IMG/VR virus record: IMGVR_UViG_3300036833_000232
Location: 1 to 64,000 of that record
Length of the DNA stretch: 64,000 bases
Source of the DNA: a virus
Taxonomy: Duplodnaviria > Caudoviricetes
Direction: 5' to 3' (one strand)
The translations under genes and the position numbers were made by a program. The notes beneath the pieces were generated by a model that was given only the letters and a program-made list of their open reading frames with translations, had not been told where the DNA came from and did not search any database. This document shows, piece by piece, positions 1-64,000 of this stretch (its first letter is position 1; every line of letters starts with the position of its first letter).

Positions 1-173
1 AGCACAACGCTGGAGGAGATGGCTTTCCGGCCCGGGTTGGCCAGGTTGTAAGCATTGATCGCGCCGTACACGTTGTTCGTGGCTAGCCAGGCGATCTCGT
101 CCTTGATGATCGGGTCGTTGTTGAGGCCTGTGCCTTCATCGATGGAACTGATGCCGAACTGTTCCATGTACAT
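1..173 (-). CDS. hypothetical protein (truncated by window edge)
   Basis: ATG at 173 after GAAAGGG RBS; open to position 1 (MYMEQFGISSIDEGTGLNNDPIIKDE...). Confidence 0.7.
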   Translation of the reverse strand, partial: MYMEQFGISSIDEGTGLNNDPIIKDEIAWLATNNVYGAINAYNLANPGRKAISSSVV

Positions 174-189
174 GTGGAGTGCCCTTTCT

Positions 190-235
190 TGTGGTGGTAA
201 CTCCAGTATGACATACGTGGGAGTGTGGGGCAAGC
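190..235 (-). promoter_or_regulatory. leftward sigma70-type promoter cassette, copy 1
   Basis: TTGCCC-N17-CATACT on minus strand; GTATG-A-CATAC palindrome; 44/46 identical to 9254-9299. Confidence 0.75.
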
Positions 236-248
236 GGGAATTACAGGA

Positions 249-324
249 TGTCCACCACGTCGCTGGTCCGCTCGCCGACCGCATCCGCCGGGCGCTCACG
301 GGGGAGAGCGGTGAGGCGCTGTGA
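249..324 (+). pseudogene. 3' remnant paralogous to part of the 1935..2408 gene
   Basis: VHHVAGPLADRIRRALTG versus VHHIAGPLAKRIRQALTG. Confidence 0.55.
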
Positions 325-341
325 CAGATGGGGTTGACATG

Positions 342-371
342 TTGACGGGTCTACATGTTGTGGTGTAGTGT
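342..371 (+). promoter_or_regulatory. promoter for a probably leaderless gene at 379
   Basis: TTGACG...TAGTGT, with ATG 7 nt after the -10; repeated ACATGTTG boxes. Confidence 0.55.
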
Positions 372-378
372 GGTCCAC

Positions 379-741
379 ATGAGCGAGACCGAGTACACCG
401 TCACCGTCGACCGGCTCCGCCGCATCGCCGGACGCATGAACTCCGGCGGCTACACCGCCCAGATCGCCAGCCCGGACGGGTTCGAACTCACCAGCCCGCA
501 GTTCGACAGTGACGAGCAGGCGCGCAACTGGGCCACCAGATACATCGAAGCCAAGACCGCCGGACTCATCAAGGCGCGCCCCCAGCCCAGCGTTCCCGCC
601 GCTCCCCGCATCGTGCCGCAGATGGACCGCCAGGCCACCCGCGTCGCCAACCTGGCCGGCCTGCCCGCCCCCAAGGCCACCGGCCGCTGCCACTACTGCG
701 GACTGCCCCTCACCAACGGCCACTGCGAGGAATGCATCTGA
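379..741 (+). CDS. hypothetical protein with C-terminal Zn ribbon
   Basis: CHYC...CEEC at C-terminus; coupled to next gene. Confidence 0.7.
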   Translation: MSETEYTVTVDRLRRIAGRMNSGGYTAQIASPDGFELTSPQFDSDEQARNWATRYIEAKTAGLIKARPQPSVPAAPRIVPQMDRQATRVANLAGLPAPKATGRCHYCGLPLTNGHCEECI

Positions 742-1109
742 TGCCCACCACAATCACCATCCAAACCGCCACTGCCCACGAAATCGTGCGCGCGGCCGTT
801 GGATACCGCAGCCATGACGTCACCCCCACCACGATCAACAAGTTCGTCGCCGAATACCCGAGTCACGTCAACACGCAACTCGCGAACGTTTACGCGAAGT
901 CGGAGGTGTCCGTCCACTGGGACGGCAATATGGGCGTGTACACGGCGTCCTACGCCACCGAAGACTCCCCGAGCGAGCGCGCCGACTACGAGCGGATGCT
1001 GCGCAACGAAGCCTGCATGTACGGCATATACATCCCCGGAGCACGCGAGCGCGGCTCGCGCTCGATCCTTGAGGCAGTCGCCTACCTGCGTCAGATCGAA
1101 GGTGCCTGA
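741..1109 (+). CDS. hypothetical protein
   Basis: TGATG coupling at both ends. Confidence 0.7.
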   Translation: MPTTITIQTATAHEIVRAAVGYRSHDVTPTTINKFVAEYPSHVNTQLANVYAKSEVSVHWDGNMGVYTASYATEDSPSERADYERMLRNEACMYGIYIPGARERGSRSILEAVAYLRQIEGA

Positions 1110-1525
1110 TGGCCACCGACATCGTCGCCGCCCAGGACCGGGCCGTCTCCGCTGTGCGCTACTTCTACACCGCAGACCACAGCGACATCGATCAAATCAA
1201 CGCTGAACGGTCCGCGCGAGAAGCCGTGGAGTCCGCCATCCGGGCCGGTGTCACCCACCACCAGCTTGCGTCCCTCGCCGGCATCCCCGGACTACTGGTC
1301 GCACGCCTCATCGACGACCCGGACGCCCACGTCGCGGCGCTGAACGCGGAACGCCACGCAGCGCACCGCTACGAGCGCGACGTGCTGGACGCCATCCAGG
1401 GAGCCGCCCGCCGACTGGTCGACCCGGAGTCGGGCAAGGGAGCCCGCGGAGTCCGATCCCAGGCCGGGTTCGCGAAAGCCGCTGGAGTCGACCGGGCAGC
1501 AGTACGCACCTGGCTCGGCCTCTGA
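1109..1525 (+). CDS. putative HTH DNA-binding protein
   Basis: SQAGFAKAAGVDRAAVRTWLG and THHQLASLAGI HTH-like segments. Confidence 0.6.
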   Translation: MATDIVAAQDRAVSAVRYFYTADHSDIDQINAERSAREAVESAIRAGVTHHQLASLAGIPGLLVARLIDDPDAHVAALNAERHAAHRYERDVLDAIQGAARRLVDPESGKGARGVRSQAGFAKAAGVDRAAVRTWLGL

Positions 1526-1545
1526 CATACCCAGAAAGGGAGATC

Positions 1546-1938
1546 ATGACTCACGGAGAAACATCAATGACGGTCCCGAACCTTCCCCTCGGCTGGCCCG
1601 TTGCCCCGCATCCGACACGGTGGACGATCACGGAGCTGGCACCACGAACAGTCGCCGACAGTTTCCGCGCCATGCTGGTCAGCCCAGCAGGATCAGAGCC
1701 TACGAACGCGCCAGGGTATGAGGAAATCAACCGTAGCTTTGACCCATTCCTGCCGTGGAGCGCCGGCGAGGAGGACACCGAAGTCGTCTACCACACCGCC
1801 GCAGTCACCGTCGTGTCCACCACCAAGACCTGGACCGAGGACGGCCCAAGCTTTGGCATGGTTGCCGAAGAGGGGTGGCTTTTCGTGGCCACAGTTGAGA
1901 TTGCGACCGGACGTGCCGCCGAGGGCGTTGGGCGATGA
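1546..1938 (+). CDS. hypothetical protein
   Basis: GAAAGGGAG RBS; ATGA overlap with next gene. Confidence 0.65.
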   Translation: MTHGETSMTVPNLPLGWPVAPHPTRWTITELAPRTVADSFRAMLVSPAGSEPTNAPGYEEINRSFDPFLPWSAGEEDTEVVYHTAAVTVVSTTKTWTEDGPSFGMVAEEGWLFVATVEIATGRAAEGVGR

Positions 1939-2408
1939 CGGAACGTCGGCGGAGTTACATCCCGAACGGTAACCACGTCTACACCGTGCACTGCCGCCAG
2001 TTGGCCGACGCGCTCGGCGAGCGGCCCGGTGAGTCGTACCGGCCGGGGGTGAATGAGTTCGACCGGCTGCTCGGAGAGGTGCGTGAGCGGAGTGACACGG
2101 AGCGACAACTGATCGTCGAAATGGCCGCACTGCGAGCATGCATCGACGCCGGGCTGGAACTGTTGGATCCGGTGGAGGTGCACCACATCGCCGGACCGTT
2201 GGCGAAGCGGATTCGTCAAGCGCTCACCGGAGGGGACTGGCGGCAGCCCGCGCGCTACATCGTTGCCGAGGTCGATGGTGGTGATGTGCTACTCGCATCC
2301 ATGGCCCAGATGCACGCGAACCCCGTCGGGGCTTTCCGCGAACTGGCTGACACCCGCCTGCACGGCCATCGTTGCCGCGTGTTCGAGGTCCGCGAGGTTC
2401 AGGCGTGA
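1935..2408 (+). CDS. hypothetical protein
   Basis: coupled ORF, 157 aa. Confidence 0.65.
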   Translation: MTERRRSYIPNGNHVYTVHCRQLADALGERPGESYRPGVNEFDRLLGEVRERSDTERQLIVEMAALRACIDAGLELLDPVEVHHIAGPLAKRIRQALTGGDWRQPARYIVAEVDGGDVLLASMAQMHANPVGAFRELADTRLHGHRCRVFEVREVQA

Positions 2409-2568
2409 TCGCCCAGTCTCAGTTCTGCCACACAACGAAGATTGCGTGGCCCTACCAGATGTGGCCAGCGGCGTCAAGGGTGGAACGTGAATCGTGTTGG
2501 CGATTCGTGAACCGGCCGACCACGCGGTCCACCTGGTGATCTTTTCTAGGCGACCCACGACCCTTTCA

Positions 2569-2604
2569 ACTCAGTCACCATAATGCATGTTATGATGACT
2601 GAGT
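2569..2604. promoter_or_regulatory. AT-rich palindromic operator/promoter
   Basis: ACTCAGTCACCATAA-N6-TTATGATGACTGAGT, arms 14/15 complementary, upstream of 2636. Confidence 0.55.
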
Positions 2605-2635
2605 ATCCAGCACGGAGATCCACGAGGAGCGCATC

Positions 2636-2839
2636 ATGACCGACCGGAAGGTCTTCGGCTTCGCCACCGTTGACCCGTTCGAGCCTGTCGAACTCGATCC
2701 CGCACGTGCCGCCGCGGGCATGTATGCGCTGTGGCGCGGTGTTGGTGCATCGGGCGAACGCTTCTACTTGCCCGACCAGGTGCACGCGATGACGGCAACA
2801 GCGCGGGCCAAGTACAACGACAACGGCTTCCCAGTTTGA
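2636..2839 (+). CDS. hypothetical protein
   Basis: GAGGAG RBS. Confidence 0.65.
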   Translation: MTDRKVFGFATVDPFEPVELDPARAAAGMYALWRGVGASGERFYLPDQVHAMTATARAKYNDNGFPV

Positions 2840-3132
2840 TGTTGGACCCCATCACCCTGGCTGCCGGCGGTGCGCTGCTGGGTATCGGCTACCTCAGTGG
2901 CCGTGTCGGCCGGCGCCGCTCGCTCCCCCGCCCGAAGAAACCTACGAAGCCGATTTGCGGTTGTGGTCACGGCTTGGAGCAGCACGACCCGCGCACAGCG
3001 GCTTGCCACGGCACCGTGCGGCGGCCGCGCACCGAGAGCAACCGCTATGTGCCGTGCACGTGCCGCCAGTACACGGGGCCTCGGGCGGTTGAGGAGTTGT
3101 TCGCCACCCCGATCCTGCCACCGCAAGACTGA
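2839..3132 (+). CDS. membrane-anchored Cys/His-rich hypothetical protein
   Basis: N-terminal TM; CGCGH...H...C...CTCRQY. Confidence 0.65.
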   Translation: MLDPITLAAGGALLGIGYLSGRVGRRRSLPRPKKPTKPICGCGHGLEQHDPRTAACHGTVRRPRTESNRYVPCTCRQYTGPRAVEELFATPILPPQD

Positions 3133-3167
3133 CCCGCCCCCCACCACAGAACAGGAGCACTAGGTAG

Positions 3168-3515
3168 ATGAACCACGAGACGAAGGCCGCGTTGCCGTCC
3201 AACAGACTGGGTCAACTGGAACGCGAAGCCCACCACCTGAACCTGCATCGGGAATATCGGGAACGTCAGCGGTGGATCAACCAGGCCGAGGTCGAGGAGT
3301 CGCCTGTGTGGCGAGTGACTGGCGTGCCGGCCGACGAGGCGAAGTATCTGGGGGAGACGCTCACTGGCCAGTTGTACCGAGACCGCGACGGCATGTGGGA
3401 GGCATGGACGACGGACTCGGGTTGGGTCGAGTCGTTCTTCTTGAGCATGGCGGAGATGCAGGCGGACGGCTACGAGCTGTCCCCCGCGCCCGTCGACACC
3501 ACGGGAGGTGCCTGA
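3168..3515 (+). CDS. hypothetical protein
   Basis: start-associated motif plus AGGAG RBS. Confidence 0.65.
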   Translation: MNHETKAALPSNRLGQLEREAHHLNLHREYRERQRWINQAEVEESPVWRVTGVPADEAKYLGETLTGQLYRDRDGMWEAWTTDSGWVESFFLSMAEMQADGYELSPAPVDTTGGA

Positions 3516-3868
3516 TGGCCGGCTATCGACCGTTCTTCCCCTTCTCGCCGTCCATGCAGACTGCTGACGTCAGCCAGTGGGGCCCATCCCGCGCCTACCT
3601 CTGGGTGTCCACCCAGCAGCACCCGGACGCGGGCTCGGTGTTTGTTGTCCCGGCCGAGCACGCGGCCAAGGCGCTGGCCCGGTGGGCTGACGGCCTGCCT
3701 GATGACCTCACCTGCCGACTGGTGGATGCGGTCGAGGCGCAGCAACTGGCTGGCCAGGCGTATGCGGACTGGGCGCACACCGAGGCGTGGCAGTGCAACC
3801 CGCATGGTGATCCGGTGCGGGACACGCTGGCCGCGTCGGAATGGCTGTGGAAGGAACGGGCGCGGTGA
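3515..3868 (+). CDS. hypothetical protein
   Basis: GGAGG RBS; TGATG coupling. Confidence 0.65.
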   Translation: MAGYRPFFPFSPSMQTADVSQWGPSRAYLWVSTQQHPDAGSVFVVPAEHAAKALARWADGLPDDLTCRLVDAVEAQQLAGQAYADWAHTEAWQCNPHGDPVRDTLAASEWLWKERAR

Positions 3869-4023
3869 TGGCCGTTGAGTGGCGGGTGGCGATCGACGAT
3901 GAGGTCATCGCGATCGAACGTGACCGGATCACCTACACCACCGAATACGCGGACCTGTACGAGTGGCTTCGTGTCAGCGACCAGGTCGTTGACATTGCTG
4001 GCCAGCCGGGTGGTGACGTGTGA
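3868..4023 (+). CDS. small hypothetical protein
   Basis: TGATG coupling. Confidence 0.5.
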   Translation: MAVEWRVAIDDEVIAIERDRITYTTEYADLYEWLRVSDQVVDIAGQPGGDV

Positions 4024-4241
4024 TGACTGGTCGGCCCTGGTCGATCCCCGGAAACATGGTCATCCACTACGTCCAAGACGACACCGGCCGAGTGTGGATC
4101 AACAAGGTGGATCTGCTTGCGTGGCTGCGCGGCGAGGGGTCGGAGCGTACGTCGGCGGAGTTCCGGGAATACGCCGGCGTGTTGGCTACGGCGATTGACA
4201 AGGCATGTCCGTCTAACCAGGAAGGACTTTCGTCACCGTGA
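4020..4241 (+). CDS. small hypothetical protein
   Basis: coupled ORF. Confidence 0.5.
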   Translation: MMTGRPWSIPGNMVIHYVQDDTGRVWINKVDLLAWLRGEGSERTSAEFREYAGVLATAIDKACPSNQEGLSSP

Positions 4242-4501
4242 CCGAATCAAGCGGGAAACGCGCCCCGTCCCGACCAGTGTGGGTGCAGGGCGAAATCGAT
4301 GGTCAGCGCGCCGTTCCCGACACTGGGGTCGAGCCGTGGGTGACCCGCCTCAACCCGCCACACCCGTACCACATCGCCAAGGCCGCCGGCGCGCTGATGA
4401 CGGTCACCGCGACGTTGCGGCACGCCTACATGAGCGCCTACCAACTCGACGACGCCGGGCTGCTGGTCCGCGACGAACCGGGCGGCACACACTGTGACTG
4501 A
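4238..4501 (+). CDS. hypothetical protein
   Basis: GTGA overlap. Confidence 0.5.
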   Translation: MTESSGKRAPSRPVWVQGEIDGQRAVPDTGVEPWVTRLNPPHPYHIAKAAGALMTVTATLRHAYMSAYQLDDAGLLVRDEPGGTHCD

Positions 4502-5546
4502 CCTGGTCCACTCCCCCGGTGCCACAGTCACATGGCCAGCGTCCGCCCCGGACCTCATTGAGGAGATCCGGGCGGGCTGGCTGCTGCGATGCAAAAGCGT
4601 GCACACCCGCCAGGCGTACGAGCAGGACATCAAACAGTGGTTCGATTTTCTCGCCGCGCTCGGCGTGGATGTTCTGGCCGCGAACTCGGATCACGTCACG
4701 GCGTACATGCGTGTCTGCGAACAGTCCACCAGCGAAGACACCGGCCAACTGATCACCCCTGCGACCGTTGCCCGCCGGGTTTCGGTTGTGTCCAGCTTTT
4801 ACCGGCATGCCCGCCGACGGCACGCCATCACGGAAAACCCCGTCCAGGACGTCGACCGGCCCAAAATTGATCCGGACCACTCTGACACGGTCGGGTTGAC
4901 GCTGGATGAGTCCCGGCGCCTGGTGGAGACCGCCGCACTCTGCGCCCGGGACGCGCATGACCGCTACACCACAGCCAAGGCTGCTGGGCGGGCACATGTG
5001 CGGCTCCGGACCGCGTGGCTCGGCGCGGAACGCGACCACGCGATCATCGCGCTCATGCTGTCCGCCGGTGGCCGGGAAACCGAAATGGCCCGCGAAACTT
5101 GCATTGAGGACCTCGGATACGACCGCGGTCACCGGGTGCTTTTCGTGACCCGCAAGGGCGGCAAGCGGCAGTCCCTGGCACTGGGTGCATCCGCCCGGGT
5201 TGTGGATCGCTACCTGACAGTCATCCGCGAGGAGACCGGCCGCACCAGTGGGCCTCTGTTCTTGACTCACCGCGGTCAACCACCGGACCGGGCGTGGATC
5301 TTCCGCATGGTGCGGTCGCTGGCCGTACAGGCGCACATTCCGTCCGCAGCGCAGTTGTCGCCGCATTCACTGCGTCATACTTTCGCGACGACCGCGTTGG
5401 ATCTGGGGTCGACGTTGGATGAGTTGCAGGACGCGATGGGGCACGCGGACCCGAGGACGACCCGGCGGTATGACCGTGCGCGGAACCGGATTGATCGGTC
5501 GCCGGCACATCGGGTGTCACGGGCACTGCTTGGCGAAGACCAGTGA
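4494..5546 (+). CDS. tyrosine recombinase (XerC/D-like phage integrase family)
   Basis: catalytic R (SAGGRETE), K (RKGGK), HSLRH, MGHADPRTTRRY; N-terminal core-binding domain. Confidence 0.92.
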   Translation: MTDLVHSPGATVTWPASAPDLIEEIRAGWLLRCKSVHTRQAYEQDIKQWFDFLAALGVDVLAANSDHVTAYMRVCEQSTSEDTGQLITPATVARRVSVVSSFYRHARRRHAITENPVQDVDRPKIDPDHSDTVGLTLDESRRLVETAALCARDAHDRYTTAKAAGRAHVRLRTAWLGAERDHAIIALMLSAGGRETEMARETCIEDLGYDRGHRVLFVTRKGGKRQSLALGASARVVDRYLTVIREETGRTSGPLFLTHRGQPPDRAWIFRMVRSLAVQAHIPSAAQLSPHSLRHTFATTALDLGSTLDELQDAMGHADPRTTRRYDRARNRIDRSPAHRVSRALLGEDQ

Positions 5547-5598
5547 CGAAGACCCTGGCTGTGCGTCTGGCCGAAGCGGCGGCTGGAATTAGCAGCCG

Positions 5599-6117
5599 GT
5601 GACGAGACCCGAAATAGTTGATATTCCCACCACGAGAAAGGAAGTCCACGTGCTCGACCGATGGCAACGCGAGGATGCAGTTCATGCGGCTGACGCTCGC
5701 CTTTCGGCGCGGTTCACTGCCCATTGGGAACGCAACACGGATGGAAAACCGAAGTGGAACCTGGGTGCGGTGAAGGCAGTAGAAGCCGTGACTCAGGCAT
5801 TCATGTATGCGGACTCGCCGGCCAGGGTTGGAGATCCAGATGTGCAACCTGAGGACCTGGCAGATGCCATCGCCCTGGTCGACGCTGCGGTAAAGGACGC
5901 CGTCACGTCGGTCGAATACAACGAGATGTTCCTGTTCGAGGCCGCCCGGTTGGCGGGACTCACATGGGCGGAGATCGGTCGGAATCGCGGGTACAGCGAG
6001 CCGAACGCCGGGCCGAACGCGCTGCGCCGGTACAAGGTGCTGCGCAAGCAGTGGCCTGGCCACGATGTGACCGAGGAGAACGAGGCTGTGATCTGGGCGA
6101 AAGACCCGAAGCCCTAA
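5599..6117 (+). CDS. hypothetical protein with C-terminal HTH
   Basis: ARLAGLTWAEIGRNRG motif. Confidence 0.6.
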   Translation: MTRPEIVDIPTTRKEVHVLDRWQREDAVHAADARLSARFTAHWERNTDGKPKWNLGAVKAVEAVTQAFMYADSPARVGDPDVQPEDLADAIALVDAAVKDAVTSVEYNEMFLFEAARLAGLTWAEIGRNRGYSEPNAGPNALRRYKVLRKQWPGHDVTEENEAVIWAKDPKP

Positions 6118-6167
6118 ACCGGCACCAAGTAGGTAACCGATTACCACCACGGAAAGGAAACACCACA

Positions 6168-6680
6168 ATGGGAAACACCCGGAAAACGGCACCACCCGAC
6201 GCCGAGGCACTCGTCGCCCAGCACTTCCCGCTGTACGGCCCCTACTCCGAGGAGCACACGTTCGCCGCAGGCACGATGCTGACGGAGATGATGCGCTACC
6301 TCAACTACGCCACCGGCCAGGGTGCCCGCGACGCGCTCCCCTACGCCTCGACCACCGGTGACGTCGTCGGCAGTATCAAGGCTGCGGTGGGAATGCTGGA
6401 TCAGGCCCTGGACCAGATGGCTCGGCGTGCGAAGACGTTCGAGGCCGATCCGAACCTGTACGACGCCACCGCCCGGAGCGACGAGCACACGTCAGCGGTC
6501 GCCCGAGCGCAGGCCGCCCAGCGCGGGTTGGAGCAGATCCGGACACTGCTCGGCGTGCCCAGCGTAGATCACCGGACCGGCCGGATCACGCAGCCCAACG
6601 GGGTGTATAAGGCGTTGGAGACCGTGCACTCCGATCTGATGTCCCTCGGGCACCGGGAAGGGCTACCCGATGGTGTGTGA
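6168..6680 (+). CDS. hypothetical protein
   Basis: CCACCACGGAAAGGA motif/RBS before ATG. Confidence 0.7.
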   Translation: MGNTRKTAPPDAEALVAQHFPLYGPYSEEHTFAAGTMLTEMMRYLNYATGQGARDALPYASTTGDVVGSIKAAVGMLDQALDQMARRAKTFEADPNLYDATARSDEHTSAVARAQAAQRGLEQIRTLLGVPSVDHRTGRITQPNGVYKALETVHSDLMSLGHREGLPDGV

Positions 6681-6969
6681 CTGCTGTCCGCCGGATCCGG
6701 CGGAGTGCGAGGTCCACGGGTGCGGCTGCTCGTGCCACCAGGTTGCTTGCGGCTGCCTGGGAACTACTGCCGCGGACCCGGGTTGTCCGGACTGCGGGGG
6801 CCGCGGCCACATCACCAGGTACGCCACGGTGGTGCCAGCTCCGGACTCGGCGCCGGCGTTGAAGGCGGCAGCGGACGAGGCGCTGGCCAAGTTGCTGGAG
6901 GCGGCTGGGGTGGACCCGGAAGACGTCGCCGATCTCGAAGTCCGTGAGCATTGGGGTATGGGCTCGTGA
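6670..6969 (+). CDS. Cys-rich hypothetical protein
   Basis: many Cys including CPDCGGRG. Confidence 0.5.
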   Translation: MVCDCCPPDPAECEVHGCGCSCHQVACGCLGTTAADPGCPDCGGRGHITRYATVVPAPDSAPALKAAADEALAKLLEAAGVDPEDVADLEVREHWGMGS

Positions 6970-7283
6970 CCTGGCCGACTCGGCGGGAACGCACCGATGT
7001 GCAGTTGAACATGCTGGACACGCTGGTGTCGCTGGTTCGTGAAGGGCGGCACGCCGATTTGGAGCCGCTGGTGTGGACGGTCACGGTAGGCGGCAACGTG
7101 ATGGGTCGGGCGGATTGGCCGTGGTCCACTCCCGGTGGCCGACTGGAGGCGTTCGAGGGGTGGTGTCGGCTCGTTGGCGTGGTGCGTGTGCCTCGTATCG
7201 CGGTGTTGCCGGACGGTCAGCATCTACATCGGGCGTGGTGCATGCGGGGGGATGTGCGGGTGGAGTTGGAGGCCACCGTATAG
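6966..7283 (+). CDS. hypothetical protein
   Basis: GTGA overlap. Confidence 0.5.
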   Translation: MTWPTRRERTDVQLNMLDTLVSLVREGRHADLEPLVWTVTVGGNVMGRADWPWSTPGGRLEAFEGWCRLVGVVRVPRIAVLPDGQHLHRAWCMRGDVRVELEATV

Positions 7284-7406
7284 CCTGTTTGGTGCTGCCC
7301 GTGAGGGTTGCGCATGGTGAGGAACCTACCGGTGCCGATCTTGGTGGGTTCCTCACCTTTTTGTCCAGTGGGCGGGTGGTCAGCGGTGGCGGGTACGGTC
7401 GTGACC

Positions 7407-8366
7407 ATGGACGCGGTGATCGCGAAGTGGGCTGACGCTGCTGGCCACCCGGCTGGCGCGGCACTGCGCGCGGCTGGGTTCGCCGGGGTCGTGATCTACG
7501 TGGGTACCCCTAGTAGCGCGAAGGACTGCTCGGCGGCGGTGTACGCGGACTACGCGGCCCACGGGCTGGGCGTGATCGCCGTCTACGAGAACCTCACCAC
7601 CGACATCACTGGCGGCCGGGCAGCCGGTGTGGCGCACGCACAGGCCGCGCTCGCGGACATGGCCGCCAAGAACATCCCCGCCAGCGTCCCGCTCGGCGCG
7701 ACCGCCGATGAGCACTTCACCTCGACCATGGTGTCCCTCGCGGTTCAATACCAGGGCGGGTTCCACGACACCGTCCGCGCGGCCCACCCTGGCCGGCCGG
7801 TGGTGGCCTACGGGTTCGCCGAGTTCCTCACCGCAGTCCGCGCGACTGGGTTGGCTGACGTGTTCTGGCAGTGCGGCACCGCCCCGGCGTCGGGCGCGGG
7901 TGTGCACTTCTGGCAGCGCAACACCTCCCCCAGCACCGCGATCGTCGGCGGCGTGGTGTGCGACATCGACGACCAACTTCTACCTGTCCCGGAGGGGATT
8001 GACGTGGCGCAACTTGACGACATCCAGGCGGCGATCCAGACTGTGGCCGCCGGAGTTGGTGACCTTCGAGAGCAAGTGTGCGGGAAGGGCTGCCGCACCA
8101 CTGGCTACACCGGTTGGGTGCAACTCGGCGGGCACACCCTGGTCGACAGTGTGGAGATCGTCCTGGCTAACCTGGCCGCCAACCGGACTGCGATCATGGC
8201 TGCGGTGAACAGTGATGCGGCTGCGGGCAAGTCGGCGCTGGCCGCGTTGCTGACCGCTGTGCAGGCAAGTGATCCGGCTGCCACCGCGCGAGCGTTGGTG
8301 GCAGCCGGGTTGAACGCGCAGGCGGTAGCGCAGGCCCTCGTAGCTGACCTGGCGCCGAAAACGTGA
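7407..8366 (+). CDS. putative endolysin/cell wall hydrolase (DUF1906/GH25-like TIM barrel)
   Basis: AGFAGVVIYVG, GLGVIAVYE, VAYG, FWQC, VGGVVCDID; Ala-rich helical tail; TACGGT -10 element 7 nt upstream. Confidence 0.75.
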   Translation: MDAVIAKWADAAGHPAGAALRAAGFAGVVIYVGTPSSAKDCSAAVYADYAAHGLGVIAVYENLTTDITGGRAAGVAHAQAALADMAAKNIPASVPLGATADEHFTSTMVSLAVQYQGGFHDTVRAAHPGRPVVAYGFAEFLTAVRATGLADVFWQCGTAPASGAGVHFWQRNTSPSTAIVGGVVCDIDDQLLPVPEGIDVAQLDDIQAAIQTVAAGVGDLREQVCGKGCRTTGYTGWVQLGGHTLVDSVEIVLANLAANRTAIMAAVNSDAAAGKSALAALLTAVQASDPAATARALVAAGLNAQAVAQALVADLAPKT

Positions 8367-8376
8367 CCAGTCACAG

Positions 8377-8688
8377 TCAGAAGATCACGTTGCCCGTGAT
8401 CACGCGGTGCATGATGTGGGTGGTCGGGTAGGAGTAGAACGCGTCACGGGGATCGGTACCCGCGTCGAGAGCGCTCGGTTTCCACCTGGCGACTTCCTCG
8501 TCAGTTATGCGCAGGTCCCGCACGAACAGGAACCGTTGGGTGTTGCCGCTGCACGGTGCGGTGACTTCGCAGACGGCGTTGGTGACGGGATCGACGATCC
8601 GGTCACCCGCGGCCAGGTCACCCATGGGAACCGATTCGGTATAGAAGGCACCGAGGGCGGTGTGGAACTGGGAGTCTGCGTGGGTCAT
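8377..8688 (-). CDS. hypothetical protein
   Basis: ATGA overlap with upstream gene. Confidence 0.6.
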   Translation of the reverse strand: MTHADSQFHTALGAFYTESVPMGDLAAGDRIVDPVTNAVCEVTAPCSGNTQRFLFVRDLRITDEEVARWKPSALDAGTDPRDAFYSYPTTHIMHRVITGNVIF

Positions 8689-8861
8689 GGGGTTTCCCAG
8701 AGATTTTCGGTGGGGAGTCCGAGTCGGCGGCGGGCTGCTTCGACGTCTGCCCGGTAGGCGAGGACGTCCTGCTCAGTGATGACCTCCCCTTCGGGGGCGA
8801 TGTCGTCACGTTCCGCGATCCGTCCGACACCCGGCAGCGGGGTTTCGTTGTGGCTGCTCAT
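8685..8861 (-). CDS. small hypothetical protein
   Basis: GGAAAGGA RBS; MSSHNETPLPG... Confidence 0.6.
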   Translation of the reverse strand: MSSHNETPLPGVGRIAERDDIAPEGEVITEQDVLAYRADVEAARRRLGLPTENLWETP

Positions 8862-8986
8862 GCTGTCCTTTCCAGTGGTGGAGTGGTGGGCTTTTTGAGT
8901 ATCGCAGGTTGCATGGTCTGGTTGCGGTGGCGCTACGGCCTCTCGGCGATGCGTAGGGGTTTTCGTCAGCCGATCATCTTTCGCTG

Positions 8987-9229
8987 CTACGCCCCGCGCA
9001 GTGCGGCCGAGATGTCCTGGTGGCTGGCGCTCAGCACCTCCAGGTAGGCCTCGCCTAGCTGCTCCGTGACGTAGTTGTCCGACATCCAGAACGTGACCTC
9101 GTCCACGTTCAGGGTCTCGCGGGCGTGCATCGTGGCGACGATCGGGTCGGGGGCTTCGCCGACCTCCCAGTCGTGGTCCTCGGTGACGAGTCGGATGGCC
9201 TGGATCAGGCGGTCGGTTTTGACGGTCAC
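8987..9229 (-). CDS. hypothetical protein
   Basis: AAAGGAG RBS, downstream of promoter cassette copy 2. Confidence 0.7.
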   Translation of the reverse strand: MTVKTDRLIQAIRLVTEDHDWEVGEAPDPIVATMHARETLNVDEVTFWMSDNYVTEQLGEAYLEVLSASHQDISAALRGA

Positions 9230-9253
9230 TTTGTGCTCCTTTAGGTGGTCCTC

Positions 9254-9299
9254 TGTGGTGGTAACTCCAGTATGACATACGCGGGAGTGTAGGGCAAGC
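9254..9299 (-). promoter_or_regulatory. leftward promoter cassette, copy 2
   Basis: near-identical to 190-235. Confidence 0.75.
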
Positions 9300-9506
9300 C
9301 CGACCTACTGACGGATCACCGCACCCCAACACCGCATGTCACAGGTACTGTGATCAAGCGGTACCCCCGAACGGGTGACAGATGGAGGTGTCGCGTGTCG
9401 ATGTGGCGCGTCATCGGGGACATCACCCTCACCGCCCTATCGGCCACGGTGCTCGTGGTGTGCGGACTGCTCTACCTGAAAATCGTGCCCTGACCGAGGA
9501 GCCGCG

Positions 9507-10343
9507 GTGGATATCGATGCCAGCACCTGCCCCTGCTACTGCCACACCACCACCCCGGATGCGTCGTGCACGATCCTCGGCGGGTGCGGATACCTGCACG
9601 CCACCCGCCACCGCTGCCGACGCGGCGACCGGTGTGCCGACTGGGACCAGGTCGACACGGTCGAACCGGATGGTTCCCGCGGCCGGGTCCGGATCGGTGC
9701 CCCCATCAACAGTTCGACCGGCCTGTGCCTGGTGTGCGCCGGGCGCGCCGGGCAGGCGGTGGCCGAGTTGCCTCGCGACTACACCGAACTGTCCCTCATC
9801 CTCGGCCGCACCAGTATCGGCGGGGGCGAACCGGTCGCCGGGACCCCCGGGTTGTCCGTGCCGGTCCGGTTGGATGTGGAGGCTCTGCGCGCGGGGATGG
9901 TCGCCGAAACGACATGCTGGGCTGAGGTCGTCGCCGAACGCATCGGCGTCACCTGGAACTCCGACCTGATGGACCGGCACACCCGCCCCGGGTGGGCGCT
10001 GCAACGCGCCTGCCACCTGCTGGCCGCCGCGATGTCGCCGTGGCTGGCGGTACGAGACTGGACCCGCATGATGTGGCACCCCGACGGCCAGGCCGCGGAC
10101 CCCGAACCCCAGGACGGCGTCGACGGCGCTATCGCCCTCATCGAGCTGCACCACCAGGCCCGCCGATTGTGTGGGGTGACGCGGCTGGTGCACCGGATGC
10201 CGGTGCCGTGCATCACCTGCGGCCGGCGTGCGCTGCACCGCGACAACGGCGACGACCAGGTGTATTGCACCTACTGCGACCGTGTTTACAGTGGCGGCGA
10301 CTACAGCCAGGTGGTGTCGGTGCTCGCGTCGGCCGCCGGGTAG
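9507..10343 (+). CDS. Zn-finger protein, possible late-gene regulator
   Basis: multiple CxxC (CLVC, CITC, CTYC); lies upstream of the late region. Confidence 0.65.
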   Translation: MDIDASTCPCYCHTTTPDASCTILGGCGYLHATRHRCRRGDRCADWDQVDTVEPDGSRGRVRIGAPINSSTGLCLVCAGRAGQAVAELPRDYTELSLILGRTSIGGGEPVAGTPGLSVPVRLDVEALRAGMVAETTCWAEVVAERIGVTWNSDLMDRHTRPGWALQRACHLLAAAMSPWLAVRDWTRMMWHPDGQAADPEPQDGVDGAIALIELHHQARRLCGVTRLVHRMPVPCITCGRRALHRDNGDDQVYCTYCDRVYSGGDYSQVVSVLASAAG

Positions 10344-10353
10344 CCGACCGGTG

Positions 10354-10764
10354 ATGAAGCGGCGCCGGTGGCCGCGGCCGGCGGACACGGCGGTGGACCG
10401 GGCGCGGGCCATCGCCCGCGAGTACCGGGAAGCCCTGACCCGGGCGGATCCAGCCCAGTGCGCAGTGTTGGACCGGGCGGCGGCCGAGTTCGGCGAAACC
10501 TGGCTGACCGGTGCCGTCCAACACACGGACAGTGAACTGCTCACCCTCACCGACCTCGCGGAACTGCTCGGGGAGAAGCGAGGGACGGTGTGGGCGTGGT
10601 GGAACCGCGGCCGGATCCCGCGGGAACCCTCGGGGCTGTTCCGGGTGGACGCGGTGGAGGCGGCGTTGGTGGCGTGGCGTGTCGCCCGCGAAAACACCAA
10701 CCTGTCCGATGTCGCGCCGCTACCCTCCCTTCCCCCGGGGTCGCCCTGCCGCGAAGCGACGTGA
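10354..10764 (+). CDS. HTH (MerR/Xis-like) domain protein
   Basis: LTLTDLAELLGEKRGTVWAWWNRGRI. Confidence 0.65.
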   Translation: MKRRRWPRPADTAVDRARAIAREYREALTRADPAQCAVLDRAAAEFGETWLTGAVQHTDSELLTLTDLAELLGEKRGTVWAWWNRGRIPREPSGLFRVDAVEAALVAWRVARENTNLSDVAPLPSLPPGSPCREAT

Positions 10765-10785
10765 CGAGGAGATCCCGGGTACCAG

Positions 10786-11307
10786 ATGGCCAGACTGAAT
10801 GGCGAGGCTTCTGTGGCTGAGGACTTGATTGCCTGGGTGTCCGCGGCGATTGAGCAGACCGAGAAGATCGCACGGGCCGCTGAAGTTGAGGCACCGGGGC
10901 CATGGATACGCGGCCACCGTGAGTACAACCCGAAGGTTGATACCCCCGATGGCCAGCAGATCTACGACTCGGCGAGAGATGTGGTCGTCTACGACGAGGG
11001 GCAGCCCGGTCCAGCGTCAGTGGGGCACATCGTTCACAACAACCCGGCGGACACCCTGCGCCGCTGTGAAGCCGACCGGCGGCTGCTGGACCAGGTACAG
11101 ACGTGGCGGCACGAGTACGTTGACGGGGACCCGTGGTTTTCCTGCGCGCAAGCGGTGGATGACTCCGGTGCAGAACCGGGTAGCGGGTGCGCTGACGATG
11201 ACCGCGCTGGCCAGCCGTGCGACTGCCCGACCGGAACCCACATTAAGCAGGTGATGGCCGCGCTCGCGGCCCGCTACGGCATCACTACCGAGGAGATCCC
11301 GGCATGA
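10786..11307 (+). CDS. DUF6221-like actinophage protein
   Basis: HIVHNNPADTLRRCEADRRLL...ALAARY. Confidence 0.65.
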   Translation: MARLNGEASVAEDLIAWVSAAIEQTEKIARAAEVEAPGPWIRGHREYNPKVDTPDGQQIYDSARDVVVYDEGQPGPASVGHIVHNNPADTLRRCEADRRLLDQVQTWRHEYVDGDPWFSCAQAVDDSGAEPGSGCADDDRAGQPCDCPTGTHIKQVMAALAARYGITTEEIPA

Positions 11308-11425
11308 CCAACTCGGAAACCCGATTGCGTGATCGTTGCACCGGGGATTGTGCCTGGCACGATTCGGTCAGCGCCGAGTACGCGCGTGACCTGCACGAGG
11401 TGCTGTTCGCTGACCCGGTTGGGCC

Positions 11426-11710
11426 GTGGCGCGCGTTTGGCTGGATGTTTCGGCGGCCGAGGCGGTGACCGGCCCGCGCGAACTGCTCGACGCCTATGCC
11501 GGTGACGAGGTCTGCGACTGTGAATGGGTGCACCACGTCACGGAGCGCGTGAACGCCGCCCCGAAAGCGTTCGCCGCGCTGCGGGCCGTGCTCGGGCTGC
11601 ACAAGCCGGACGCCTACAACCGCTGGTGCGAGCACTGCGCAGAACACGAGATGGTGCCGTGGCCGTGCCCGACTGTGCAGGCCATCACGAACGTGTTGGA
11701 GCGCCCGTGA
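11426..11710 (+). CDS. hypothetical Zn-binding protein
   Basis: LHKP...CEHC...WPCPT. Confidence 0.55.
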   Translation: MARVWLDVSAAEAVTGPRELLDAYAGDEVCDCEWVHHVTERVNAAPKAFAALRAVLGLHKPDAYNRWCEHCAEHEMVPWPCPTVQAITNVLERP

Positions 11711-11733
11711 CACGCCCGGCTGCGGCCGGTCGG

Positions 11734-11761
11734 TTGCGTGATGATCTGTCGACTGTAGAGT
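11734..11761 (+). promoter_or_regulatory. candidate late promoter
   Basis: TTGCGT-N16-TAGAGT ahead of hairpin-rich leader and tRNA. Confidence 0.4.
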
Positions 11762-12006
11762 GACGCCTGACTGACAACGCCTGTCCAAAAACAGGCCGCG
11801 CAGGACTCCTGAGTTGGCCCCCACCGTTCCAGCCGGTCGGGGGCCAACGGCATCTCTGTACTCCCCTGCCCTGTTTGGGTGTGGGGTTCTGGCCTCGGCA
11901 CCGGATGTGTCGAGGGTCAACCGAATAACCCCCAGGGGCTGACCCTCCGCCGTCGCCTTGGGGGCGCCAGCCGGCAATTGAGTACCGGGTCTGTCGGCTG
12001 GCACTT

Positions 12007-12081
12007 GCCGGGGTAGCGCAGTTAGGTCAGCGCGGCGGCCCCATAAGCCGCAGGTCGCAGGTTCGAATCCTGCCCCCGCCA
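12007..12081 (+). tRNA. tRNA with CAT anticodon (Met/Ile2-like), atypical
   Basis: cloverleaf with D stem GCGC/GCGC, anticodon stem GCGGC/GCCGC, T arm GCAGG-TTCGAAT-CCTGC; C33 and C2:C71 mismatch. Confidence 0.85.
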
Positions 12082-12161
12082 CCCTGTATGTCGTGTTGTA
12101 GGTCGCTACTGGCCCCCATCCCCCCGCGATTTCCCCCATGTTCACCCGATCGGAGTACCCG

Positions 12162-12422
12162 ATGGCGTTCAATCTGGAACTGATCAAGACAAAGTTGGCG
12201 GACCTGGTGCATGGCGTCGAAGCCGAGATCGGGCCGTGGGCACAGCACCTCCTGGCCGGCCTACACGCGGTAGTGGAAAGCGTCCACGCCCAGGCCGTGG
12301 CCGATGAGCAGACGATCGCCGGACAGGTCGCCGGGGATGTGACGACCGTCGAGACAGCGGTCGGCACCGCAACTCCCGCTCCGGTTGCAGTGGAGACGAC
12401 CGAGCCGCCAGTCACGCAGTGA
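12162..12422 (+). CDS. hypothetical protein
   Basis: GGAG RBS. Confidence 0.6.
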   Translation: MAFNLELIKTKLADLVHGVEAEIGPWAQHLLAGLHAVVESVHAQAVADEQTIAGQVAGDVTTVETAVGTATPAPVAVETTEPPVTQ

Positions 12423-12577
12423 CCCCACCGGTTGTCGCGTTGCTGCTCGCGCTGGCCGTGTTCCTGATCGGCGTGGCCCGCCTCCTACCGCATCCGACCG
12501 CGCAACGCCTCTGCGATCTCGCTGGGGTGATAGCCGCCGGGGTGGTGCTGGTTGTCGACGTCCTTGCAGTCAGCTAG
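12419..12577 (+). CDS. small two-TM membrane protein (holin-like?)
   Basis: 52 aa MTPPVVALLLALAVFLIGVARLL...AGVIAAGVVLVVDVLAVS; GTGA overlap; below ORF-track cutoff. Confidence 0.55.
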   Translation: MTPPVVALLLALAVFLIGVARLLPHPTAQRLCDLAGVIAAGVVLVVDVLAVS

Positions 12578-12594
12578 CACCTCGGCGGTCTGCG

Positions 12595-12777
12595 ATGGGC
12601 CTGCCGAACCGGGCCGTCCCCGAAAGGCGGGTTGGTGTGGCCGAAGCGGATCTGCGGGTAGCGGTCGTCCCGGACGGCCACCAGTTCGCCGAGGTGCTGC
12701 GGATCCTCGCCGAGCACCTCATCGCCGCCGCCGACGACATCGAACACCTCGACGACCCCGACCCGGAGGTCCTGTAG
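12595..12777 (+). CDS. small hypothetical protein
   Basis: ORF coupled to next gene. Confidence 0.5.
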   Translation: MGLPNRAVPERRVGVAEADLRVAVVPDGHQFAEVLRILAEHLIAAADDIEHLDDPDPEVL

Positions 12778-13070
12778 TGCCGCAGGTAGCGCTGAAAATC
12801 ACTGACGACATGCTGCGCACGATCCTGCGGTTGCCGGACACCTGGGACATCACCGGCGCCGGGGTGGAACGGTTCCCGGCCGGTGACGACAACGGTGGCC
12901 TGTGGTCGATGCTGGTACTGGAGTTGGACATCCCGGGTGCACCGTCCGGTGCGGTGGAGGTGCAGCCGTCCTACCGGCGGGCGCCCGGCCCGGACCCGAT
13001 CACCCTGGTTGAGGTGTGCTGGGTCGACGCCGACGGTGTTCGTGCGATCCAGTCGATGACCGCGGACTGA
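12777..13070 (+). CDS. hypothetical protein
   Basis: GGAGG RBS, TAGTG overlap. Confidence 0.6.
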   Translation: MPQVALKITDDMLRTILRLPDTWDITGAGVERFPAGDDNGGLWSMLVLELDIPGAPSGAVEVQPSYRRAPGPDPITLVEVCWVDADGVRAIQSMTAD

Positions 13071-13094
13071 CCGGGTAGTTGGGGGGGGTGTGGG

Positions 13095-14660
13095 ATGCCC
13101 CTGTCGACGGTCACGATCACCGGGTCGTGGGAAACCCCCGCCGGTGCACCCGCGACCGGGCGGGTCATCATCACCCCGGTCGCGTCGACCACCGGTGGCG
13201 GGCAGATCCTGGCGGCCGAGCCGGTGGTGCTGACCCTGACCAACGGGTCAATCGACACCCTGCTGGTGGACAATACGCAGGTCACGACCTTGCAGTACCA
13301 GGTGATCGAACAAATCGACGGGTCGGCGGCGGTCACCTATGTGATCACCCCGACCGGGGGTGCCCTCGATTTGTCGACCGCCCCGCGGGGCACCAGCACC
13401 ACGGCGGTGCCGCTGTATCCGCTGGCGTCGACGGTGGGGCAGCCGGACGGGCTGGCCACGCTCGGCGCGGACGGGACCCTCACCGCCGGGCAGCGGCCGG
13501 TGACCACCACGACGAAGCGGGTGACGTTGGGGTTCGCGTCGCCGAATGGCACCCCGCTGCCGTTCGGCGTCAACCAGATCACCGCGCGGGCATTGGGGAT
13601 GGTGAACACCACCCCGACCCGGTACCGGTTCAAACTCTCGAATGCGTCCGCGCAGAACGGGTCCAACCCGGGCGCCCCTGTCACGGTCAACACCGTTTGG
13701 ATCGGGCGGCCGGCCTACGACGACGCCAGCCACAACAGCAAGTGGCTCGGCGACCTCACCACTACCCCGATCGAGGTGTACGCCGGTGGGGGTTCACTGC
13801 CCACCACCGGAACCGGTGACCTCGTCACCCCGTGGATCACCAACACCGGCGAACTGGCCGTGCACGTGCCGTTTGTGCTGTCCCTCGGCCTGACCGCCGG
13901 CGCCGGTGGTGCGGGTGTCACCGCCACTGACTGCTACGGCGCCATCCAATACGGGGCCACCTCCGCCAACCAAGCCGGCGTCGCGGTCCCCCCGGCCGGC
14001 TACAACTACAGCGGGTTCGTGCTGGACGTGCGCCTGGAGTACGAGTTCCCGGCGGCCCACACGGACCTGGTGGCGTTGGTGATCGGGGCATCCGGCGAAT
14101 CCGGCTACAGCGCCACCGGGGACCTCTCCAGTAACCCGCGGGCGTTGAACGACCCGGTCGACGCGTGGCCGAACACCTGGGCCACCCGACATGGTGTCCA
14201 CGTCATCAACGCCGGGATCTACGGATCGGCCACCACGGACTGGCTGACCACCACCGGCCGCCCCTACACCCGTTTCGACCTAGCCACCACCGTGCCCGAT
14301 GTGGCGATCATCGGGACGATGGCCTCCAACGACATCAGCCTCGGCACCGCGGTGGCCACGGTCATCGCGAACTACCAAACCATCGTGGCCGGACTGAAGG
14401 GCCTCGGGATTCCCCGGGTGTTCGGTGTGACGCTGCCACCGCGGGCACTGTCCGGGGCGGCCGAAACCGCGCGGGTCGCGTTCAACGCCTACATGCGGGC
14501 CATCCCCGACGGGGTGGAAGACGTCTTCGATTTCGACCTGGCACTCCGTACACCGGCCGCAGTGTCCACGATGCTGGCCGACTTGGTGTCCGCCGATGGG
14601 ATCCACCCACTGCGCGGCGGGTACCGAGTACTGAGTCACGTCCCGCAGGTCAGTGCCTGA
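13095..14660 (+). CDS. virion appendage protein with SGNH/GDSL hydrolase domain
   Basis: IGAS, NAGIYG, MASND, DGIHP blocks; N-terminal ~95 aa module shared with 40365 and 42708. Confidence 0.8.
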   Translation: MPLSTVTITGSWETPAGAPATGRVIITPVASTTGGGQILAAEPVVLTLTNGSIDTLLVDNTQVTTLQYQVIEQIDGSAAVTYVITPTGGALDLSTAPRGTSTTAVPLYPLASTVGQPDGLATLGADGTLTAGQRPVTTTTKRVTLGFASPNGTPLPFGVNQITARALGMVNTTPTRYRFKLSNASAQNGSNPGAPVTVNTVWIGRPAYDDASHNSKWLGDLTTTPIEVYAGGGSLPTTGTGDLVTPWITNTGELAVHVPFVLSLGLTAGAGGAGVTATDCYGAIQYGATSANQAGVAVPPAGYNYSGFVLDVRLEYEFPAAHTDLVALVIGASGESGYSATGDLSSNPRALNDPVDAWPNTWATRHGVHVINAGIYGSATTDWLTTTGRPYTRFDLATTVPDVAIIGTMASNDISLGTAVATVIANYQTIVAGLKGLGIPRVFGVTLPPRALSGAAETARVAFNAYMRAIPDGVEDVFDFDLALRTPAAVSTMLADLVSADGIHPLRGGYRVLSHVPQVSA

Positions 14661-14690
14661 CGCGAACTCTCGGCCAGGTGGTGATGGACG

Positions 14691-16925
14691 GTGCCTCAGG
14701 AAAACGTTGGCCCCCACCCCTCCACCCGGGTCGGGGTCACCACCGACATTCAGCCGTTGGGCACGGCGTCCGCCGGTGCCACCGGTCGTATCGCGGACGC
14801 CGGCCACGTACATCCCGCACAGACCGGGCTGCCGCCGTCCGGGGACGCGTCCGGGGACCTGGGAGGCAGCTACCCGGCGCCGACGGTCACGGCGACGCAC
14901 CTGGTGTCGCCGCTGCCGGTCGCCCAGGGTGGCACCGGTAGCGGCACCCAAACCTGGGTGGACCTGACCACCACACAGACCGTGGCCGGGGTGAAGACCT
15001 TCTCGTCAGCCCCGGTAGTGCCGGCCGGGGCGTTCCCCGAAGCGGCGGTGTCAGGTCTGGCCGCGGACCTCGCTGCCCGGCTGGCCGCGGCGAGCAACCT
15101 CGCCGATGTGGCCAACGCGTCCACCGCGCTGGCCAACCTGGGTGGGGTTGCCAAGGGTGCGCTCGTTCTCAACGCCCGGGATTACGGCGCGAAAGCGACC
15201 TACGCCACCTCGACCAGCGGGGCGATGACCGCGTCTTCTGCGGTGTTGACCGACACCAATGCGGCGTTCACCGCTGCGGACATCGGGAAAGTGATCACCG
15301 TGGTGGGGGCTGGTGCGGCCGGGGTGGACCTGTCTACCACCATCGCCTCCCAGCAGTCCACCACCCAAGTCACCCTCACCGCGGCGGCGTCGACCACGGT
15401 GTCCGGTGCGATGTACGGGTTCGGCACCGACGACTCGGCCGCGATCAACGCGACAATCACCGCGGCTGGCAGTGTCGGGGCGACGGTGTATCTGCCGCCC
15501 GGCCGGTACGCGCTCGGCTCGGTTCTTGTCCCGGCCAGCAACGTCGCGATCGTCGGCGCGGGGATCGGCGCGACCACCCTGTTCCCGTTCGGCACCGTGT
15601 CCGCGGTCCAGTTGCAGGCCACCACCGGGAACCCGCTCACCGGGTTCACCCTCGCGCACTTGACGATCGACGGTGCCCGGCAGGTCGGCCCATTCGCGGT
15701 GTCGATCAAGGGTGTGTTCATTCAGTACTGCGCCGGATGCACCTTCGAAGACCTGATCATCCAGAACTGTGTCGCCACCGGCCTCGGCGCCGACTTCCTC
15801 ACCCTCGGCACGGTGATCCACGCGGTCCGGGCAATCAACAACGGCCGGTTGAACCAGGGCGGCGGCAACGGCGCCGGGTCGAACGGCATCGGAGTCGGCA
15901 CCGGCCAACACCCAGTCGAACAGTTCAGCATTTCCCAGTGCTACGCGTACGGCAACGGCCGCTACGGCATCATGCTCGAATCCCAGACCGGCACCACCTC
16001 GACAGGGATCCGGATCGTGGGCTGCTGGTCGCAGGCCAACGGGAACCACGGCTACGGCGACGCCGGCGGGAACGGCGCGATCTGGTCCGGGTGCGTCGCC
16101 TACGCCAACACCATCGACGGGTTCTCCGTCGACAACGGCACCGTCGGCGCGACCGCCGTCCCCGGCGGCAACACCCTGTTCGTGGGCTGTTCAGCGGTCT
16201 CCAACACCCGCTACGGGTTCTCCTACCAACCCACCGCCGGTGTTGCCCCGGGCGCCGGGAACATCACCTATGTCGGCTGCAAAGCAGTCTCGAACACATC
16301 ACTGGGATTCAACTCCAACTCGATCACCAGCCACCCGGTGTCCGGGCTGACCTACCTGGCGTGCGAGGCGTACAGCAACGGGGCGTCCGGGTTGCAGATC
16401 CAAAACCCGATGACCGACCTCAAAGTGTCGAACTGCAAGTTCAACGCCAACGGCCAAGTGTCATCCACCTCCAAGACCGGTATCCAGCTCGGCGCGAACA
16501 TCACCGGCCTCCAAATCGAAGGCTGCCGCATCTACGACGACGGCGGCACCCAGAAACAGACCTACGGCATCGTCATCCCCGCCGGCACCACCATCACCAC
16601 CGGGCACATCGCCAGCAACGACCTCCGCGGGAACCTCACCGGCACCATCAACCTCGCCGGAACCCTCACCGCCGTCGTGTGCCGCGGGAACGTCGGCTAC
16701 ACCGCCACCATCACCCAACCCGGTGTCCCCGCCACCACAGTGGCCTACACCAACCAGTTCGGCGTGGACTGCATGGCCTACATCAACACCGGCACCGTCA
16801 CCGCCATCGCGGTCAACGGGATCGCGACCGGCGAAATGTCCGGCGGGTTTCTGGTGCGCGCCCTGGACACGATCACCCTGACCTACACGGTCGCCCCGAC
16901 CTGGGTGTGGATCCCGCAAGGGTAG
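14691..16925 (+). CDS. right-handed beta-helix tailspike/depolymerase (pectate lyase 3-like)
   Basis: NARDYGA...TDDSAAINATI...VYLPPGRY and periodic C-x-A-x-x-N-x-x-x-G-F repeats. Confidence 0.85.
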   Translation: MPQENVGPHPSTRVGVTTDIQPLGTASAGATGRIADAGHVHPAQTGLPPSGDASGDLGGSYPAPTVTATHLVSPLPVAQGGTGSGTQTWVDLTTTQTVAGVKTFSSAPVVPAGAFPEAAVSGLAADLAARLAAASNLADVANASTALANLGGVAKGALVLNARDYGAKATYATSTSGAMTASSAVLTDTNAAFTAADIGKVITVVGAGAAGVDLSTTIASQQSTTQVTLTAAASTTVSGAMYGFGTDDSAAINATITAAGSVGATVYLPPGRYALGSVLVPASNVAIVGAGIGATTLFPFGTVSAVQLQATTGNPLTGFTLAHLTIDGARQVGPFAVSIKGVFIQYCAGCTFEDLIIQNCVATGLGADFLTLGTVIHAVRAINNGRLNQGGGNGAGSNGIGVGTGQHPVEQFSISQCYAYGNGRYGIMLESQTGTTSTGIRIVGCWSQANGNHGYGDAGGNGAIWSGCVAYANTIDGFSVDNGTVGATAVPGGNTLFVGCSAVSNTRYGFSYQPTAGVAPGAGNITYVGCKAVSNTSLGFNSNSITSHPVSGLTYLACEAYSNGASGLQIQNPMTDLKVSNCKFNANGQVSSTSKTGIQLGANITGLQIEGCRIYDDGGTQKQTYGIVIPAGTTITTGHIASNDLRGNLTGTINLAGTLTAVVCRGNVGYTATITQPGVPATTVAYTNQFGVDCMAYINTGTVTAIAVNGIATGEMSGGFLVRALDTITLTYTVAPTWVWIPQG

Positions 16926-16935
16926 GTGGGGGTTG

Positions 16936-17337
16936 ATGCGTTCCCTGGTTTCGCATCCGCGGGTGCCGCACCCGGCCGACCACGAGTCGTGGCAGACCCG
17001 CATGGCGGACCGGGTCGCGGGCGCGTTCGGCACCATGGGCATGTTCTGGACGCTGGTGTGCTGGCAACTCGGGTGGATCGTGCTGGCCACAGCGGGGGTG
17101 TGGCTGTTCCGAGCCGACCCCTACCCGTTTGTGTTCTGCCTGTTCCTGTCGAACTTGATCCAACTGTGGGCGTTGCCGGTGCTAGGGACCGCCACCAACC
17201 GGGCCGACGAGAAACGGGCAGTGAAAGCCGACACGGACCACGCCGCCCTCACGTCGATTCACCACGCGGTGGATGACGTCGCGGCCCGGCTGGCCCGGAT
17301 CGAAACCCGCATCGGCACCACACCCGAGAGGGGGTGA
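16936..17337 (+). CDS. DUF1003-like membrane protein
   Basis: ADRVAGAFGTM, DPYPFVFCLFLSN, NRAD. Confidence 0.75.
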   Translation: MRSLVSHPRVPHPADHESWQTRMADRVAGAFGTMGMFWTLVCWQLGWIVLATAGVWLFRADPYPFVFCLFLSNLIQLWALPVLGTATNRADEKRAVKADTDHAALTSIHHAVDDVAARLARIETRIGTTPERG

Positions 17338-17428
17338 TCCGGGTGCTGTCCCTGTTCTTGCAGTTCGTGCTGTCCATCACCGTCCTCTGACCACGACCCG
17401 GCCAGGAGAAAAACCCCTCGACGCGGCG

Positions 17429-17857
17429 ATGCCGTTCACCCGCCACGGCCACTGGGTTGGCCATGCCGAACCGCCCATTCCCCTACCGCGCAGTGCCCGT
17501 TGCGGTGGCCCCGCGTTGTGCACCGACTGCGCCCTAGACGCACATCGAGCAGAGGAGTCCGCTGTGACCCAGGCATTCACGATCGGCCCCGTAGTCAGCT
17601 CTTCACCACCAGTGCCAAGCGTGGGTCGGATTGTGCACTACAGCAACCACGACAGCCCAGATTGGTGCCACGCGGCGATCACCACCGCCGTCGGCGAGAC
17701 CGAAACCAACGAGAACAATCTCCACGGAGATGGAACATTCCGGCATGCACTGTGGCTGGCCGTGTTCGACTCCACTGGTATGTCCTTCCGACGGCAGGTG
17801 CTACAGGACGAGAATGGGCACGCTGACGGCACCTGGCACTGGCCCGAGCGCGCATAA
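17429..17857 (+). CDS. hypothetical phage protein
   Basis: PSVGRIVHY...GTWHWPER; start uncertain. Confidence 0.6.
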   Translation: MPFTRHGHWVGHAEPPIPLPRSARCGGPALCTDCALDAHRAEESAVTQAFTIGPVVSSSPPVPSVGRIVHYSNHDSPDWCHAAITTAVGETETNENNLHGDGTFRHALWLAVFDSTGMSFRRQVLQDENGHADGTWHWPERA

Positions 17858-17867
17858 ATCCGTCCAG

Positions 17868-18305
17868 TCAGCCCGTGTGCTCCGGCCCCACTGGACGAAC
17901 CCCACGGCGCGCTGGCACCTGGTGCGCGGCGTCGTATTCGGCAACGATCTCGGCGGGGATACGACCCCGGTCCGCCACCAGATGGCCCGCTTTCCGCGCC
18001 CACTCCCGGATCGCCTTGTTCGCGTGGCCTGATGTGCTCGCGTGAACCCTGACATGGGCGGTTACCGGCTCCGTGTCCCGACTGTTCGCTGCGGCTCGTG
18101 TTCCCATGCCGCGTTTGATTCGGCCCCCGATACGGCGGGCGTGTTCCACGAAACCGGCGAGCGTATCCCGGAGTTGATCCGCGTTCTCCGCGCAGAGATC
18201 AATGGTGTAGTTCACGCCGTCCAACGAGAAGTCCACCGTCTCTACCCCCTCGGTGCTGACACCATCGAGGTCATCCACTACCTCAACAACCACCTTTTGA
18301 GCCAC
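17868..18305 (-). CDS. lsr2: Lsr2 family nucleoid-associated protein
   Basis: AQKVVVEVVDDLDG...YTIDL and IREWARKAG...RGRIP; GGAGG RBS. Confidence 0.93.
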   Translation of the reverse strand: MAQKVVVEVVDDLDGVSTEGVETVDFSLDGVNYTIDLCAENADQLRDTLAGFVEHARRIGGRIKRGMGTRAAANSRDTEPVTAHVRVHASTSGHANKAIREWARKAGHLVADRGRIPAEIVAEYDAAHQVPARRGVRPVGPEHTG

Positions 18306-18647
18306 AACAACCTCCGCCGTTGCCGTTTGTTTATTGGTGGCGGAGAGTATAGAGACGTGCGACACGCCGGGGGCATAAACCTCGCTTGACGTCACCTCAA
18401 TGGGCGAACATGTAGCCTGCCGCACCTACACCATCCTCGACTGGAGTAAAGGCGGCCAATGACTACCCGGAACACGCTGTACACCCTGGACCAGGTGTGC
18501 GCGGTGCACCACGTCACACCCCCCACTGCTACGGGGATCGCCCGGCACCGCGCCGAACAACGCTCCTGGTGGCGGCAGGTGTTTACCCGCCGCCACCCGA
18601 CGGTGCGTCTTTAGCTAGAACCCTCCAAAAGGGGGTTCTTTGGGCTG

Positions 18648-18911
18648 TTACTCGGTTGCCACGCAGAACAGGCAGCGCGGTAACGTTGGCTTCCCTGTCT
18701 GACTGTGAAGCTGGCCCTCCAGATCGTCCCGTTCGTCGAGCAACGCCAGCACCGCATGAGGAGATGCCGCCAGGAACAATTCCAAGCGCTGCCGCGAGGG
18801 TTGGCCAGGCCATTCGCGCGGACCAGTGGTCATCTGTTCGTCGGCGGCCTCCGCTAGTCGACGTAACTCACGCCACGTACAGATGGTGGCGTTCGGGGTG
18901 CAGGCGGTCAC
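18648..18911 (-). CDS. Ead/Ea22-like small protein
   Basis: AASPHAVLALLDERD motif; GTGA overlap. Confidence 0.5.
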   Translation of the reverse strand: MTACTPNATICTWRELRRLAEAADEQMTTGPREWPGQPSRQRLELFLAASPHAVLALLDERDDLEGQLHSQTGKPTLPRCLFCVATE

Positions 18912-19540
18912 CGCGGTGGATCTTTCGGCAACCACGAGGGGGCGTGCTCGCTGATATATCCGATGCACGAGGCGTTGACGTCGGACATCACCACTCGCTT
19001 ACCCGAACGCAGGAAGGCTCGGCCGGTGCGGCCGTAACCGCAGCAAAAGTCCCCCGCCGTGGAGTACCGCTGCGCGAGGGCATGCAAAAACTCGGGGGCC
19101 ACACCGTAGGTGCGGTCAGCCTCTGCCCCGGGGCGGTAACCGACGGCCACCGCTTCGTCTTCGTTGAGTCGCATCGGCAGCACCACGTCCGCTGTCGGCA
19201 GTTTCGCCACCGCGTGACGTCCAGTCACGAGGTACACAGGTCCTGCGGCGGCTTCCACGATCTCTCCTACCCGGTTCATGAACATGCTGTAGGTGCGGCC
19301 GTCGCTGATGCCGGCGCGTTCGTTGAACGTGTCATATCCGACTTGCCAGGGCAGGTCAGTCACGATCACGTCGCACGCCTCGTATTCGGCGGGCAGTGTG
19401 GTTGCGGACAAGAGGTCATGCGTGAACGCCACGCATTGCGGGCCCTCCCACCGCAGCACCGACGGTGCCGCTACGGGTGGCTTGTGGGCACCGTGGTAGT
19501 GCACGGTGGGAATCATGCTGCGGGCGCTGCTCTGGCTCAC
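18908..19540 (-). CDS. SAM-dependent methyltransferase-like protein (beta-class motif order)
   Basis: DVIVTDLPW (motif IV-like) precedes DFCCGYGRTG...MSDVN (motif I/II). Confidence 0.65.
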   Translation of the reverse strand: MSQSSARSMIPTVHYHGAHKPPVAAPSVLRWEGPQCVAFTHDLLSATTLPAEYEACDVIVTDLPWQVGYDTFNERAGISDGRTYSMFMNRVGEIVEAAAGPVYLVTGRHAVAKLPTADVVLPMRLNEDEAVAVGYRPGAEADRTYGVAPEFLHALAQRYSTAGDFCCGYGRTGRAFLRSGKRVVMSDVNASCIGYISEHAPSWLPKDPPR

Positions 19541-20802
19541 GCCGAAACCTCCTGGGTGTCGGTTGTGGTGAACAGGATTTGGTCGGGGGTGGCGTTCCAC
19601 TTATCGCGTCGGCGCTTCATCAACTCCTGGTATGCGATGAACGACGCGGTCGATTTGGGCTGGCTGAACCCCAAGCCTTTGCAGTAGAAGTCGTTGCGGA
19701 GCAGGGATTTGCAGACGCGTCGCCACGAGGGAACGAGCCGTTGCGCTTCCAGTCGCGGGTCGGCTTCGTCGGGGATGCCGTTCTCGTAGCCGCGTTCGAC
19801 CCACCACTTGGTGTGGAGCAGGATCTTGTTGCGGAACTGCTCCTCCGTTTTGGGTGGCATGGACGCGACCAGCAACTCGGCGAAGGTTCGCCAGGTGTGC
19901 CCCACCGGTTTGGTGATCTTCCGGTAGCCGTTGATCGCCCCCCACTCCTGCACGTACAGCGCCCCGCCGTTGGCGCCGTTGACTCGGGCGACGACACGCG
20001 CCCACGTTTCCGGCTCAATGAGGTGGAACAGCCACAGCCCACGCCGCTGGTCATCGCCGTAGGGTTGGCAGATGCGCATCTGGGAGGGTTTCAACCCGGC
20101 CATGTGCATGCGGTCGTACAGCTCGTTGTGCCGCTTCTCCGGGTACTTTCCGTGGTAGGTCCAGATGTCTTCCACGGTCATGTCGTAGATCGGGTAGGCG
20201 TTGTAGGTGTGCTCGGTGACTTTCGATGTCCACTGGTAGCCATTCCAGGTGGCTTTGCTGGTCGAGGCGATCGTGCGGTACCGGTTCAGTGACTCGTCCG
20301 CGCGGATGCCCACCAGGCAGGCGGTGCGCTCCCCTTTTCCGTAGTGGTCGCCGAACCGCACCATGAAGTCCTCGAATTCCATGCCCCGCCGGAAAAAGGG
20401 GTACGTGGACGGGTCGGTGACGGCCCGCCGTGGCGGGGTTCTGATCCAGGCTTCCTGTTGGTCCGGGTCCCAGCATTCCCACTTCGGTTCGTACACCGAG
20501 ACGGCGTTGCGCAGCGCCATGGGCAGGCAGATCCAGTGTTCCTCGTCGATCACGTCCGCGTACTCGTCCAGGCATGCCGCAGCGTGGTCGATGGTCAATT
20601 TGTATTGGCCTTCCAGGTCGATCAGCATCACCCCGAACTGGCGGTTCCGGGCGCGGGCTTCATCTGCGACGAGGTGCAGCAGCACGGTGCTGTCCTTGCC
20701 GGCGCTGAAACTGACGTAGACGCGCGGGAACTGGTCGAACACGTCGCTGATGCGCTGCCGGGCTGCGGTCAAGGTGTTGATGTCGAGTCGCCGTTTAGGC
20801 AT
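19537..20802 (-). CDS. PAPS reductase-like/DUF3440 protein (IbrA/YbdN family)
   Basis: PP-loop SFSAGKDS, IDLEGQY, GIRADESLNR, YPIYD, RICQPYG, SWRRVCKSLLRNDFYC. Confidence 0.9.
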   Translation of the reverse strand: MPKRRLDINTLTAARQRISDVFDQFPRVYVSFSAGKDSTVLLHLVADEARARNRQFGVMLIDLEGQYKLTIDHAAACLDEYADVIDEEHWICLPMALRNAVSVYEPKWECWDPDQQEAWIRTPPRRAVTDPSTYPFFRRGMEFEDFMVRFGDHYGKGERTACLVGIRADESLNRYRTIASTSKATWNGYQWTSKVTEHTYNAYPIYDMTVEDIWTYHGKYPEKRHNELYDRMHMAGLKPSQMRICQPYGDDQRRGLWLFHLIEPETWARVVARVNGANGGALYVQEWGAINGYRKITKPVGHTWRTFAELLVASMPPKTEEQFRNKILLHTKWWVERGYENGIPDEADPRLEAQRLVPSWRRVCKSLLRNDFYCKGLGFSQPKSTASFIAYQELMKRRRDKWNATPDQILFTTTDTQEVSA

Positions 20803-21238
20803 TGGCGTGCGTCCTCTCCCCGTGTAGTGGTGTTACCAGCAGTTCGAGGGGGAACAGTCCGGGAGTGCGGCTGCTCTCCCGTTCGGTACGCCATTCCCTC
20901 GCTGCCTGGTCGGCCACCATGTTGGCCGCGTGCTGTTCGGCGGCGGTCAGTGTCCACCACGCCAGCCGGGTGGCGTGCTCCGCGATCCCGGCGAGGTGGC
21001 AGCAGGTGGCTTGGCCGATCCAGGCGCGTTGGTTCTGGACCATGGTGGTGAGGTTTTGCTCGGCCGCGTTGGGCCAGTCACGCAGCATGCACCGGGCGGC
21101 ATCCAGAAAGACGGCGGGGTCGCTGAGGATGTGGGCGGCTTGCTCCGTTTCGGCGGTGACGTTCGATGGGTGCTGCCACATTCCGGCCTGCCAGTCTTCC
21201 CACTCCGTGTAGGGGTGGAAGACCTGGGGGTTAGCCAT
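20795..21238 (-). CDS. hypothetical protein between IbrB-like and IbrA-like genes
   Basis: HPYTEWEDWQAGMW...EQNLT...AWIGQATCC; overlaps both neighbours. Confidence 0.75.
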   Translation of the reverse strand: MANPQVFHPYTEWEDWQAGMWQHPSNVTAETEQAAHILSDPAVFLDAARCMLRDWPNAAEQNLTTMVQNQRAWIGQATCCHLAGIAEHATRLAWWTLTAAEQHAANMVADQAAREWRTERESSRTPGLFPLELLVTPLHGERTHANA

Positions 21239-21962
21239 CGCTGGCGTCCGGTGTGGTGATTCCGCCGTCGACTCCGGCGGCGGCCAGTGCGTCGTCATCG
21301 AGGTCGTCGGGGGCCAGTTCGGCTTCCCATGCCGCGCTGAATTCGCGGTCGGCGAAGGCGTCGGCGAGGCCGGTGATCTGGGTGAGGCGCAGTACCTCGT
21401 CGGCGTCCATACCCAACTCTTTGCTGATCTTGTTGTCGGACCAGTTTCGGCGCTTCAGCTCCAGCACGATGTCCGACATGCGGATCACTGAATGCTTGCC
21501 GCGGGCCCGGTTGTGACGGATCGTGGACGCCATCCGGTCAGGTCGGTCGCCGCGGTCTGCGCGGATCTGCACCAGCGGCAGGTAGCCGTGCACCCGTTCC
21601 GCCACGTCGGGGTATTCCTTGCCGACGCGTGACCGGTGGAACCCGTCGACGACTTCGCGGTGGCCGTCTTCCGCGTTCGACACGATGGGTTGGGTGAACC
21701 CGTCGGCGAGGACGGACAGGCGCAGCAACTCCATTTCGGGTGCGGCGACCGTGTTCGGGTTGTAGCTGTTGGCTTGGACGTCCGTTGCTGGCACCCATTC
21801 GATGTAGTCGACCGGTTCGGCGCTGAAGGGGCTGTATTCGGCGAGTACGGCTCGTAGTTCGTTGAGTAGTGCCACCTGGTTGGGCAGGTCGTGGTCCCGG
21901 AACCAGAGTTTCGCGAGGGCCCGGAGGTCTTTCGCGGCGCGGCTTTCGACGCGGTCACTCAT
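21231..21962 (-). CDS. ParB/Srx-like protein (IbrB/YbdM family)
   Basis: ANSYNPN, DGFTQPIV, VVDGFHR, STIRHNRARGKH, ELGMDADEVLRL. Confidence 0.9.
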   Translation of the reverse strand: MSDRVESRAAKDLRALAKLWFRDHDLPNQVALLNELRAVLAEYSPFSAEPVDYIEWVPATDVQANSYNPNTVAAPEMELLRLSVLADGFTQPIVSNAEDGHREVVDGFHRSRVGKEYPDVAERVHGYLPLVQIRADRGDRPDRMASTIRHNRARGKHSVIRMSDIVLELKRRNWSDNKISKELGMDADEVLRLTQITGLADAFADREFSAAWEAELAPDDLDDDALAAAGVDGGITTPDASDG

Positions 21963-22156
21963 CGCTTGGTGATCCTGTCTGTGGTGGGGACGTTCTGTTG
22001 TGCGCGTTCCGGCGGTGCCGTCGGCATTGTGTCGAGGTGGTTGAGGGCGTCGGTGAGTAGCACTCGGACCATGCTGGATCGGCTGCGGTCGTGCCGGTGG
22101 GCGGCGGCTTCGATTCGGGCGACCACGTCGTCCGGCACCGTCACTGTGATGCGCAT
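21959..22156 (-). CDS. ribbon-helix-helix (CopG-like) regulator
   Basis: MRITVTVPDDVVARIEAAA...SRSSMVRVLL; TATAGT -10 element 6 nt upstream. Confidence 0.8.
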   Translation of the reverse strand: MRITVTVPDDVVARIEAAAHRHDRSRSSMVRVLLTDALNHLDTMPTAPPERAQQNVPTTDRITKR

Positions 22157-22201
22157 TGCATCACTATAGCATCACTGTTCATCAGGTGGTGGTGCGCGGT
22201 G

Positions 22202-22651
22202 GTGCTGTCCAAACCCCAACGCGCCAAGGTCGCCGAACGCCGCGCCGAAGCCATCGGACTCCGCCTAGCCGGCATGGACTGGGACACCATCGCCACCCGC
22301 CTCCACTACGCCGACAAAGCCGCTGCCTGCAAAGACGTCTCCCGCGCCCTCGCCGCCCGCCTCGAAGAGGAAGGCCGCGCGGTTGAGGAGTACCGCGAGG
22401 TCGAGTTGATGCGCCTGGACCGTCTCCAAGCCGCAGCGTGGCCCGCCGCACTCGCCGGAGACGTCCGCTCCATCGAAGCCGTCCTACGCCTCATGATCGG
22501 CCGCTGGAAACTCCTCGGCCTGGAAGCACCTGTGCGGGCGGAGGTGCTGACCATCGATGCCATCAACGCCGAAATCCAGTCCCTCAGCGGACAGGTCGGC
22601 GGCGGAGATCCGGTTGGAGAGGTTGCAGGCCCTCCGGCGATTGAAGCTTGA
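22202..22651 (+). CDS. HTH protein, probable terminase small subunit
   Basis: LRLAGMDWDTIATRLHY HTH; directly upstream of TerL. Confidence 0.6.
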   Translation: MLSKPQRAKVAERRAEAIGLRLAGMDWDTIATRLHYADKAAACKDVSRALAARLEEEGRAVEEYREVELMRLDRLQAAAWPAALAGDVRSIEAVLRLMIGRWKLLGLEAPVRAEVLTIDAINAEIQSLSGQVGGGDPVGEVAGPPAIEA

Positions 22652-24143
22652 GGCTGAACAACGTGAGCGGGAACGGCTGGCCCGGCTGGACGTGTTCGGG
22701 CTGTTGCACTACGAGCCGACCCCAAAGCAGGCCGTGTTCCACGCCGCCACCGAGTTTGACGTCCTGTTCGGTGGAGCTGCTGGCGGCGGAAAAAGTCGTG
22801 CCCTTGTCATGCATGCGATCCGGGAATGCGTCCGCTACCCCGGTGTCCGGGCCGCGGCGTTCCGGCGCACGTATGGCGAGCTCAAAGATTCCCTGCTGGC
22901 CGAGTTGGCGCAGGTCGGGTTCGCGTCGGCGGTCGGGGCCCGGTGGAACGGCACCGACTACGACCTGCGGTTCCCCAACGGCTCCATCCTGCAATTCCGG
23001 TACGCCGAAACGATCCCCGACGCGTCCCGCCGACTGGGTGCCCAATACCAACTGCTGCTGTTCGACGAACGCACCCAGACGAACCCTGATGTGCTGCTGT
23101 TCCTGGAGTCCCGGCTGCGGTCCGGGCGCCGGGATGTGCCGGTGCTGGGGATCCGGTCGGCGACCAACCCCGGCGGCCCGGGCCACAGCATGGTCAAGTC
23201 GCGGTACATCAAACCGACCGCGTACGGCGAGCGGGTGGTGCGCGATGAGCGTGGCCGCACCGTCCGGTTCATTCCGTCCCGACTGTCGGACAACCCGCAC
23301 ATCAACCCCGAGTACGCCCACGACTTGCAGGTGCTGCCGGAGCAGATGCGCGCCGCCTACTTGGATGGCAACTGGGATGTGTTCGCGGGGATGATGTTCC
23401 CGGAGTGGTCGCACGACCGGCATGTTGTTGCCCCGTTCACGCTGCCTGCGGAGTGGCGGCGGTACAACGGCATCGACTGGGGTTACAGCGCGCCGTGGGT
23501 GGTTTTGTGGGCTGCGGTCGACGAGGACGGCCGGGTCTACGTCTACCGGGAGATCTCGGAGCGGGGTGTCGGCGAGGCCGAGCAGGCTGGCCGCATCCTC
23601 GCCGCTGAGGCTGCCGGGGAACAGGTGGTGGCCCGGTACGCGGATGACGCGATGTGGGCGACCCGCGGGGACGCGAAGCCGATCGCGCAGGTCTACGCGG
23701 ACAACGGTTGCCATCTCACCCCCGCCGGTAAGGGTGGTCGGGTCGCCGGGTGGCAGCGCATGCATTCCTACCTCGCGGAGGCGCCGGCGTGTCCGCATCA
23801 CCGCGCGCAGGGGTGGAAGTCGTGCCCGAAGCTGCATGTGTTCTCCACCTGTGAGCAGTTCGTTACGACGGTGCCGGATTTGCCGCATGCCACTACGGGG
23901 GATCCGGAGGACGCGGATACCCGCGCGGACGACCATTGTGCTGATGCGGCTAGGTATTTCATGATCAACCTTGGTACGGGTCCCGAGTTCACGATCTTCG
24001 ACGAACCGGAGGAACGTCCCCTGCACCAACCTGCCCCCGGGATGATCGTGGTCCCGCGTGATCACAACACCCCCCGGCGCCAGGCCGATGTCGACGAGGA
24101 CGGGCCGCGGCCGGGCGCCGTCACCATCTCCCCGTTCGCCTAG
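22557..24143 (+). CDS. terminase large subunit
   Basis: Walker A GGAAGGGKS, Walker B LLFDE, ATNPGG, GIDWG, DDHCADAARY. Confidence 0.95.
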   Translation: MPSTPKSSPSADRSAAEIRLERLQALRRLKLEAEQRERERLARLDVFGLLHYEPTPKQAVFHAATEFDVLFGGAAGGGKSRALVMHAIRECVRYPGVRAAAFRRTYGELKDSLLAELAQVGFASAVGARWNGTDYDLRFPNGSILQFRYAETIPDASRRLGAQYQLLLFDERTQTNPDVLLFLESRLRSGRRDVPVLGIRSATNPGGPGHSMVKSRYIKPTAYGERVVRDERGRTVRFIPSRLSDNPHINPEYAHDLQVLPEQMRAAYLDGNWDVFAGMMFPEWSHDRHVVAPFTLPAEWRRYNGIDWGYSAPWVVLWAAVDEDGRVYVYREISERGVGEAEQAGRILAAEAAGEQVVARYADDAMWATRGDAKPIAQVYADNGCHLTPAGKGGRVAGWQRMHSYLAEAPACPHHRAQGWKSCPKLHVFSTCEQFVTTVPDLPHATTGDPEDADTRADDHCADAARYFMINLGTGPEFTIFDEPEERPLHQPAPGMIVVPRDHNTPRRQADVDEDGPRPGAVTISPFA

Positions 24144-24511
24144 CCAGGTGGCGAGTCGACGAGTTGCCGGGTCCGACATGGCCAGTCCCGGCCGCACTCC
24201 ACGCAGACACCGTTGTCGGATTGGGTGTGAAGATCCCGCACCGCCCGGGCAAGGTGGTCGTAGTCGCGCGGCTCGTTCGGCCGCCGCGGACGAACGAAAA
24301 TGCCCGCGCCTTGGCGCCTGACCACCGTGCCATCGGCATGGAGTAGGTCCAGCGCGCGGCGCACGGTTTCGCGGGCGACCTGGAACCGGTCGCACAGCGC
24401 GCTAGCAGAGGGCAGCCGGTCGCCCGGTTGGTAGGTGCCATCCCGGATGCGGTCACGGAGCCACGCTGCGATTTGCAGATAGGCCGGCCGCGGGTCATCG
24501 AGATCCACCAT
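24140..24511 (-). CDS. GntR-family wHTH regulator
   Basis: YLQIAAWLRDRI...PGDRLPS...VARETVRRAL...RQGAGIFV. Confidence 0.88.
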   Translation of the reverse strand: MVDLDDPRPAYLQIAAWLRDRIRDGTYQPGDRLPSASALCDRFQVARETVRRALDLLHADGTVVRRQGAGIFVRPRRPNEPRDYDHLARAVRDLHTQSDNGVCVECGRDWPCRTRQLVDSPPG

Positions 24512-24577
24512 GGCGGCGAGCGTAAACGGCCCCTACTGACTGACGTCGCACCGTGCGGGTTTGTCCGGGGGTGACAT

Positions 24578-26197
24578 GTGGGTGCGTTCACCGAGGCGGC
24601 CGTCGGATGGTTGCTGAACCGGCCCCGCACCGGCGTGGTCGAGGCAGCGGACCGGGCGCTCGCCCCGGCGGTCCCCGAACGCGCCGGCTTCGAGTACGGG
24701 ATTCCCCGCGGCGGGTTGACCGAATGGAACGCGGGGGTCGGGGCCTCCACCCAGACTGACCGGCGCAGCCAGATGCAGGAGTTGTACGAGGCGTTCCTGG
24801 GCTGCCCGTGGTCGTGGGCGTGTGTGAACGCGATCGCCCGCACCATCACCGCCGGTGGCCTGGTCACCGACTGGGACGCCGATGACGGCGAAGGTGACCA
24901 GGACCAGCCGGCGAAACCGGCGAACGTGCTGGCGTTGGAGAAGCTGCTGACGTTCACCAACCCCCGCGAAGACATCCGCCAACTGTTGCGGTCCACAATC
25001 GCGGATTTGTTGGTGTTCGGGGACGCCTACATTGAGGTCACGTACGTTGGGTCGATCCCGGTCGCCCTGTACACGCTGGATTCGCCGTCAACGACGCCGA
25101 TCGCGGATGAGCACGGCACGATCACCGGGTATGTGCAGGTCACCGACTACGGGCAGCGCGCCACGTTCGAACCCCGCGAGGTCATCCACATTTCGCTGGA
25201 CGCACCCCGGTCGGGGGTGTTCGGGGTGTCGCCGACGCAGGCCGCGATCCTGCCGATCATGTCGTGGCTGTTCACCGCCGCGACCTTGAAAGAGACGTTC
25301 AGGAAGGGCAACCCCGCGAACATCTGGGCGGACATGCCAGCCGGAATGTCCTCCACGGAGCAGGCCCGGTGGATCGCCCAGTACCACACGAACAACCTCG
25401 GGCCCCGCAACATCGGCACACCGATCGTCACCAAAGGTGGCGCGCACATCCAGGAGTTGCAGGCCGGGAAAATCGCCGAGTATTTGCAGACGCTGGACCA
25501 GAAACGCGACGAGATCCTCGCCTCCTACGGTGTGCCACCAGCGCAGGCCACCGTCATCGAATCCGGCAACATCGGCTCCGGCACCGGCGAATCACAACGC
25601 AAAATGTTCCAAGTCAACACCTGCCAACCGATCGCCGAACTGCTGCTGGAGAAACTCAACTACGCGATCGTCAAACTCGGGTTCGCGATCGACGGGTGGC
25701 GCCTGAAATTCCGCGAGATCGACATGCGGGACTCGGCGGTGATCGAGCAGATCCGGGACATGCGGCTGCGGAACGGCTCGTGGGTGTTGAACAAGTACCG
25801 CACAGAGATCGGTGAGCCGCCGGTGCCCGGTGGGGACGACGCCATCCTGGTGGACCGCCAGAACCTGGTGTTGTGGCAGGACATGGCGTCCTACTCCACC
25901 AGCGGGATCGCCGCGAAGTTGAAGGGCACCGCGCTGGAACCGGCCGAGCCGGGAGCGCCGGGGACACCGGTCGGCCTAGAGAAACCCGAACCGGCCCCGG
26001 TGCCGGCCGCGTTGGCACCGTTCGCTGGGCAGGGCAACCCCGCCGGCACCGAGCAGGAACTCGACGGGGAAGATGGAGAAGAGGAAACCGTCGGGGCGGG
26101 TGTTGGGGTGTTGAGTGAGGCGTGGCAGCACGCCTACCGGGAACGCCTCGCGGTGGCGTTGCGGGAGCTACCCGGTGTGGATACCAACGCTGCATGA
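24578..26197 (+). CDS. portal protein (HK97-like)
   Basis: ACVNAIARTI, LLVFGDAYIE, EVIH, GVSP, EILASYGVPP. Confidence 0.92.
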   Translation: MGAFTEAAVGWLLNRPRTGVVEAADRALAPAVPERAGFEYGIPRGGLTEWNAGVGASTQTDRRSQMQELYEAFLGCPWSWACVNAIARTITAGGLVTDWDADDGEGDQDQPAKPANVLALEKLLTFTNPREDIRQLLRSTIADLLVFGDAYIEVTYVGSIPVALYTLDSPSTTPIADEHGTITGYVQVTDYGQRATFEPREVIHISLDAPRSGVFGVSPTQAAILPIMSWLFTAATLKETFRKGNPANIWADMPAGMSSTEQARWIAQYHTNNLGPRNIGTPIVTKGGAHIQELQAGKIAEYLQTLDQKRDEILASYGVPPAQATVIESGNIGSGTGESQRKMFQVNTCQPIAELLLEKLNYAIVKLGFAIDGWRLKFREIDMRDSAVIEQIRDMRLRNGSWVLNKYRTEIGEPPVPGGDDAILVDRQNLVLWQDMASYSTSGIAAKLKGTALEPAEPGAPGTPVGLEKPEPAPVPAALAPFAGQGNPAGTEQELDGEDGEEETVGAGVGVLSEAWQHAYRERLAVALRELPGVDTNAA

Positions 26198-26490
26198 CCC
26201 GATAGTGCGGGGTGACACGCAGCGGTTCGGCAATTGCAGGGGTGCGTGACATCTCGGCGCTACGATGGCGCCGCGTCTCTCGGCTGAACGTAGACACAAC
26301 GGTGACCCTCTGCTGGCACGGGGGGTCACCTTCATTAACTCTGGCCCCGATCAGCCTGATCATTCGGACGCTCCCCTGCCAGGTACTACCCCCGCACTGG
26401 AACCGGGCACGCTGCCCGACCATCCGCTGCGCGCGGACGATGTACAGGCCCTGCTCTCCAAAGAAATCGGATAGCCAGGGGGTGCGGCAC

Positions 26491-26733
26491 GTGCCGAAAG
26501 CGCGGATCTACAAACACGCTGGCGAATGGTGGTGTACCCGCCCCACGATGGGATTCGGGTCGACGTTTCAGATCTCCCGTCACAGTACGTGGCGAGCCGC
26601 TGTCCAATCCCTCCGGCAGGGACCCGGTGGAACTGGGGGTGGTCAGTGCGAACGCGCCGACAGTCCCACTACCGGGACCGGGCCTGTCCCTGCGTGGACA
26701 CCGCTCTGGCATCCCGGCGGGCACCCGTGGTAG
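26491..26733 (+). CDS. hypothetical protein
   Basis: AGGGGG RBS; MPKARIYKHAGEWWC. Confidence 0.5.
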   Translation: MPKARIYKHAGEWWCTRPTMGFGSTFQISRHSTWRAAVQSLRQGPGGTGGGQCERADSPTTGTGPVPAWTPLWHPGGHPW

Positions 26734-26933
26734 TGGTGCTGTGGATCGTGGACCGGCTGCTTGCGCCGATCATGGCGGGCCTGGTCGTCAGCGTGGTGGT
26801 GACCCTGTGGGGCCGTCGGCATGTGCGGGACCTGCATGCCCGTCTCGATGTGCAGGATGAGCACCTCGCGGCGCAGGACACGCACCTGGACGCCCAGGAC
26901 ACCGTTCTGAAAGACCTCCGCGGCACGCCCTGA
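26727..26933 (+). CDS. small membrane protein with coiled-coil tail
   Basis: TM plus LDxQDxH heptads. Confidence 0.55.
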   Translation: MVVVLWIVDRLLAPIMAGLVVSVVVTLWGRRHVRDLHARLDVQDEHLAAQDTHLDAQDTVLKDLRGTP

Positions 26934-26945
26934 CCACCCGAGGGG

Positions 26946-27989
26946 GTGGCCGTGCAGGTCGATTTCGCGGTCCGGGCCCGTGCCGCGTTCGCCGCCGGGT
27001 GGGCCGGCACCGGTGGCCCGCTGACCCCCCGAGTTGCGGCGGCGTGCCGTGCCGCAGTCGCTCTCGCCGCCGAGCACCCGAACCATCCGGGGGTGCTGGA
27101 GGCGACCCTGCTGATCGGGTCGATGGAGGGCACGTGGGCCCGGGTGTATGCCCGCCGCGAGGCGCTCTACACCACCCACATCGACGCGATCACCACCGCG
27201 TGGCGGGCGTGGATCACCACCCACCTGGATGTTCCCGCCGTAGTGGGTGCCTACCGGCGCAAGGTCGGTGCACCCGTTGAGGCCGCGTCAGACGCTGAGC
27301 AGCGCCGCCGGGAACGGGAAGTCGCCGCGATCGCCCTACTGCTGTTGCTGCTGCACGGGATGCTCGCCGACGGGCACCGCGACGCAGACCCCACCTATGT
27401 GGCACTGATCGGCACCATCGAGGTGGCGCTACGGGAAGGCACCGCGGAAGGCACCGCCGGGGCGGTCGCGCTGCTCGCCCAGCAGGCCGGGCACACCGCC
27501 GCCGTCGACTTCGACAAGGCCTACACCGACGCGCTCGCCGCCGCGGCCGGTGAGGACCAGTACGCGGCGCTCGCACTGGCCTGGCTGAAACGGATGGTCG
27601 CATCGGTCGCCGCCGCCGCCGGCCGGGCACTGGCCGCCGCAGACGAGCCCCCCGATGCCACCACCGACGATGAGGCCGAGGCGGTCACCGACACAACCAG
27701 CGGCGAGAAGAACCACGCGGTCCCCGGGTTCGCGGACTGGTTGCTGGGCGCGGCGTTCTGGCTGGGTGGCCTCGCGGTATACGCCGCACTGAACATTGCG
27801 GCAGTCAACTGGGTCACTGTCGGGGACACCCGGGTCTGTGCGGCGTGCGCCGCGAACGAGGACAACAGCCCCTACCCGCTGATCAGCGCACCGAGCCCTC
27901 CCCAACATCCGCGGTGTCGGTGTTGGACGGTCCCCGCCGGCCCGGTCGCGTCCCTCGGTCAATTCGCCACCTACCTGATCGGGGGCTGA
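26946..27989 (+). CDS. minor head protein (Mu gpF/SPP1 gp7-like)
   Basis: WVTVGDTRVCAAC...PPQHPRCRC. Confidence 0.85.
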   Translation: MAVQVDFAVRARAAFAAGWAGTGGPLTPRVAAACRAAVALAAEHPNHPGVLEATLLIGSMEGTWARVYARREALYTTHIDAITTAWRAWITTHLDVPAVVGAYRRKVGAPVEAASDAEQRRREREVAAIALLLLLLHGMLADGHRDADPTYVALIGTIEVALREGTAEGTAGAVALLAQQAGHTAAVDFDKAYTDALAAAAGEDQYAALALAWLKRMVASVAAAAGRALAAADEPPDATTDDEAEAVTDTTSGEKNHAVPGFADWLLGAAFWLGGLAVYAALNIAAVNWVTVGDTRVCAACAANEDNSPYPLISAPSPPQHPRCRCWTVPAGPVASLGQFATYLIGG

Positions 27990-27990
27990 C

Positions 27991-28392
27991 ATGGCGATCT
28001 ACAACCCGCGCGCTGACCTGCTGTGGTGGTCCCAAACCGCACCCGGGATCGGATCCACCCTGTCGGTAGTCGGCACCTACCACTCCGCCGACATCGACCT
28101 ACGGGACGTGTGCGATGTGTGGCTCGCCGTCTACGTCGCCGGGACCTCCACCGGCACCCTACCGACGCTGGACGTGTGGCTGGACCTCAAAGAAGCATCC
28201 GGCCAGTACCTGTTGCAGGCACTGCACCTCACCCAGTTGACCTCGACACCGAACTACGCGTCGGCCAGCGCCGGGATCCACATCCAGTCCACCGGGTCGA
28301 TGACGTTGCCGGAGTTCGGGCGGGTCACCTGGACGTTGGGTGGCACCACCCCGGTGTATCCGCAGGCGTCGATCAGCCTGTACGGGCGGTGA
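27991..28392 (+). CDS. hypothetical virion protein
   Basis: beta-rich ORF in head module. Confidence 0.65.
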   Translation: MAIYNPRADLLWWSQTAPGIGSTLSVVGTYHSADIDLRDVCDVWLAVYVAGTSTGTLPTLDVWLDLKEASGQYLLQALHLTQLTSTPNYASASAGIHIQSTGSMTLPEFGRVTWTLGGTTPVYPQASISLYGR

Positions 28393-28400
28393 ACCAGGTG

Positions 28401-28616
28401 ATGAAACCACGGATGTTGTCCCGCCCGGACCCGGCCGACGATGAGCGCGCTGATCTGCTCGCGGACTTTTGCGCCCTGTTGATCGACGCGTTGCAGGTGC
28501 CCGAGGTGGTCGCCGCGATGCGATCGGCCCTCGACGACGAACCACCGACTTCGATGCCTCCGCCGCCCTCTGTGCGTGCGGCCGGGCCGGCTACCGCCCG
28601 CGGCCGACGCCGCTGA
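28401..28616 (+). CDS. small hypothetical protein
   Basis: ORF fills gap in operon. Confidence 0.45.
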   Translation: MKPRMLSRPDPADDERADLLADFCALLIDALQVPEVVAAMRSALDDEPPTSMPPPPSVRAAGPATARGRRR

Positions 28617-28640
28617 ATCCCATGTGAAGGGGAGGTTGGT

Positions 28641-30545
28641 GTGGCACCTCGTATCGCCACTGTTGGCGGCTACGCCCTCCGGCCCGGCGTCAGCCGAAAC
28701 GGGCGCCTGTACACCCGGGAGGCCATCGCGAAGGCGGTGGCCCGGGCACAGGACCGGATCGCCGCAGGCACCATGAACGTGGTCCGGCCGAGTGACGTAC
28801 TCAGCCAGCGCACGCATCACGCCGCCGAAGATGATTCCACGCGGATCGTGGGCCGGGTCACTGCCATGTCGTTGGCCGAGGACGGGTCGGCCCGGTTCGC
28901 CGCGGATATCGCGGACACCCCGCACGGCCGCACCATTGCTGATCTGGCGGCACCGAGGACGGCGGGTGACCCGAATTCGGTGGACCCGTTCTTGACTGGT
29001 GTGTCCATCCGGGGGGCATGGCTGGGTGAGGTGCGGCGGATCCAGCACGACGGGGTGATGACAGAGACTTCGGATGATCTTGAAATCGACGGCATCGACT
29101 ACACCGGCCACCCGGGCGTACCAGGCGCGGAGATAGACACCTACACTCCCGCAGCTTCCACTCGAACCTCCCACGAATCGACCGCCGGCCGAGTGCTGAT
29201 CTTCGAGGCCGCGCAGGAGGTCGCAGTGACCACTCCGGTCGAGGAAAAAGGCGCTCCGGCGCTCAAGTCCGGGAAACCGGCGGCGGCACCAACGAAAGCC
29301 TCCGCCTACGCCGACCCGGGATACCAGGACGACAAGGCGCCCCGGTACGCGTTGGACACGAAGGCCCAGGCCAAATCCGCCTGGAGTTACATCCACATGC
29401 CGAAAAACGCGAAACTGTACAGCCCGGCACAGTTGAAGCGGATCAAGGGGCGCATCGCGAAAGCGCTCACCAAGTCCGGGGTGAAAGTCGATCCGGCGGA
29501 GCACTGGCTGATCGACCCGGTCATGCAGGTCACCGAATCCGGGATCGACGAGTACTACCCGGATGCATCCACCGCCGGCTCGTTCTCGATTTCGCTGTCC
29601 AACGGCCCCGTCAACATCACTATCAGCAGTTACCAGGTCGACCCCGCGGATTTGGACCTGGTGGGGCGCGCGGCGATGGCTGGCGCGTGCAAGGCGCTGG
29701 CCACGATCGACCCGGACATGGACGGCGACATGGACGTGCCAGGTGCGGACGCGGAGGACACCGACAACGATATGGAAACCGGGCCGGTGGTGGTGCACAC
29801 CGAAACCCGTGGCCGGCAGTACGAACTGGACCCCCCGAATGACGGCGGTGTGACGGAGGAATCCCCGCCGCCCGATGCACCCACAGACCCTGGAAGCACC
29901 ACCCCGAATGGGGCTTCCGCCGTTTCCGATCCACCGGCGCCGGTACCGGCTGCCGACCCAACACCCGAGGAGGAGCCGGCGATGGCCGACGACACCACCC
30001 CGGCGGTCGAGCCGCAGGCCCCCGCCACCCCCGCCACCGAACCGGCTGCTGTGCCGCCGGTGGCCGCCCCGACTGCGGTGACGCTGTCTGACGCCCAGTT
30101 CCAGCAGTTGCTGGCCGCCGCCACCCGAGTCCCCGAATTGGCGACGGTCGGGGCCCCGGCTGAAACCGCGCCCGCGGCGACCACCCAGGAAACCGCCCCG
30201 CCCACCGTGCAGGTCAGTGCGGCACCCCCGGCTACCTCGAATCCGGCGGTGACCGAAACGCAGGAGCAGATGATCGCCCGCCTCGTCGCGGAAGGCGTCA
30301 AGGAACAACTCCCGCTGGCGGTGCAGAACCACGTCCAGGCCACCGGTCTTCCCGGTCGGCGTGGTCTCGTGGCCCGGGTCGGTGAAACCTCCGCCGCCCC
30401 GGCCGCGACCACCGACGGGCTCAACGCCTACGGGGTCCCGGCGGACTGGCCGGACAAGCCCCTGGACAAATACACCTCCGAGGAACGCAAGCGGTTCTTC
30501 GGTCCGGCGGTGCGCGCGCATTACCTCGGCGACCGCGACAGCTAG
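28641..30545 (+). CDS. prohead protease/scaffold fusion with DUF6582-like insert
   Basis: SRNGRLY, THH, GVSIRG, IDYTGHPGV; YADPGYQDDK...AWSYI; acidic/Pro-rich C-terminus. Confidence 0.8.
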   Translation: MAPRIATVGGYALRPGVSRNGRLYTREAIAKAVARAQDRIAAGTMNVVRPSDVLSQRTHHAAEDDSTRIVGRVTAMSLAEDGSARFAADIADTPHGRTIADLAAPRTAGDPNSVDPFLTGVSIRGAWLGEVRRIQHDGVMTETSDDLEIDGIDYTGHPGVPGAEIDTYTPAASTRTSHESTAGRVLIFEAAQEVAVTTPVEEKGAPALKSGKPAAAPTKASAYADPGYQDDKAPRYALDTKAQAKSAWSYIHMPKNAKLYSPAQLKRIKGRIAKALTKSGVKVDPAEHWLIDPVMQVTESGIDEYYPDASTAGSFSISLSNGPVNITISSYQVDPADLDLVGRAAMAGACKALATIDPDMDGDMDVPGADAEDTDNDMETGPVVVHTETRGRQYELDPPNDGGVTEESPPPDAPTDPGSTTPNGASAVSDPPAPVPAADPTPEEEPAMADDTTPAVEPQAPATPATEPAAVPPVAAPTAVTLSDAQFQQLLAAATRVPELATVGAPAETAPAATTQETAPPTVQVSAAPPATSNPAVTETQEQMIARLVAEGVKEQLPLAVQNHVQATGLPGRRGLVARVGETSAAPAATTDGLNAYGVPADWPDKPLDKYTSEERKRFFGPAVRAHYLGDRDS

Positions 30546-30678
30546 TAAACACGCGGGTTTCGACCCCTTCGGCACGTGCTTTGTTGACCGCCACCACCCA
30601 CGGGGGTGGTGGTGCCTTTCGGCAGCGATGGTCCCGGCTCTTTCACCTCGACCATTTGCCCCGAAAGGACAGGCACTC

Positions 30679-32043
30679 ATGCCTTCCGAACTGCGGGAAG
30701 CGCTGCTCGCTGCGAACGCGTCAGCCCTCATCCCGAAGATCATCGATCCTCTGTTGCTGGAGTACCAGCGCCGCTACTCCCCGCTGTGCCGGGCACTGCC
30801 GAGCACGAAGTGGGACTCGGACACCTACTACTTCAACCAGCGCACTCAGTTGGCGAACGGCGGCTTCGTCGCCGACGGCGGTGCCCTCCCGGTCAGCAAC
30901 TCGACCTATGTGCAGAACAACTTCAAGATGGCGCACCTCCAAGTCGTGGGCGCGGTCACCGGCTACGCCCAGGAAGTCACCCGCCAAGTCATCGGTGACC
31001 TCCGCCAGACGGAAATTGAGGGCGGAATCCGCGGCATGTATTGGGACATTGAGTCGGCCTTGCTGTGGGGCAACTCGGCGTCCACCCAGTTTGGTGCCCG
31101 TCCGCAGTTCGACGGGTTCGATACCCAGGTCGCGGCGTTCACCGGCGGGTCGCAGAACGCACTGGACAAGGCCGGCGGCACCCTCACCTTGGCCTACCTC
31201 GACGAACTGATCGACATGGTGGAGCAGAACGCCGCCATGTCGGTGTTCGACGACTCGTGGATGATGCTGATGTCCAACACCGCGATCTCCAAGGTGGCGC
31301 AACTGTTGGTTAACCAGCAGCGGTTCGTCGACAAGGTCGAGGTCGAGGCTGGCCTGTTGGTGTCGACCTACCGCGACATCCCGATGATCAAGTCGTCGTT
31401 CCTGTCGACCCGGAACCTGACGATGGGTGCGGTGACTTCCGGGACCGCCACCACTGGCGGCACGCTGGCCGCGGCCACCTACTCCTACAAGGTGTCCCCG
31501 ATCATCGCCCGTGCTGGCGAGATGGCTGCCTCTGTCGAAGTCTCCCAGACCACCACCGGCTCCACCTCCACCGTCACCTTGTCGTACTCCACTCCCGCCG
31601 GATACGAAGGTGGCCAGCCGACCCTGTACAAGGTCTGGCGCTCCACCAGCACCGGCACCGAAACCCTGCTCGGGTACGTTGATGCGACAGTTGGCCTGGC
31701 GGCGGACGGGATCACCCCGATCCTGACCACGTCGATCATCGACACCGGCACCACGCTGATCCCGCAGAACGGATCCACCATCCCCGCGCAGTACCCGGCC
31801 AGCTACGTCGGCACCAACACTGGCCTGTTCCCCCCCGCCGTCGGGCAAGAAAACATCTACCTGTCCAGTCGGGACCGGGACAACGTCATCCGGCCCTACG
31901 TCCGCGAAGTAATGCCACTGGACGTGTACCCGACCACCACCAGCCCCGACACGCTTCCTTACGCAATTATCGAGGATACTACGCTCGGTATTCGGGGGCC
32001 GAAATTCACGGGCCGATTGGCACGTGTCGGCGTTTCTGTGTAA
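30679..32043 (+). CDS. major capsid protein with Ig/Fn3-like insertion
   Basis: follows scaffold; GAAAGGA RBS; ALLWGN...FDGFD; TYSYKV...YKVWRS insert. Confidence 0.85.
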   Translation: MPSELREALLAANASALIPKIIDPLLLEYQRRYSPLCRALPSTKWDSDTYYFNQRTQLANGGFVADGGALPVSNSTYVQNNFKMAHLQVVGAVTGYAQEVTRQVIGDLRQTEIEGGIRGMYWDIESALLWGNSASTQFGARPQFDGFDTQVAAFTGGSQNALDKAGGTLTLAYLDELIDMVEQNAAMSVFDDSWMMLMSNTAISKVAQLLVNQQRFVDKVEVEAGLLVSTYRDIPMIKSSFLSTRNLTMGAVTSGTATTGGTLAAATYSYKVSPIIARAGEMAASVEVSQTTTGSTSTVTLSYSTPAGYEGGQPTLYKVWRSTSTGTETLLGYVDATVGLAADGITPILTTSIIDTGTTLIPQNGSTIPAQYPASYVGTNTGLFPPAVGQENIYLSSRDRDNVIRPYVREVMPLDVYPTTTSPDTLPYAIIEDTTLGIRGPKFTGRLARVGVSV

Positions 32044-32088
32044 TTCTTTTCGGCGATTTACTGAACACGGAAAATGGGAGGTGTGCGG

Positions 32089-32346
32089 ATGGTGTTGGTG
32101 CGTAAGCACCGCGCCGGGTCCGACAGTTACGGCCACGTCTGGGCACATGACGGGGACACCGTTGAGGTGCCCTACGGGCACGCGGTGGAGTTGCTGGCCA
32201 TCGGCGATGCCGGGTTCACGATCGTCGAACCCGAGCAGGAGCCCAGCCCAGAGTTGGTGCGGACCGAGGTTGACGAGGCACCCCCGCCGGTCACGCGGCG
32301 CCGCGGCCGGCCGCCCCTGTCCCGACCGGACGTGGTTGAGGAATAA
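32089..32346 (+). CDS. small hypothetical head-module protein
   Basis: GGGAGG RBS; RRGRPP AT-hook-like motif. Confidence 0.65.
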   Translation: MVLVRKHRAGSDSYGHVWAHDGDTVEVPYGHAVELLAIGDAGFTIVEPEQEPSPELVRTEVDEAPPPVTRRRGRPPLSRPDVVEE

Positions 32347-32367
32347 CGCGGTCGGGGGTGGGCGGCG

Positions 32368-33039
32368 GTGGCCGACACCCCCACACCGTTGGCGACCGCG
32401 GCGCAAATGCAGGCCGGCCCGTTCGCGGACCTGGTCCGCTCCTACACCGCGCCCGCGCTCAACGATTTGATGGTGCAGGCCACCCGGGCGTGTGAAACCG
32501 AAACGGGGCGCCGGTTGGCCCCGTTTACGGGGGTGACGGAGTCGCACCGGTGCTCGGGGATGGACCCGGACGAGTACGCCGATTCGGCGAACCTGCCGTT
32601 GGACCTGGCGGGGACGTTGGGCAGGTCGTATGCCTACGCGTTGGGTGCGTCGTCGCTGGTGCGGCACATGTGGTTGCACGAGTATGCCCCGCACTATCCG
32701 GAGTTTTGGTCGTACACGGTGGCGTCGTTGACGATCATCCGGTCGTATGGTGGGTCGGAGTCGTTGACGGTCACTCAGTATGTCGGGCCGGAACTCGACT
32801 CAGGGCACATTTGGTTCAATCTGGGGAAATTCATTCCTGTCGGGTCGCTGGCGCGGGCGGTGTACGGCGGCGGCTATCAGACGATCCCGGCGGACCTGGT
32901 GCGGGCCTGTATTTGGATGGCCGCGTCGATCGCCGCGACCGAGCTGGATCCGATGCTCGAATCGCACGGCCACAACCCCGGTTCGCTGGAGGAGAAGGCG
33001 GTGGGCTGGTTGTCGGCCTACCAGCGGATGATGACCTGA
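32368..33039 (+). CDS. head-to-tail adaptor
   Basis: QATRACETETGRRL, YGGGYQTIPADLVRAC; position in operon. Confidence 0.75.
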   Translation: MADTPTPLATAAQMQAGPFADLVRSYTAPALNDLMVQATRACETETGRRLAPFTGVTESHRCSGMDPDEYADSANLPLDLAGTLGRSYAYALGASSLVRHMWLHEYAPHYPEFWSYTVASLTIIRSYGGSESLTVTQYVGPELDSGHIWFNLGKFIPVGSLARAVYGGGYQTIPADLVRACIWMAASIAATELDPMLESHGHNPGSLEEKAVGWLSAYQRMMT

Positions 33040-33067
33040 TCCGCCCCCTGCTGGTTTCGGGGGTGGG

Positions 33068-33805
33068 GTGGTGGCGCGTCGCGGTCACCCGCTGTCCGCA
33101 GCGACCCGCGCAAAGATCAGTACCCGACTCAAGGGCAAACATCATGCTGGCCATCGCCTGTCCACTGTGGCCCGGGCGAAAATCTCCGCGAAACTTCGTG
33201 GCCGCCATCACGCTGGTCACCATCTTTCTGCCGCCGCGCGCGCAAAGATCAGCGCCAAGCTGAAAGGGCATCATCATGCCGGTCATCCGTTGTCGGCATC
33301 CGCGAAGGCAAAGATCAGCTCGGCGCTCAAAGGACGCCATCACGCAGGTCACCACCTGAGTGCCGCGGCCCGCGCGAAAATCAGTGCTGCGCTTCGTGGC
33401 CGTCATCATGCGGGGCATCCGCTGTCGGCCGCTGCCAGGTCCGCTATTTCGGCGCGGTTGCGTGGTCGGCATTTGTCGGCGGCGACTCGGGCGCGGATCG
33501 CGGCGGCGTTGCGCGGGAGGCATCACGCGTCGACGGTGACGCGGCGGACTCCGACCCGGCGGCGTGTCACGCGGCGGCCGGGCACCCGGCGAGGCACTCC
33601 CATCCATCGGCGAAGGCACCCAGGGCCGCGTCGGCCGACGCGTCGTGTCCGACCGGGACGCGCCAACCGGCGGTCGTTGATTTCCGCGCATCAGCACCGC
33701 TCGCTGCGCGGGTATCTGCATACCCACCGGCGGCGTCACCGGTCGCGGATCGTGATTCATCGGCGGGCGCGGGCGCATCGTGTGTGGCGACGTCGCCGGA
33801 GGTGA
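33068..33805 (+). CDS. extremely basic protein with 7 NUMOD3-like repeats and Arg-rich tail
   Basis: 22-aa unit GHxLSAAARAKISAxLxGRHHA; no Asp or Glu in 245 aa. Confidence 0.8.
   Translation: MVARRGHPLSAATRAKISTRLKGKHHAGHRLSTVARAKISAKLRGRHHAGHHLSAAARAKISAKLKGHHHAGHPLSASAKAKISSALKGRHHAGHHLSAAARAKISAALRGRHHAGHPLSAAARSAISARLRGRHLSAATRARIAAALRGRHHASTVTRRTPTRRRVTRRPGTRRGTPIHRRRHPGPRRPTRRVRPGRANRRSLISAHQHRSLRGYLHTHRRRHRSRIVIHRRARAHRVWRRRRR
33083..33530 (+). repeat. 66-bp coding tandem repeat (about 7 units)
   Basis: protein-level conservation with synonymous divergence. Confidence 0.85.
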
Positions 33806-33812
33806 GTAGCCG

Positions 33813-34331
33813 GTGACTCCTCCGTTGGTGCCTCCGACCACCGCTAACGCGGTTGACCGCGAGGTCGCGTTCCTCACCACCACCGGAGACGGGTTGCCAG
33901 CGCTGCTGACGGCCGCTGGCGGCCCGTTCGCGGTGGTGCAGGGGTATTGGCCGCGGACCCCAAACACCAACGTGACCGCCCTGTATTTGCGCAGGTCCCG
34001 GATTGTGGATGAGCGGTGGACCAACCAGCGCAAGAAACCCCGGTACAGCTTCACGGCGCGGTTGGAGTGGCGGATCGGGTCCACCAGCACTGCGGCGGGG
34101 ATCGCGGAAGCGGAGCAGCGGGCGCTCGACGCGGCGATCGAGTTGGTGGTTGAGCGGGTGCGGGGGCTGGTCGGGGATCACTCGCATGGCGGGATGTTCC
34201 TGTCGGTGGCGGAGGCCCCGGTGCCACCCCAAATCGACGTGTCCTTTGTGGACCCTGAGCAGACGTTGCCGCAACGCTACCTGCGCGCGGACATGACCTA
34301 TTTCGCCGACGACTTCGAGATCGTCATCTAA
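33813..34331 (+). CDS. putative tail terminator/completion protein
   Basis: position between adaptor and tail tube. Confidence 0.6.
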   Translation: MTPPLVPPTTANAVDREVAFLTTTGDGLPALLTAAGGPFAVVQGYWPRTPNTNVTALYLRRSRIVDERWTNQRKKPRYSFTARLEWRIGSTSTAAGIAEAEQRALDAAIELVVERVRGLVGDHSHGGMFLSVAEAPVPPQIDVSFVDPEQTLPQRYLRADMTYFADDFEIVI

Positions 34332-34335
34332 CCCG

Positions 34336-34557
34336 TTGGAGGTCATCGTGCGGCAGCGCAACGCCCGCGCCGAGACACTCACCATCCCCGACCTCGGTAT
34401 CGCCGTCCCCCCTGGTGGGGAGATCGACCCCGAGGGTGACGAGTTGCTGGCCGGGTTCGAACCGGTCCCCCACGATCCGCCACCGGTGTCGGTGAAGCCG
34501 CCCAGCGCGCCCACCACCGCAGGGCTGACCAGTGATGGGCAGGAGGCCGTGAAATGA
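34336..34557 (+). CDS. small hypothetical protein
   Basis: ATGA overlap with tail tube gene. Confidence 0.55.
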   Translation: MEVIVRQRNARAETLTIPDLGIAVPPGGEIDPEGDELLAGFEPVPHDPPPVSVKPPSAPTTAGLTSDGQEAVK

Positions 34558-35723
34558 CCGTCAACCTGTCCCGGCTCGCGAAACTCGGGATCGTCAAAGA
34601 GGTCATCCCCGGTACCTACCCGGCGTCGATCAACATGTGGCTTCCGTTCGACAAAGCCGAGTTCATCGACATGTACACGCCGATCAAAGACCAGAGTTAT
34701 CGGGCGAATGACACCGTGGTGCAGGGCATCTACCAGGGTGTGGTGGAGGGCCAGTGGTCGATCGACCTCAACGCCTACCCCGACATCACTGGGCATGTGT
34801 TGCGCGGGATCATCGGCCCGGACACCGTCACCCCGGGGGTGTCCACGACGTTCGCCGCGTCTTCCGTGGCCGGGGCGACGTCGGTCTCGGCGACCGCCAC
34901 GGTCCCGACCGGGTCAACGGTCCAGTTGCAGGACACCGGCGGGGCGAACACCGAGTATGTGGTGACCGGCGCGCCGACCGGATCGGGGCCGTACACGATC
35001 CCGATCGTGACCCCGGCGACCGGGACACGGTTCGCGCACACGATCACCACATCGACGATCATCGCGGCCTCGTCGCATTCGTTCAAACAAAATCCGGCCG
35101 CCGCCCGACCGACGTACAGCTTGCTGGTGTGGGACACCGTCAACTGGTCCTCCTACAGCTACGCCTCATTTTCGGACGTGTCCATCAAAATCGATCCGAA
35201 GGCCGCGGTCACCCTGTCCACCAAACTGGTGTCCTTCGCGGGTGTTCCGGCGACCACCCAGTCCCCGACCTTCACCGGGACCCAGCCGGTGCTGGGGTGG
35301 GAATGGGCCCAAACCAACGCCGGTGGGGCTTCCACCCGTGGTTTGACGTTGGATTACTCGATCAAACGTGCCACCGAGGCCGTTCACAGCAGCGACGGTA
35401 TTCAGGGTCCGCGTGAGGTGTTCTCCGGTGCGATCGAGGCTGACGGCACCCTCAAGGCGGTCTTCGAGAACACCACGGATATGGCGCTGTACACCGGGAA
35501 CACTCAACTGCCAGCCGTGGCCACTCTGACCCAGCCGGTGACTCTCGGCGGATCTGGATCGGTGTTGACGTTGACGATGTCGCAGTCGGGGTGGACCACC
35601 GGCAAGCGGGACTTCTCGCCCGCATACGTACAGGCCGATTTCTCCCTGTCCGGGATCTACAACGCCACCGACGGGGGCGCGATCTCCGCGACCCTCACCA
35701 ACTTCGTGTCCAGCGCCTACTAG
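34554..35723 (+). CDS. major tail tube protein
   Basis: LAKLGIVKEVIPGTY N-terminus; precedes chaperones and TMP; no sheath gene. Confidence 0.82.
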   Translation: MTVNLSRLAKLGIVKEVIPGTYPASINMWLPFDKAEFIDMYTPIKDQSYRANDTVVQGIYQGVVEGQWSIDLNAYPDITGHVLRGIIGPDTVTPGVSTTFAASSVAGATSVSATATVPTGSTVQLQDTGGANTEYVVTGAPTGSGPYTIPIVTPATGTRFAHTITTSTIIAASSHSFKQNPAAARPTYSLLVWDTVNWSSYSYASFSDVSIKIDPKAAVTLSTKLVSFAGVPATTQSPTFTGTQPVLGWEWAQTNAGGASTRGLTLDYSIKRATEAVHSSDGIQGPREVFSGAIEADGTLKAVFENTTDMALYTGNTQLPAVATLTQPVTLGGSGSVLTLTMSQSGWTTGKRDFSPAYVQADFSLSGIYNATDGGAISATLTNFVSSAY

Positions 35724-35932
35724 CCACCAGGGGCTAGATCGTGTCCGGTTGGACGTCGATCATCGTGCTGGCCGTCACCCAGTGGCTCTACCTGGGTTTG
35801 TGTCTGCTATTTCCACGCACCTGCGGTTCCTGGCCGGATGTGCGTCATCACATGTGCCCGTGTTGCGGGCGTCCCCGATTTCACACACCCCCGCAGCGGG
35901 GTGTGCCCTGCTGCGGCTGCATGGAGGTGTCC

Positions 35933-36313
35933 ATGGCCGGTTACGCCGACCGGATACGACTGTTGAAATTCCCCGAACTCACGGAGGCCGGCGAGACCCA
36001 GGTGATGGTGGCGTTGCGCAACCCGCGGCGGGTGCCACCGACGGACCTGGTGCCGCCCAACGTGGTGCTCGACGACGCTGGCCGGCCGGTGGACACGGTC
36101 GCGGCGAACGCCGCCGCGAACGAGGTCATCGCCCGGCTGGTCGTGGCGTGGCACGTGTTCGACGCCACCGACTTCCGAGTCGGCGAGGACCTGGAACCGT
36201 TGGACCAGACGTTGCTGCCGCTGCCAGCCACCCCGGAACTGGTGGCGAAGTTGCCGGTGGAGATCTTTCGGGCGATCAACAACGAAATCATGGAGGCCGT
36301 AAACCCTCAGTAG
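35933..36313 (+). CDS. tail assembly chaperone (gpG-like)
   Basis: GGAGG RBS; slippery A-AAC-CCT before stop. Confidence 0.75.
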   Translation: MAGYADRIRLLKFPELTEAGETQVMVALRNPRRVPPTDLVPPNVVLDDAGRPVDTVAANAAANEVIARLVVAWHVFDATDFRVGEDLEPLDQTLLPLPATPELVAKLPVEIFRAINNEIMEAVNPQ

Positions 36314-36567
36314 CGCTCGGGTCGCCCTATGTCGAGGACGTGCTGATCGTCGCCGAGTCGATCTACGACGGCACGTGGGCGTCCGGGCCACCACCAGCCG
36401 AAGTCGTCGACTTCGAACTGTGCCTGGCGATGCACTGGAGCTGGCAGGAATTGCAGGTCACGCCGCTGTATGTGCGGCGGGCGTGGTGGGACCTGCTGCA
36501 AACCCGGCGCCGGTGCGAACGGGCGCAACATGAGCGGGAAATGGAGCGTGCCCGCCGTGGCTGGTGA
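36301..36567 (+). CDS. tail assembly chaperone -1 frameshift extension (gpT-like)
   Basis: -1 frame open from the slippery site; MHWSWQELQVTPLYVRR. Confidence 0.7.
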   Translation, partial: KPSVALGSPYVEDVLIVAESIYDGTWASGPPPAEVVDFELCLAMHWSWQELQVTPLYVRRAWWDLLQTRRRCERAQHEREMERARRGW

Positions 36568-37018
36568 ACTCGCCGCCGGCTCGGTCGCGGCGGTGTTCAC
36601 CCGGCTGGCCAGCGAGGTGCAGTTACGCACCCCGGTCGCGTTGACGACCGTGGCCGCGCGGATCGCCCGGCAGGCGCAGGTCAACGCGTCGACTGGGCGG
36701 CACTCCTACGGCACCCCCACTCCGGCGTGGCCCGGCACCGGGCCGGCAATCATCTCGCAGACGTTGGTGAATTCGGTGACGTTCACCACTCCCATACCGG
36801 TGGGGGCTGGGTGGACCGCGCGGGTCGGGCCGCGGGTCGGGATGTATCCCGCCTACGCGGGGCGCCGGTCGGGGACGCCGTCGTCGCGGTACGGCTACTA
36901 CCTCGAAACCGGGTTGCGGAACGGTGCCGTGTATCCGTGGTTGCGGCCGGCGTTGCGGATCTCGCATGTGGTGGTGCCGGTGACGTTCGCGGCCGTGTTC
37001 GCCGGAATGCGCGTCTAA
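36557..37018 (+). CDS. HK97 gp10-like tail component
   Basis: GPAIISQTLVNS...YGYYLETG...YPWLRPA. Confidence 0.65.
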   Translation: MAGELAAGSVAAVFTRLASEVQLRTPVALTTVAARIARQAQVNASTGRHSYGTPTPAWPGTGPAIISQTLVNSVTFTTPIPVGAGWTARVGPRVGMYPAYAGRRSGTPSSRYGYYLETGLRNGAVYPWLRPALRISHVVVPVTFAAVFAGMRV

Positions 37019-37068
37019 CCCCCGACTCCCCCCGTCTGTGCGTGCGTGCGGGCCGGGGGTGAGCCCCG

Positions 37069-40000
37069 GTGGCCAGCGAATCCGAGATCTCCGACCTGTA
37101 CATCACCCTGCGCACGGTCACCGCCCCCATGCTGGAGGGCTTCACCCAGGCCAGTGCGGCTGGTGAGGAGATGGTCGCCGCGCTGACCGCTGGCCTGGGC
37201 AAGTTGGACGCGGCGATCGCGCGGACCGCCGAGCAGTTGGCGGGGTTGCGTACCGAGATGGCGTCCGCCGCGTCCGGCACCGCCACTGCCGGTGCCGCCG
37301 CGGGGGGTGAGACCGCCGCTACGGGGGCTGCTGCGTCCGCTGCCGCAGCCGGGTCGGGGGCAGGTGCCGCAGCGGATGCAGACGCGGCAGCAACGGAAGC
37401 CGCGAGTGCGAAGCAGGTCGCCGCGTGGGACCGGGTCCTCGCCGAGATGGCCAAGGTGTCGGCCGAGTCGGCGACGACCGCAGCATCGTGGGACGCGGAC
37501 ATGACCGCGATGGTCGCCGCGTCGACGCGGGCGTCCGAAGGCATGATCGCCGCCCAGTCGAAGGTGGAAGCGTCCAACGCCCAGTACGCGGAATCCGCAG
37601 CCGCCTACGACGCGGCCAACGCGCCTCTGAGCAACCTCGCCGGGAACCTGCTGAAGGTCGGTGCCGCAGGTGTGATCGCCGGTGGGGCAACGGTGAAAAT
37701 GGCCGCCGATTTCCAGTCGTCTACCACCCGTCTGGTGACGTCCGGCGGCGAGTTGCAGTCCAACCTTGCCACCGACCAGCAGGGCATTTTGAACCTGGCT
37801 GGACAGGTCGGGTATTCGGCTGGTGCCCTGTCGTCCGCCATGTACAAGATCACGTCGTCGGGTCAGCAGGCAGGGCAGGCCTTGGACACGTTGAAGGCTG
37901 CGGCGCAGGGCGCGAAGACCGAGAACGCTGATCTGACGACGGTCGCGGACGCCGTATCCACCGTGATGATCGACTATCACGGGAAGGTCGGGTCAGCCGC
38001 TGACGTGACCTCGAAACTGGTGGCCGCGACCAGCCAAGGCAAAACGAACTTCCAGGACCTGGCCAGCAGCCTCTCAGCCATCCTGCCGAAAGCATCCGGC
38101 GCGCACATCAGCCTAGACGAGATCCTCGGCGACCTGGCATCCATGACCCAGCACGGCATGAGCGCCCAGCAGGCCGCGCAGAACCTGGCCAACGCGGTTG
38201 GTCACTTGCAGTCCCCCACGATGGCAATGTCCAAAGAGATGGCGGCGCTCGGTATCAACTCCACGGAGCTGGCCGCGAACCTCGGCAAGGCTGGGCTGTC
38301 GGGGTCGATCCAGGTGATCTCGCAGGCGATCCAGAAAGACATGGGTCCGGGCACGTCCGCGGTGATCCTGCAAATGCAGTCCGCGTTGAAGGGTCTCCCG
38401 CCGGCGGTGCAGCAGGTGTCGCAGGAAGTGTTGGACGGCACCACGTCGTGGGCCGAGTGGAACGCCGCGACGAAAACCCTGCCGGTTACCCAACGAGCCC
38501 AGGCCCAATCGTTCGCGACGCTGGTCAACTCGATGCACACCATCGGCACCGAGCAACTGTCCGGGTCGCAGGTGATGCAAACCTACGCAGGTGCCATGAA
38601 CAAAGCGATGGGCACCACGGACGGCCTCAACGTCGCTTTGATGTTGACCGGGCAGAACACCGACAACACCAACCGGGCGATCGCCGCGGTCAGTAAGGCT
38701 ACCGCCGACGCGCAGGGCAATGTGCAGGGCTGGTCGAATATCCAGGGCACGTTCAACCAGCAACTGTCCGAAGCCAAGGACGGGCTGGACGCTGCGGCGA
38801 TCGCCGTCGGCGAGAAGTTGCTGCCGCCAGCCACGGCGCTTGTGGGTGTGCTGGCTGGGGTCGCGACCTGGTTGGCCCACAACACCGTCGCCGCCGATGC
38901 CCTCGCTGTCGTAATCGGGATACTGCTGGCCGGTGGGGTTGTCGGGCTCACCATGAAACTCGGCCAGTTCGCGCTCGCCATGGCGAAGAACGTGATAGCG
39001 CCGATCACTGGGGCGGTCGGGTTCACCAGAAACCTGATCGGCGGGTTCCAAGGCGCGGAAGCTGCCGCTGGCACGTTCGGCGGGAAAGTCGCGTCGGCGT
39101 TGCAGATGGTGGGGTCATGGGCGTCCTCGACGGCGTCGGCGGTCGCGTCGTTCGTGTCGAACCTGGCTGGCGCGGTCGCGTCCGGTGCCCAGTGGGTGGC
39201 GTCCACTGTGGCGCAGTGGGCGACGGTGGCCGCGTCGGCGGTGGTGAACGCGGCGAAGTCGACCGCCGCGTGGCTGGCATCAACTGCGAAAATGATTGCC
39301 CAGGGGGTGGCGCAGGCCGCGACGTGGGCGGCGTCGATAGCAGCGAAGTTCGTGGCCGTGGCGACCTCGGCGGTGGTCAACGCCGCAGCGACCTCGGCGG
39401 CGTGGCTGGCGGCGTCCGCGCGGATGGTGGCCCAGGGAATAGCGCAGGCCGCAGTGTGGGTAGCGGGGATGCTCGTCAAGTTCGCGGTGGTGGCCGCGTC
39501 GGCGGTCGTATCGGCTGCGGCGACCGCGGCGGCGTGGATCGCCGCGAACGCCGCGATGATCGTCGCCACGGGCGGGATCATCCTGTTGATCGGCCTGCTG
39601 GTCGCGGCCGGTATCTGGGTGGTGACCCACTGGACCGAGGTGAAAACCTTCTTCGTCGGGTTGTGGCACGACATCGAGCACATTTTCAGCGAAACGGTCA
39701 ACTGGGTAGTGGAGATCGTCAAGGGCTGGTATCCGCTGATCCTGGGCGTGTTGTCCGGCGGGATACTCCTCATCCCCGCGTTGATTTTCAAGTACTGGCA
39801 TCAGATCGTGGGGTTCTTCAGCGACGCTGGCCAGTGGCTATGGAACGCCGGCAAAGCAATCCTCGACGGTCTCCTGAACGGACTGAAGTCCGCATGGAAC
39901 AGTGTCACCAGTTTCATCGGGGGAATCGGCAGTTGGATCGCCGCCCATAAAGGGCCGATCGACTACGACCGTAGCCTGTTGACGCCACACGGTAACGCCA

Positions 40001-40332
40001 TCATGGATGGGTTGCTGGTCGGGTTGCAGGCCGGCGGGCAGAAAGTCGGCTCGTATCTGACGCAGTTCACGCAGGGAATCCGGGACACGGCGATCGGCGA
40101 TGTGACCGGGTCGATCAGTGTCGCTGGAGTTGGTGGCGCATCCGCTGGCGCGACTCCCATGGTGTCCCCCGCGGGGGCAGCTTCTGGGTCTGGTGTGACG
40201 GTGGTGAACATGCCGATCACGGTCAACGGGTCGGTGCTGACCGACACCGATTTGGCGCGGTATTTGCAGCGGGCGTTTCTGCAATTGCAGGCCCGGAACG
40301 GGTCGTTCTCCACCACCGTCGCGTTCTCCTAA
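37069..40332 (+). CDS. tape measure protein (TP901-type core)
   Basis: 1087 aa Ala-rich helical protein, Trp-periodic repeats, TM segments, HKGPIDYDRSLLTP. Confidence 0.93.
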   Translation: MASESEISDLYITLRTVTAPMLEGFTQASAAGEEMVAALTAGLGKLDAAIARTAEQLAGLRTEMASAASGTATAGAAAGGETAATGAAASAAAAGSGAGAAADADAAATEAASAKQVAAWDRVLAEMAKVSAESATTAASWDADMTAMVAASTRASEGMIAAQSKVEASNAQYAESAAAYDAANAPLSNLAGNLLKVGAAGVIAGGATVKMAADFQSSTTRLVTSGGELQSNLATDQQGILNLAGQVGYSAGALSSAMYKITSSGQQAGQALDTLKAAAQGAKTENADLTTVADAVSTVMIDYHGKVGSAADVTSKLVAATSQGKTNFQDLASSLSAILPKASGAHISLDEILGDLASMTQHGMSAQQAAQNLANAVGHLQSPTMAMSKEMAALGINSTELAANLGKAGLSGSIQVISQAIQKDMGPGTSAVILQMQSALKGLPPAVQQVSQEVLDGTTSWAEWNAATKTLPVTQRAQAQSFATLVNSMHTIGTEQLSGSQVMQTYAGAMNKAMGTTDGLNVALMLTGQNTDNTNRAIAAVSKATADAQGNVQGWSNIQGTFNQQLSEAKDGLDAAAIAVGEKLLPPATALVGVLAGVATWLAHNTVAADALAVVIGILLAGGVVGLTMKLGQFALAMAKNVIAPITGAVGFTRNLIGGFQGAEAAAGTFGGKVASALQMVGSWASSTASAVASFVSNLAGAVASGAQWVASTVAQWATVAASAVVNAAKSTAAWLASTAKMIAQGVAQAATWAASIAAKFVAVATSAVVNAAATSAAWLAASARMVAQGIAQAAVWVAGMLVKFAVVAASAVVSAAATAAAWIAANAAMIVATGGIILLIGLLVAAGIWVVTHWTEVKTFFVGLWHDIEHIFSETVNWVVEIVKGWYPLILGVLSGGILLIPALIFKYWHQIVGFFSDAGQWLWNAGKAILDGLLNGLKSAWNSVTSFIGGIGSWIAAHKGPIDYDRSLLTPHGNAIMDGLLVGLQAGGQKVGSYLTQFTQGIRDTAIGDVTGSISVAGVGGASAGATPMVSPAGAASGSGVTVVNMPITVNGSVLTDTDLARYLQRAFLQLQARNGSFSTTVAFS

Positions 40333-40364
40333 ACCGCAGGCCCGCTCCACGGTGAGGGGGTCGT

Positions 40365-40910
40365 ATGGCCCTGTCCACGATCACCGTTACCGGGACGTGG
40401 GTGACGCCCGCGAATGTGGCCCCGGCGTCGGGGTCGGTGATGTTCCAACCGGTGCAGGAGGTGGCCGGCGGCGGGTTCATCGTCGCGGACTCCCCGGTCA
40501 CCGCCACCCTGAACGGTGCTGGCGCAATCTCGATCGTGCTGGTCAACAACACACAGGCCACCAGCTTGCAGTACCAGGTGACGGAGCAGATCGCGGGTGC
40601 CCCAACGGTCACCTATGTGATCTCCCCGACGGGGAGCAGCGTGGACCTGTCCACGGTGTTCCGGGGGTCGGCGACGCCTCTGCCGGCGTTGGGGGCCGGG
40701 CGGGTCACCGGTTCGTTCACCGGCACCGGGTCGGCGACCACGTTCGCGGTGACCCACAACCTGGGCAATTCGGCGCCGGTGTGGTCGATGTATTCCGGTG
40801 TTCAGCAGTTTTGGCCGGAGTTTCAGCCGTCGTCGGCGAATGCCGGGAGTTTCGTGTTCACGTCGGCTCCCGCGTTGGGTGTCGTGTTCCTCTACACGCT
40901 GGTGGGGTGA
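40365..40910 (+). CDS. tail-tip adaptor protein with shared N-terminal module
   Basis: MALSTITVTGTWVTP...LQYQVTEQI...VDLST; VTHNLG. Confidence 0.7.
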   Translation: MALSTITVTGTWVTPANVAPASGSVMFQPVQEVAGGGFIVADSPVTATLNGAGAISIVLVNNTQATSLQYQVTEQIAGAPTVTYVISPTGSSVDLSTVFRGSATPLPALGAGRVTGSFTGTGSATTFAVTHNLGNSAPVWSMYSGVQQFWPEFQPSSANAGSFVFTSAPALGVVFLYTLVG

Positions 40911-40913
40911 GGG

Positions 40914-41612
40914 ATGGCGCAGGATTTCCCGAATGGGATCGATTTGACGTCGACCGGCCGCGTGAGCCACGTTCTTGACCCGGCGGTGTCGACTGACGGG
41001 TCGACCAAGAATTATACGGATACGACCACGTCGGCGATCTATTACGGCGGGTGGGGTGACGCCGACTCCGATGTGTATGGCGATCTGCTGTCCACGTTTC
41101 CCCGGAACTACTTTATGTTGCTCGGTGCGGCGACCGGTGGGACAGCGACCACCAACGTCCAATCCATCAGCAGCGGTAATCAGAACGCGTACCTGTGGTA
41201 CAACCGGCGGGCCTTCACCTCGACTGGGTTTCGGTATGTGACTGGGTCGTCGTCCGCGACGTCGGGGAACACGGTCACGGCGACGATCTACACCGGCACG
41301 AGCCTGGCGGCGATGGTGTTGCAAACGACCGTCGCGGCGCCGTTCACGACCACGTCCACGTTCACCCAGGTCGGGTGGGGTAGTTCGGTGTCGGTACCGG
41401 TCGGGTGGGTCGCGGTCGTATTCACCTGCACCGCGGGGGCAACCCCCAAGTTCGCGGCTGTGTTCGCGCAACCGTACGGGGGTACGTTCACGAATCCGTC
41501 GGGAACGGCGGCGGTGTCGATCGCGCGGACCAGCGCCAGCCTGCCCTCCACTCTCGATTTCACCAGCGGCTGGTCGGCGAACACGATCCAGCCGTGGTTG
41601 GCGATGTATTGA
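40914..41612 (+). CDS. minor tail/fibre protein
   Basis: DPAVSTDGSTKNYTD fibre motif; Thr/Ser-rich. Confidence 0.7.
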   Translation: MAQDFPNGIDLTSTGRVSHVLDPAVSTDGSTKNYTDTTTSAIYYGGWGDADSDVYGDLLSTFPRNYFMLLGAATGGTATTNVQSISSGNQNAYLWYNRRAFTSTGFRYVTGSSSATSGNTVTATIYTGTSLAAMVLQTTVAAPFTTTSTFTQVGWGSSVSVPVGWVAVVFTCTAGATPKFAAVFAQPYGGTFTNPSGTAAVSIARTSASLPSTLDFTSGWSANTIQPWLAMY

Positions 41613-42686
41613 AGTGCTGGGGACACCGGGGGTTCCCAAACGCTCGCCGCGAACTCCGGGTCGAACTTTTACCGTATTCCCGCGGTGGTGGTGTCGAACG
41701 CGGGGACGGTGGTGGCGTCGTGGGATCGGCGTAACGGGTCGAACGCTGACCTGCCGAACAATATTGATGTGCTGACGTCGCGGTCCACGGACGGTGGCCG
41801 CACCTGGTCCGCGCAGGCGGTGCTCGCCGCCCACGATGGGGGGAGCACGTCGACGACGGCGAATGGGCGCGGGGATTGCTGCCTGACCGTGAACCGGGTC
41901 ACCGGCCGGATTTTCGCGCACTATATTCGGTCGCCGGCCACGATCGGGATCAGCAACTCGGACAACACCACCAGCAACACCAGCACCACCACCATCGGGT
42001 GCGCCTACCGCTATTCCGATGACGACGGGGTCACCTGGTCCGCCGAGACGATCTACACGGCCACCGTGAAAACGACGGCGATGTACGGCACGTCCGCGTC
42101 GAGCGGGCACGGGTTCTGCGACGTCGGCGGCACGGTGTATGTCCCGTACTGCTTCACCGACAGCACCGGCGGCCGGAACGACTTCGTCATGTACTCGGCG
42201 AACAACGGCACCACCTGGGCGCGGTCCACGGTGGTCGGCCCGGGGGTGGACGAGCACCACATCGCGCTCCGCTCGGACGGCTACTACCTGTCGAACGCGC
42301 GTCCCACCGGCACCACCAAAACACGGCTGCTGTCGCTGACCAACAACCTCACCACCGCGTGGTCCGGGCCGTTCGCGATCGCGACGCTACCGGACCCGCA
42401 GTGCAACGGGGACCTCCTGCGGGTGGACCCGTCGGACAGCAGCCCGATGGCGACCTGGTTGCTGGCCTCCGGGTGCGCGTCCACCGGCACCCGGCAGAAC
42501 CTGACGGTGTGGATGTCCAAAGATGGTGGCACCACCTGGCCGTATGCGTGGACCGTGTACCGGGGCGGCGCGGCCTACTCCAGCATGGTGCGCCTGGGCG
42601 TCGGCCAGTACGGGATCTTCTGGGAAGACACCGACACCGCATCGCTGCTGTTCACCACGTTCACCCTGACCAACCTCGCCTACTGA
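41613..42686 (+). CDS. sialidase-like (GH33/BNR) beta-propeller; start anomalous
   Basis: YRIP at 41670-41681; Asp-boxes SRSTDGGRTW, YSDDDGVTW, YSANNGTTW, MSKDGGTTW; AYS motif; first in-frame start codon (41685) lies after YRIP. Confidence 0.85.
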   Translation, partial: SAGDTGGSQTLAANSGSNFYRIPAVVVSNAGTVVASWDRRNGSNADLPNNIDVLTSRSTDGGRTWSAQAVLAAHDGGSTSTTANGRGDCCLTVNRVTGRIFAHYIRSPATIGISNSDNTTSNTSTTTIGCAYRYSDDDGVTWSAETIYTATVKTTAMYGTSASSGHGFCDVGGTVYVPYCFTDSTGGRNDFVMYSANNGTTWARSTVVGPGVDEHHIALRSDGYYLSNARPTGTTKTRLLSLTNNLTTAWSGPFAIATLPDPQCNGDLLRVDPSDSSPMATWLLASGCASTGTRQNLTVWMSKDGGTTWPYAWTVYRGGAAYSSMVRLGVGQYGIFWEDTDTASLLFTTFTLTNLAY

Positions 42687-42707
42687 CGGCGCGCCGAGGG
42701 GGTCGCG

Positions 42708-45503
42708 GTGGCCCTGTCCACAGTTGTGATCACCGGGTCGTGGGTGACACCACTCAACACACCCGCCACCGGGCAAGTCGTCATCACCCCGGTGGCCCCC
42801 GCGACCGGCGGCGGCTACATCGTCGCCGACTCCCCGATCGTGGTACCCCTCACTGCCGGCGCGATCTCCCAGACGGTGGTCAACAACACTCAGGTCGCCA
42901 CGCTGCTCTACCAGATCGTCGAGCAGATCACCGGTGCCCCCGCGGTCACTTACGTGATCGCGCCGACCGGGTCGACGATCGACCTGTCCACCGTGACCCG
43001 CCTGCCGGCCACGGTGGTGGCGCCGAACCCGAACCGGCCCCTGCTGACGGTCAACGTTGATTTCACCCAAGGACCCCCGCATCTGCCCGGCGCGTCCGCG
43101 CAGTCGATCAACAATCAGGCCAACCGGAACGTGGTCCGCAAAGTCACCATCTCCCGGGGGCGGCAGTACGAACTCGACCAGGTCCAGGCCGGCACCTGCA
43201 CCCTGGAGGTCACCGACCCGCTGGAGATGCTGCACCCCGCCAACACCGCGTCCCCGTTCAACTCGGCGGGCAGCACCATCACCAGCTACCGGTGCGCCCA
43301 GGTCGCCGCGTGGTGGAACCCGGCCACCCAGAACCTGGCCGGGAACCTCCTCAACACCGCCAACGTCGGCCCCGGTGGGGCCACCCCCTACGACCCCAGT
43401 TTCGAGAGCACGGTCGGCTGGCTCGGCCTGTTCGGCACTGCCGCCACGATCGCCCAGTCCACCACTCACGCCTACGACGGCACCCACTCCTGCGCGGTCA
43501 CGCTCACCGGGACGGGTGATGTCGCCGGCGGCGGGATCTGGACCGCGCCGGGCCTCACCTACACGCTGTCCGCCTACGTGTGGGTCCCGGCCGGCGAGTC
43601 GGTGACGTTGACGTTCGGCCAGTTCACACCCGCCGTGACGGTGTATGGGTCGGCGACGTCGACAGTGACCGGCGGCTGGCAACGCCTGTTCGTGACCGCC
43701 CCCGCGACGAACGCGGTCTCCTACTTCACGGTGCGCGGCGGCACCGGCGCCACCTATCCGTTCACGTTCTGGGTCGACGCCGTCCAGTTGGAGTTCGCGG
43801 TCACCCCAACGACGTTCACCGCGGCAGGGCCGACGATGTTTTCGCTGTACACGGGGTATGTGGAGCGGTTCCCGCTGCAATGGGACATGCAGGGCACCCG
43901 CGGGATCCGGCCGTTGACGATGGTGGATGCCCTGTCGGTGCTGTCCCGCACCGAAATCACCCAGGCCTATTCGACCACGATCCTGGCCGACAACCCGTAC
44001 GTCTACATCCCCTACAACGACCAGTCCCTTCCGCAGCAGGTGCGGTTGCCGCAGGGCGGCCAAATCACCACGGGCTACAGCAACCTCGGCACCAACGGCC
44101 AGGTCAACTTTCAGGGCGACACGTTCCTGGACGGCACCGCCGCAGTGTCGGTCACGCAGCAGAACGCGACCCCGCCGACGTCCGGCAACCCGGTGTACAT
44201 CACCTACCTGGGCACGCATAACGGCAGCGTGAGCCTGAACCCGCAGGCGTTCACCCTGGAGTTGTGGTTCCGGTGGACCAGCGGAACCATCTACATCGGG
44301 GTCGGTGACGTCCAGCCCGGCGAAAACGTCAACACCGAATCCCTCGGCCCCACCTACCAACTCGGGGTCCAAACCCTCGGCGGGAAACTCCTCACCGCCT
44401 ATCAGGACCCGAACGGTTCATCCGCCGGGAACTTCGGGTTCCCCGGCATCACCGGATACCCCGACGGGCAATGGCACTACCTGGTGTTGCGGTTGACCGG
44501 GTCCAGCCAAATCCAGTTGGCGGCCGACGCGACGATCGGCGGACACGGGAACTTCGGGTTCACCCCCAGCCAAGCAATAAGCATCAACAACTTTTATGTC
44601 AACGCCGGCACCTACTTCGGTGACCCGGTCACCACCGTCGCGGTCGCGAACCTCGCGGCCTACCCGGTGGCGTTGACCAACACGCAGGTGTTGGCCCACT
44701 ACAACCGGGGTGCCGGCTATATCGGCGAGGTGTCCGGTGCGCGGGTGTCACGGCTGCTGACCCAGTACTGGGCTGGCCCGGTCGCGGTGGCCGCGGGGAA
44801 ACGGCAGATGGCCCCCGACTTCGACTACGCCACCCGCTTCGTTCTGGACGTGTTGCAGGAAATCCAGGAAACCGAACGTGGGTTGGTGTATGCCGACCGG
44901 GCGGGCACGGTGGTGTTCGAGGACTCCGCCAGCCGGTACGTGAACAATCCGACGTCGAAAGCGGTCCTCGGGGAGAACCCCGCTGGTGTGTCGCCGGTCG
45001 AATATCCGTATTCGGCGCTGGTGCAGGATTACGACCCGACCTACACGTTCTCCCAGGCGAACTTGACGCGGCCGGGGAACTCCACGTTCGCGCCGCTGCC
45101 GAGCCCGTTGCCGGTGAACCCGCCGTACGGGCAGCGGATCCTGTCGCAACAGGTACAGGTCAACACCGATTTTGACCTGACCCAGGCCAGCACGTTCTAC
45201 CTGAAACGCTACGGCGCGCCGGTGCTTCGGGTGGAGACGTTGACGCTGAACCCGGCGGCGCAGCCCGCCCTGTGGGGTGTCGTGTTGGGGTTGGAGATCA
45301 GCCAGCGGATCACGGTGAAACGCCGCACCACCGCCGGGTTGGTCACCATCGGCGACTACTACATCGAGCAGATCAACCACACGATCGACGACACCAGTTG
45401 GACCGTTGACCTGCAATGTTCCCCGGTGTTCAACGCGAACGCGTGGGTGCTCGGTAATCCCGCCTACGGGATTCTGGGGTCCACCACCATCCCCGTCTAC
45501 TAA
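42708..45503 (+). CDS. large minor tail protein (tip/hub) with CBM-like and LamG-like domains
   Basis: shared N-terminal module; ISRGRQYELDQVQAG; PSFES...DAVQLE; FTLELWF...DGQWHY. Confidence 0.8.
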   Translation: MALSTVVITGSWVTPLNTPATGQVVITPVAPATGGGYIVADSPIVVPLTAGAISQTVVNNTQVATLLYQIVEQITGAPAVTYVIAPTGSTIDLSTVTRLPATVVAPNPNRPLLTVNVDFTQGPPHLPGASAQSINNQANRNVVRKVTISRGRQYELDQVQAGTCTLEVTDPLEMLHPANTASPFNSAGSTITSYRCAQVAAWWNPATQNLAGNLLNTANVGPGGATPYDPSFESTVGWLGLFGTAATIAQSTTHAYDGTHSCAVTLTGTGDVAGGGIWTAPGLTYTLSAYVWVPAGESVTLTFGQFTPAVTVYGSATSTVTGGWQRLFVTAPATNAVSYFTVRGGTGATYPFTFWVDAVQLEFAVTPTTFTAAGPTMFSLYTGYVERFPLQWDMQGTRGIRPLTMVDALSVLSRTEITQAYSTTILADNPYVYIPYNDQSLPQQVRLPQGGQITTGYSNLGTNGQVNFQGDTFLDGTAAVSVTQQNATPPTSGNPVYITYLGTHNGSVSLNPQAFTLELWFRWTSGTIYIGVGDVQPGENVNTESLGPTYQLGVQTLGGKLLTAYQDPNGSSAGNFGFPGITGYPDGQWHYLVLRLTGSSQIQLAADATIGGHGNFGFTPSQAISINNFYVNAGTYFGDPVTTVAVANLAAYPVALTNTQVLAHYNRGAGYIGEVSGARVSRLLTQYWAGPVAVAAGKRQMAPDFDYATRFVLDVLQEIQETERGLVYADRAGTVVFEDSASRYVNNPTSKAVLGENPAGVSPVEYPYSALVQDYDPTYTFSQANLTRPGNSTFAPLPSPLPVNPPYGQRILSQQVQVNTDFDLTQASTFYLKRYGAPVLRVETLTLNPAAQPALWGVVLGLEISQRITVKRRTTAGLVTIGDYYIEQINHTIDDTSWTVDLQCSPVFNANAWVLGNPAYGILGSTTIPVY

Positions 45504-45548
45504 CCCGCCCGTCCCTCTGGGGTTCACGACCGGGTAGGGGGTGGCCGG

Positions 45549-46124
45549 TTGGGTATCCCGTCACCCACCATTCCCTCGTTTACGGATGGGACGGTGGTGC
45601 ACCAGGCCGACCTGAACGCCCTGGCCACGAACCTGACGAACCTGTACGCCTACAACCAGGGCGGGTTTTTCACCCAGAAGCCCACAGTGATCTGCCAGCA
45701 AACCACCGGGCAGGCCGTCGCCAACTCCACCGACACGCTGGTGTCATTCGGATCGGCCCCGATCAACACCAACAACATGTGGGTCGCGTCGCAACCCACC
45801 CAGATCACCATCCAAACCGCCGGGATCTACTTCGTATTCGGCCTGGTTCCGTTTCCGCTGCTCGGGTCCCCCACGCTGGCGACGGTGTGCACCGCGAACC
45901 TGTGGGTCAACGGCACCTCCCCGAGCAACGCGGTCAACGGCACCGACCTCCCGTTCGTGTCCCAGGGTGCGGGGTCCGCGCCGCAGGCCAGCTACCTGGG
46001 GAACTTCGCGGTCGGCGCCACCCTCTACCTGGATGCGTGGCACACCGCCGGGTCGACGCAAACGCTGCGGGTGTCGCCGTATGGGGCGATCCTCGTCGCG
46101 ATCTACCTCACCCCCTCCACATAG
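45549..46124 (+). CDS. minor tail protein (C1q-like C-terminus)
   Basis: ITIQTAGIYFV; position in operon. Confidence 0.65.
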   Translation: MGIPSPTIPSFTDGTVVHQADLNALATNLTNLYAYNQGGFFTQKPTVICQQTTGQAVANSTDTLVSFGSAPINTNNMWVASQPTQITIQTAGIYFVFGLVPFPLLGSPTLATVCTANLWVNGTSPSNAVNGTDLPFVSQGAGSAPQASYLGNFAVGATLYLDAWHTAGSTQTLRVSPYGAILVAIYLTPST

Positions 46125-46138
46125 AAAGGGGGTCCGGT

Positions 46139-46690
46139 ATGGGTATGACCACCACGTTCACGCTCCGGTTCGAGGGTCCCCCGTCGTGCGCAGACTGCCA
46201 GCGGGCCGGGATCGTGGTCTGTGACCACATCGGGTTCAACGACGAGGCGTGGGCGGGGATCGTGGGCCGCCAGGTCACCGCCCCCGGCCTGGACTTGTCC
46301 CCCGGTTATGTGCATGTGCTGCGCGCGTTCGACATCGTCGATCACCGGAAAACGGTGGTGCTGACCGTGGACACCGACCGGCCCCGGTTCCATGACCTCG
46401 CCCGGCACCTGTCCATCCACGGGGACCATCGGGCCAAGGCGTCAGTGCGGGCTGTTCATCACGACACCGGGGAGGTGCTGGAGGAAGGCGACTACGACGC
46501 GCCTTTGCGGGAGGGACAGCAGGTGTGCATCAACCGGGACGTCTACCAGGTGCACCGGGTGGAACACCCGAACCGCAACGCGGCAGGTATCGCCGCGGGG
46601 GTGGATGTGCAGGTAGCGCATCTGGTTCCGGTGCCGACCGAGCCGGTGGGTGTTGTCCCGGTGGAAGGGGTGCCCGGTGGCGCTGGCTGA
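46139..46690 (+). CDS. hypothetical protein
   Basis: GAAAGGGG RBS. Confidence 0.65.
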
Positions 46691-47204
46691 CCTGACCTAC
46701 GTGGACCGGCACAAGCGGGGTGGGTTCCCGCCCGGCTACCCGGCCACGATCCGGACCCTGTACTCGCCGGTCGATGACGTGCACGGCGCGATGCTGGACC
46801 TGCTGTCATCGGCCACCACCTCGCTGGTGGTCGCGATGTATGGGTTCGACGACCCGGAGCTGGCGACGGTGCTGCACACCAAACTCGCTGATCAACACTG
46901 TTTCGTGCAGCTCACTCTCGATTCGAGTCAGGCAGGTGGGGCGCATGAGAAAGCGCTGCTCGCCGAGGCGGCGTTCCCGGCGGCGTCTATCGCTGTCGGC
47001 CGCTCCGAAAAAGGCGCTATCATGCACCTTAAGTTGGTTGTCGTGGACGGACTGGACACCATCACCGGATCCACCAACTGGTCGGCCGGCGGGGAAACCC
47101 GCCAGGACAACCAGATGACGATCGTCCGGGACCCGCTGGTCGCCGCCGAAGCCCGCGCCCGGGTGGACGCGATCCACACCCACATCCTCACCACCAACCG
47201 GTGA
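46677..47204 (+). CDS. phospholipase D-family (single HKD) protein
   Basis: [21 protein letters not shown]...N. Confidence 0.88.
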
Positions 47205-47217
47205 CCGGGAGGCGGGC

Positions 47218-47664
47218 GTGCGGAAACCCCAAGTGGCGCTGTGGCGCCTCAACGAGCCCCGCGCGCACATGACCCTCATGATGGGCGTGTTCTGGGCGAT
47301 CGGCCTGACCCTGTGGTTCCAGCCCGGCCGCTACGCCAACACCCCGAGCTACGCGGACCTGCTGGCGATCCTCCCTCAGCACGGCTGGTCCGCGTTCTAC
47401 CTCGCCGCAGGCACGTTGAAAGCCGCGTCGATCTGGCGGTATGAGCAACGCTGGCTGGTGGTGGTCACCCACACCGTGGCGATCGCGCTGGTCGGGTCCT
47501 GGTTGTTGGCGTTCGTGGTGCGCTGGCTGACGGATCCGGGTACCACGATCGTCAACGTCGCCTCGTGGTCGACGTACCTGTATCTGGTGATCAGGTCCGC
47601 CCTGATGCTCGATGACCACGTCACTCCTCCGCTGCCGCCGGGTTCGGGTGCTGGTGGTGGCTGA
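47218..47664 (+). CDS. multi-TM membrane protein (holin candidate)
   Basis: about 4 hydrophobic segments; GGGAGG RBS. Confidence 0.65.
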   Translation: MRKPQVALWRLNEPRAHMTLMMGVFWAIGLTLWFQPGRYANTPSYADLLAILPQHGWSAFYLAAGTLKAASIWRYEQRWLVVVTHTVAIALVGSWLLAFVVRWLTDPGTTIVNVASWSTYLYLVIRSALMLDDHVTPPLPPGSGAGGG

Positions 47665-47997
47665 ATGGACGTTGTCACCCTCACCTCGGTCATCGTCGCG
47701 GTCGTGACCGTCCTCACCAGCGTCCTGGTGCCGTTGTATCTGCACCATCGCCGCAAAATCAAAGAACTTGGGGCCGGTGAGGTACTCAATTGGGAGGCGC
47801 TGAACCGCAGCATCGTCGCGGAGCGGGATGCGCTCCGGCGGCGCCTTGACGAGATCGACGACCACTACATCGCCCGGATCAAGGAGTTGCGGGAGGACTG
47901 GGAGTCGCAGATACAGGCCACCCGCGCCCGGATCCGGGATTTGGAGTCCGAGGTGGGGGCGCTGCGGCGGGCACTACGCGGCCCGGTGGACGGATGA
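47665..47997 (+). CDS. TM plus coiled-coil protein (lysis cassette)
   Basis: N-terminal TM then heptads. Confidence 0.7.
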   Translation: MDVVTLTSVIVAVVTVLTSVLVPLYLHHRRKIKELGAGEVLNWEALNRSIVAERDALRRRLDEIDDHYIARIKELREDWESQIQATRARIRDLESEVGALRRALRGPVDG

Positions 47998-48479
47998 TGG
48001 ACGAAACGATCCTGTCCGCCCTGTTCCTCGCCGTGTCGACACTGTCGTTGGTGATCCAGGCGTTGGCGTTGCGCCGGCTGTGGCGGTGGCCGGACGTGCG
48101 CAGCCACACCCAGAACCTCGTCTACCGGGGCTTGTTGCGCACCTCCGGTTGTCGTGTGGTGGCCGCGGGGATGTATGTGGTGATGGGTGCGGTCACGCTG
48201 GTCGCACAGCAAACCCTGCCGGTGCTGGCCCTGTCGGTGTTTACGGCGGTGCAGGTTCTGTGGCAGGCCAACGCGGCGGCGGATGTGCGGTTGCGGCGGT
48301 CGATCGCCGCGCAGGTCACCACGCCGGGTGCGTTGTCGGCGGATGAGGCCGAGTTGCTGGCCGCGGTGCGGACACTGCCGGCGGGGCGGGTGAACGCCGG
48401 TGCGTTGTCGACCGCGTTGGGTCCGGTCGCGGCGTCGGCGGTGTTGGCGGTGCTGTACAAGTCCGCTGGCCAGCAGTGA
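47994..48479 (+). CDS. three-TM membrane protein
   Basis: hydrophobic segments; ATGA overlap. Confidence 0.65.
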   Translation: MMDETILSALFLAVSTLSLVIQALALRRLWRWPDVRSHTQNLVYRGLLRTSGCRVVAAGMYVVMGAVTLVAQQTLPVLALSVFTAVQVLWQANAAADVRLRRSIAAQVTTPGALSADEAELLAAVRTLPAGRVNAGALSTALGPVAASAVLAVLYKSAGQQ

Positions 48480-48560
48480 CAGAGTTCCGTTCGTTTAGTG
48501 TTGCTCTGTTTGGTTTACTGAGGTGAGGGTCGTCAACTCCCCCAGACGGCGGCCCACCGT

Positions 48561-48619
48561 GGGGCCCTCCGCGTTCCCTGGGACATTTCTCCCGGGTTGA
48601 GCGCGGAGGGCCCCTTTTT
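48561..48619 (+). terminator. intrinsic terminator ending late operon
   Basis: GGGGCCCTCCGCG...CGCGGAGGGCCCC followed by TTTTT. Confidence 0.8.
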
Positions 48620-48651
48620 GCGTCTCTGCATCTGCTTTACTTGCGGGCACG

Positions 48652-49515
48652 GTGTGTGTCTACGTGTGGCATGAGGGTGTGGTGGGGTTGGAGTTGTGGT
48701 CCACGACGAGGATCGCCGCGGCGGCGCGGGTCTCCACCGGGCAACTCGCCGCGGCGAGCCTTGACTTGCCGGGGTTGCAGCCGGTGGCGAGGGTCGGCGC
48801 CAGTACCGGGTGGCGACCCGAGCATGCTCCGCTGCTCGCGGCGTGGGTCGCCGGCCAGCCGGTCACGGTCCCAGTCCTGGACGAGCCGCTGGTGGTGTAT
48901 TTGTCGATTGGTGAGGTCGCCGACCTGATGGGCATCCCCTACCAGACGCTGCGGGCCTCGGTGTATCGGCACCACCGGCGCGGCACGAAATCCAACTGCC
49001 CTGTCCCCGCGCCGGATGTGTGGATCCAGGGGGCTGATGGCCACATGGTCGCCGGGTGGCTGCCCGCGCGCCGCGCCGAACTGCAACGGTGGGCGGCACC
49101 CGTCGAACCGCCACCGTCCGATGCAGTGGACACGCTGGACCTGGTCGGAATCCCAGAGATCGCCCACCGGGTGGGGGTGCAACCCCGGGAGGTCCGCGAT
49201 TGGTACAACACCCACTCACTGGCCGACGGGGCCGACCAGTTCCCGGCGCCGGACGCACGCACCACCATCACCCGCGGCGGACACACCGTTGTCGAGCCCG
49301 GATGGGCACCGGAGCGGGTCGAGGTGGTGGTGGCGTGGTGTCGCGCGTTGCGGGAGCACCGCCGCCGGGAGAACCCGCGCCGCACATCGCAGGACATTCA
49401 ACGGTGGCGCGCCGGGGGCCTGTCGTGGCGGCAGATCGCCGAACGAACCGGCCTGTCCACCCGCGGAGCGCGGATGCTGCATGACAAGACCAGCGGGGAG
49501 GAATCTGGGGAATGA
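48652..49515 (+). CDS. tandem Xis/MerR-like HTH protein
   Basis: repeated HTH-PAPD-GW units plus C-terminal GLSWRQIAERTGLS; start uncertain. Confidence 0.7.
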   Translation: MCVYVWHEGVVGLELWSTTRIAAAARVSTGQLAAASLDLPGLQPVARVGASTGWRPEHAPLLAAWVAGQPVTVPVLDEPLVVYLSIGEVADLMGIPYQTLRASVYRHHRRGTKSNCPVPAPDVWIQGADGHMVAGWLPARRAELQRWAAPVEPPPSDAVDTLDLVGIPEIAHRVGVQPREVRDWYNTHSLADGADQFPAPDARTTITRGGHTVVEPGWAPERVEVVVAWCRALREHRRRENPRRTSQDIQRWRAGGLSWRQIAERTGLSTRGARMLHDKTSGEESGE

Positions 49516-49516
49516 G

Positions 49517-49550
49517 GTGGCCCCCGGACCCTGAGGTCAACGGGGGCCAC
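49517..49550. terminator. hairpin between convergent units
   Basis: GTGGCCCCCG...CGGGGGCCAC. Confidence 0.5.
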
Positions 49551-49636
49551 AACCTTTCCACCACAGAAAGGACACCCGGAGCGCCATGGTAGGTGCTGAG
49601 GTGCTCTGTCAGCATACGGCACACCCTGAGGTGGAT

Positions 49637-49882
49637 CTACCAGGCGGTGATCACACCGGAAACCCTGTGTCCGCATAGACCCACCGGCCATCCGGGTGGT
49701 AATAGACCAGCGGCCACACCGGGTCTCCCACGCTGGCGATGGTGAGGTTCCCGGCCAGGCCGGCGTCGATTTCGGCGTCCTGCCGCGACGGACAAGCCCG
49801 CACGGTGCCGTCCGGGCTGGCCACCCCCCCACACCAGCAACTCCTGGTCGAGGCTGCTGAAGTGGATCGCCGGCCGGGCCAT
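49637..49882 (-). CDS. hypothetical protein
   Basis: TGATG coupling to WhiB gene. Confidence 0.55.
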   Translation of the reverse strand: MARPAIHFSSLDQELLVWGGGQPGRHRAGLSVAAGRRNRRRPGREPHHRQRGRPGVAAGLLPPGWPVGLCGHRVSGVITAW

Positions 49883-50241
49883 CACGCCGCCTCGCGGTGT
49901 TGGTTCCGTAGACGGCTGCGTTGCCCGCCAGTCATGCCGGCGGCGACACCCGGCCGGGGCATCTCCGGCATGGTGGTTTCCCACCGCAGCACATCACCCT
50001 GACACTGCCGCCGCACCGGGCAGCCCGCGCACACCTGTTGGGCTTCGGCGTTGCGCCTCCGCGACCCGGAGAAGAACAGTTCGTGGCCGGCGGTGCGGCA
50101 GGCGGCGGCGTCGAACCAGGCGGGCGGGTCGCCGCCGGTTTCTGGCCACAGCGTCAACGCCAACGCCAGCCAGCCCTCACCGGCGTCGCCGATGGCCGCG
50201 ATCAGCGGATCGGTTTCTGGGTGTCCCACGGGGGTTCTCAC
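49882..50241 (-). CDS. WhiB family Fe-S transcription factor
   Basis: AACR...ELFF...CAGCPVRRQC...GVAAGMTGGQR. Confidence 0.85.
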   Translation of the reverse strand: MRTPVGHPETDPLIAAIGDAGEGWLALALTLWPETGGDPPAWFDAAACRTAGHELFFSGSRRRNAEAQQVCAGCPVRRQCQGDVLRWETTMPEMPRPGVAAGMTGGQRSRLRNQHREAA

Positions 50242-50510
50242 CCGTCCTGGCAGGGATGCCGTGGATCGAAGATGACGGTGTTGAAGTCGGGGCCGTCGTT
50301 GTTGGCGGGGCTGGTGGGGTCGTAGCCCCACTGGTCCCCGTTCGGGCAGGCCCCGCACACCCAGCCCGGGTTACAGGCGGGGTTGCTGTTTGCGGCCGGG
50401 GGTGTGGGGACACCCTGCTCGGGGGTGGTGGTGATCGGCGCACACGCGGCACCGGTGAGTACCCCGGCGAGCACCGTGGCGACAGCCAGGACAGTTCGCG
50501 CAGAGGTCAT
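50238..50510 (-). CDS. small putative lipoprotein
   Basis: signal peptide with LTGAAC lipobox-like end. Confidence 0.6.
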   Translation of the reverse strand: MTSARTVLAVATVLAGVLTGAACAPITTTPEQGVPTPPAANSNPACNPGWVCGACPNGDQWGYDPTSPANNDGPDFNTVIFDPRHPCQDG

Positions 50511-50557
50511 GGTGTTCTCCCTTTCTGTGGTGGTGGTTTGGGTGGCTAGTTCTGGGG

Positions 50558-50929
50558 TTACACGTTCCAGACTTTGTTCGGGTCGACGTGGTCAAGCAGC
50601 CGAGTCATGTAGTCAGGGATTGCGGCTCGCTGTTCGTCGGGCATCGGCGACACCAGCAATTCGGCGGCACCGATCTGTGCCGCCCGCTCGGCGACCCATG
50701 CCAACAATGCCGTCTCGTCGTTGAATTGTGGGCATTGTGGGATCTCCCGCAGTCGCGGGTGTTGCTCGAACAACCACTGGGCACATGCGGCGTCCACGCC
50801 GAGACTGTGCGACGGGCCGGGAACGGGCGCGCCGCTGATGAATTCCAGGATCTCCTGGTAGTCGTTGAAGGATGAGGGCAGGTGGTGGGTGACGGCGAGA
50901 ACAACGTCAAGCCGGAAGGTGCGCGTCAT
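50558..50929 (-). CDS. hypothetical protein
   Basis: GAAAGGA RBS; MTRTFRLDVVLAVT. Confidence 0.7.
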   Translation of the reverse strand: MTRTFRLDVVLAVTHHLPSSFNDYQEILEFISGAPVPGPSHSLGVDAACAQWLFEQHPRLREIPQCPQFNDETALLAWVAERAAQIGAAELLVSPMPDEQRAAIPDYMTRLLDHVDPNKVWNV

Positions 50930-51045
50930 CGGAACTTGGTCCTTTCGTTTCAGGGGGCTGCCAGTCAATTGTTGGGGACGCGCTGCGTCCCGGTCGGGGT
51001 TGCCACCTGTCATTGCTGGTTTCCTCGCGCCTTCTTTGTCGGTAG

Positions 51046-51528
51046 CTACCACCGGTGGCGGTGCCGGAAGCCGGTGCAGTATGGGCACAGCAGGTCGTCA
51101 TCGTCGGTGTTGCGCCAGCCGTGTCCGGCCAGCCGGGAGAACTCGGCGATGATCCGGTCGGCGGGGATGGCGGCCCGCTCCCCGCAGTTCGGGGTGTGGC
51201 AGACGAGATGCAGGACCTTCAGGTCCTGTCCGTGGCTGTGCAGGTAGCAGGTGTTGATGCGGCCGTCGGTGGTGCCGCCCCAGCCGTGCTCGCGCATCAC
51301 TCGTACGTCGCGCTGGGCGGTGAACCGGGCGATAGACGCGATCGGTGCCGGGGATGGTTGGTGGTCGAGTGATTCGCAGTGCACGGTGATGGTGTCGAGG
51401 TAGCGCTGCCCGGGCCGGTCCCGGCTGTCCCTGTTTGGCTGGTCGCGATTACGCCGCCAGCGGCCGTGCCATTCTCCGGCCCCGATCCCCAGCGCGAGGG
51501 TGGCCAGGTATCCCCACACGTCGCTCAT
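51046..51528 (-). CDS. membrane-anchored Zn-binding hypothetical protein
   Basis: N-terminal TM; two HGW...C repeats. Confidence 0.6.
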   Translation of the reverse strand: MSDVWGYLATLALGIGAGEWHGRWRRNRDQPNRDSRDRPGQRYLDTITVHCESLDHQPSPAPIASIARFTAQRDVRVMREHGWGGTTDGRINTCYLHSHGQDLKVLHLVCHTPNCGERAAIPADRIIAEFSRLAGHGWRNTDDDDLLCPYCTGFRHRHRW

Positions 51529-51642
51529 ACCCTCTCCGTTCACCTTGATCGCAGTTCTTGCTCTATCCAGGGGGCGCGGGCGAATAGCGCACCGGGTGAG
51601 GCCACTGTGCGATTATCGCCAATTTTTGCTTTCCTTTCTGGG

Positions 51643-52254
51643 TTAGTATCCGACGTATTTCCTGCCCGCGTGCACGGCGATCACCCCGGGCACGTTGTCG
51701 AGTGAGCCGTAGGTGGCCTCGGCGTAGCGTGTCCCGGCGATGATGTTGGACACCGGGTCGTCGATGTTGGTGTCGTAGCCCGGGCGCAGGGCGTAGGTGG
51801 CGAACACGCTGGGGATGGTCTGCATCAAGCCCTGGGAGGGGTGGCCGGCGGCGGCGTTGGAGTCCCATGTGTTGATCGTGTTCGGGTTCCCGCCGGATTC
51901 GCCTTGGATGATGATGATCAGGTCGGCGGTGTCGCTTGGCGTGAACGCGGGGTGGCCGTGGGTGGCCATGATCTGTTCGGCCTGGGCGATCCACTGCTGG
52001 ACTTGAGCGGATGTTGCTGGCGTGCCGGTGGCCTGCCCGCTCCCGCCGACGGCCGCGGCGATCCCCACCGTGCCGCCGATGGCGGTGACAGTGACGCCGA
52101 TCAGTAGGGCGAGCAGTCCCCGCTTCCGGCTGTCCCCGGGGTGGGGAGCGCGGGGAGTGCAGTGGGGACCGTGGTGGGGAGTGGGTGCCCGGCCGGGTCG
52201 GGGCCGGGTGGGGAGTTGCGGGGATGTGCGGATGACGAGTGGGGACCGGGCCAT
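51643..52254 (-). CDS. membrane-anchored lytic transglycosylase (SLT)
   Basis: ESGGNPNTINTWDSNA, GLMQ, DPVSNIIAGTRY; TM segment; AGGAG RBS. Confidence 0.9.
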   Translation of the reverse strand: MARSPLVIRTSPQLPTRPRPGRAPTPHHGPHCTPRAPHPGDSRKRGLLALLIGVTVTAIGGTVGIAAAVGGSGQATGTPATSAQVQQWIAQAEQIMATHGHPAFTPSDTADLIIIIQGESGGNPNTINTWDSNAAAGHPSQGLMQTIPSVFATYALRPGYDTNIDDPVSNIIAGTRYAEATYGSLDNVPGVIAVHAGRKYVGY

Positions 52255-53072
52255 GGTGGGTGCTCCTAGCTGGCGGGGACTGTGGTGGGGAGTGAGATCG
52301 GCGCGTGGGCGCGTTGATGGACCTGCGGGTAGGGTCCGCCAACGCTGCACCGGGTGGGGCGTGTGGGTTGCGGTGCGTGAGTGGTGCCTGCGCCGAAGCT
52401 GCTGCGGTGCGGGATGGCACCACAGTTGACGTTGATCACTGGAGGCGATAGCTGGCCTGGGCGCGGTGGCTGCCCCTCTCCCCCGTGTTGACCCGGTGGA
52501 GGGGTGGTTGGCCTGCGATGACCACGCTTGATCGTCACGTGTGGTGACGGTGATCCCGGTGGTGTTAGACTCGGTCTCGCGGGCATGCGCGCATGCGCGC
52601 GTAGGGTGTCCTCGGGGCGGGAGAGCGTGGGAAGTTACCATGGGAAGTTCCCACCCGCCGGTCACCTTCCGTGACGAGTGGATGTGGGTCCTGCGGGCCG
52701 CTTGAACTACCGTGCACTCTCTCGCCGAAACCGGGCGAATCGGACACGGTGCACCCAGGCTGGGGTGTCGCGGCGAACCGCCCGCAGGGTCACGCATTGC
52801 ACCGCCGAGTAAGGGTGTCCTAACCTGACCGAGAGTAGGGTTGGCGGCGTGAGCGCTCCGCCGATATGTCCGGCGGACCAGCTGGGCACCACTGCGGATC
52901 CCCACCCACTCCCCACCGCTGGCGGTCAGGGCCGGACCAGGCGATCCCCGCCCACACTCCCCGGAGACACCCACTCCCCACCTGCACTCCCCACCATTCC
53001 CCGGCCTGCATTCTCCACCCGGGGACCGCGCGAGCGGGGGGAGGGGAGTGGCGGATTCCCCACCCGCTCCCC
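52143..53072. repeat. clt-like clusters of 8-bp CACTCCCC repeats
   Basis: exact copies on + at 52907, 52955, 52972, 52985 and on - at 52152, 52176, 52287, 53043, plus 1-2 mismatch variants. Confidence 0.7.
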
Positions 53073-53075
53073 GCC

Positions 53076-55151
53076 TCATGCCGCCCCCACCCGGGTGGGG
53101 ATCGACTCCCACTTCCCGTGCCCGCAGTCGCGGACCTCCTCATTGCCGGCCGCACGACGCAGCGCCTGTGACACCACGGACAGCTCGAATCCCAGGGCGG
53201 CGGCCAGTTCCCCGGTGGTGGACCGTCCCCGCCGGGCCAGCTCCGTCACGATCGCGGCCTTCTTCGTGACCGAGGCGTCTTCGGGCTCTTCGACCGCGAT
53301 CGTCAGCGGCAGCGGCACCAGTTCCGCGACCCGATCGGTCAAATCCGCCCACGGGTTGGCCGCCCGGGCCAGTACAGCCGCAGGGGTGCCGCTGGGCAGG
53401 CCGAGGCGTCGGGTCTGCTTGTAGGTCTCCAACGCGATCCGGGCGTCGGCCATCGACTGCTCCGGGCTGCGGTGCGCCTCGGCGATGTAGGCACCCAGCG
53501 CCAGCTCACCGACCTCGTCATCACCCCACGGCTCGTTCGGCAGCGCCCGCGCCCACGGCGACATGTCCTGCGTGAAATCGGTGCGCAGCATCGCGGCCCG
53601 GTTGCTGCCAGCCGCCCGCAAATACGCCCAGCCGCCGTCGGTGGGCAACGTGTAGGGTGCCATCGTCGGACCGTTGATCAGATTGTGGGCGTATTTCGAG
53701 CTGGTGTAGAAACACACCACATTGCGGGACGTCAGAATATCTCGCAGGGTGGAATTACCGGCGAAATCCAGATTCAAATCCAGGCCCTGGGTGGCACACC
53801 ACACCGCCACGCCTTTTTTCCGGCCGAGTCGGACGACAATTTCCAGTTCTTTCGCGAAGTCTTGGTCGGCCTTCAACAGTAGGTGCAGTTCGTCAATGAT
53901 CCACAGGAGGCCTTTGCGGGCGGGGGAGGGGTTGACTCCGCGCACGTCCTCCGGCAGTGCGGCGTTCTCGATACCGCGGCCGGTCATGTACTCCTTGACC
54001 GCTGCCAGCTGCGCCCAGGCCCCCGTCAGGCCGTAGTCGGAGGCGGTCATGTAGTTGCTCAGGATCGGGGAGGAGTCGTTGTCGATGGAGCCGTCGTTGT
54101 AGAGCACCTTCCACCGGCGGCTGTGCAGCGCGGACATGCCCAGGTTCTCCAGGAACACGGACTTGCCGGAGCCGGGGTCGCCGGTCACCAACCCGTTGAT
54201 GACGGTGGCGACGTGGTCGGTCAGTTGCACCGACCCCCAGCCATCGCCATCGGCGTAGGGGCCGGACGCGACGTAGCCGTTGTCGTAGCGGGGCCCGGTG
54301 TAGGCCACCCCGTCTTTGAGGGGGTTGGTGGTCAGAAACGAGATCAGTCCGCGGGAGTAGTCGCCGTCGGGGTGCAGTTCGATCACGATGTCGGCGGGGG
54401 CCAGGCCCATCACGCCAGCGATTTTGGGACGGGCGGGGACCAGGTCATCGAAGGTGTTGTGGTCAGGGTCGAGAACGATCTCGAACGCCCACCCAGTCGC
54501 GAGTTCCCGCTCACCCGCGAGTATCGAGTGGGCGAATTTTTTGCCCTTCGCGGACAAGAATGTTTCCCAGCGTTCCACAATCCGGTCGGCGCCAGTGATC
54601 GGCGCGGCCAGCACCTCGTCCTCAGTGTCTTCATCCTCGTCCGCGGCGGGCAGTTGCGACGGAACCGGGCCGGCGACGATGCGGTGGTCCTGCCACCAGC
54701 GGCCAGCGAGGGTGACGGTGGTGCCGGCGAGCGCGCCGGTAAGCAGCCAGCCGGGGGTGGTACCGGTGTCGAGGACCGCAGCGAGGGTGGACCAGAGGGT
54801 GGCGGTGGTGCCGGCGAGCCAGAACCGCAGACTCCACCGGTGGGTGAACACCGTGCGCAATGCCCCGTAGCGGGTGAGGTACATCGCGCCGGTGGCCAGG
54901 GCGGCGGTGGAGGCACCGACCGCGAGGGGCTGGTGCGCGGCCATTTCGATCAGGTGAGCGCATTCGCCGTAGGCCCAGGTGCCCGCGCCGGCGAGGTGGG
55001 GGGCGACCATGGCGCGCTGCCAGCGGGACACGCGGAACGCTCGGTCGGCGGCCGCGTACTGCGCGAGCGCGTCTTCGTGGGAGACCGGCACGACTTCAGC
55101 ACCAACAGGCGTGGTGGTTTCCTGTGGTGGTGCGATGGCTTCGGTGCCCAC
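53076..55151 (-). CDS. traB: TraB-like FtsK/SpoIIIE DNA translocase
   Basis: N-terminal TM helices, Walker A GDPGSGKS, Walker B WIIDELH, RLGRKKGV...ATQ, C-terminal wHTH. Confidence 0.82.
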   Translation of the reverse strand: MGTEAIAPPQETTTPVGAEVVPVSHEDALAQYAAADRAFRVSRWQRAMVAPHLAGAGTWAYGECAHLIEMAAHQPLAVGASTAALATGAMYLTRYGALRTVFTHRWSLRFWLAGTTATLWSTLAAVLDTGTTPGWLLTGALAGTTVTLAGRWWQDHRIVAGPVPSQLPAADEDEDTEDEVLAAPITGADRIVERWETFLSAKGKKFAHSILAGERELATGWAFEIVLDPDHNTFDDLVPARPKIAGVMGLAPADIVIELHPDGDYSRGLISFLTTNPLKDGVAYTGPRYDNGYVASGPYADGDGWGSVQLTDHVATVINGLVTGDPGSGKSVFLENLGMSALHSRRWKVLYNDGSIDNDSSPILSNYMTASDYGLTGAWAQLAAVKEYMTGRGIENAALPEDVRGVNPSPARKGLLWIIDELHLLLKADQDFAKELEIVVRLGRKKGVAVWCATQGLDLNLDFAGNSTLRDILTSRNVVCFYTSSKYAHNLINGPTMAPYTLPTDGGWAYLRAAGSNRAAMLRTDFTQDMSPWARALPNEPWGDDEVGELALGAYIAEAHRSPEQSMADARIALETYKQTRRLGLPSGTPAAVLARAANPWADLTDRVAELVPLPLTIAVEEPEDASVTKKAAIVTELARRGRSTTGELAAALGFELSVVSQALRRAAGNEEVRDCGHGKWESIPTRVGAA

Positions 55152-55240
55152 GATGGTCCTCCCTCCGTGACTGTGGCAATGCGGGTGCGGTGCCTGGCCC
55201 CCCGTTCAGCGTCTGCTGGCGCGGGAGGCCAGGCGGTGGG

Positions 55241-55555
55241 TCAGCCCAGGTAGTTGTTGTTGGTGCCCGCGCCGGAGGCCTTGACGTGCTCCTGCGCGGC
55301 CTGGTGCGCCTCGTAGTGGGCTTTCATCTGCTCGGCCAGGCCCTTGGCCGCGGAGAGGTGGTTGAGTATTTCCGTGGTGGTAGAGACCTGGGACTGGTCG
55401 ATGTTCGCGCCGGCGGTCCCGACCGAAGCGATGTTCGCCTGGACGCGGGACTCGGCAGCGGCGAACACCTCGATCAGGCCGCTGGTGAACGTGATCCCGC
55501 GCTCGGGGTTGGTGACCTCGCCGCTGGCCAGGGTGAGGCTGCCGGAATCGGCCAT
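55241..55555 (-). CDS. small helical protein upstream of traB
   Basis: GAAGGAG RBS; 104 aa. Confidence 0.65.
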   Translation of the reverse strand: MADSGSLTLASGEVTNPERGITFTSGLIEVFAAAESRVQANIASVGTAGANIDQSQVSTTTEILNHLSAAKGLAEQMKAHYEAHQAAQEHVKASGAGTNNNYLG

Positions 55556-55624
55556 GGTGTGTGCTCCTTCGGGTGGGTTGCGCACGCCGCCTCCATGGTT
55601 GGGGGCGGACAACTTGGGGGTGGG

Positions 55625-56203
55625 TTATTCGGTGGTGGTGATCTCGATCGGGGCGGCCTCGATTGCCTTCGGCTGATCCGCGCGGATCGCCGGCACCCGG
55701 ATCAGCGGCCGGGCGGGGGCTGCGGTCTCGGTGTCGACCCGCAGGCTGTCGTTGTCGGTGGTGACGACGCGGGGGCGGCTGGCGAACCGGCGGGCGGCCC
55801 GCGAGACGATCTGGTGCCGCTTGTGGGCCCACCACTGGCGGGCGTTGCGCCACGCGAGCCGCCACACACCGGGGGTGCGGCCGCGGCGGACGTCGTCGTC
55901 TTCCCGCTCGATGCGGACCTCGTCCGCGCGGGTGGCGCGGCGGCCGGCGTTGGCGACCCATTCGGCGATGCGGCGCTGTAACGCCTGCCGGATCATGCCG
56001 CCCTGGGCGCGTTGCTCCCGCAGCGCGGCGTGGCGGGCCATCCACTTCTCATGGCCGTGCCGCATCCGCTGCATGCGTTCCTCGTGCCGGTTGTTCGACC
56101 GGTGCGGGGTGTTGCCGCGGGCGGAGGCGACACCGTCGATGCCGTCGGAGACGAGAAAACCGATCGTCAGGCACAGCAGGAAAACGAACGTGAACGGGTC
56201 CAC
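55625..56203 (-). CDS. membrane-anchored basic protein (transfer module)
   Basis: N-terminal TM, Arg-rich. Confidence 0.65.
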   Translation of the reverse strand: MDPFTFVFLLCLTIGFLVSDGIDGVASARGNTPHRSNNRHEERMQRMRHGHEKWMARHAALREQRAQGGMIRQALQRRIAEWVANAGRRATRADEVRIEREDDDVRRGRTPGVWRLAWRNARQWWAHKRHQIVSRAARRFASRPRVVTTDNDSLRVDTETAAPARPLIRVPAIRADQPKAIEAAPIEITTTE

Positions 56204-56206
56204 GGC

Positions 56207-56617
56207 TTAGGCTCCGATGAGGCTGAACAGCGGCGGGAACAGTCCGAGCGCGGCGGGCGCGAGGAACGCGACCCACGGGGTGTAGCGGCGGATCCCGCTG
56301 CCCCACTTCGGCGCCATATGGAAGATCGTGATGGCCACGAGTGCCAGGCCGATGCACCACGGCAGCGCGGTGGTCGCCGCGTGCGCCCCGGTGAGCAGCC
56401 AGCCGGGGCCGTGGGCGTGGGTGGCCAGGTCGGTGAGTTTGGCCAGGCCGTAGTGCAGGGCCTGGGCGATCAGGGCGGCGAACCCGATACCGGCCAGCAG
56501 CATCAGGAACGCGTGCACCCATTCCCAGTTCACGCGCTGGATGTTCGGATGGTGCTTGAGCACCACCCAGGCCAGTACCGCGAACACCAGCCCGGTGGCG
56601 GCGGATCCCCAGATCAT
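56207..56617 (-). CDS. four-TM membrane protein (Spd-like)
   Basis: hydrophobic throughout; CACAGAAAGGA RBS. Confidence 0.7.
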   Translation of the reverse strand: MIWGSAATGLVFAVLAWVVLKHHPNIQRVNWEWVHAFLMLLAGIGFAALIAQALHYGLAKLTDLATHAHGPGWLLTGAHAATTALPWCIGLALVAITIFHMAPKWGSGIRRYTPWVAFLAPAALGLFPPLFSLIGA

Positions 56618-56642
56618 GATGGTTCCTTTCTGTGAGTGTCGA

Positions 56643-57215
56643 TCACCAGGCGGTGATGTTGAGGAGAGTTGGAATCAGGCCGCCCAGGACGGGGACCTGT
56701 GCGATACCGGTGCCGATCAGCAGCGCGGCGGCGGTGACGGTGCACAGCCGGGTGAACCGCTGCGTCACCCATTTGGTGGTGTCGCCGACCACGGCGAACG
56801 CAGTGACGACCGCGGCCCACCCGGTCGCGGCGTAGCGCTGGACCGGGTGTGCCGAGATGCCCCACTCGGAGGTGCGGATCCGCGCCCACAACTCACCCGG
56901 GGTGCGGGGATGGTTGATGGCCTGCCCAAGCCCAACGGTGGGGCAGGCCACCCATTTTGCGGTGTCGACCGCGACACTGATGGTGATCGCCCCGACCGCC
57001 CACAGGCACGCGAAGACCCGTTTCGGTCCGCCGGTCGCGGTGGTCCATTCGCCGCGGCGGGCGTGATCCCAGATCTCGGCGGGAGTGTGCGGCACGGTGA
57101 CCGCCTCAGGCAGGGTGATCGCGTCGACCGCTTCGTGGGCCAGCGTCACCAGGAGGGATCCCCGTGGCTGCTCGCCCTGCCTGGTCGGGGGAGCGTCGTT
57201 GTCGGTGGTGGTCAC
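56643..57215 (-). CDS. membrane protein with internal duplication
   Basis: two P-x-E-(I/L)W...EW...DT(A/T)KWV repeats. Confidence 0.65.
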   Translation of the reverse strand: MTTTDNDAPPTRQGEQPRGSLLVTLAHEAVDAITLPEAVTVPHTPAEIWDHARRGEWTTATGGPKRVFACLWAVGAITISVAVDTAKWVACPTVGLGQAINHPRTPGELWARIRTSEWGISAHPVQRYAATGWAAVVTAFAVVGDTTKWVTQRFTRLCTVTAAALLIGTGIAQVPVLGGLIPTLLNITAW

Positions 57216-57484
57216 CGGGTTTCCTTCCGTTTCGTGCCGGACAACAGGGCGTCGGCCTCGGCGCGCAGCGTCTTGGCCAGGTCCCGGATGGCGTGGTTGA
57301 GGCGCGAACTGTCGCCGCGGTGGCGGCGAACCGCGCCGCGGAAGTAGTCGTAGGCGGCACCCAGTTCGTCCAGGGCGGTTTTCGCGCCGCGGGTTTCGGT
57401 GACAAGTTGTTTACGGCGGTTGACCGCCCGGGCCGCGATCTGCCGGGCCGGGGCTTTACCGCGGGAGCGGGGTTGTCCGGCCAT
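57212..57484 (-). CDS. hypothetical protein
   Basis: coupled on both sides. Confidence 0.65.
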   Translation of the reverse strand: MAGQPRSRGKAPARQIAARAVNRRKQLVTETRGAKTALDELGAAYDYFRGAVRRHRGDSSRLNHAIRDLAKTLRAEADALLSGTKRKETR

Positions 57485-58716
57485 CAGCCGACCCCCTTCG
57501 CCTGGCCACGGTCCTGCTGGCGCGGGTCGCCGAAGTCGCGGAAGTAGCGGCTGATCGCGTTCTTCGCGGTGCCGGTGTAGCTGCCGGACATGGCCACGTC
57601 GACCGCCCGGTACGACAGGGGGTTGTCGGGGTTGGCCTGGTAGCTGGCGAGCCAGCGGGCGACCGCTTCGGCGGACTTCTCGCCGTACTTACGGACCAGA
57701 GTCAAATCCAGCACGGGCCGGGGAGTGCCCTCCAGGTTGATTTCCGCTGTCTGCTCCGAGGCGCGCGCCGCCGCGGCGGCCGGAGCGGCCGCGGGTGGGG
57801 TGGCCAGCGGGGCGGGGGCCGGCTTCGGTTTCGCCGTCGGGGCCACCACTTTGGCCTGTTTGGTGGCCACCGCGTACGGCGAGGGCTGCCGGATCGACGC
57901 CAGATCCTGGGCGTGCTGGATGACGCCGATGTGGTTGACCAGCCGGATCATCAGCGTGTCGTCGTCGGCGACACCCGCTTTGATCACCGCGCGTTCCAGG
58001 CGGGACTGCCGGAACGGGGTCCGTTTGCTGGCGGTGGCCAGCCGGGCGGCCTGCATCAGCGCCCGGTCCCGGGTGCGGGCGGCCGCGTCGCGGGCATCGT
58101 CGGCCAGGCCGATCCGCGACAGTGCCCGCTCGCGCATCTCGTCCGCGACCCGCGCCCAGGTGGACTTTTTCTTGCTGCGGCCGTGCCGGTTGTGGATTTC
58201 GATACCGAGGGCCTGGTGCAACATGACCATCGCGAACACCGGCCCAGCCAGGACCCGGGCGAGGCCTTCGACCGGGCCGGCCTCGACCAGGGCGGCGTAG
58301 GCGGCGAACCCGCACAGCGCCCACGCGATCATCCGGGCCGTGCCGGGGGAGGCCGGCTCACCTTCCGGGGTCTTGCGCCGGACGTTGGTGCGCATCCCGT
58401 AGGCGCACGCCAGCAGTCCGACCTCGATCAGCGCGAACATGCCGACCCGTTCGATGCCGACGATGTGCAGCTTGTCCCCGAAAAACCGGAACGAGGTGTC
58501 GGCCGACAGGGCGATCCCGAGTGCCCCGGAGAAGTAGTAGCCGAGGTTGGCGCGGGAGGCGCGTTGTTCGTCGGTGACCGGGGCGGTGTGCCGCCCGGCC
58601 CGGGTCCTTTTCGCGGCGAGCACCATCAGCAGGACCGCCACCGCTGCTGCGATGCTCAGCAGTAGAACACGGTGGGCGACGACCCAGCCGAGCACGAGCG
58701 TCGTCACGCTGGTCAT
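57484..58716 (-). CDS. SpdB/DUF2637-like multi-TM spread protein
   Basis: about 5 TM segments, RVLAGPVFA, Pro/Ala linker, C-terminal HTH-like region; AGGAGG RBS. Confidence 0.65.
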   Translation of the reverse strand: MTSVTTLVLGWVVAHRVLLLSIAAAVAVLLMVLAAKRTRAGRHTAPVTDEQRASRANLGYYFSGALGIALSADTSFRFFGDKLHIVGIERVGMFALIEVGLLACAYGMRTNVRRKTPEGEPASPGTARMIAWALCGFAAYAALVEAGPVEGLARVLAGPVFAMVMLHQALGIEIHNRHGRSKKKSTWARVADEMRERALSRIGLADDARDAAARTRDRALMQAARLATASKRTPFRQSRLERAVIKAGVADDDTLMIRLVNHIGVIQHAQDLASIRQPSPYAVATKQAKVVAPTAKPKPAPAPLATPPAAAPAAAAARASEQTAEINLEGTPRPVLDLTLVRKYGEKSAEAVARWLASYQANPDNPLSYRAVDVAMSGSYTGTAKNAISRYFRDFGDPRQQDRGQAKGVG

Positions 58717-58840
58717 GCGGTGGCCTCCTGGCGGGTGGTTGTGGTGGTCATGCGCGCATCTTTAACCGATGGGGTGTACGAGCCGGGCAGTGACACGGCT
58801 GGGATGTAGACCCGACCGGACACTGTCCGCAGTGTCCGGT

Positions 58841-59233
58841 TCAGTCGTCGGGTTTGTGGGCGATCCCCGACGCGGATCCGACCAGGCTCCCCATCCCGTT
58901 AACGATCTCGGCTGCGGAACGCAGGCAGTGAGAACCGCCGAGCTCGGTGACAGTGCAGTGGACACTGTTGTGGACGATGATCCGGAATTTGATGCCCATC
59001 TTCTGGCCCCGCACGGCGATGTCCTCGGCCGTTTGGATGGCGTGCGGGTAGTCAAAAATCCCCGCCCGGGCATCCACGACCAGCCGGATCAGCTGGCCGT
59101 GCTCGATGGTGTCGAAATAGGGTTTCCTGTCGACTTTGGCCGACGATTCCCGGGACGTCAGTTCGGCGTGGACCTTCTGCAACAGGCCCATCTCGTGCTG
59201 CACGGTGCTGTTCACTTCGGCACTCCGTTTCAC
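58841..59233 (-). CDS. hypothetical protein
   Basis: ORF in leftward operon; start uncertain. Confidence 0.45.
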   Translation of the reverse strand: MKRSAEVNSTVQHEMGLLQKVHAELTSRESSAKVDRKPYFDTIEHGQLIRLVVDARAGIFDYPHAIQTAEDIAVRGQKMGIKFRIIVHNSVHCTVTELGGSHCLRSAAEIVNGMGSLVGSASGIAHKPDD

Positions 59234-59249
59234 GTAGTGGAGAACTGGA

Positions 59250-59813
59250 TCAACGAGCCCAGCGCTTCGAGGCGTCCCGATCCCGGCGTTCCTCGTCCCG
59301 GTCGTCGGCCCAGTCGATGACGGTGCGGTAGAACTCCGCAGCCGGTCCTCCGAGCGCCCACGGAACGAAGATCAGCAAAGCGAAGACGCCGAGCAACGCC
59401 GGCGGCCAGACAAAGACCAACCAGACCCAGGTCCCGAACATGACCGGTGTCCCCACGAGCACGCCATAGAGCAACTTCCGCCTAGTGCTCACCCGCGGTG
59501 GGGGTGGCAACACCACCGGTGGCGCGGCTGGCCACCGGGTTTCCAGCGCCGGCGCCGAGGTCGGCGATTGCAGGGCAACAGGCACGTCACCCGAGTTCGG
59601 CTTGCTGGTGGACTTCATGTGCCCGCATCCTCTTTCCGTGTCTTTTTCACCAAACGGCGTTCCCGTTCGGACATTCCTCCCCAGATGCCAAAGCGCTCGT
59701 CGTGCGCGAGCGCGTATTCCAGGCACTCGGAAGAACTCCTCGTACTCGGCGTCGTCCATATCCTCGCCGGTCATTCCCGCGGCGGAGGAGGGGGCGCTGA
59801 ACTGGTCGCGCAT
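59250..59813 (-). CDS. membrane protein
   Basis: two C-terminal TMs; TGATG coupling. Confidence 0.55.
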   Translation of the reverse strand: MRDQFSAPSSAAGMTGEDMDDAEYEEFFRVPGIRARARRALWHLGRNVRTGTPFGEKDTERGCGHMKSTSKPNSGDVPVALQSPTSAPALETRWPAAPPVVLPPPPRVSTRRKLLYGVLVGTPVMFGTWVWLVFVWPPALLGVFALLIFVPWALGGPAAEFYRTVIDWADDRDEERRDRDASKRWAR

Positions 59814-60118
59814 CACATCCCCCCGGTGAGTTGGTGGTAGACGTAGTTGACGATCACTTCGGCGGAGTGGGAGCAGTCGATGAGGATCCCGGACTCCTGG
59901 ATTCGGCGGGCGACGGTGCCGAGCAGGTCGTGGGCGGCGATGGCGGTGTTGACGTGGTCGATGAGGTCGGCGGGGACCGGGTCGGCGAGGTTGAACACCC
60001 GCCCGATACGGTCGATCAACTCGTCCTGGCGGGGGATCGGCTGGGGCGGGTAGCTGGCGTAGAGGTGGGCCGGCATGTCGCCGCCGGGGCCGACACCGTG
60101 GGGGGTTGTCACAGCCAT
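59813..60118 (-). CDS. hypothetical protein
   Basis: GAAGGGG RBS. Confidence 0.6.
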   Translation of the reverse strand: MAVTTPHGVGPGGDMPAHLYASYPPQPIPRQDELIDRIGRVFNLADPVPADLIDHVNTAIAAHDLLGTVARRIQESGILIDCSHSAEVIVNYVYHQLTGGM

Positions 60119-60330
60119 GCCACCCCTTCCGGGGTGAACCGGTCACGGAAAGTGGACGTCGGCGACTGGCCGGCACCGGTGCATGCCGGTCGTTCGGTGG
60201 CGTAACCAACCGTCGGGCCGGGGGCGACGGGGTGCGCGGGGATACGGCCGTCGGTGACGGGGTAGTCGCCGGCGCAGTCGGGGCAGACGCCGCGGAGGCG
60301 GTCGTCCGCGAGGAGGGTTCCGGTGGCCAT
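60109..60330 (-). CDS. small Zn-ribbon protein
   Basis: CPDC...H...CTGAG. Confidence 0.6.
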   Translation of the reverse strand: MATGTLLADDRLRGVCPDCAGDYPVTDGRIPAHPVAPGPTVGYATERPACTGAGQSPTSTFRDRFTPEGVAWL

Positions 60331-60575
60331 CACACCCACCCCTTGTCGGCGAGGTGCCAGCGCCCGGCGGGGGTGATCTCGCCCGTGGCGGTGACCAACG
60401 CATCCTGCTTGAGTTCGCGGTCCACGATCTGGCCGTTGCGGGCGAACAAGTCCGGGTTGTAGGTGCCCTCTGCGGCGTCGGCCAGGTGTTCCAGGTGCAA
60501 CGCGGTCAGGTAACGGCCGGACAGGGTCGAGTAGCCGAATTCGGGGTGCCTACTGGGCTGTGGGTTGGTGGCCAT
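60330..60575 (-). CDS. small wHTH-like protein, paralog 3
   Basis: FGYSTLSG...ITPAGRWHLADKGWV. Confidence 0.65.
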   Translation of the reverse strand: MATNPQPSRHPEFGYSTLSGRYLTALHLEHLADAAEGTYNPDLFARNGQIVDRELKQDALVTATGEITPAGRWHLADKGWV

Positions 60576-60835
60576 CACGGGCACCATCCCGCCATCGTCA
60601 GGGCTTCCCGGCCGAGGTCGGTGATCTGCCAGTTACTGTCCAGTAGCCCGTCGCGCTGCAAGGCGTCCATCAGGGCGCGGTCGGCGGGGTCGGTGGTGGT
60701 GTAGGCGCGGCGGGTGAGGTCGGTGATCAGGTTCGCCTCGTCCACCACGTCCAGGTGCTCATCGGTCAGGACCAGGCCACCGGGGGCGAAGACGTAGGCG
60801 ACACCGTTGATCGTTTCGCAGTGCAACTCGCCCAT
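60575..60835 (-). CDS. small wHTH-like protein, paralog 2
   Basis: LQRDGLL...ITDLGREALTMAGW. Confidence 0.6.
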   Translation of the reverse strand: MGELHCETINGVAYVFAPGGLVLTDEHLDVVDEANLITDLTRRAYTTTDPADRALMDALQRDGLLDSNWQITDLGREALTMAGWCP

Positions 60836-61119
60836 CAGATCCACCCCCGATCGGACAGGTGCCACAGGCCGTCGCTCGTGATCACGTACTGGTCGGTGTC
60901 TGCGATACGGACCAGCAGGCCAGCGGAGGCGCATTCCTCGGCTGCGACAGTGTCGAACTCGTCGGTGAAGTCCACCTGGTAGGTGTCGTTCACGGACCGG
61001 GCTGCCTGATGCAATCGAGTCAGGTGATGCACGGCCAGGTAGAACCCCGCGAGAGTGGGGTAGCCGAACTGGTGGTCTCGGATCGAGGTCTTGGTGATAT
61101 AGGCCGGAGTAGTGATCAT
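60835..61119 (-). CDS. small wHTH-like protein, paralog 1
   Basis: FGYPTLAG...ITSDGLWHLSDRGWI. Confidence 0.65.
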   Translation of the reverse strand: MITTPAYITKTSIRDHQFGYPTLAGFYLAVHHLTRLHQAARSVNDTYQVDFTDEFDTVAAEECASAGLLVRIADTDQYVITSDGLWHLSDRGWI

Positions 61120-61511
61120 CACGCCACCTCCCGGCTCTCGCCAGTGGCGGGTTCCCACTGCTGAACGCGGGCCACTAGCAGCGCGGCGTACACACCGCGG
61201 CCGACGGCGAGGATCTCGGTGGCGGCTTTGTCCGCGTCAGCCGCCGGGACGTGCCGCAGCATCGCGCGGATCGAGTCGAACACCGCCCGCACCGTTTCGG
61301 CGGGGGATTCGGCGGCGGCGACCCGCACATCGAGCGCGGCGAACCGGCGGATCAACTGCCGCACCGACCGTGGCTGGACCGGTTCGGTCGCGGCGGCGGC
61401 GAGCGCGTCACACAGGTCCGGGTCCGGTTGGGTGGGGTCGAGTTGCTGGTACAGGTCGTGGATGGCGGCGGCCTGTACCAGGGTGGTGGGTTTCTCGGTG
61501 CGGACGTCCAT
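61119..61511 (-). CDS. hypothetical protein
   Basis: TGATG coupling. Confidence 0.6.
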   Translation of the reverse strand: MDVRTEKPTTLVQAAAIHDLYQQLDPTQPDPDLCDALAAAATEPVQPRSVRQLIRRFAALDVRVAAAESPAETVRAVFDSIRAMLRHVPAADADKAATEILAVGRGVYAALLVARVQQWEPATGESREVA

Positions 61512-61744
61512 CACGCGGCACTCCAGACGCCCTGTGTGTAGTCGGTGGTGTTCGGGTCGGTGACCGGGAAGTGGAGGGTCGTCACGGTCACCGACCCGAA
61601 GTTGTTGAGGCGCGATGCGAACCGGGCGCGTTCCCGGTTCAGCCGGTCGGCGGTACCTCGCCGGCCCTTGTACTGCCGGGCGCGCATCTCGGCCTGGGCC
61701 AGACGCTGCTCGGGGGTGAGGGCCTGGCGGCGGCGGTTTCGCAT
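61511..61744 (-). CDS. first gene of leftward operon, basic protein
   Basis: two tandem start-associated motifs upstream. Confidence 0.65.
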   Translation of the reverse strand: MRNRRRQALTPEQRLAQAEMRARQYKGRRGTADRLNRERARFASRLNNFGSVTVTTLHFPVTDPNTTDYTQGVWSAA

Positions 61745-61792
61745 CGCGCCTCTCCCTTTCTGTGGCGGGGGTGTTCCTTTTGTGGTGGGGTC

Positions 61793-61869
61793 TTTGGTAT
61801 GGAGCTTGTTGACTTGGTACGTACCATAGACCGGGATGGCAGAGTACGCAACCTTTGGTACGGTCCAAA
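61793..61869. promoter_or_regulatory. divergent promoter region with GntR-type operators
   Basis: TGGTACGTACCA palindrome 61815-61826; TTTGGTACGGTCCAAA 61854-61869; TTTGGTA half-site at 61793. Confidence 0.6.
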
Positions 61870-61896
61870 CCACAGCAGTCAAGCGAAGGGAGACAC

Positions 61897-62718
61897 GTGG
61901 CGGCCACTGCGCGATGGCAGGTCGTATATGACCACCTGCTCACCGGCATTGATCAGGGCGAATACCCGCCTGATCACCAACTGCCGACCGAACGAGAACT
62001 CATGCGCCAATTCGGCTACGCACGCGACACCGTTCGACGCGCCTACGCCCAGTTGGAGCAGAAAGGCCTCGTCGTCGTTGGTGGCCCCACCGGTCGACGG
62101 GTACGCCAACCGGTCGAGTTGTACTTCGACGCGTCCAAATTCGAACGGATCTACACCGACGACCCCGACCTCAACCGCGATCAGTGGAGCCAGGACGTCG
62201 CCGCGCAGGGCTGGGAGCACGACCAGACCCCAGTGGTGAACCACCTGCCCGCCACGCGGTGCGTTGCCCGCTGGCTGGACGTTGACCTGAAAACGCCGCT
62301 CATCCGACGCCGACGGCTCCGGCGCGTCCGACAGACACCAGCACAACCATGGAAGACGGTCGTTATCGCCGACTCCTGGTTTCCGCTGGACATTGCCCAC
62401 CGCCAGGTCGACGGGTTGGCACCACTGCTGATGCAGCAGAACATCACGATGCGTGGCGGCATCATCCGCTCGCTGGGGATCCGCCAGGAGATGTTCGTGG
62501 ACGAGATCCGGGCCAGGATGCCGCACGACGACGAGACCGAACTGCTGGACTTGCTGCCGTACACCCCGGTTCTGGAGTTCGCGCGAGTGGGAATCGACGA
62601 TGCCGGCCGACGCATCCGGGTGATCGTCAACGTGTTGTCTTCCGACTCCCAGTACCTGAAATACATCCTTGACGTGCCCCAACCGCAGGAACCCTCACCC
62701 GCCACGGAGGACATGTGA
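61897..62718 (+). CDS. GntR/HutC-type regulator with UTRA domain (KorSA/TraR-like)
   Basis: LPTERELMRQFGYARDTVRRAY; DSWFP, DEIRARMP; GAAGGGAG RBS. Confidence 0.9.
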   Translation: MAATARWQVVYDHLLTGIDQGEYPPDHQLPTERELMRQFGYARDTVRRAYAQLEQKGLVVVGGPTGRRVRQPVELYFDASKFERIYTDDPDLNRDQWSQDVAAQGWEHDQTPVVNHLPATRCVARWLDVDLKTPLIRRRRLRRVRQTPAQPWKTVVIADSWFPLDIAHRQVDGLAPLLMQQNITMRGGIIRSLGIRQEMFVDEIRARMPHDDETELLDLLPYTPVLEFARVGIDDAGRRIRVIVNVLSSDSQYLKYILDVPQPQEPSPATEDM

Positions 62719-63509
62719 TCGACCCCATACCGCAGTACCGCATCCGCTACGCCACCAATCAGGATGTGTCCGCCGTCATCGGCCTGCGCGCACACGCCGA
62801 AATGTGGCTACACGCCGCCGGTATCGACCAATGGACGGTGCGGTCGACCGGGGAACGCAACATCCGGGACTCGATTGCGGCCGGTACCACCTACGTGGTC
62901 ACCACCGGCGCCGGGGATGTCATTGGCAGCCTCGCTATGGATGCGGCTGACCTGGACTTTTGGACCCCGGCGGAGGCGGCGCAGCCCGCGATGTACCTGT
63001 ACAAGTTCATGATCGGATCTGATCGGCGTGGCAGCGGGCTGGGCGAGGTCCTCCTTGACTGGTGTTGCGCTCGGGCGGAACTCCTCGGCGCACGCTGGCT
63101 GCGGTTGGACTGCTGGCGCACCAACGCCGCGCTGCACCGCTACTACCTGCGTCGCGGATTTCGACATGTCGCTACTCGGCAGGCACCGGGCCGTCAGTCG
63201 GGGGCACTGTTCGAGCGGCCGGTGGATACGCGCACGGCAGCGAACCCCCCGAAAGTGAACTTGATCGATGAGACGGTGCCGCTGTTCGAGCGGCCGAAGC
63301 CGGTCGGGACGGACCGGTATGACCCGATCGGTGAGGCGGCGATCTGGCAGGAGGCATCCAACGTGGTTGAGGGGATGCGTCACCAGCCGTTGCCGAGCCC
63401 GGATTGGTCTGCGGCTCTCGATCAGGCGGCCCGGACGTTGGACTGCCGGGCGCGGGCGATCCGGCAGGCGCAGGGCATGTATTACCGGGTCATCGACGGA
63501 CAGCGTTGA
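62715..63509 (+). CDS. GNAT N-acetyltransferase
   Basis: RRGSGLGEVLL, LRLDCWRTNAALHRYYLRRGF. Confidence 0.9.
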   Translation: MIDPIPQYRIRYATNQDVSAVIGLRAHAEMWLHAAGIDQWTVRSTGERNIRDSIAAGTTYVVTTGAGDVIGSLAMDAADLDFWTPAEAAQPAMYLYKFMIGSDRRGSGLGEVLLDWCCARAELLGARWLRLDCWRTNAALHRYYLRRGFRHVATRQAPGRQSGALFERPVDTRTAANPPKVNLIDETVPLFERPKPVGTDRYDPIGEAAIWQEASNVVEGMRHQPLPSPDWSAALDQAARTLDCRARAIRQAQGMYYRVIDGQR

Positions 63510-63518
63510 GAGGGACAC

Positions 63519-64000
63519 ATGCCAACGATCAACGCGTACACCCAGGCTGGTGACGGCCAGTCCGCCAACGAGGACTGGTACTGCGCAACGGAGGACCTCG
63601 TCATCGTCCTTGACGGCGCAACCATCCGCACGGGCACCGGCTGCATCCACGGCCTTCCCTGGTATGTGCGCAACCTCGGGGCAGCCATCATGTCCGGGGC
63701 ACAGGACTACGACCGGGCGGGAGTTGGCCGGGATCTGCGCTGGGTCCTGGCCGAGGCCATCGGCGCGGTCGCAGCAATGCACTCCGACACATGCGACCTG
63801 ACTCACCCCGGCACACCATCAGCGGCGGCCGGCATCGTCCGAATCGGCATCGACGCGGCGGAATGGCTGGTCCTGGGCGACATCACCGTCCTACTCGACA
63901 CCCCGGACGGGTTAATCGAGGTCGTCGATGACCGGGTCAGCCAGACCGCGTACACGGAGCGCCGCGAGTGCGACCAGTACGCGATCGGGACGCCGGAGAA
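63519..64000 (+). CDS. PP2C-like phosphatase domain protein (truncated by window edge)
   Basis: ANEDW...VLDGAT...VLGD; GAGGGA RBS. Confidence 0.8.
   Translation, partial: MPTINAYTQAGDGQSANEDWYCATEDLVIVLDGATIRTGTGCIHGLPWYVRNLGAAIMSGAQDYDRAGVGRDLRWVLAEAIGAVAAMHSDTCDLTHPGTPSAAAGIVRIGIDAAEWLVLGDITVLLDTPDGLIEVVDDRVSQTAYTERRECDQYAIGTPE

Follow-up and report, generated by a model that had tools for sequence, protein, structure and literature searches.

What does a phage do with an operon that places a PP-loop enzyme and a ParB-like protein next to a putative methyltransferase, back to back with its terminase genes? We addressed this question in a soil actinomycete phage, analyzing a 64,000-nt stretch of its genome (IMGVR_UViG_3300036833_000232:1-64000; hereafter the window). 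The six-gene block occupies positions 22156-18648, entirely on the minus strand, with the following features:

22146..22175, minus strand: candidate promoter/operator, a -10 element (TATAGT) with three repeat half-sites
22156-21959, minus strand: RHH gene, 65 aa, CopG/Arc-like
21962-21231, minus strand: IbrB-like gene, 243 aa, ATGA overlap with the RHH stop
21238-20795, minus strand: gene for a small all-alpha protein, 147 aa, 8-nt overlap with the IbrB-like gene, ATGGCTAA
20802-19537, minus strand: IbrA-like gene, 421 aa, 8-nt overlap with the small-protein gene, ATGCCTAA
19540-18908, minus strand: methyltransferase-like (MT-like) gene, 210 aa, GTG start inside a GTGA overlap with the IbrA stop
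18911-18648, minus strand: last gene, about 87 aa, phrog_4029, start predicted from a GTGA overlap with the MT stop
18617..18639, minus strand: terminator-like hairpin, 8 nt past the last stop codon, lacking a U-tract

A preliminary description of this DNA had reported six genes with overlapping starts and stops that face away from the terminase, and our reading of the ORFs agrees with it: all six lie where they had been placed, and translational coupling extends across all five junctions, with overlaps of 4, 8, 8, 4 and 4 nt. The divergent flank, starting at about 22199 on the plus strand, encodes a terS-like protein (phrog_645) and terL. An AGGAGG is found 7 nt upstream of the GTG at 19540 in the GTGA overlap, which was taken as the start of the MT-like gene after an ATG at 19516 and a GTG at 19600 had been rejected. 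Judged from its sequence, the last gene is most likely the 87-aa ORF rather than a 106-aa one; it matches phrog_4029 (8.7e-8), is retained after the MT gene in one related locus (L004) and is also present in another (L005). The hairpin that follows has a computed folding energy of -15 kcal/mol (z -2.18), and a consensus scan flagged the same spot on the plus strand. Beyond the hairpin, ~330 nt downstream of the operon, the gene for an Lsr2 nucleoid protein (PF11774, 2.5e-23) forms a separate transcription unit; an Lsr2 gene also comes after the operons of L004 and L006.

The first gene product matches Pfam RHH_5 (1.6e-9) and RHH_1 (3.7e-7), as well as the Arc-like repressors of phrog_3431. A role as a type II toxin-antitoxin antitoxin was rejected, with the BrnA, VapB and RelB models scoring 19-20 bits against cut-offs of 50-60. 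The TATAGT element (22168-22163, minus strand) lies only 6 nt ahead of the RHH ATG, implying a leaderless mRNA, and is straddled by three GCATCAC/GTGATGC half-sites (22146-22152, inverted; 22158-22164; and 22169-22175) with a phasing of about 11 bp. The exact arrangement CATCACT-N4-CATCACT occurs once in the 64 kb. In L004, an RHH protein of unrelated sequence occupies the same position, and its gene is preceded by TAGAGT, 6 nt and the ATG, with flanking repeats, which is the same leaderless layout. Given these putative half-sites over the -10 and the conserved layout, the autoregulation suggested earlier is plausible, and the RHH protein is likely to control its own operon via the predicted operator repeats.

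The gene pair at the center of the operon is indeed of the IbrB/IbrA type, as the preliminary description had it. The IbrB-like protein matches phrog_2159 (E 6.8e-69), and carries the motifs NxYNPN, DGFHR and RHNRARGKH together with a conserved C-terminal HTH, the family alignment having invariant columns; homologues occur in 225 deposited phage records. Searched against the PDB, the family profile matched the N-domains of ParB and Noc (4umk, 5e-7; 7ol9, 7e-6), which are CTP-binding domains. A ParB of a ParABS partition system was rejected: the protein scores 16.7 bits against Pfam ParB_N (PF02195), under the cut-off of 26.3, the ParB_N search of the genome was blank, and no ParA is encoded among the six operon genes. 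The IbrA-like protein consists of a PP-loop PAPS_reduct domain (PF01507; 2.3e-11, 44.5 bits vs a cut-off of 22.5) followed by DUF3440 (PF11922; 1.1e-32), and matches phrog_2302 (6e-76). Its catalytic motifs, S33-x-G-K-D-S38 and G165-x-R-x-x-E-S..R174, are invariant in the family, which is found in 150 deposited phage records.

Between the two genes lies that of the small protein, which carries the motifs WEDW..GMW and NxRAWIGQATCC and has no match in Pfam, PHROG or NCBIfam. It belongs to a conserved family of about 130-147 aa (780 representatives at E<=1e-3), unnamed in those three collections. Its AF2 model (pLDDT 91.6) is all-alpha, with six helices, and no matching fold was found in the PDB. 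Members of the family accompany ParB and PAPS reductase proteins in Microcystis phage Mwe-JY13, Pseudomonas phage Amjad_SA, Mycobacterium phage Gaia and Pseudoalteromonas phage XCL1123. Natural fusions join IbrA to IbrB (L012/L013) and IbrB to the small protein (L044; hhalign 99.7%), and these argue for a single complex.

The MT-like protein is likewise unnamed: it matches nothing in Pfam, PHROGs or NCBIfam, PF01555 was not detected in it at E<=0.01, and a genome-wide PF01555 search was blank. Its motif IV (DLPW) precedes motif I (GDFCCGYG) by about 95 residues. Across 105 aligned homologues of ~200 aa, none of which carries a Pfam domain, the GDFCCGYG SAM loop and an acidic residue past strand 2 are near-invariant. 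Motif IV reads [DE]-[LPIVMC]-[PSA]-[WYF], so that the acid and the aromatic residue are conserved but not the prolines; the catalytic consensus is (D/N/S)-P-P-(Y/F/W), compared with DLPW here and E-x-x-W in many relatives. Foldseek searches with the AF2 model (pLDDT 95.5) gave CcrM (E 3e-6), M1.HpyAVI and TTHA0409 as best matches. By VIA, the model aligned with M.BceJIV at Z 12.7 (3.1 A, 164 residues), with CcrM at 12.1 and with M1.HpyAVI at 11.8, and M.MboIIA fell within 12.7-11.8. A paralogous family of small PF01555 methyltransferases, which we call c6, has an invariant DPPW and aligns with the MT family by hhalign (98.5%, E 1.8e-15). From the model we are confident that the protein has the fold of beta-class DNA amino-methyltransferases in the permuted motif order IV, X, I-III, in keeping with the methyltransferase-like character, DLPW included, noted before. 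It had also been remarked that little room remains for a target-recognition domain (TRD). This is true, as the 95-residue stretch from DLPW to GDFCCGYG holds core strands and helices only and no recognizable TRD, but the arrangement is not unprecedented, since M1.HpyAVI is equally small.

Conservation of the methyltransferase beside ibrAB homologues had been put forward as a test, and its outcome does not refute the proposal: in a neighborhood survey of distinct IMG/VR loci (GC 29-66%, two gene orders), 31 of 34 have IbrA no more than 1.5 kb from the MT gene. The MT gene occurs apart from IbrA/IbrB in three loci (L009, L047 and L048), and only one viral exception has enough flanking DNA; linkage of the MT family to IbrA is thus close to obligate. 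The converse does not hold: a search of 50,697 deposited phage records, 150 of them with IbrA, did not find the MT family, so IbrA/IbrB can do without it. In most relatives of the cassette, stand-alone ParB_N proteins (phrog_620/498) and c6 adjoin the MT-IbrA-IbrB core, additions that characterize the other gene order; as a pair, c6 and the stand-alone ParB_N correspond to the phrog_498 ParB-methylase fusions of phages, split into separate proteins. Within the stretches fetched (at most 6 kb to either side of the MT gene), 17 of the 34 loci, the window's relatives among them, contain a terminase gene.

We propose, with a probability of about 0.5, that the operon encodes an ATP- and SAM-dependent multi-protein machine that covalently marks the phage's own DNA before packaging, thereby evading host restriction. 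In this reading, the operon is one of the early or middle phage genes. The analysis shows the gene structure, the folds, the conserved motifs, the co-occurrence and the fusions; the chemistry at each step, DNA as its target and the role for the phage are inferred, as follows. A leaderless mRNA would be made from a promoter repressed by RHH bound to the GCATCAC repeats. IbrB, with its ParB/Srx fold, presumed NTP-binding site and HTH, would engage DNA and hold IbrA both directly and via the small helical protein, an assembly supported by the natural IbrA-IbrB and IbrB-small protein fusions. The PP-loop of IbrA could then transfer AMP from ATP to an oxygen nucleophile of some acceptor, a step proposed from the analogy to CysD and FAD synthase, the nearest relatives of IbrA that have been solved. 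Lastly, the apparently TRD-less MT would rely on the complex to engage DNA and would methylate an exocyclic amino group, possibly N6 of adenine, N4 of cytosine or one that IbrA has created.

Marking of DNA is favored by the coupled operon, the best structural matches of the MT model, all of which are DNA amino-methyltransferases, the near-invariant SAM loop, the acid and aromatic of motif IV ([DE]-x-x-[WYF]) and the invariant catalytic motifs of IbrA. It is also favored by the IbrA-MT adjacency, the terminase genes in half of the loci, the company of c6 and ParB_N in the other gene order, the match of the IbrB profile to ParB/Noc N-domains, the fusions and the operator-like repeats over a leaderless promoter. 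Several observations weigh against it. A basic surface for binding DNA is not obvious in either the MT-like protein (pI 6.1, near-neutral) or IbrB (pI 4.8, acidic). Motif IV deviates from DPPY/W, and in many relatives it begins with Glu, as in METTL14, which is inactive. The MT family is absent from the deposited records and stands without IbrA/IbrB in three loci. The phage encodes a separate C5 cytosine methylase, by which ordinary methyl-protection would already be covered. Finally, the only published IbrAB phenotype known to us is that IbrAB reportedly activates prophage eib genes (Sandt et al., in 2002).

Those eib genetics are one reason to ask whether IbrB, through its HTH, and IbrA instead co-activate late or prophage genes, in keeping with their names. 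The enzyme folds would then serve a regulatory modification or a nucleotide signal, and the operon would lie next to terS, where early genes meet late ones, because it controls the genes for packaging and structure. The conserved HTH, the immediate vicinity of terS/terL here and the frequent nearness of terminase genes in relatives fit such a switch. However, the IbrA PP-loop, its GxRxxES..R motif and the MT SAM loop stay invariant over 29-66% GC, which exceeds the needs of a DNA-binding activator; the operon is oriented away from terS, and the genomes of Gaia and Mwe-JY13 have the pair amid replication and recombination genes. Moreover, prophage genes could be activated indirectly, through damage to DNA or its modification. 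We consider control of gene expression unlikely.

Equally doubtful is a conflict system directed at other DNA, whether for superinfection exclusion, for defence or to attack the host nucleoid; in such a Dnd/BREX-4-like or PANGU-like module, non-self DNA would be marked or damaged by the ParB-like protein and the PP-loop enzyme. DndB/DndC and BrxP do belong to the same two superfamilies, but PADLOC gave only sub-threshold matches (DndC, 24.7 bits over 65-90 residues; BrxP, 17 bits), and no nuclease or other effector is encoded among the operon genes. A 2026 preprint catalogued candidate defence-linked operons that pair a YejK-type nucleoid protein with a PAPS reductase, and with Arc plus ParBc (10.64898/2026.04.06.716658), and the Lsr2 genes downstream of the operon here, in L004 and in L006 also speak for a conflict system; here, though, Lsr2 is transcribed separately behind the hairpin and is not YejK-like. 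In the phage genomes inspected, the pair sits among core early or packaging-proximal genes, and it recurs in 150-225 deposited phage records.

The substrate might also be RNA (e.g. tRNA), a free nucleotide or a small molecule, which we regard as less likely again. Characterized PP-loop enzymes act mostly on RNA, nucleotides or small molecules, and the ParB-fold proteins SerK and SbnI are small-molecule kinases. In line with this, the best solved relatives of the IbrA profile, CysD (1.9e-8), FAD synthase (8e-7) and LarE, act on small molecules, the IbrB profile weakly matches free serine kinase (SerK) and SbnI (E 0.005-0.02), and the MT-like protein and IbrB are not basic. Against this, the structural neighbors of the MT model are DNA methylases at Z 12-13 vs RNA methylases at 8-9, and its paralogue c6 exceeds the Pfam DNA methylase threshold. 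IbrB carries an HTH, and its match to the DNA-binding proteins ParB and Noc is much stronger than that to the kinases; the cassette is also accompanied by stand-alone ParB_N proteins of the ParB-methylase type.

Dnd-like phosphorothioation of DNA, an analogy drawn earlier from DndC, and 'PAPS reductase' auxiliary metabolism in sulfate assimilation are very improbable: the fold is common to DndC and CysH and the ParB-like partner recalls DndB, but the IbrA family alignment has no conserved Cys cluster or C-terminal Cys, its single, partly conserved Cys column (82%) providing no Fe-S or CysH-type catalytic motif, the NCBIfam DndC (TIGR03183) and CysH (PRK02090) models score 20 bits vs 290 and 17 vs 154, a cysteine desulfurase (PF00266) was not found in the 98,661-base genome (control found in 14/14 genomes), no DndD/E-like gene is among the six, and the DNA-type ParB partner, always present, would be superfluous for sulfate assimilation. 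Host IscS could stand in for a phage-encoded cysteine desulfurase.

Among known systems, the PF01555 methyltransferases (CcrM, M.BceJIV, M.MboIIA, M.RsrI and M1.HpyAVI) share with the MT-like protein the permuted order IV, short insert, X, I-III, and its model superimposes on them at Z 12.7-10.6, with rmsd 2.8-3.8 A over 143-169 residues. Unlike them, it is extended at the N-terminus by a conserved YH(S/G)A segment, reads DLPW at motif IV, shows no recognizable TRD, is near-neutral, falls outside the Pfam, PHROG and NCBIfam models and is nearly always encoded beside IbrA. Like the cassette, the phrog_498 ParB-methyltransferase fusions bring a ParB-fold protein and a beta-class methylase together in an early phage operon close to packaging genes; however, searches of the window found neither c6 nor a stand-alone ParB_N, the ParB-fold protein here is IbrB-like, and the cassette has a PP-loop enzyme as an obligatory component.

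The operons catalogued as candidates in clusters 8/9 of a recent preprint, from cellular genomes and near defence genes, likewise set Arc/RHH, ParB-domain and PAPS-reductase genes beside a YejK-type NAP gene, a likeness drawn from domain descriptions (10.64898/2026.04.06.716658). Membership of such PANGU-like NAP operons was rejected, as the neighboring NAP, Lsr2, lies outside the operon. DndB/DndC (also SspD and BrxP) likewise unite a DGxHR ParB-superfamily protein with an ATP pyrophosphatase of the PAPS-reductase fold, theirs acting on DNA, whereas the cassette is without the Cys cluster, desulfurase and DndD/E, and their models score far under threshold.

Also close are the IbrA/IbrB systems, for which we take the E. 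coli ECOR-9 IbrAB island and K-12 YbdN/YbdM as reference, along with the phage 'PAPS reductase' phrog_2302 and 'ParB-like' phrog_2159; we know of no biochemical function for that pair. The same two families adjoin in the same orientation, with PAPS_reduct plus DUF3440, DGFHR, RHNRARGKH and the HTH in common, and the pair of coliphage PhiR5_2 is 44% (IbrA) and 52% (annotated IbrB) identical to the one here. In contrast to the reference order, IbrA-IbrB, the order here is IbrB-small protein-IbrA, and the cassette adds the helical partner, the MT-like protein, the RHH and the 87-aa protein. Thus, this phage carries a widespread IbrA/IbrB enzyme pair together with a small helical partner and a pared-down enzyme that resembles DNA methylases.

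The fifth of the six operon genes encodes a 210-aa methyltransferase-like protein (MT) that had no match in any family library. Its 105 homologues are about 200 aa long, and none carries a Pfam domain. The alignment of these proteins contains CDV-x3-DLPW-x-G-x3-FNERAG towards the N-terminal end and GDFCCGYGRT ... SD-x-N-x2-CIGYI towards the C-terminal end, which is the permuted motif order of the beta class, with motif IV first and motifs X and I-III last. Motif I is near-invariant across the family and motif IV takes the form [DE]-[LPIVMC]-[PSA]-[WYF], the Asp being kept in the lineage of the window phage. The structures that best match the AF2 model (pLDDT 95.5) are without exception DNA amino-methyltransferases, and type III Mod subunits rank after them. 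Foldseek returned CcrM (3e-6), followed by M1.HpyAVI, TTHA0409, M.BceJIV, M.MboIIA and M.RsrI, while VIA-align gave M.BceJIV (Z 12.7; 3.1 A, 164 residues), M.MboIIA (12.3), CcrM (12.1) and M1.HpyAVI (11.8) and placed the METTL3/MTA1 group further away (Z 8-9). Judged by this model, MT folds like, and is taken to work like, a beta-class DNA amino-methyltransferase. The preliminary description, which gave it a DLPW motif and little room for a target-recognition domain, was correct; such a small size has precedent in M1.HpyAVI, a beta-class DNA methylase of similar length. No longer or fused forms of the family were found, which is weak evidence.

A search with the MT alignment yielded 43 loci in IMG/VR and only two in the species-representative genome set. 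Window proteins were placed on the loci by tblastn, all ORFs were clustered, and counts were made after dropping identical MT sequences. The survey bears out the association with ibrAB homologues whose absence would have counted against the proposed modification pathway: in 31 of 34 distinct viral loci, the MT gene has IbrA no more than 1.5 kb away. Because these loci cover 29-66% GC, the linkage is not due to recent common descent. The window-type architecture, (RHH)-IbrB-small-IbrA-MT, recurs in loci L004, L005 and L006, and in L044 with IbrB and the small protein fused; L014 and L015 have the same core, with MT ca. 2.3 kb upstream of it. In these last two loci (7306-10872) one phage carries both IbrA subtypes in tandem, as IbrA-IbrB followed by IbrB-small-IbrA, with MT ca. 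700 bp before the first IbrA, and the two subtypes may be non-redundant. A commoner architecture is MT-IbrA-IbrB, often within ParB_N-c5-c6-MT-IbrA-IbrB-ParB_N-terS-terL. Here c6 is a PF01555 DNA methylase of ca. 208 aa with an invariant DPPW (32.4 bits against a cut-off of 26.7), and a further ORF cluster, c3, comprises stand-alone ParB_N proteins like those joined to methylases in phrog_498. MT is a diverged paralogue of c6 (hhalign 98.5%, E 1.8e-15), DLPW aligning over DPPW and GDFCCGYG over DPCCGMGY. Since it does not reach the score of the curated model and its motif IV departs from the strict form, we regard MT as a new family within the beta-class fold rather than a PF01555 member.

In two of the three exceptions to the linkage, the sequence runs out no more than 800 bp from MT. 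The third, L009 (4214-8499), has a c6 methylase, a 120-aa ORF and MT directly before terS/terL, without IbrA or IbrB; these two minimal methylases, paralogues of each other, may also act as a pair by themselves. In half of the loci (17/34), the stretch retrieved around MT (up to 6 kb on each side) includes a terminase gene. The c5 gene (ca. 100 aa, motif ...AKTMPxxPHEY..., outside all Pfam and PHROG families) lies ahead of the c6/MT pair in 18 of the 34 distinct loci (for example L018, 298-594, and L016, 3659-3928) and lies downstream of MT in a locus from a Dehalococcoidia MAG (L048). Loci L033-L038 carry on the opposite strand, immediately upstream of the ParB_N-c5-c6-MT-IbrA-IbrB block, an amidoligase gene (PF12224, 3.7e-38) and a gene of the GGACT/AIG2-like gamma-glutamyl cyclotransferase fold (ca. 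2800-4600, minus strand). Neither c6 nor any other PF01555 gene, canonical ParB_N or thymidylate synthase occurs in the window phage genome; an MT-A70 search also matched nothing in it, a blank that is uninformative since the control matched nowhere. In the reverse direction MT is not a general companion of IbrA/IbrB: tblastn against 50,697 deposited phage records gave zero MT matches, although 150 carry IbrA and 225 carry IbrB. The operon DNA matched four deposited phage records, over short IbrA/IbrB stretches only.

Two partners of MT can be placed by their domains. The IbrA-like protein consists of PAPS_reduct and DUF3440 domains, with invariant S33-x-GKDS38 (the PP-loop), D62, E64 and G165-x-R-x-x-ES-x-x-R174, and the solved relatives nearest to its family profile are CysD (1.9e-8) and FAD synthase (8e-7). 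Both of these enzymes move AMP from ATP onto an oxyanion. The IbrB-like protein matches phrog_2159 (6.8e-69) and, with 16.7 bits only, Pfam ParB_N; a profile of 24 family members matches the N-terminal domains of H. pylori ParB (5e-7) and Noc (7e-6), which are CTP-binding domains, and more weakly (0.005-0.02) the ParB-fold kinases SbnI and SerK. Its invariant motifs are NxYNPN, G-x-TQP, DGFHR and RHNRARGKH, and an HTH is also present. Model scores and the absence of the expected partners led to rejection of a partition ParB role. Judged by sequence features, the pair belongs to the IbrA/IbrB kind, which also occurs in E. coli K-12 as YbdN/YbdM. The literature searched yielded only annotation-level mentions, and no functional or biochemical study, of IbrA/IbrB, YbdN/YbdM or DUF3440, and PADLOC gave no significant match on the operon. 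The suggested analogy to DndC and phosphorothioation was not borne out: IbrA has a single Cys column (82%) and no cysteine cluster, scores 20 bits against the DndC equivalog cut-off of 290 and 17 against the CysH cut-off of 154, and lacks the partners of either, and the phage genome encodes no cysteine desulfurase. Thus, neither phosphorothioation nor sulfate assimilation is supported.

The 147-aa product encoded between IbrB and IbrA has no Pfam, PHROGs or NCBIfam family, and none of 51 members of its family matches Pfam. A profile search of 1.84 billion representatives found 780 relatives at E<=1e-3 (676 at 1e-10), nearly all of 120-165 aa. Its AF2 model (pLDDT 91.6) has six helices and no structural relative, the best scores being a Foldseek E of 0.48 in the PDB and a VIA-align wide Z of 4.9; the ESM Atlas returned scores of at most 0.85, to unnamed clusters. 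The gene stands between ParB and PAPS reductase genes in Microcystis phage Mwe-JY13 and Pseudomonas phage Amjad_SA, and shortly after IbrA-ParB in Mycobacterium phage Gaia (gp103, gp104, gp106) and Pseudoalteromonas phage XCL1123. Going by gene order, the small protein is a regular third partner of the IbrA/IbrB pair. Natural fusions also join these proteins. A 535-aa ORF in L012 and L013 (4299-5906) combines IbrA (phrog_2302, residues 2-337, PAPS_reduct plus DUF3440) with IbrB (phrog_2159, residues 394-525), and a 387-aa ORF in L044 (3592-4755) combines IbrB (residues 42-240) with the small protein (250-371; hhalign 99.7%, E 2e-25). Assembly error is possible for single contigs; the IbrA-IbrB fusion was found twice, in different metagenomes. 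The fusions speak for one working complex of IbrA, IbrB and the small protein, with IbrB central.

All six genes lie on the minus strand and span 22156-18648. We refined the MT start from the sequence to GTG 19540, which overlaps the IbrA stop as GTGA, has AGGAGG 7 nt upstream and gives an N-terminus that agrees with aligned homologues (...SSARSMIPT...). The last gene most likely starts at GTG 18911, where GTGA overlaps the MT stop. From first to last, the five junctions read ATGA, ATGGCTAA, ATGCCTAA, GTGA and GTGA, and therefore all five are translationally coupled. A hairpin (-15 kcal/mol, z -2.2) follows the last stop. A sigma-70 consensus scan found no promoter; a -10 hexamer, TATAGT (22168-22163), was recognized by eye, followed by the 6-nt spacer GATGCA and the RHH ATG (22156), a geometry that implies a leaderless transcript. 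Actinomycetes commonly make such transcripts. Copies of GCATCAC at 22158 and 22169 and an inverted one at 22146 give three half-sites one helical turn apart that span the promoter and start codon. L004 has, at the equivalent position, an RHH gene of unrelated sequence with TAGAGT, 6 nt and ATG, and its own flanking repeats. Promoter layout is conserved between the two and operator sequence is not, as expected of an autoregulatory RHH protein, which is predicted to bind the repeats. The window protein matches RHH_5 (1.6e-9); a role as a toxin-antitoxin antitoxin was rejected, as antitoxin models scored far under their cut-offs.

The full IMG/VR record, from soil metagenome runs, is linear, 98,661 bases long and ca. 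95% complete (CheckV); the window is its first 64 kb and has a GC content of ca. 65-69%. Three soil metagenome contig sets, two of them possibly its source, are listed for it. The features that set the operon in its context are as follows.

Genes around the operon and elsewhere in the record
17868-18425, minus strand: Lsr2 gene (Pfam Lsr2, 2.5e-23), one flank of the operon
ca. 22199-22651, plus strand: terS-like gene (phrog_645), the other flank
22557-24143, plus strand: terL
24140-24511, minus strand: GntR-family HTH regulator (PF00392, 8.6e-21), in the short terL-portal gap on the opposite strand
24578-26197: portal gene, among the packaging genes
80076-81410 of the record, outside the window, plus strand: C5 cytosine methylase (478-aa ORF; PF00145, 69.7 bits)

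The Lsr2 gene begins ca. 330 nt downstream, behind the operon-end hairpin, and is a separate unit; in L004 and L006, too, an Lsr2 gene lies downstream of the cassette. The terL-portal gap is an unusual location for a repressor-type gene. The PF00145 match gives the phage a second, conventional DNA methyltransferase.

We put at roughly one in two the reading, taken as a whole, that the operon marks phage DNA for protection before packaging. IbrB would carry the complex to DNA, IbrA would use ATP to activate an oxygen acceptor, and MT, as a methylase lacking a target-recognition domain, would need the complex to engage DNA and would methylate an exocyclic amine; the mark would shield phage DNA made before packaging. 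Consistent with this are the coupled operon, a PP-loop enzyme of the adenylyl-transfer type with intact catalytic motifs, a ParB/Srx protein of the NTP-binding type with an HTH, a helical partner naturally fused to IbrB, a SAM-type methyltransferase that has the DNA-methylase fold and accompanies IbrA, the DNA methylases and ParB_N companions of relatives, and the site beside packaging genes. Against it, neither IbrB (pI 4.8) nor MT (pI 6.1) is basic, many relatives have Glu in place of the motif IV Asp, MT occurs without IbrA/IbrB in L009, L047 and L048, and a C5 methylase is already present in the phage.

The regulatory role that the names IbrA and IbrB imply is unlikely. Equally unlikely is a conflict system directed against other DNA or the host nucleoid, although the Lsr2 gene comes next after the operon here and YejK-NAP operons with PAPS reductase, Arc and ParBc are listed as defence-linked, albeit untested there, in a 2026 preprint (10.64898/2026.04.06.716658). 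More doubtful still is an undescribed post-replicative hypermodification, widespread in phages of hosts of 29-66% GC, in which IbrA, IbrB and the small protein form a complex bound to DNA, the PP-loop enzyme adenylates a DNA oxygen, a nitrogen group replaces it and MT methylates that group. The oxygen would be a base carbonyl or a backbone or pre-installed phosphate; TilS adenylates a base carbonyl on tRNA. An RNA or small-molecule substrate is quite improbable, and sulfur chemistry, given the IbrA results, has next to no likelihood.

Two added partners narrow the IbrA/IbrB problem: a methyltransferase of DNA-methylase fold almost never found away from IbrA, and a large helical family without a name, some members of which are joined to IbrB in one ORF. 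A putative four-protein complex, open to expression and assay, is defined by these partners and the IbrA-IbrB fusion, and the three-protein core has cultured carriers in phages Gaia, Amjad_SA and XCL1123. Should the operon make a DNA mark, this would be a new anti-restriction chemistry that bears on the host range of phages, on artefacts in sequencing and on enzyme tools, and the common virome label of 'PAPS reductase' genes as sulfur-metabolism auxiliary genes would need correcting. The nucleoid protein of the defence-linked operons is YejK-like and of an unrelated type, whereas that of the window is Lsr2; taken together, the two cases suggest that IbrAB-like cassettes may recurrently adjoin nucleoid proteins.

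Follow-up and report, generated by a model that had tools for sequence, protein, structure and literature searches.

We think it fairly likely that the element described here, a probable phage-plasmid, carries an actinomycete-type module for the conjugation of double-stranded DNA, situated between its tail genes and its early and replication genes. The stretch analysed, referred to below as the window, covers positions 1 to 64,000 of a 98,661-bp record classed as a virus in its source (IMG/VR, IMGVR_UViG_3300036833_000232). The two ends of this record overlap by approximately 197 bp, so that the record is self-closing and represents a circle of roughly 98.5 kb, and its composition is uniform, with 63-70% G+C throughout. 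The replicon contains a complete virion module (terminase, portal, capsid, adaptor, tube, tape measure and distal tail genes) and a glycoside-hydrolase-like candidate lysin, and it is probably a circular temperate siphophage which persists as a plasmid. The element encodes DnaB, a DnaC-like loader and ParB-N-domain proteins; a gene for ParA or Rep could not be recognised on it, so its plasmid state is deduced from that of its relative pAmyja1 of Amycolatopsis japonica (NZ_CP008954.1), a closed 92.5-kb circular plasmid and, among cultured relatives of the phage part, the closest. The host is most likely a mycelial high-GC actinomycete of the Pseudonocardiaceae.

The virion module and its junction with the leftward operon

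The siphophage head-tail operon is complete and extends from 22.5 to 48.5 kb on the forward strand, as the sequence-only reading had proposed; its genes, from the terminase through to the distal tail, were identified by profile matches and by homologues in pAmyja1 and in G002, a second viral contig of approximately 103 kb that was assembled independently by ENA and JGI. The terminase large subunit (22557..24143) matches Terminase_6N and Terminase_6C, both just under the Pfam cut-offs, and is 69% identical to a pAmyja1 'terminase family protein' and 64% identical to its G002 counterpart. It is followed by the portal protein (24578..26197; PF04860, 2.7e-28; 68% identity to pAmyja1 and 74% to G002), a MuF-like minor head protein (26946..27989; PHROG head-morphogenesis families at 1e-5 to 1e-6 and a weak match to PF04233) and a major capsid protein of the SU10 type (30361..32043; PF17236, 1.9e-7), which shows 77% identity to G002 from residue 81 on and whose true start probably lies about 240 nt downstream of the called one. 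The tail tube protein (34554..35723) is named after its pAmyja1 homologue, which is annotated as a 'phage tail tube protein' (52% identity), and is 74% identical to that of G002. The tape measure protein (37069..40332; PF10145, 3.1e-23) precedes the distal tail and operon-end genes (40365..48479; BNR_2, 3.5e-20), which have homologues in both relatives; among their products are a fibre-like protein of 931 aa and one that resembles BNR sialidases. In pAmyja1, the terminase, portal, capsid, tail tube, tape measure and fibre are 40-69% identical to those of the window and collinear with them, and the plasmid also has in common with the element a tyrosine recombinase, the pairing of ParB with PAPS reductase, and a GntR gene with a PP2C-like neighbour.

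A single gene separates the virion module from the transfer module, encoding a HTH DNA-binding protein (48652..49515, forward strand) with matches to HTH_23, MerR and phrog_597 and syntenic in G002. The absence of an integrase or att-like repeat between the modules, claimed earlier, stood up to closer analysis: no integrase gene was found between them, and no exact direct repeats of at least 16 bp bracket either module. The XerC/D-type tyrosine recombinase of the element (4494..5546, forward strand; PF00589, 1.4e-17; PF02899, 6.4e-9), which may serve as an integrase or resolve plasmid dimers and has a weak homologue on pAmyja1, lies far from the junction. A start-associated motif said to be common to both sides is for the most part a G-rich ribosome-binding site (Shine-Dalgarno), together with a CACAGAAAGG variant.

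The two modules could in principle be separate elements, joined by a chimeric assembly or by recent insertion of a prophage into a conjugative plasmid, since the contig is of metagenome type, the element has a tyrosine recombinase, and Pseudonocardia and Kitasatospora plasmids and one Saccharopolyspora contig carry the transfer module with no phage genes detected on them. We regard this as extremely improbable, given that G002, the product of two pipelines, has the same junction and order at about 50% protein divergence, that flanking att repeats are lacking while composition is uniform, and that the ATPase sequence was found on two contigs of approximately 98.7 kb. G002 is collinear with the layout of the window at protein identities of 35-88%, with 64 of 148 proteins shared in the same order; these include terminase, portal, capsid and tail genes, the ATPase (51%), the SLT protein, four membrane proteins and DnaB, and the succession of tail end, HTH gene and transfer operon is kept. 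It supplies a further genome with terL and the traB-like gene in synteny, for which the sequence-only reading had suggested a search. That the head-tail and transfer modules form one element, also part of that reading, is well supported by the self-closing virus contig, by the junction in G002 and by the closed circular plasmid that is the relative of the phage part.

The leftward operon and its TraB-like ATPase

The leftward operon, of approximately 12 kb, runs on the reverse strand from 61744 down to 49651. Divergent from it, at a distance of about 110 bp, is a HutC-type GntR/UTRA regulator (61855..62718, forward strand; UTRA, 3.8e-9; full-length GntR matches in NCBIfam), which confirms the opposed regulator noted previously and occupies the same (Kor/TraR) position as pIJ101 KorA and pZL12.80; no homologue of this adjacent GntR was detected in G002. 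The proximal small genes (58841..61744), called on the basis of GC3, gave no family matches. They are followed by a polytopic membrane protein of 410 aa (57484..58716; hydropathy), a homologue of pZL12.73c from the tra locus of pZL12 (hhalign probability 98.3%, E 1.5e-14). This protein is possibly SpdB-like: Atlas leads point to SpdB_N, HTH_SpdB_C and DUF2637 clusters, all below threshold, and its family shows no similarity to pIJ101 SpdB (hhalign probability 0.3%). Four small genes (55241..57215) are conserved in G002 and without a family match, three of them encoding proteins with 1-4 predicted transmembrane helices, like Spd proteins. The "several" membrane proteins of the earlier description are by hydropathy five in the operon, with 1-4 predicted helices (57484-58716, 56643-57215, 56207-56617, 55625-56203 and 59250-59618), and none of its proteins could be placed in the SpdA, SpdB or KilB families by Pfam or NCBIfam. 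Beyond the ATPase gene, as in G002, lies the gene for a membrane-anchored SLT lytic transglycosylase of 203 aa (51643..52254; PF01464, 7.1e-10; one transmembrane helix). The SLT domain had thus been correctly recognised, but the N-terminal part of its 489-aa ORF is spurious; the start was re-assigned from the sequence to the ATG at 52254, which leaves 52255-53075 non-coding. At the distal end of the operon is a WhiB-family regulator (49882..50241; PF02467, 5.6e-13), the example that the sequence-only reading gave of phage-type genes in this operon.

The operon encodes a TraB-like DNA translocase (53076..55151, reverse strand) composed of N-terminal helices, an FtsK-fold ATPase with Walker A (GDPGSGKS) and Walker B (IIDE) motifs, and a C-terminal winged helix. 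The AlphaFold model has a pLDDT of 66 overall and of 80-95 in the ATPase core, and its best Foldseek matches are FtsK motor domains (E 1.3e-8) and the TcpA coupling protein. Alignment with pIJ101 Tra (hhalign probability 75%, E 2.5e-5) extends collinearly over both Walker motifs and the ATQ motif; that of the family with pZL12.71c is weak (probability 71%), and the score against Pfam FtsK_SpoIIIE (PF01580) was 19.7 bits against a cut-off of 24, in the Walker A region only. The nearest Atlas clusters hold actinomycete FtsK_SpoIIIE plus MarR/IclR-HTH proteins. At the C-terminus three helices and a beta-hairpin are modelled as a winged helix (residues 624-683), and the homologues on Kitasatospora and Pseudonocardia plasmids have HTH_24, MarR_2 and HTH_5 Pfam matches at the same place. 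Of the translocase with transmembrane and winged-helix domains envisaged originally, the winged helix is borne out and the FtsK fold is supported by the structural matches, whereas the four helices modelled within residues 25-156 are weakly hydrophobic in the window protein (Kyte-Doolittle maximum about 1.1 versus 1.6-2.0 in most family members) and clearly transmembrane in its relatives. No protein of the transfer module reaches the Pfam cut-offs of curated conjugation families, NCBIfam gave nothing, and a tblastn search of 50,697 phage records found neither the ATPase nor the 410-aa protein. The designation TraB/Spd is supported by the fold, by the order of domains and of genes, and by remote homology to pIJ101 Tra, pZL12.71c and pZL12.73c, but not at the level of family matches.

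Weak Pfam matches to HerA_C and STAND-NTPase, and the frequent carriage of defence cargo by prophages between tail and early genes, would fit an FtsK/HerA-like defence or superinfection-exclusion operon. This is very improbable, as neither a nuclease nor any other partner with an effector role could be recognised, the module is kept as backbone in two diverged genomes, and the combination of transmembrane helices, FtsK fold and winged helix with a GntR regulator and membrane proteins is the architecture of an actinomycete transfer locus.

The octamer repeats reported in the operon are confirmed as two mainly convergent GGTGGGGA(G/A)T arrays (52062..53101), which hold 11 of the 15 copies of GGTGGGGA in the window (6.1 +/- 2.6 expected) and have no Rfam match. 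They flank a non-coding core of roughly 600 bp within a non-coding gap of approximately 820 bp directly after the ATPase gene; the arrays begin 12 bp past the ATPase stop codon, with one copy overlapping the gene's own 3' end. We consider these arrays candidate clt sites, that is recognition repeats of TraB, a tie which is circumstantial because the arrays differ in sequence and position among relatives. They could also be iterons, and the ATPase, winged helix and arrays would then constitute an initiator with its iterons, or a partition system with its centromere. Convergent arrays around a non-coding core do have the look of an origin, Rep and ParA were not found elsewhere on the element, and Foldseek also matches Orc1/Cdc6, an AAA+ domain plus winged helix (E 1e-5). 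Such a role in replication or partition is nonetheless improbable: the matches to FtsK and TcpA are the stronger ones and extend over a larger part of the target (TMt 0.40-0.45 versus 0.28), relatives of the ATPase have N-terminal transmembrane helices and the alignment to pIJ101 Tra is collinear, the operon is rich in membrane proteins and contains the SLT gene, the core with 67-68% G+C is not AT-rich, and DnaB and the DnaC-like loader are encoded 12-20 kb away.

Proposed mode of transfer

In the conjugation reading, which we favour, the HutC-type GntR repressor would hold down the divergent operon, and derepression would yield a membrane-bound, hexameric FtsK-fold ATPase analogous to TraB. 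Its C-terminal winged helix would recognise the neighbouring GGTGGGGA arrays as clt, and the ATPase would pump the replicon, double-stranded and unprocessed, into a hypha that touches the donor, with the anchored SLT protein opening the peptidoglycan. The membrane machinery would consist of the pZL12.73c-like protein and the small Spd-like proteins, which would also distribute the DNA within the mycelium of the recipient. The element would consequently have two routes of transfer, virions and cell contact, as reported for pZL12.

Spd proteins mediate the intramycelial spread of plasmids in Streptomyces, and the module might accordingly move DNA only within the mycelium of its host, across cross-walls and into spores, with no transfer between strains. 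Its components are those which drive such spread in Streptomyces plasmids, membrane proteins and WhiB adjoin the ATPase (as does SsgA on a related Pseudonocardia plasmid), and a low-copy prophage in a multigenomic mycelium would face a segregation problem. We judge this rather unlikely, however: TraB performs both primary transfer and spread in the systems studied, the same module is present on ordinary plasmids, and the equivalent locus of pZL12 is reported to have been scored as conjugal transfer.

Relation to pZL12, pIJ101 and pAmyja1

[quoted passage not shown] By sequence comparison the window element is nevertheless a second lineage, unrelated to pZL12: what the two share is limited to a methylase and a weak match for WhiB, with no recognisable virion, replication or partition gene in common, and the ParA/ParB of pZL12 were not recognised in the window. 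The transfer locus adjoins the packaging end of the virion operon in pZL12 and the tail end in the window element, where.72c (766 aa) has no counterpart and the SLT gene and octamer arrays are additional, and the hosts are Streptomyces and probably Pseudonocardiaceae, respectively.

Short repeats are reportedly located next to the ATPase gene in TraB systems as clt/TRS (Vogelmann et al., EMBO J, 2011), and the window arrays adjoin the ATPase gene in like manner. The divergent GntR gene recalls pIJ101 (korA/tra/spdA/spdB/kilB), and the putatively membrane-associated FtsK-like ATPase with a C-terminal HTH and the small membrane proteins recall the pIJ101, pSVH1 and pSAM2 type in general. In contrast to these systems, the window sequence is far outside the family and below the Pfam cut-off, with no SpdA, SpdB or KilB homologue, the operon extends over approximately 12 kb with many extra small genes, WhiB and SLT, and the carrier is a 98-kb phage instead of a small plasmid or AICE.

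The ATPase in the syntenic slot of pAmyja1 is a different P-loop protein, of 737 aa (hhalign E 0.0045, probability 8%), accompanied by a membrane protein of 417 aa that matches DUF2637 weakly, and the ATPase gene is likewise followed by a repeat-rich gap, of 1.2 kb, whose repeats are GTCCCCG heptamers. The plasmid is typed as non-mobilizable by MOB-suite, a call which weighs little because MOB-suite looks for relaxases. It is conceivable, if somewhat doubtful, that the element, G002 and pAmyja1 (with its swapped ATPase) represent a 92-103-kb phage-plasmid lineage of the Pseudonocardiaceae that uses both virions and TraB-type double-stranded DNA conjugation, with the arrays as clt. Transfer by phage and transfer by conjugative plasmid are commonly regarded as strategies that exclude each other. 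If true, dual-route transfer would be a recurrent and selected strategy in mycelial actinomycetes, since this lineage is unrelated to pZL12; with pZL12 the one reported exception, a second, deeply conserved lineage would demonstrate that the combination is not fortuitous, and would bear on the trade-off between capsid size limits, host range and transfer cost in mycelial bacteria. TraB-type systems have, to our knowledge, neither a relaxase nor a T4SS, and the large surveys that detect conjugation through these two components would miss such elements. A dual-route lineage would also contradict the statement in a review that no phage-plasmid is conjugative (PMC12282955). pAmyja1 resides in a culturable type strain and hence offers a tractable system, and the octamer arrays and winged helix form a directly testable DNA-protein pair. 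FtsK/SpoIIIE-like ATPases related to pZL12.71c are also encoded by the Streptomyces phages Hiyaa, Galactica, Spocter and Keanu and by the Thermobifida phage P1312.

Virion genes and the replicon that carries them

The 98,661-bp record from which the window takes its first 64 kb is classed as a virus, and since the first 197 or so bases of the record recur at its end with one mismatch, it is either circular, at about 98.46 kb, or terminally redundant. G+C is 63 to 70% everywhere along the sequence; since most raw ORFs in a genome of 66% G+C are spurious, genes were called from third-position G+C, and phage genes were identified through Pfam, PHROGs and comparison with relatives. The head-tail operon proposed by the sequence-only reading was recovered, with the large terminase (22557-24143), the portal (24578-26197; PF04860, 2.7e-28), a MuF-like head protein, a scaffold- or protease-like protein, an SU10-type capsid protein (30361-32043), a head-tail adaptor, a tail tube named from homology to an annotated gene of the Amycolatopsis japonica plasmid pAmyja1, the tape measure (37069-40332; PF10145, 3e-23), a BNR sialidase-like tail protein inside the tail operon (41685-42686; BNR_2, 3.5e-20) and a fibre-like protein of 931 aa. 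A PAPS-reductase/ParB-like pair adjoins the terminase, a tyrosine recombinase is encoded at 4494-5546, and elsewhere on the replicon are a glycoside-hydrolase-like candidate lysin, a beta-helix protein, DnaB, a RecT-like protein, a C5 methylase, a DnaC-like loader and a second WhiB. No host-chromosome-like genes were seen across the replicon, and the tRNA-Met at 12006-12084 is the sole RNA gene detected, Rfam included. A 28-bp exact direct repeat, TGTGGTGGTAACTCCAGTATGACATACG, is present at 190-217 and 9254-9281, with a 17-bp inverted copy at 94226 of the full record (about 10226 of its later stretch L002); each copy stands about 25-50 bp 5' of a gene start, far from the module junction, and the repeat is therefore a candidate operator or promoter common to three transcription units.

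The last gene of the tail operon ends at 48479 and is followed by a single rightward HTH gene (48652-49515), after which the leftward operon of the transfer module runs on the minus strand from 61744 down to 49651. As had been claimed for this junction, there is no integrase, and neither a tRNA nor an att-like exact direct repeat of at least 16 bp was found between or around the two modules. The ATPase protein of the leftward operon occurs on two contigs of about 98.7 kb. A second viral contig, G002 (102,915 bp in IMG/VR, 102,922 bp in an independent ENA assembly), has 64 of 148 predicted proteins in common with the window's genome at 35-88% identity, and their circular order is conserved. The stretch from the tail-end genes through the HTH gene, the SLT, the ATPase and the membrane proteins to the GNAT/PP2C genes is preserved in it. 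Persistence of the junction at about 50% protein divergence makes a chimera or a recent insertion very unlikely, and there is good support for reading the record as a single element in which virion genes are combined with a TraB-type transfer module. The motif shared by gene starts on the two sides, previously offered as evidence of unity, is essentially a ribosome-binding site (GGGGGTG in the virion operon, CACAGAAAGG(G/A)AG in some early genes) and thus carries no weight in this respect. The part of the genome best conserved between the two contigs, above portal or capsid, is the pair of PAPS-reductase/DUF3440 and ParB-N-domain genes beside the terminase (18908-21962), at 87-88% protein identity.

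The leftward operon and its ATPase

A HutC-type GntR/UTRA gene (61855-62718) is divergent from the leftward operon, as first described; the canonical layout is that of pIJ101, in which the GntR-type korA is divergent from tra, spdA, spdB and kilB. No homologue of this regulator was detected in G002. A second UTRA-domain protein, which has a homologue in G002, is encoded 6 kb from the GntR gene (68128-68670 of the full record; 4128-4670 of its later stretch L001). Most genes of the operon received no name from Pfam, PHROGs or NCBIfam, neither module had a megablast match in phage or plasmid collections, and tblastn of the ATPase and the 410-aa membrane protein against phages was likewise negative.

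The central ATPase gene (53076-55151) encodes a protein with the Walker A motif GDPGSGKS and the Walker B motif IIDE which is weakly seen by curated models (FtsK_SpoIIIE at 19.7 bits, cut-off 24, besides HerA_C, EccC and TraC fragment matches), and a PDB sequence search gave marginal HerA and EccC matches only. An AlphaFold model built from 17 homologues (mean pLDDT 66, ATPase core 80-95) has four N-terminal helices, the ATPase core and a C-terminal winged helix of three helices and a hairpin. Foldseek placed FtsK motor domains at the top (E 1.3e-8), followed by TcpA, an FtsK-like conjugation coupling protein, then EccC/EssC and then Orc1/Cdc6 at 1e-5. [quoted passage not shown] The N-terminal helices, clearly hydrophobic in most relatives, are only weakly so in the window copy.

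The several membrane proteins attributed to this operon were found upstream of the ATPase: the 410-aa protein (57484-58716; three predicted transmembrane segments), three further proteins with one to four transmembrane helices and a two-helix protein (59250-59618). The 410-aa family is widespread in Pseudonocardia and Streptomyces and is homologous to pZL12.73c (hhalign 98.3%, E 1.5e-14); it has no match in Pfam and no similarity to pIJ101 SpdB, and protein-atlas leads to SpdB and DUF2637 clusters are too weak to count. The ATPase gene is followed downstream by one for an SLT transglycosylase and by the WhiB gene that had been assigned to this operon. The 489-aa ORF originally called for the SLT is a high-G+C artefact whose first 286 residues are low-complexity read-through; the true gene starts at ATG 52254, its 203-aa product comprises the SLT domain and a single transmembrane helix, and 52255-53075 is therefore non-coding.

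Short-repeat arrays in the module

The octamer repeats reported for this region were recovered: the window has 15 copies of GGTGGGGA, where shuffled sequences have 6.1 +/- 2.6, and 11 of the 15 fall inside 52062-53101. A first array, in minus-strand reading, begins 12 bp past the ATPase stop codon and a second, in plus-strand reading, overlaps the start of the SLT gene, so that the arrays are mainly convergent on a gene-free core of about 600 bp with 67-68% G+C; Rfam found no known RNA in this core or in the 820-bp gap. The same layout is seen in pAmyja1, where a 1.2-kb unannotated gap directly 3' of the gene for a 737-aa P-loop ATPase (3612-4790 of stretch L007) has 12 copies of GTCCCCG/CGGGGAC in 500 bp, the densest clustering of heptamers anywhere on the plasmid. 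In G002 the repeat is CAACCG(C/G), present in more than 20 copies of which some are inverted; these lie 3' of the gene for a 390-aa membrane protein (6590-6970 of stretch L004), and the gene call of 148 aa that spans them is probably spurious. The module thus contains a short-repeat array of a different sequence in each relative, which fits clt sites read by a fast-evolving winged helix. An array in each relative would also fit iterons, as expected under one of the two main rival explanations, namely that the ATPase and its repeats act in replication or partition.

Precedent, plasmid relatives and host

The original pZL12 paper reportedly described plaques, virions and a traA-traC locus. The circular pZL12 sequence of 90,435 bp (GQ919031) is listed as Streptomyces phage ZL12. 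[quoted passage not shown] The actinophages Hiyaa, Galactica, Spocter and Keanu and Thermobifida phage P1312 encode pZL12.71c-like "FtsK-like DNA translocases" and gave no match to the window's ATPase or 410-aa protein. A phage with a transfer module is an already known but little-noticed kind, to which this element adds another case.

The observation made by the sequence-only reading is confirmed, with minor corrections. Its further claim of TraB conjugation is favoured by fold, layout and remote homology to pIJ101 Tra and pZL12, and weakened by the FtsK_SpoIIIE score below cut-off and the lack of SpdB similarity. On the strength of the fold, the architecture and the gene order, together with remote homology and the precedent of pZL12, we consider it rather probable that the element conjugates; the other main rival is that the module serves intramycelial spread or segregation only. 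The case is worth pursuing because surveys that detect conjugation through relaxases or T4SS are blind to such systems, and because a culturable relative exists.

That relative, pAmyja1, was the sole match of the portal among 72,556 plasmids. It is a closed 92.5-kb circular plasmid of A. japonica DSM 44213 in which the entire head-tail operon is present and collinear, accompanied by the ParB/PAPS-reductase pair, a recombinase and the GntR/PP2C pair, and in which a different P-loop ATPase occupies the syntenic slot. Scans of viral and genome contigs returned few close relatives, namely a single viral contig and two contigs from Saccharopolyspora; the closest named homologues of the window's ATPase are from Saccharopolyspora (45-47% identity), followed by Pseudonocardia and Kitasatospora plasmids (27-31%). 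On Pseudonocardia plasmid pBCI2-2 and the Kitasatospora plasmid the ATPase is accompanied by small genes and a hypothetical protein of about 340-400 aa, and the annotation shows no phage genes nearby; on the Kitasatospora plasmid a GntR gene adjoins the operon, and on pBCI2-2 WhiB genes lie beside it. The module, being present on plasmids where no phage genes were detected, is therefore plasmid-borne gear kept as backbone in this phage lineage. The most likely host is a bacterium of the Pseudonocardiaceae.

A 95-kb contig of Saccharopolyspora griseoalba carries the module and DnaB and was considered as a third such phage; neither the portal nor the capsid found a match there, its large ORFs showed no phage structural family, and it therefore counts as a plasmid-like carrier. 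Just downstream of its full ATPase gene is a 215-aa ATPase fragment covering residues 283-455 (80652-81137 of contig G001:C17, L011). The homologue in Saccharopolyspora soli K220 lies on a 5.7-kb contig (NZ_JALBWV010000141.1, L025) labelled with coverage 320, which may be a multicopy element.

What the first reader, a model, noticed from the sequence alone, without database searches (positions are those of the whole stretch)
52143..53072. Two oppositely oriented CACTCCCC octamer clusters directly downstream of traB (clt-like locus)
Seen: 8 exact copies plus variants (CATTCCCC, CGCTCCCC, GATTCCCC). The left cluster reads GGGGAGTG on + (52143-52294, partly inside the SLT 5' end) and the right cluster reads mostly CACTCCCC (52907-53072), flanking about 600 bp with no convincing gene. 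Known: TraB wHTH domains bind 8-bp repeats in clt loci next to traB. Inference: this is the transfer locus, and the inverted arrangement could load TraB in two directions.
Basis: partly seen in the sequence, partly recalled or inferred. Interest (0 to 1): 0.75.

Follow-up and report, generated by a model that had tools for sequence, protein, structure and literature searches.

The report
Two-armed docking-repeat locus beside phage TraB
A 98-kb soil actinomycete phage carries, right after its plasmid-type DNA pump gene (TraB), about twenty copies of one short DNA word in two mirror-image blocks around 600 non-coding bases. This is most likely where the DNA-transfer machinery grips the genome, but binding has not been shown.

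Summary
Eight of the 15 exact CACTCCCC copies in the 98.7-kb record lie in 52152-53050. An unbiased scan ranks this locus as the strongest 8-mer cluster of the whole genome. The real unit is about 11 bp (cAC-TCCCC-RCc). Nine or ten copies sit on the minus strand at 52143-52294. Ten sit on the plus strand at 52899-53072, with three inverted stragglers. The blocks are 607 non-coding bp apart.

The gene upstream is a TraB-like protein: membrane helices, an FtsK-fold motor and a C-terminal winged helix. The record is a circular tailed-phage genome, not a plasmid.

A clt-type docking locus is the best reading (about 0.5) but is unproven. Two related phages each carry one dominant array that is also two-directional. 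There the word differs, and the array lies inside the linker codons of an Spd-like membrane protein with its own DNA-binding tail. Both that tail and the TraB winged helix change together with the word. The reader protein therefore remains open.

Loading TraB in two directions is speculation that the recurring two-directional layout makes worth testing. The scan has noted TraB/clt-like arrays in phages on other DNA before. I class this as a new variant of a known kind, of moderate interest.

The parts
53076..55151 (-). TraB-like DNA translocase, 691 aa. It has N-terminal membrane helices (about residues 25-156), an FtsK-fold P-loop motor (GDPGSGKS at 324-331) and a C-terminal winged helix (a1 624-639, a2 646-653, a3 657-669 LSVVSQALRRAAG, wing 673-683).
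   Evidence: Sub-threshold Pfam hits to FtsK_SpoIIIE, HerA_C and AAA_22. AF2 model. Foldseek top hits are FtsK motor structures 6t8o and 2ius, then TcpA and EccC, E about 1e-8, probability 1.00. 17 homologues at 42-57% identity.
52899..53107 (+). Right (traB-proximal) repeat block. Ten plus-strand copies of cAC-TCCCC-RCc lie at 52899-53072. Inverted copies lie at 53021, 53038/53043 and 53092-53107; the last of these is in the final 8 codons of traB.
52295..52898 (.). Non-coding spacer of about 0.6 kb between the two blocks. The alternating-GC palindrome GCATGCGCGCATGCGCGC at 52583-52600 sits at the centre of the whole locus. TGGGAAGTT occurs twice (52628, 52641) and AGGGTGTCCT twice (52603, 52812); neither word occurs anywhere else in the record.
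   Evidence: No codon periodicity. Only junk-like ORFs. No Rfam family. No consensus promoter or terminator. Repeats listed. RNA fold z is -3.4 on the minus strand and -1.1 on the plus strand.
52143..52294 (-). Left (SLT-proximal) repeat block. Nine minus-strand copies of the same word, phased at about 11 bp, with a weaker outlier at 52351-52366. Seven copies lie inside the N-terminal extension of the SLT reading frame.
   Evidence: Phasing R = 0.77 at an 11-bp period. The words fall in all three codon phases.
51643..52254 (-). Membrane-anchored lytic transglycosylase (SLT domain), 203 aa from ATG 52254, which has an AGGAG ribosome-binding site. Compared with its orthologue in the related phage it has about 43 extra N-terminal residues, and these are the ones that overlap the left block.
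   Evidence: Pfam SLT 7e-10. PHROG tape-measure/SLT domains. 52% identical to L009:10047-10520 over residues 72-203.
57484..58716 (-). Spd-like membrane protein, 410 aa: four membrane helices, a Pro/Ala linker and a C-terminal HTH-like tail (...TGTAKNAISRYFRDF...). It is the alternative candidate reader of the repeats.
   Evidence: Translation. 41% identical to L009:3231-4403. Its homologues in G003 and G757 carry those phages' repeat arrays in their linker codons.
61855..62718 (+). GntR/UTRA regulator transcribed divergently from the transfer operon (KorA/TraR/KorSA type). The palindrome TTGGTACGTACCA lies just upstream.
   Evidence: Pfam GntR 5e-15 and UTRA 7.5e-9. NCBIfam HutC/PhnF-type. 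Palindrome. KorSA is a GntR-family protein with homologues on all AICEs (PMC2440964).

Best explanation
The two repeat blocks form a clt-type, cis-acting docking locus for the TraB-type double-stranded DNA transfer apparatus encoded around it. The proposed mechanism is as follows. The winged helices at the C-terminus of TraB (recognition helix 657-669) bind the ~11-bp word GGYGGGGAGTG / CACTCCCCRCC. Copies spaced about 11-13 bp apart present several sites on one face of the helix, so that a hexameric ring can assemble on the phage DNA. Because the two blocks have opposite polarity, rings or nucleoprotein complexes would form in mirror orientation on either side of the 0.6-kb spacer. Shown here: the repeat architecture and its uniqueness in the replicon; the TraB-like nature of the neighbouring gene; the transfer-module context. 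Inferred: that TraB, rather than another protein, reads the word; that binding leads to transfer; that polarity matters.
For: The locus is the strongest word cluster in the whole 98.7-kb record and lies far beyond the simulations. It begins in the last 8 codons of a gene whose product has membrane helices, an FtsK-fold motor and a confident winged helix. It sits inside an operon with Spd-like membrane genes and an SLT, opposite a GntR/UTRA repressor gene. Published clt loci are clusters of 7-9 bp repeats, often with inverted repeats, next to or overlapping the 3' end of tra, and are bound by the TraB/TraA C-terminus (PMC4447253, PMC3583192, PMC5365140). The repeated unit is a DNA word and not a peptide, since copies fall in all three codon phases. 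Our TraB motor is 67% identical to that of phage G003 but the winged helix only 17%, and the two phages have different words. Replication genes lie elsewhere, at 65-75 kb. No ParA-type partition gene was seen among the proteins scanned.
Against: There are no binding or transfer data. In three relatives with similar TraB motors, traB is followed by only 80-140 bp with no array. In the two related phages the single dominant array lies in the linker codons of the Spd-like/HTH-tail gene, not at traB. That tail co-varies with the word just as the TraB winged helix does. The locus (930 bp, ~20 copies, 0.6-kb spacer) is much larger than characterised clt loci (50-175 bp, 3-9 copies). No array of this word was found next to a TraB gene in 401 Pseudonocardiaceae genomes.
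Confidence: 0.5

Rival explanations
1. The blocks are docking sites of the transfer module, but they are read by the C-terminal HTH tail of the Spd-like membrane protein (57484-58716) and not by TraB. That protein would tether the DNA at the membrane or septal channel for intramycelial spreading.
For: In the related phages G003 and G757 the one dominant array is written into the linker codons of exactly this gene. Their tails are nearly identical (STAWNILADLKRNY and STARNILADLKRSY) and their words share the core ACCGC. Our tail (GTAKNAISRYFRDF) and our word both differ. An earlier scan report (e1-3826237) reached the same reading on other DNA.
Against: In this phage the array is 4.4 kb away from that gene and abuts traB instead. 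The TraB winged helices of G003 and G757 are also partly alike (ERTVKRKLAEL and ETAVRNALAEL), so the co-variation does not discriminate between the two readers. From my own knowledge, SpdB2 of pSVH1 is described as binding DNA non-specifically.
Confidence: 0.2
2. The blocks are operator arrays for a transcription factor. They would control a promoter or a structured RNA in the spacer, regulating SLT and the downstream genes; they are not a transfer site.
For: The spacer is non-coding, sits directly before the SLT start, and holds local palindromes and direct repeats found nowhere else in the record. The minus-strand RNA folds better than shuffles, z = -3.4. Several HTH proteins are encoded nearby: GntR, a 287-aa HTH_23/MerR-like protein and WhiB.
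Against: About twenty sites spread over 930 bp is far more than operators usually need. The word is not palindromic, unlike the GntR-type palindrome at 61814. No consensus promoter or terminator and no Rfam family was found. The fold z-score rests on only 20 shuffles.
Confidence: 0.12
3. The blocks are iterons of a replication origin, a centromere, or a packaging or attachment site (pac/attP) of the phage.
For: Two repeat clusters flanking a central segment is also the layout of iteron origins and of some pac sites. RepAM of the Amycolatopsis AICE pMEA300 binds multiple identical 8-bp repeats (PMC2440964).
Against: Initiator-like, DnaC-like and DnaB genes lie 12-22 kb away at 65-75 kb. The terminase is 30 kb away and the tyrosine integrase 47 kb away. 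No ParA/ParB partition pair was found among the proteins scanned. The spacer is not AT-rich (GC 0.64-0.71).
Confidence: 0.1
4. The repeats have no sequence-specific function. They would be a by-product of slippage or amplification in a C-rich tract, or generic G-quadruplex-prone DNA.
For: Both blocks contain G4-type motifs on their G-rich strands. With one mismatch allowed, the octamer is not enriched window-wide.
Against: The copies are not tandem: spacings range from 9 to 59 bp with unrelated filler. The two blocks are strictly mirror-oriented (p 3.6e-4). G4 motifs are common in the record, at 23-58 loci. Two related phages independently keep a two-directional array of their own word.
Confidence: 0.08

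Closest known systems
clt loci of Streptomyces conjugative plasmids: pSVH1 (8-bp TraB recognition repeats), pWTY27 (TGACACC/CCCGCCC, bound by TraA), pJV1 (nine 9-bp repeats) and pIJ101
   Same: Clustered 7-9 bp words, partly with inverted repeats. They lie next to or overlap the 3' end of the gene for a membrane FtsK-like translocase with a C-terminal (winged) HTH. Each locus is unique to its element. A GntR-type repressor and Spd genes lie nearby (PMC4447253, PMC3583192).
   Different: This locus has about 20 copies against 3-9 there. It spans 930 bp against about 50-175 bp. It is split into two mirror blocks by 0.6 kb of non-coding DNA and overlaps the starts and ends of two genes. It sits in a 98-kb tailed-phage genome, and binding and cis-requirement are untested.
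FtsK KOPS (GGGNAGGG) and SpoIIIE SRS polar loading words
   Same: A G-rich 8-mer (GGGGAGTG matches 7 of 8 KOPS positions) presumably read by the winged helix of an FtsK-family pump. Read 5'-3' on the G-rich strand, both blocks point towards the spacer, as KOPS point towards dif. The KOPS facts are from my own knowledge.
   Different: The words are concentrated in one locus and not spread with a replicon-wide skew. Sites outside the locus show no polarity switch. Sequence likeness to the FtsK gamma domain was not detected. The direction of any loading is unknown.
Repeat arrays of the related phages G003 (GCAACCGCA) and G757 (CACCGCTGAG)
   Same: In each case it is the single dominant word cluster of a ~100-kb related phage. 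It lies inside the same transfer operon, as a forward block followed by an inverted block.
   Different: The word differs. The arrays are written into the linker codons of the Spd-like/HTH-tail gene, about 3 kb upstream of traB. There is no long spacer, and only 3-4 copies are inverted.
RepAM 8-bp repeat origin of pMEA300 (an Amycolatopsis AICE)
   Same: Multiple identical 8-bp repeats, on an integrative element of Pseudonocardiaceae, that are bound by an element-encoded protein (PMC2440964).
   Different: Those repeats lie inside the rep gene. Here the replication genes are 12 kb or more away and the neighbour is the translocase.

Membership tests
[quoted passage not shown] | Lies on an element that encodes a TraB-type translocase (membrane anchor, FtsK-like motor, C-terminal winged HTH) | tested here: met
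   Foldseek top hits are FtsK motor structures. The winged helix at 624-683 has pLDDT of about 85.
[quoted passage not shown] | Several copies of a short (7-9 bp) word clustered at one place and specific to it | tested here: met
   It is the top cluster of the record; 21 of the 58 sites scoring 10 bits or more lie in 1% of the genome.
[quoted passage not shown] | Specific binding by the cognate TraB C-terminal domain | not testable with these tools
   Needs EMSA, footprinting or ChIP. No protein-DNA prediction tool was on hand.
[quoted passage not shown] | Required in cis for transfer, and able to mobilise a non-transferable replicon | not testable with these tools
   This is a genetic test.
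[quoted passage not shown] | The word changes together with the TraB recognition helix among relatives | tested here: inconclusive
   Word and winged helix differ between G000, G003 and G757, but the Spd-tail helix co-varies equally. DNA for the homologues with a winged helix like ours (P0002-P0006) could not be fetched.
TraB (actinomycete conjugative dsDNA translocase) | Sequence-level membership of the FtsK_SpoIIIE family | tested here: inconclusive
   Pfam PF01580 scores 19.7 bits against a cut-off of 24. PDB sequence hits are only E 0.03-0.04. The fold match is clear.
TraB (actinomycete conjugative dsDNA translocase) | Module context: a divergent GntR-type repressor and Spd-like membrane proteins | tested here: met
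   PMC2440964 and PMC4447253.
KOPS/SRS-type polar guide words | Replicon-wide strand skew of the word that switches at a defined point | tested here: not met
   Sites outside the locus number 12 minus/6 plus on one side and 9 minus/10 plus on the other. Only 7 exact copies lie outside the locus.
Iteron origin / RepAM-type repeat origin | Repeats lie inside or directly beside the initiator gene | tested here: not met
   The initiator-like HTH, DnaC/IstB-like and DnaB genes are at 65.3-67.1 and 73.2-74.6 kb. The neighbours of the locus are traB and SLT.

The most novel reading that the evidence does not exclude
The two mirror-image blocks load two TraB rings in opposite orientation. The covalently closed ~98-kb phage genome would then be exported as a loop, spacer first, with both arms pumped at once. 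This would solve the topological problem of moving circular double-stranded DNA through a ring motor and would give a tailed phage a virion-free route between hyphae.
Probability: 0.15. Interest if true: 0.8.

Novelty: new variant of a known kind. Interest (0 to 1): 0.45.

Why it matters
How a TraB ring takes hold of, and then moves, a closed circular double-stranded DNA is still unresolved for Streptomyces-type conjugation. [quoted passage not shown] A natural locus with two strictly mirror-oriented blocks of one polar word next to traB is a ready-made substrate for testing directional loading in vitro. The same forward-then-inverted layout recurs in two related phages. The setting also matters: a complete, circular, 98-kb tailed-phage genome with an integrase. 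If the module works, this phage has a second, capsid-independent way to spread. The scan has seen TraB-with-array modules in phages on other DNA, so the kind is not new to the scan. I found no paper on it in the held library.

Tried and rejected
The contigs of the closest TraB homologues (P0002-P0006, whose winged helix resembles ours) could not be read. Viral-contig scans with P0004 and P0005 found nothing.
- The first viral-contig scan with our TraB alone found nothing.
- The 15-mer CACCCACTCCCCACC in IMG/VR gave only scattered single matches and one unrelated tandem array.
- The pattern CACTCCCC-N2-30-CACTCCCC in 401 Pseudonocardiaceae genomes matched at chance level. The eight local triple arrays I fetched have no TraB nearby. 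That tally includes six unpublished genomes (G287, G278, G340, G090, G041, G007); nothing specific is reported from them.
- TraB searched in 401 genomes of the order found only the known S. griseoalba hit.
- Plasmid and phage BLAST of the locus and of TraB gave only distant hits or none.
- A k-mer scan downstream of 13 TraB homologues found no comparable arrays.
- Rfam gave no match. The consensus promoter/terminator scan gave none.
- No convincing ORF lies in the spacer. The SLT frame stays open for 286 codons upstream, but that happens in 2% of shuffles and shows no codon bias.
- The CACCGACC 'cluster' at 60.6 kb is dispersed inside coding sequence and was dropped.
- Weak likeness between our spacer and the non-coding stretches beside the arrays of G003 and G757 is not significant (z 2.8-3.8 against simple shuffles).
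- Sequencing runs: no RNA holder is listed. Two soil-metagenome contigs hold the stretch identically, may be the source of this DNA, and show no inversion or deletion. Contigs cannot show rare variants.
- G4 motifs are not specific to the locus.
- Complex prediction was not used, because it cannot model protein-DNA contacts.

Full report
**What is there**

The window is the first 64 kb of a 98,661-bp IMG/VR virus record. Exact CACTCCCC occurs ten times in the window and fifteen times in the record. Eight of these lie between 52152 and 53050.

I scanned every 8-mer of the record for local clustering without prior choice. The five best-clustered words all come from this locus. GGTGGGGA has 10 of 19 copies within 1 kb (p 1.6e-14) and CACTCCCC has 8 of 15 (p 6e-12). 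Thirty third-order Markov simulations of the record never did better than 1.4e-9.

Aligning all TCCCC cores gives a unit of about 11 bp, c-A/G-c-TCCCC-A/G-C-c. The 15-mer CACCCACTCCCCACC occurs three times exactly.

The left block (52143-52294) has nine copies, all on the minus strand, plus a weaker outlier at 52351. They are phased at about 11 bp (R = 0.77). The right block (52899-53072) has ten copies on the plus strand. Three inverted copies lie at its traB-proximal end, and the last of them sits in the final eight codons of traB. The orientation split between the two blocks is significant (Fisher p 3.6e-4). The innermost cores are 607 bp apart.

**Coding status**

A codon-position GC plot shows clear coding signal for the SLT gene up to about 52140 and for traB from 53076 upwards. 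There is none in between. ORFs in the spacer translate to junk-like sequences.

The SLT gene most likely starts at ATG 52254, which follows an AGGAG site. Its orthologue in a related phage lacks the first ~43 residues. Those residues are exactly the part overlapped by the left block. The words there fall in all three codon phases, so it is the DNA word that is repeated and not a peptide.

The SLT frame happens to stay open up to GTG 53112. That occurs in 2% of dinucleotide shuffles, and the stretch has no codon bias (GC3 0.68), so I treat it as non-coding.

**Surroundings**

The 691-aa protein upstream (53076-55151, minus strand) gets only sub-threshold sequence hits to FtsK/HerA/EccC families. 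An AlphaFold2 model built on 17 homologues shows four long N-terminal hydrophobic helices, a P-loop motor and a confident C-terminal winged helix. Foldseek ranks FtsK motor structures first, followed by the TcpA coupling protein and EccC.

The operon also holds a 410-aa membrane protein with a Pro/Ala linker and an HTH-like tail, several small membrane proteins, and the membrane-anchored SLT. A GntR/UTRA regulator is transcribed divergently. This is the make-up of TraB-type transfer modules of actinomycete plasmids and AICEs (PMC4447253, PMC2440964).

The rest of the record is a siphophage:
- terminase, portal and tape-measure genes at 22-46 kb, and a tyrosine integrase at 4.5 kb;
- an initiator-like HTH protein, a DnaC-like loader and DnaB at 65-75 kb.

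Two soil-metagenome contigs of 98.3 and 98.4 kb hold the stretch identically, but at other offsets and on the other strand. The related record G003 is circularly permuted relative to ours. So this is one circular or permuted replicon, and the transfer module is part of the phage genome. It is not a neighbouring island.

**Relatives**

Three loci with closely related TraB motors could be read: G003 (a 102.9-kb phage), and contigs of Saccharopolyspora soli and S. griseoalba. In all three, traB is followed by only 80-140 bp and no array. In G003 the SLT orthologue follows directly. Relative to G003, then, our phage has about 0.8 kb of extra DNA between traB and SLT.

G003 is related to our phage along its structural genes, at 63-77% nucleotide identity. 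Its own top word cluster is GCAACCGCA, with about 18 forward copies followed by 3 inverted ones. It lies about 3 kb upstream of traB.

A third related phage, G757 (portal 73% identical), has (C)ACCGCTGA(G). About ten forward copies are followed by three inverted ones, at the homologous place.

In both relatives the array is written into the linker codons of the Spd-like membrane protein, which ends in an HTH tail. That gene is fused in G757 and split by a GTGA overlap in G003.

Each of the three phages therefore has one dominant array inside the transfer operon. Each array has a forward block followed by an inverted block, but the word and the position differ.

**Who reads the word**

Our TraB motor is 67% identical to that of G003, but the winged helix is only 17% identical. 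This fits a change of DNA specificity.

The Spd-tail helices tell the same story. G003 and G757 are nearly identical there, and their words share the core ACCGC. Our tail and our word both differ. The TraB winged helices of G003 and G757 are also partly alike. Co-variation therefore cannot separate the two candidate readers.

Homologues P0002-P0006 have winged helices like ours and would decide the matter.

Position favours TraB in our phage, since the locus overlaps the end of traB as in pWTY27 and pSVH1 (PMC3583192). Position favours the Spd tail in the two relatives.

**Other readings**

- An origin, centromere, pac or att site is unlikely. The replication, terminase and integrase genes are 12-47 kb away, and no partition ATPase was seen among the proteins scanned. 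I keep in mind that RepAM of pMEA300 binds 8-bp repeats (PMC2440964).
- An operator array for a promoter or RNA in the spacer cannot be excluded. The minus-strand RNA folds somewhat better than shuffles (z -3.4 on 20 shuffles, against -1.1 for the plus strand). No Rfam family or consensus promoter was found.
- A function-free amplification does not fit the non-tandem spacing, the strict mirror orientation, or the parallel arrays in relatives.

**Likeness to KOPS**

GGGGAGTG matches 7 of 8 positions of the FtsK guide word GGGNAGGG (from my own knowledge). Read 5'-3' on the G-rich strand, both blocks point into the spacer. Sites outside the locus show no replicon-wide skew, so this is not a KOPS-like guidance system. 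Whether the word is polar for loading is unknown.

**Verdict**

The best reading is a clt-type docking locus of the TraB/Spd transfer apparatus. TraB is the more likely reader (0.5) and the Spd tail the main rival (0.2). Compared with characterised clt loci it is larger, bipartite and mirror-symmetric, and it sits in a tailed phage. I class it as a new variant of a known kind. The two-directional loading idea is attractive and testable, but it is not supported beyond the recurring layout.

Noticed in passing
window 50500-55500; whole record G000: Two soil-metagenome contigs (98,271 and 98,432 bp) hold this stretch identically but at different offsets and strands, and the related record G003 is circularly permuted relative to ours. 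The phage genome, transfer module included, is therefore one circular or permuted replicon of about 98.3 kb.
   Followed up: partly
L009:4370-4800 (G003) and G757:C1:64120-64510: Two related ~100-kb phages carry their single dominant repeat array (GCAACCGCA; CACCGCTGAG; shared core ACCGC) inside the Ala/Thr/Pro-rich linker codons of an Spd-like membrane protein with a C-terminal HTH tail. The gene is fused in G757 (500 aa) and split by a GTGA start/stop overlap in G003.
   Followed up: partly
window 52583-52600: An alternating-GC palindrome (GCATGCGCGCATGCGCGC) sits at the exact centre of the bipartite locus. Similar alternating CG/CA tracts lie in the non-coding DNA next to the arrays of G003 and G757, but the alignments are not significant.
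   Followed up: partly
window 51643-53112 (-): The SLT reading frame stays open for 286 codons upstream of its likely ATG, up to a GTG that overlaps the end of traB. This happens in 2% of shuffles, and the stretch has no codon bias and contains rare A/T-ending codons, including TTA.
   Followed up: yes
window 52295-52906 (-): Read as RNA in the direction of the transfer operon, the spacer folds better than shuffles (z -3.4 on 20 shuffles). The opposite strand does not (z -1.1). No Rfam family matches.
   Followed up: partly
window 61814-61826: The palindrome TTGGTACGTACCA, with a second half-site-like TTGGTAC at 61855, lies just before the GntR/UTRA gene. It is a likely autoregulatory operator of the KorA/TraR-like repressor.
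   Followed up: no
L011:10039-10656 (S. griseoalba contig): A second, partial copy of the TraB motor (205 aa, 44% identical to ours) lies directly downstream of the full-length traB. This suggests a duplicated or decaying module in that bacterial genome.
   Followed up: no
window 17868-18425 (-) and 49882-50358 (-): The phage encodes an Lsr2-type nucleoid protein and a WhiB-type regulator. The WhiB gene lies in the same leftward block as the transfer genes.
   Followed up: no
G001:C17:93250-93450: The S. griseoalba contig has a 90-bp tandem repeat, each unit holding the inverted pair CTAGGGCC...GGCCCTAG, next to an assembly gap upstream of its transfer module.
   Followed up: no
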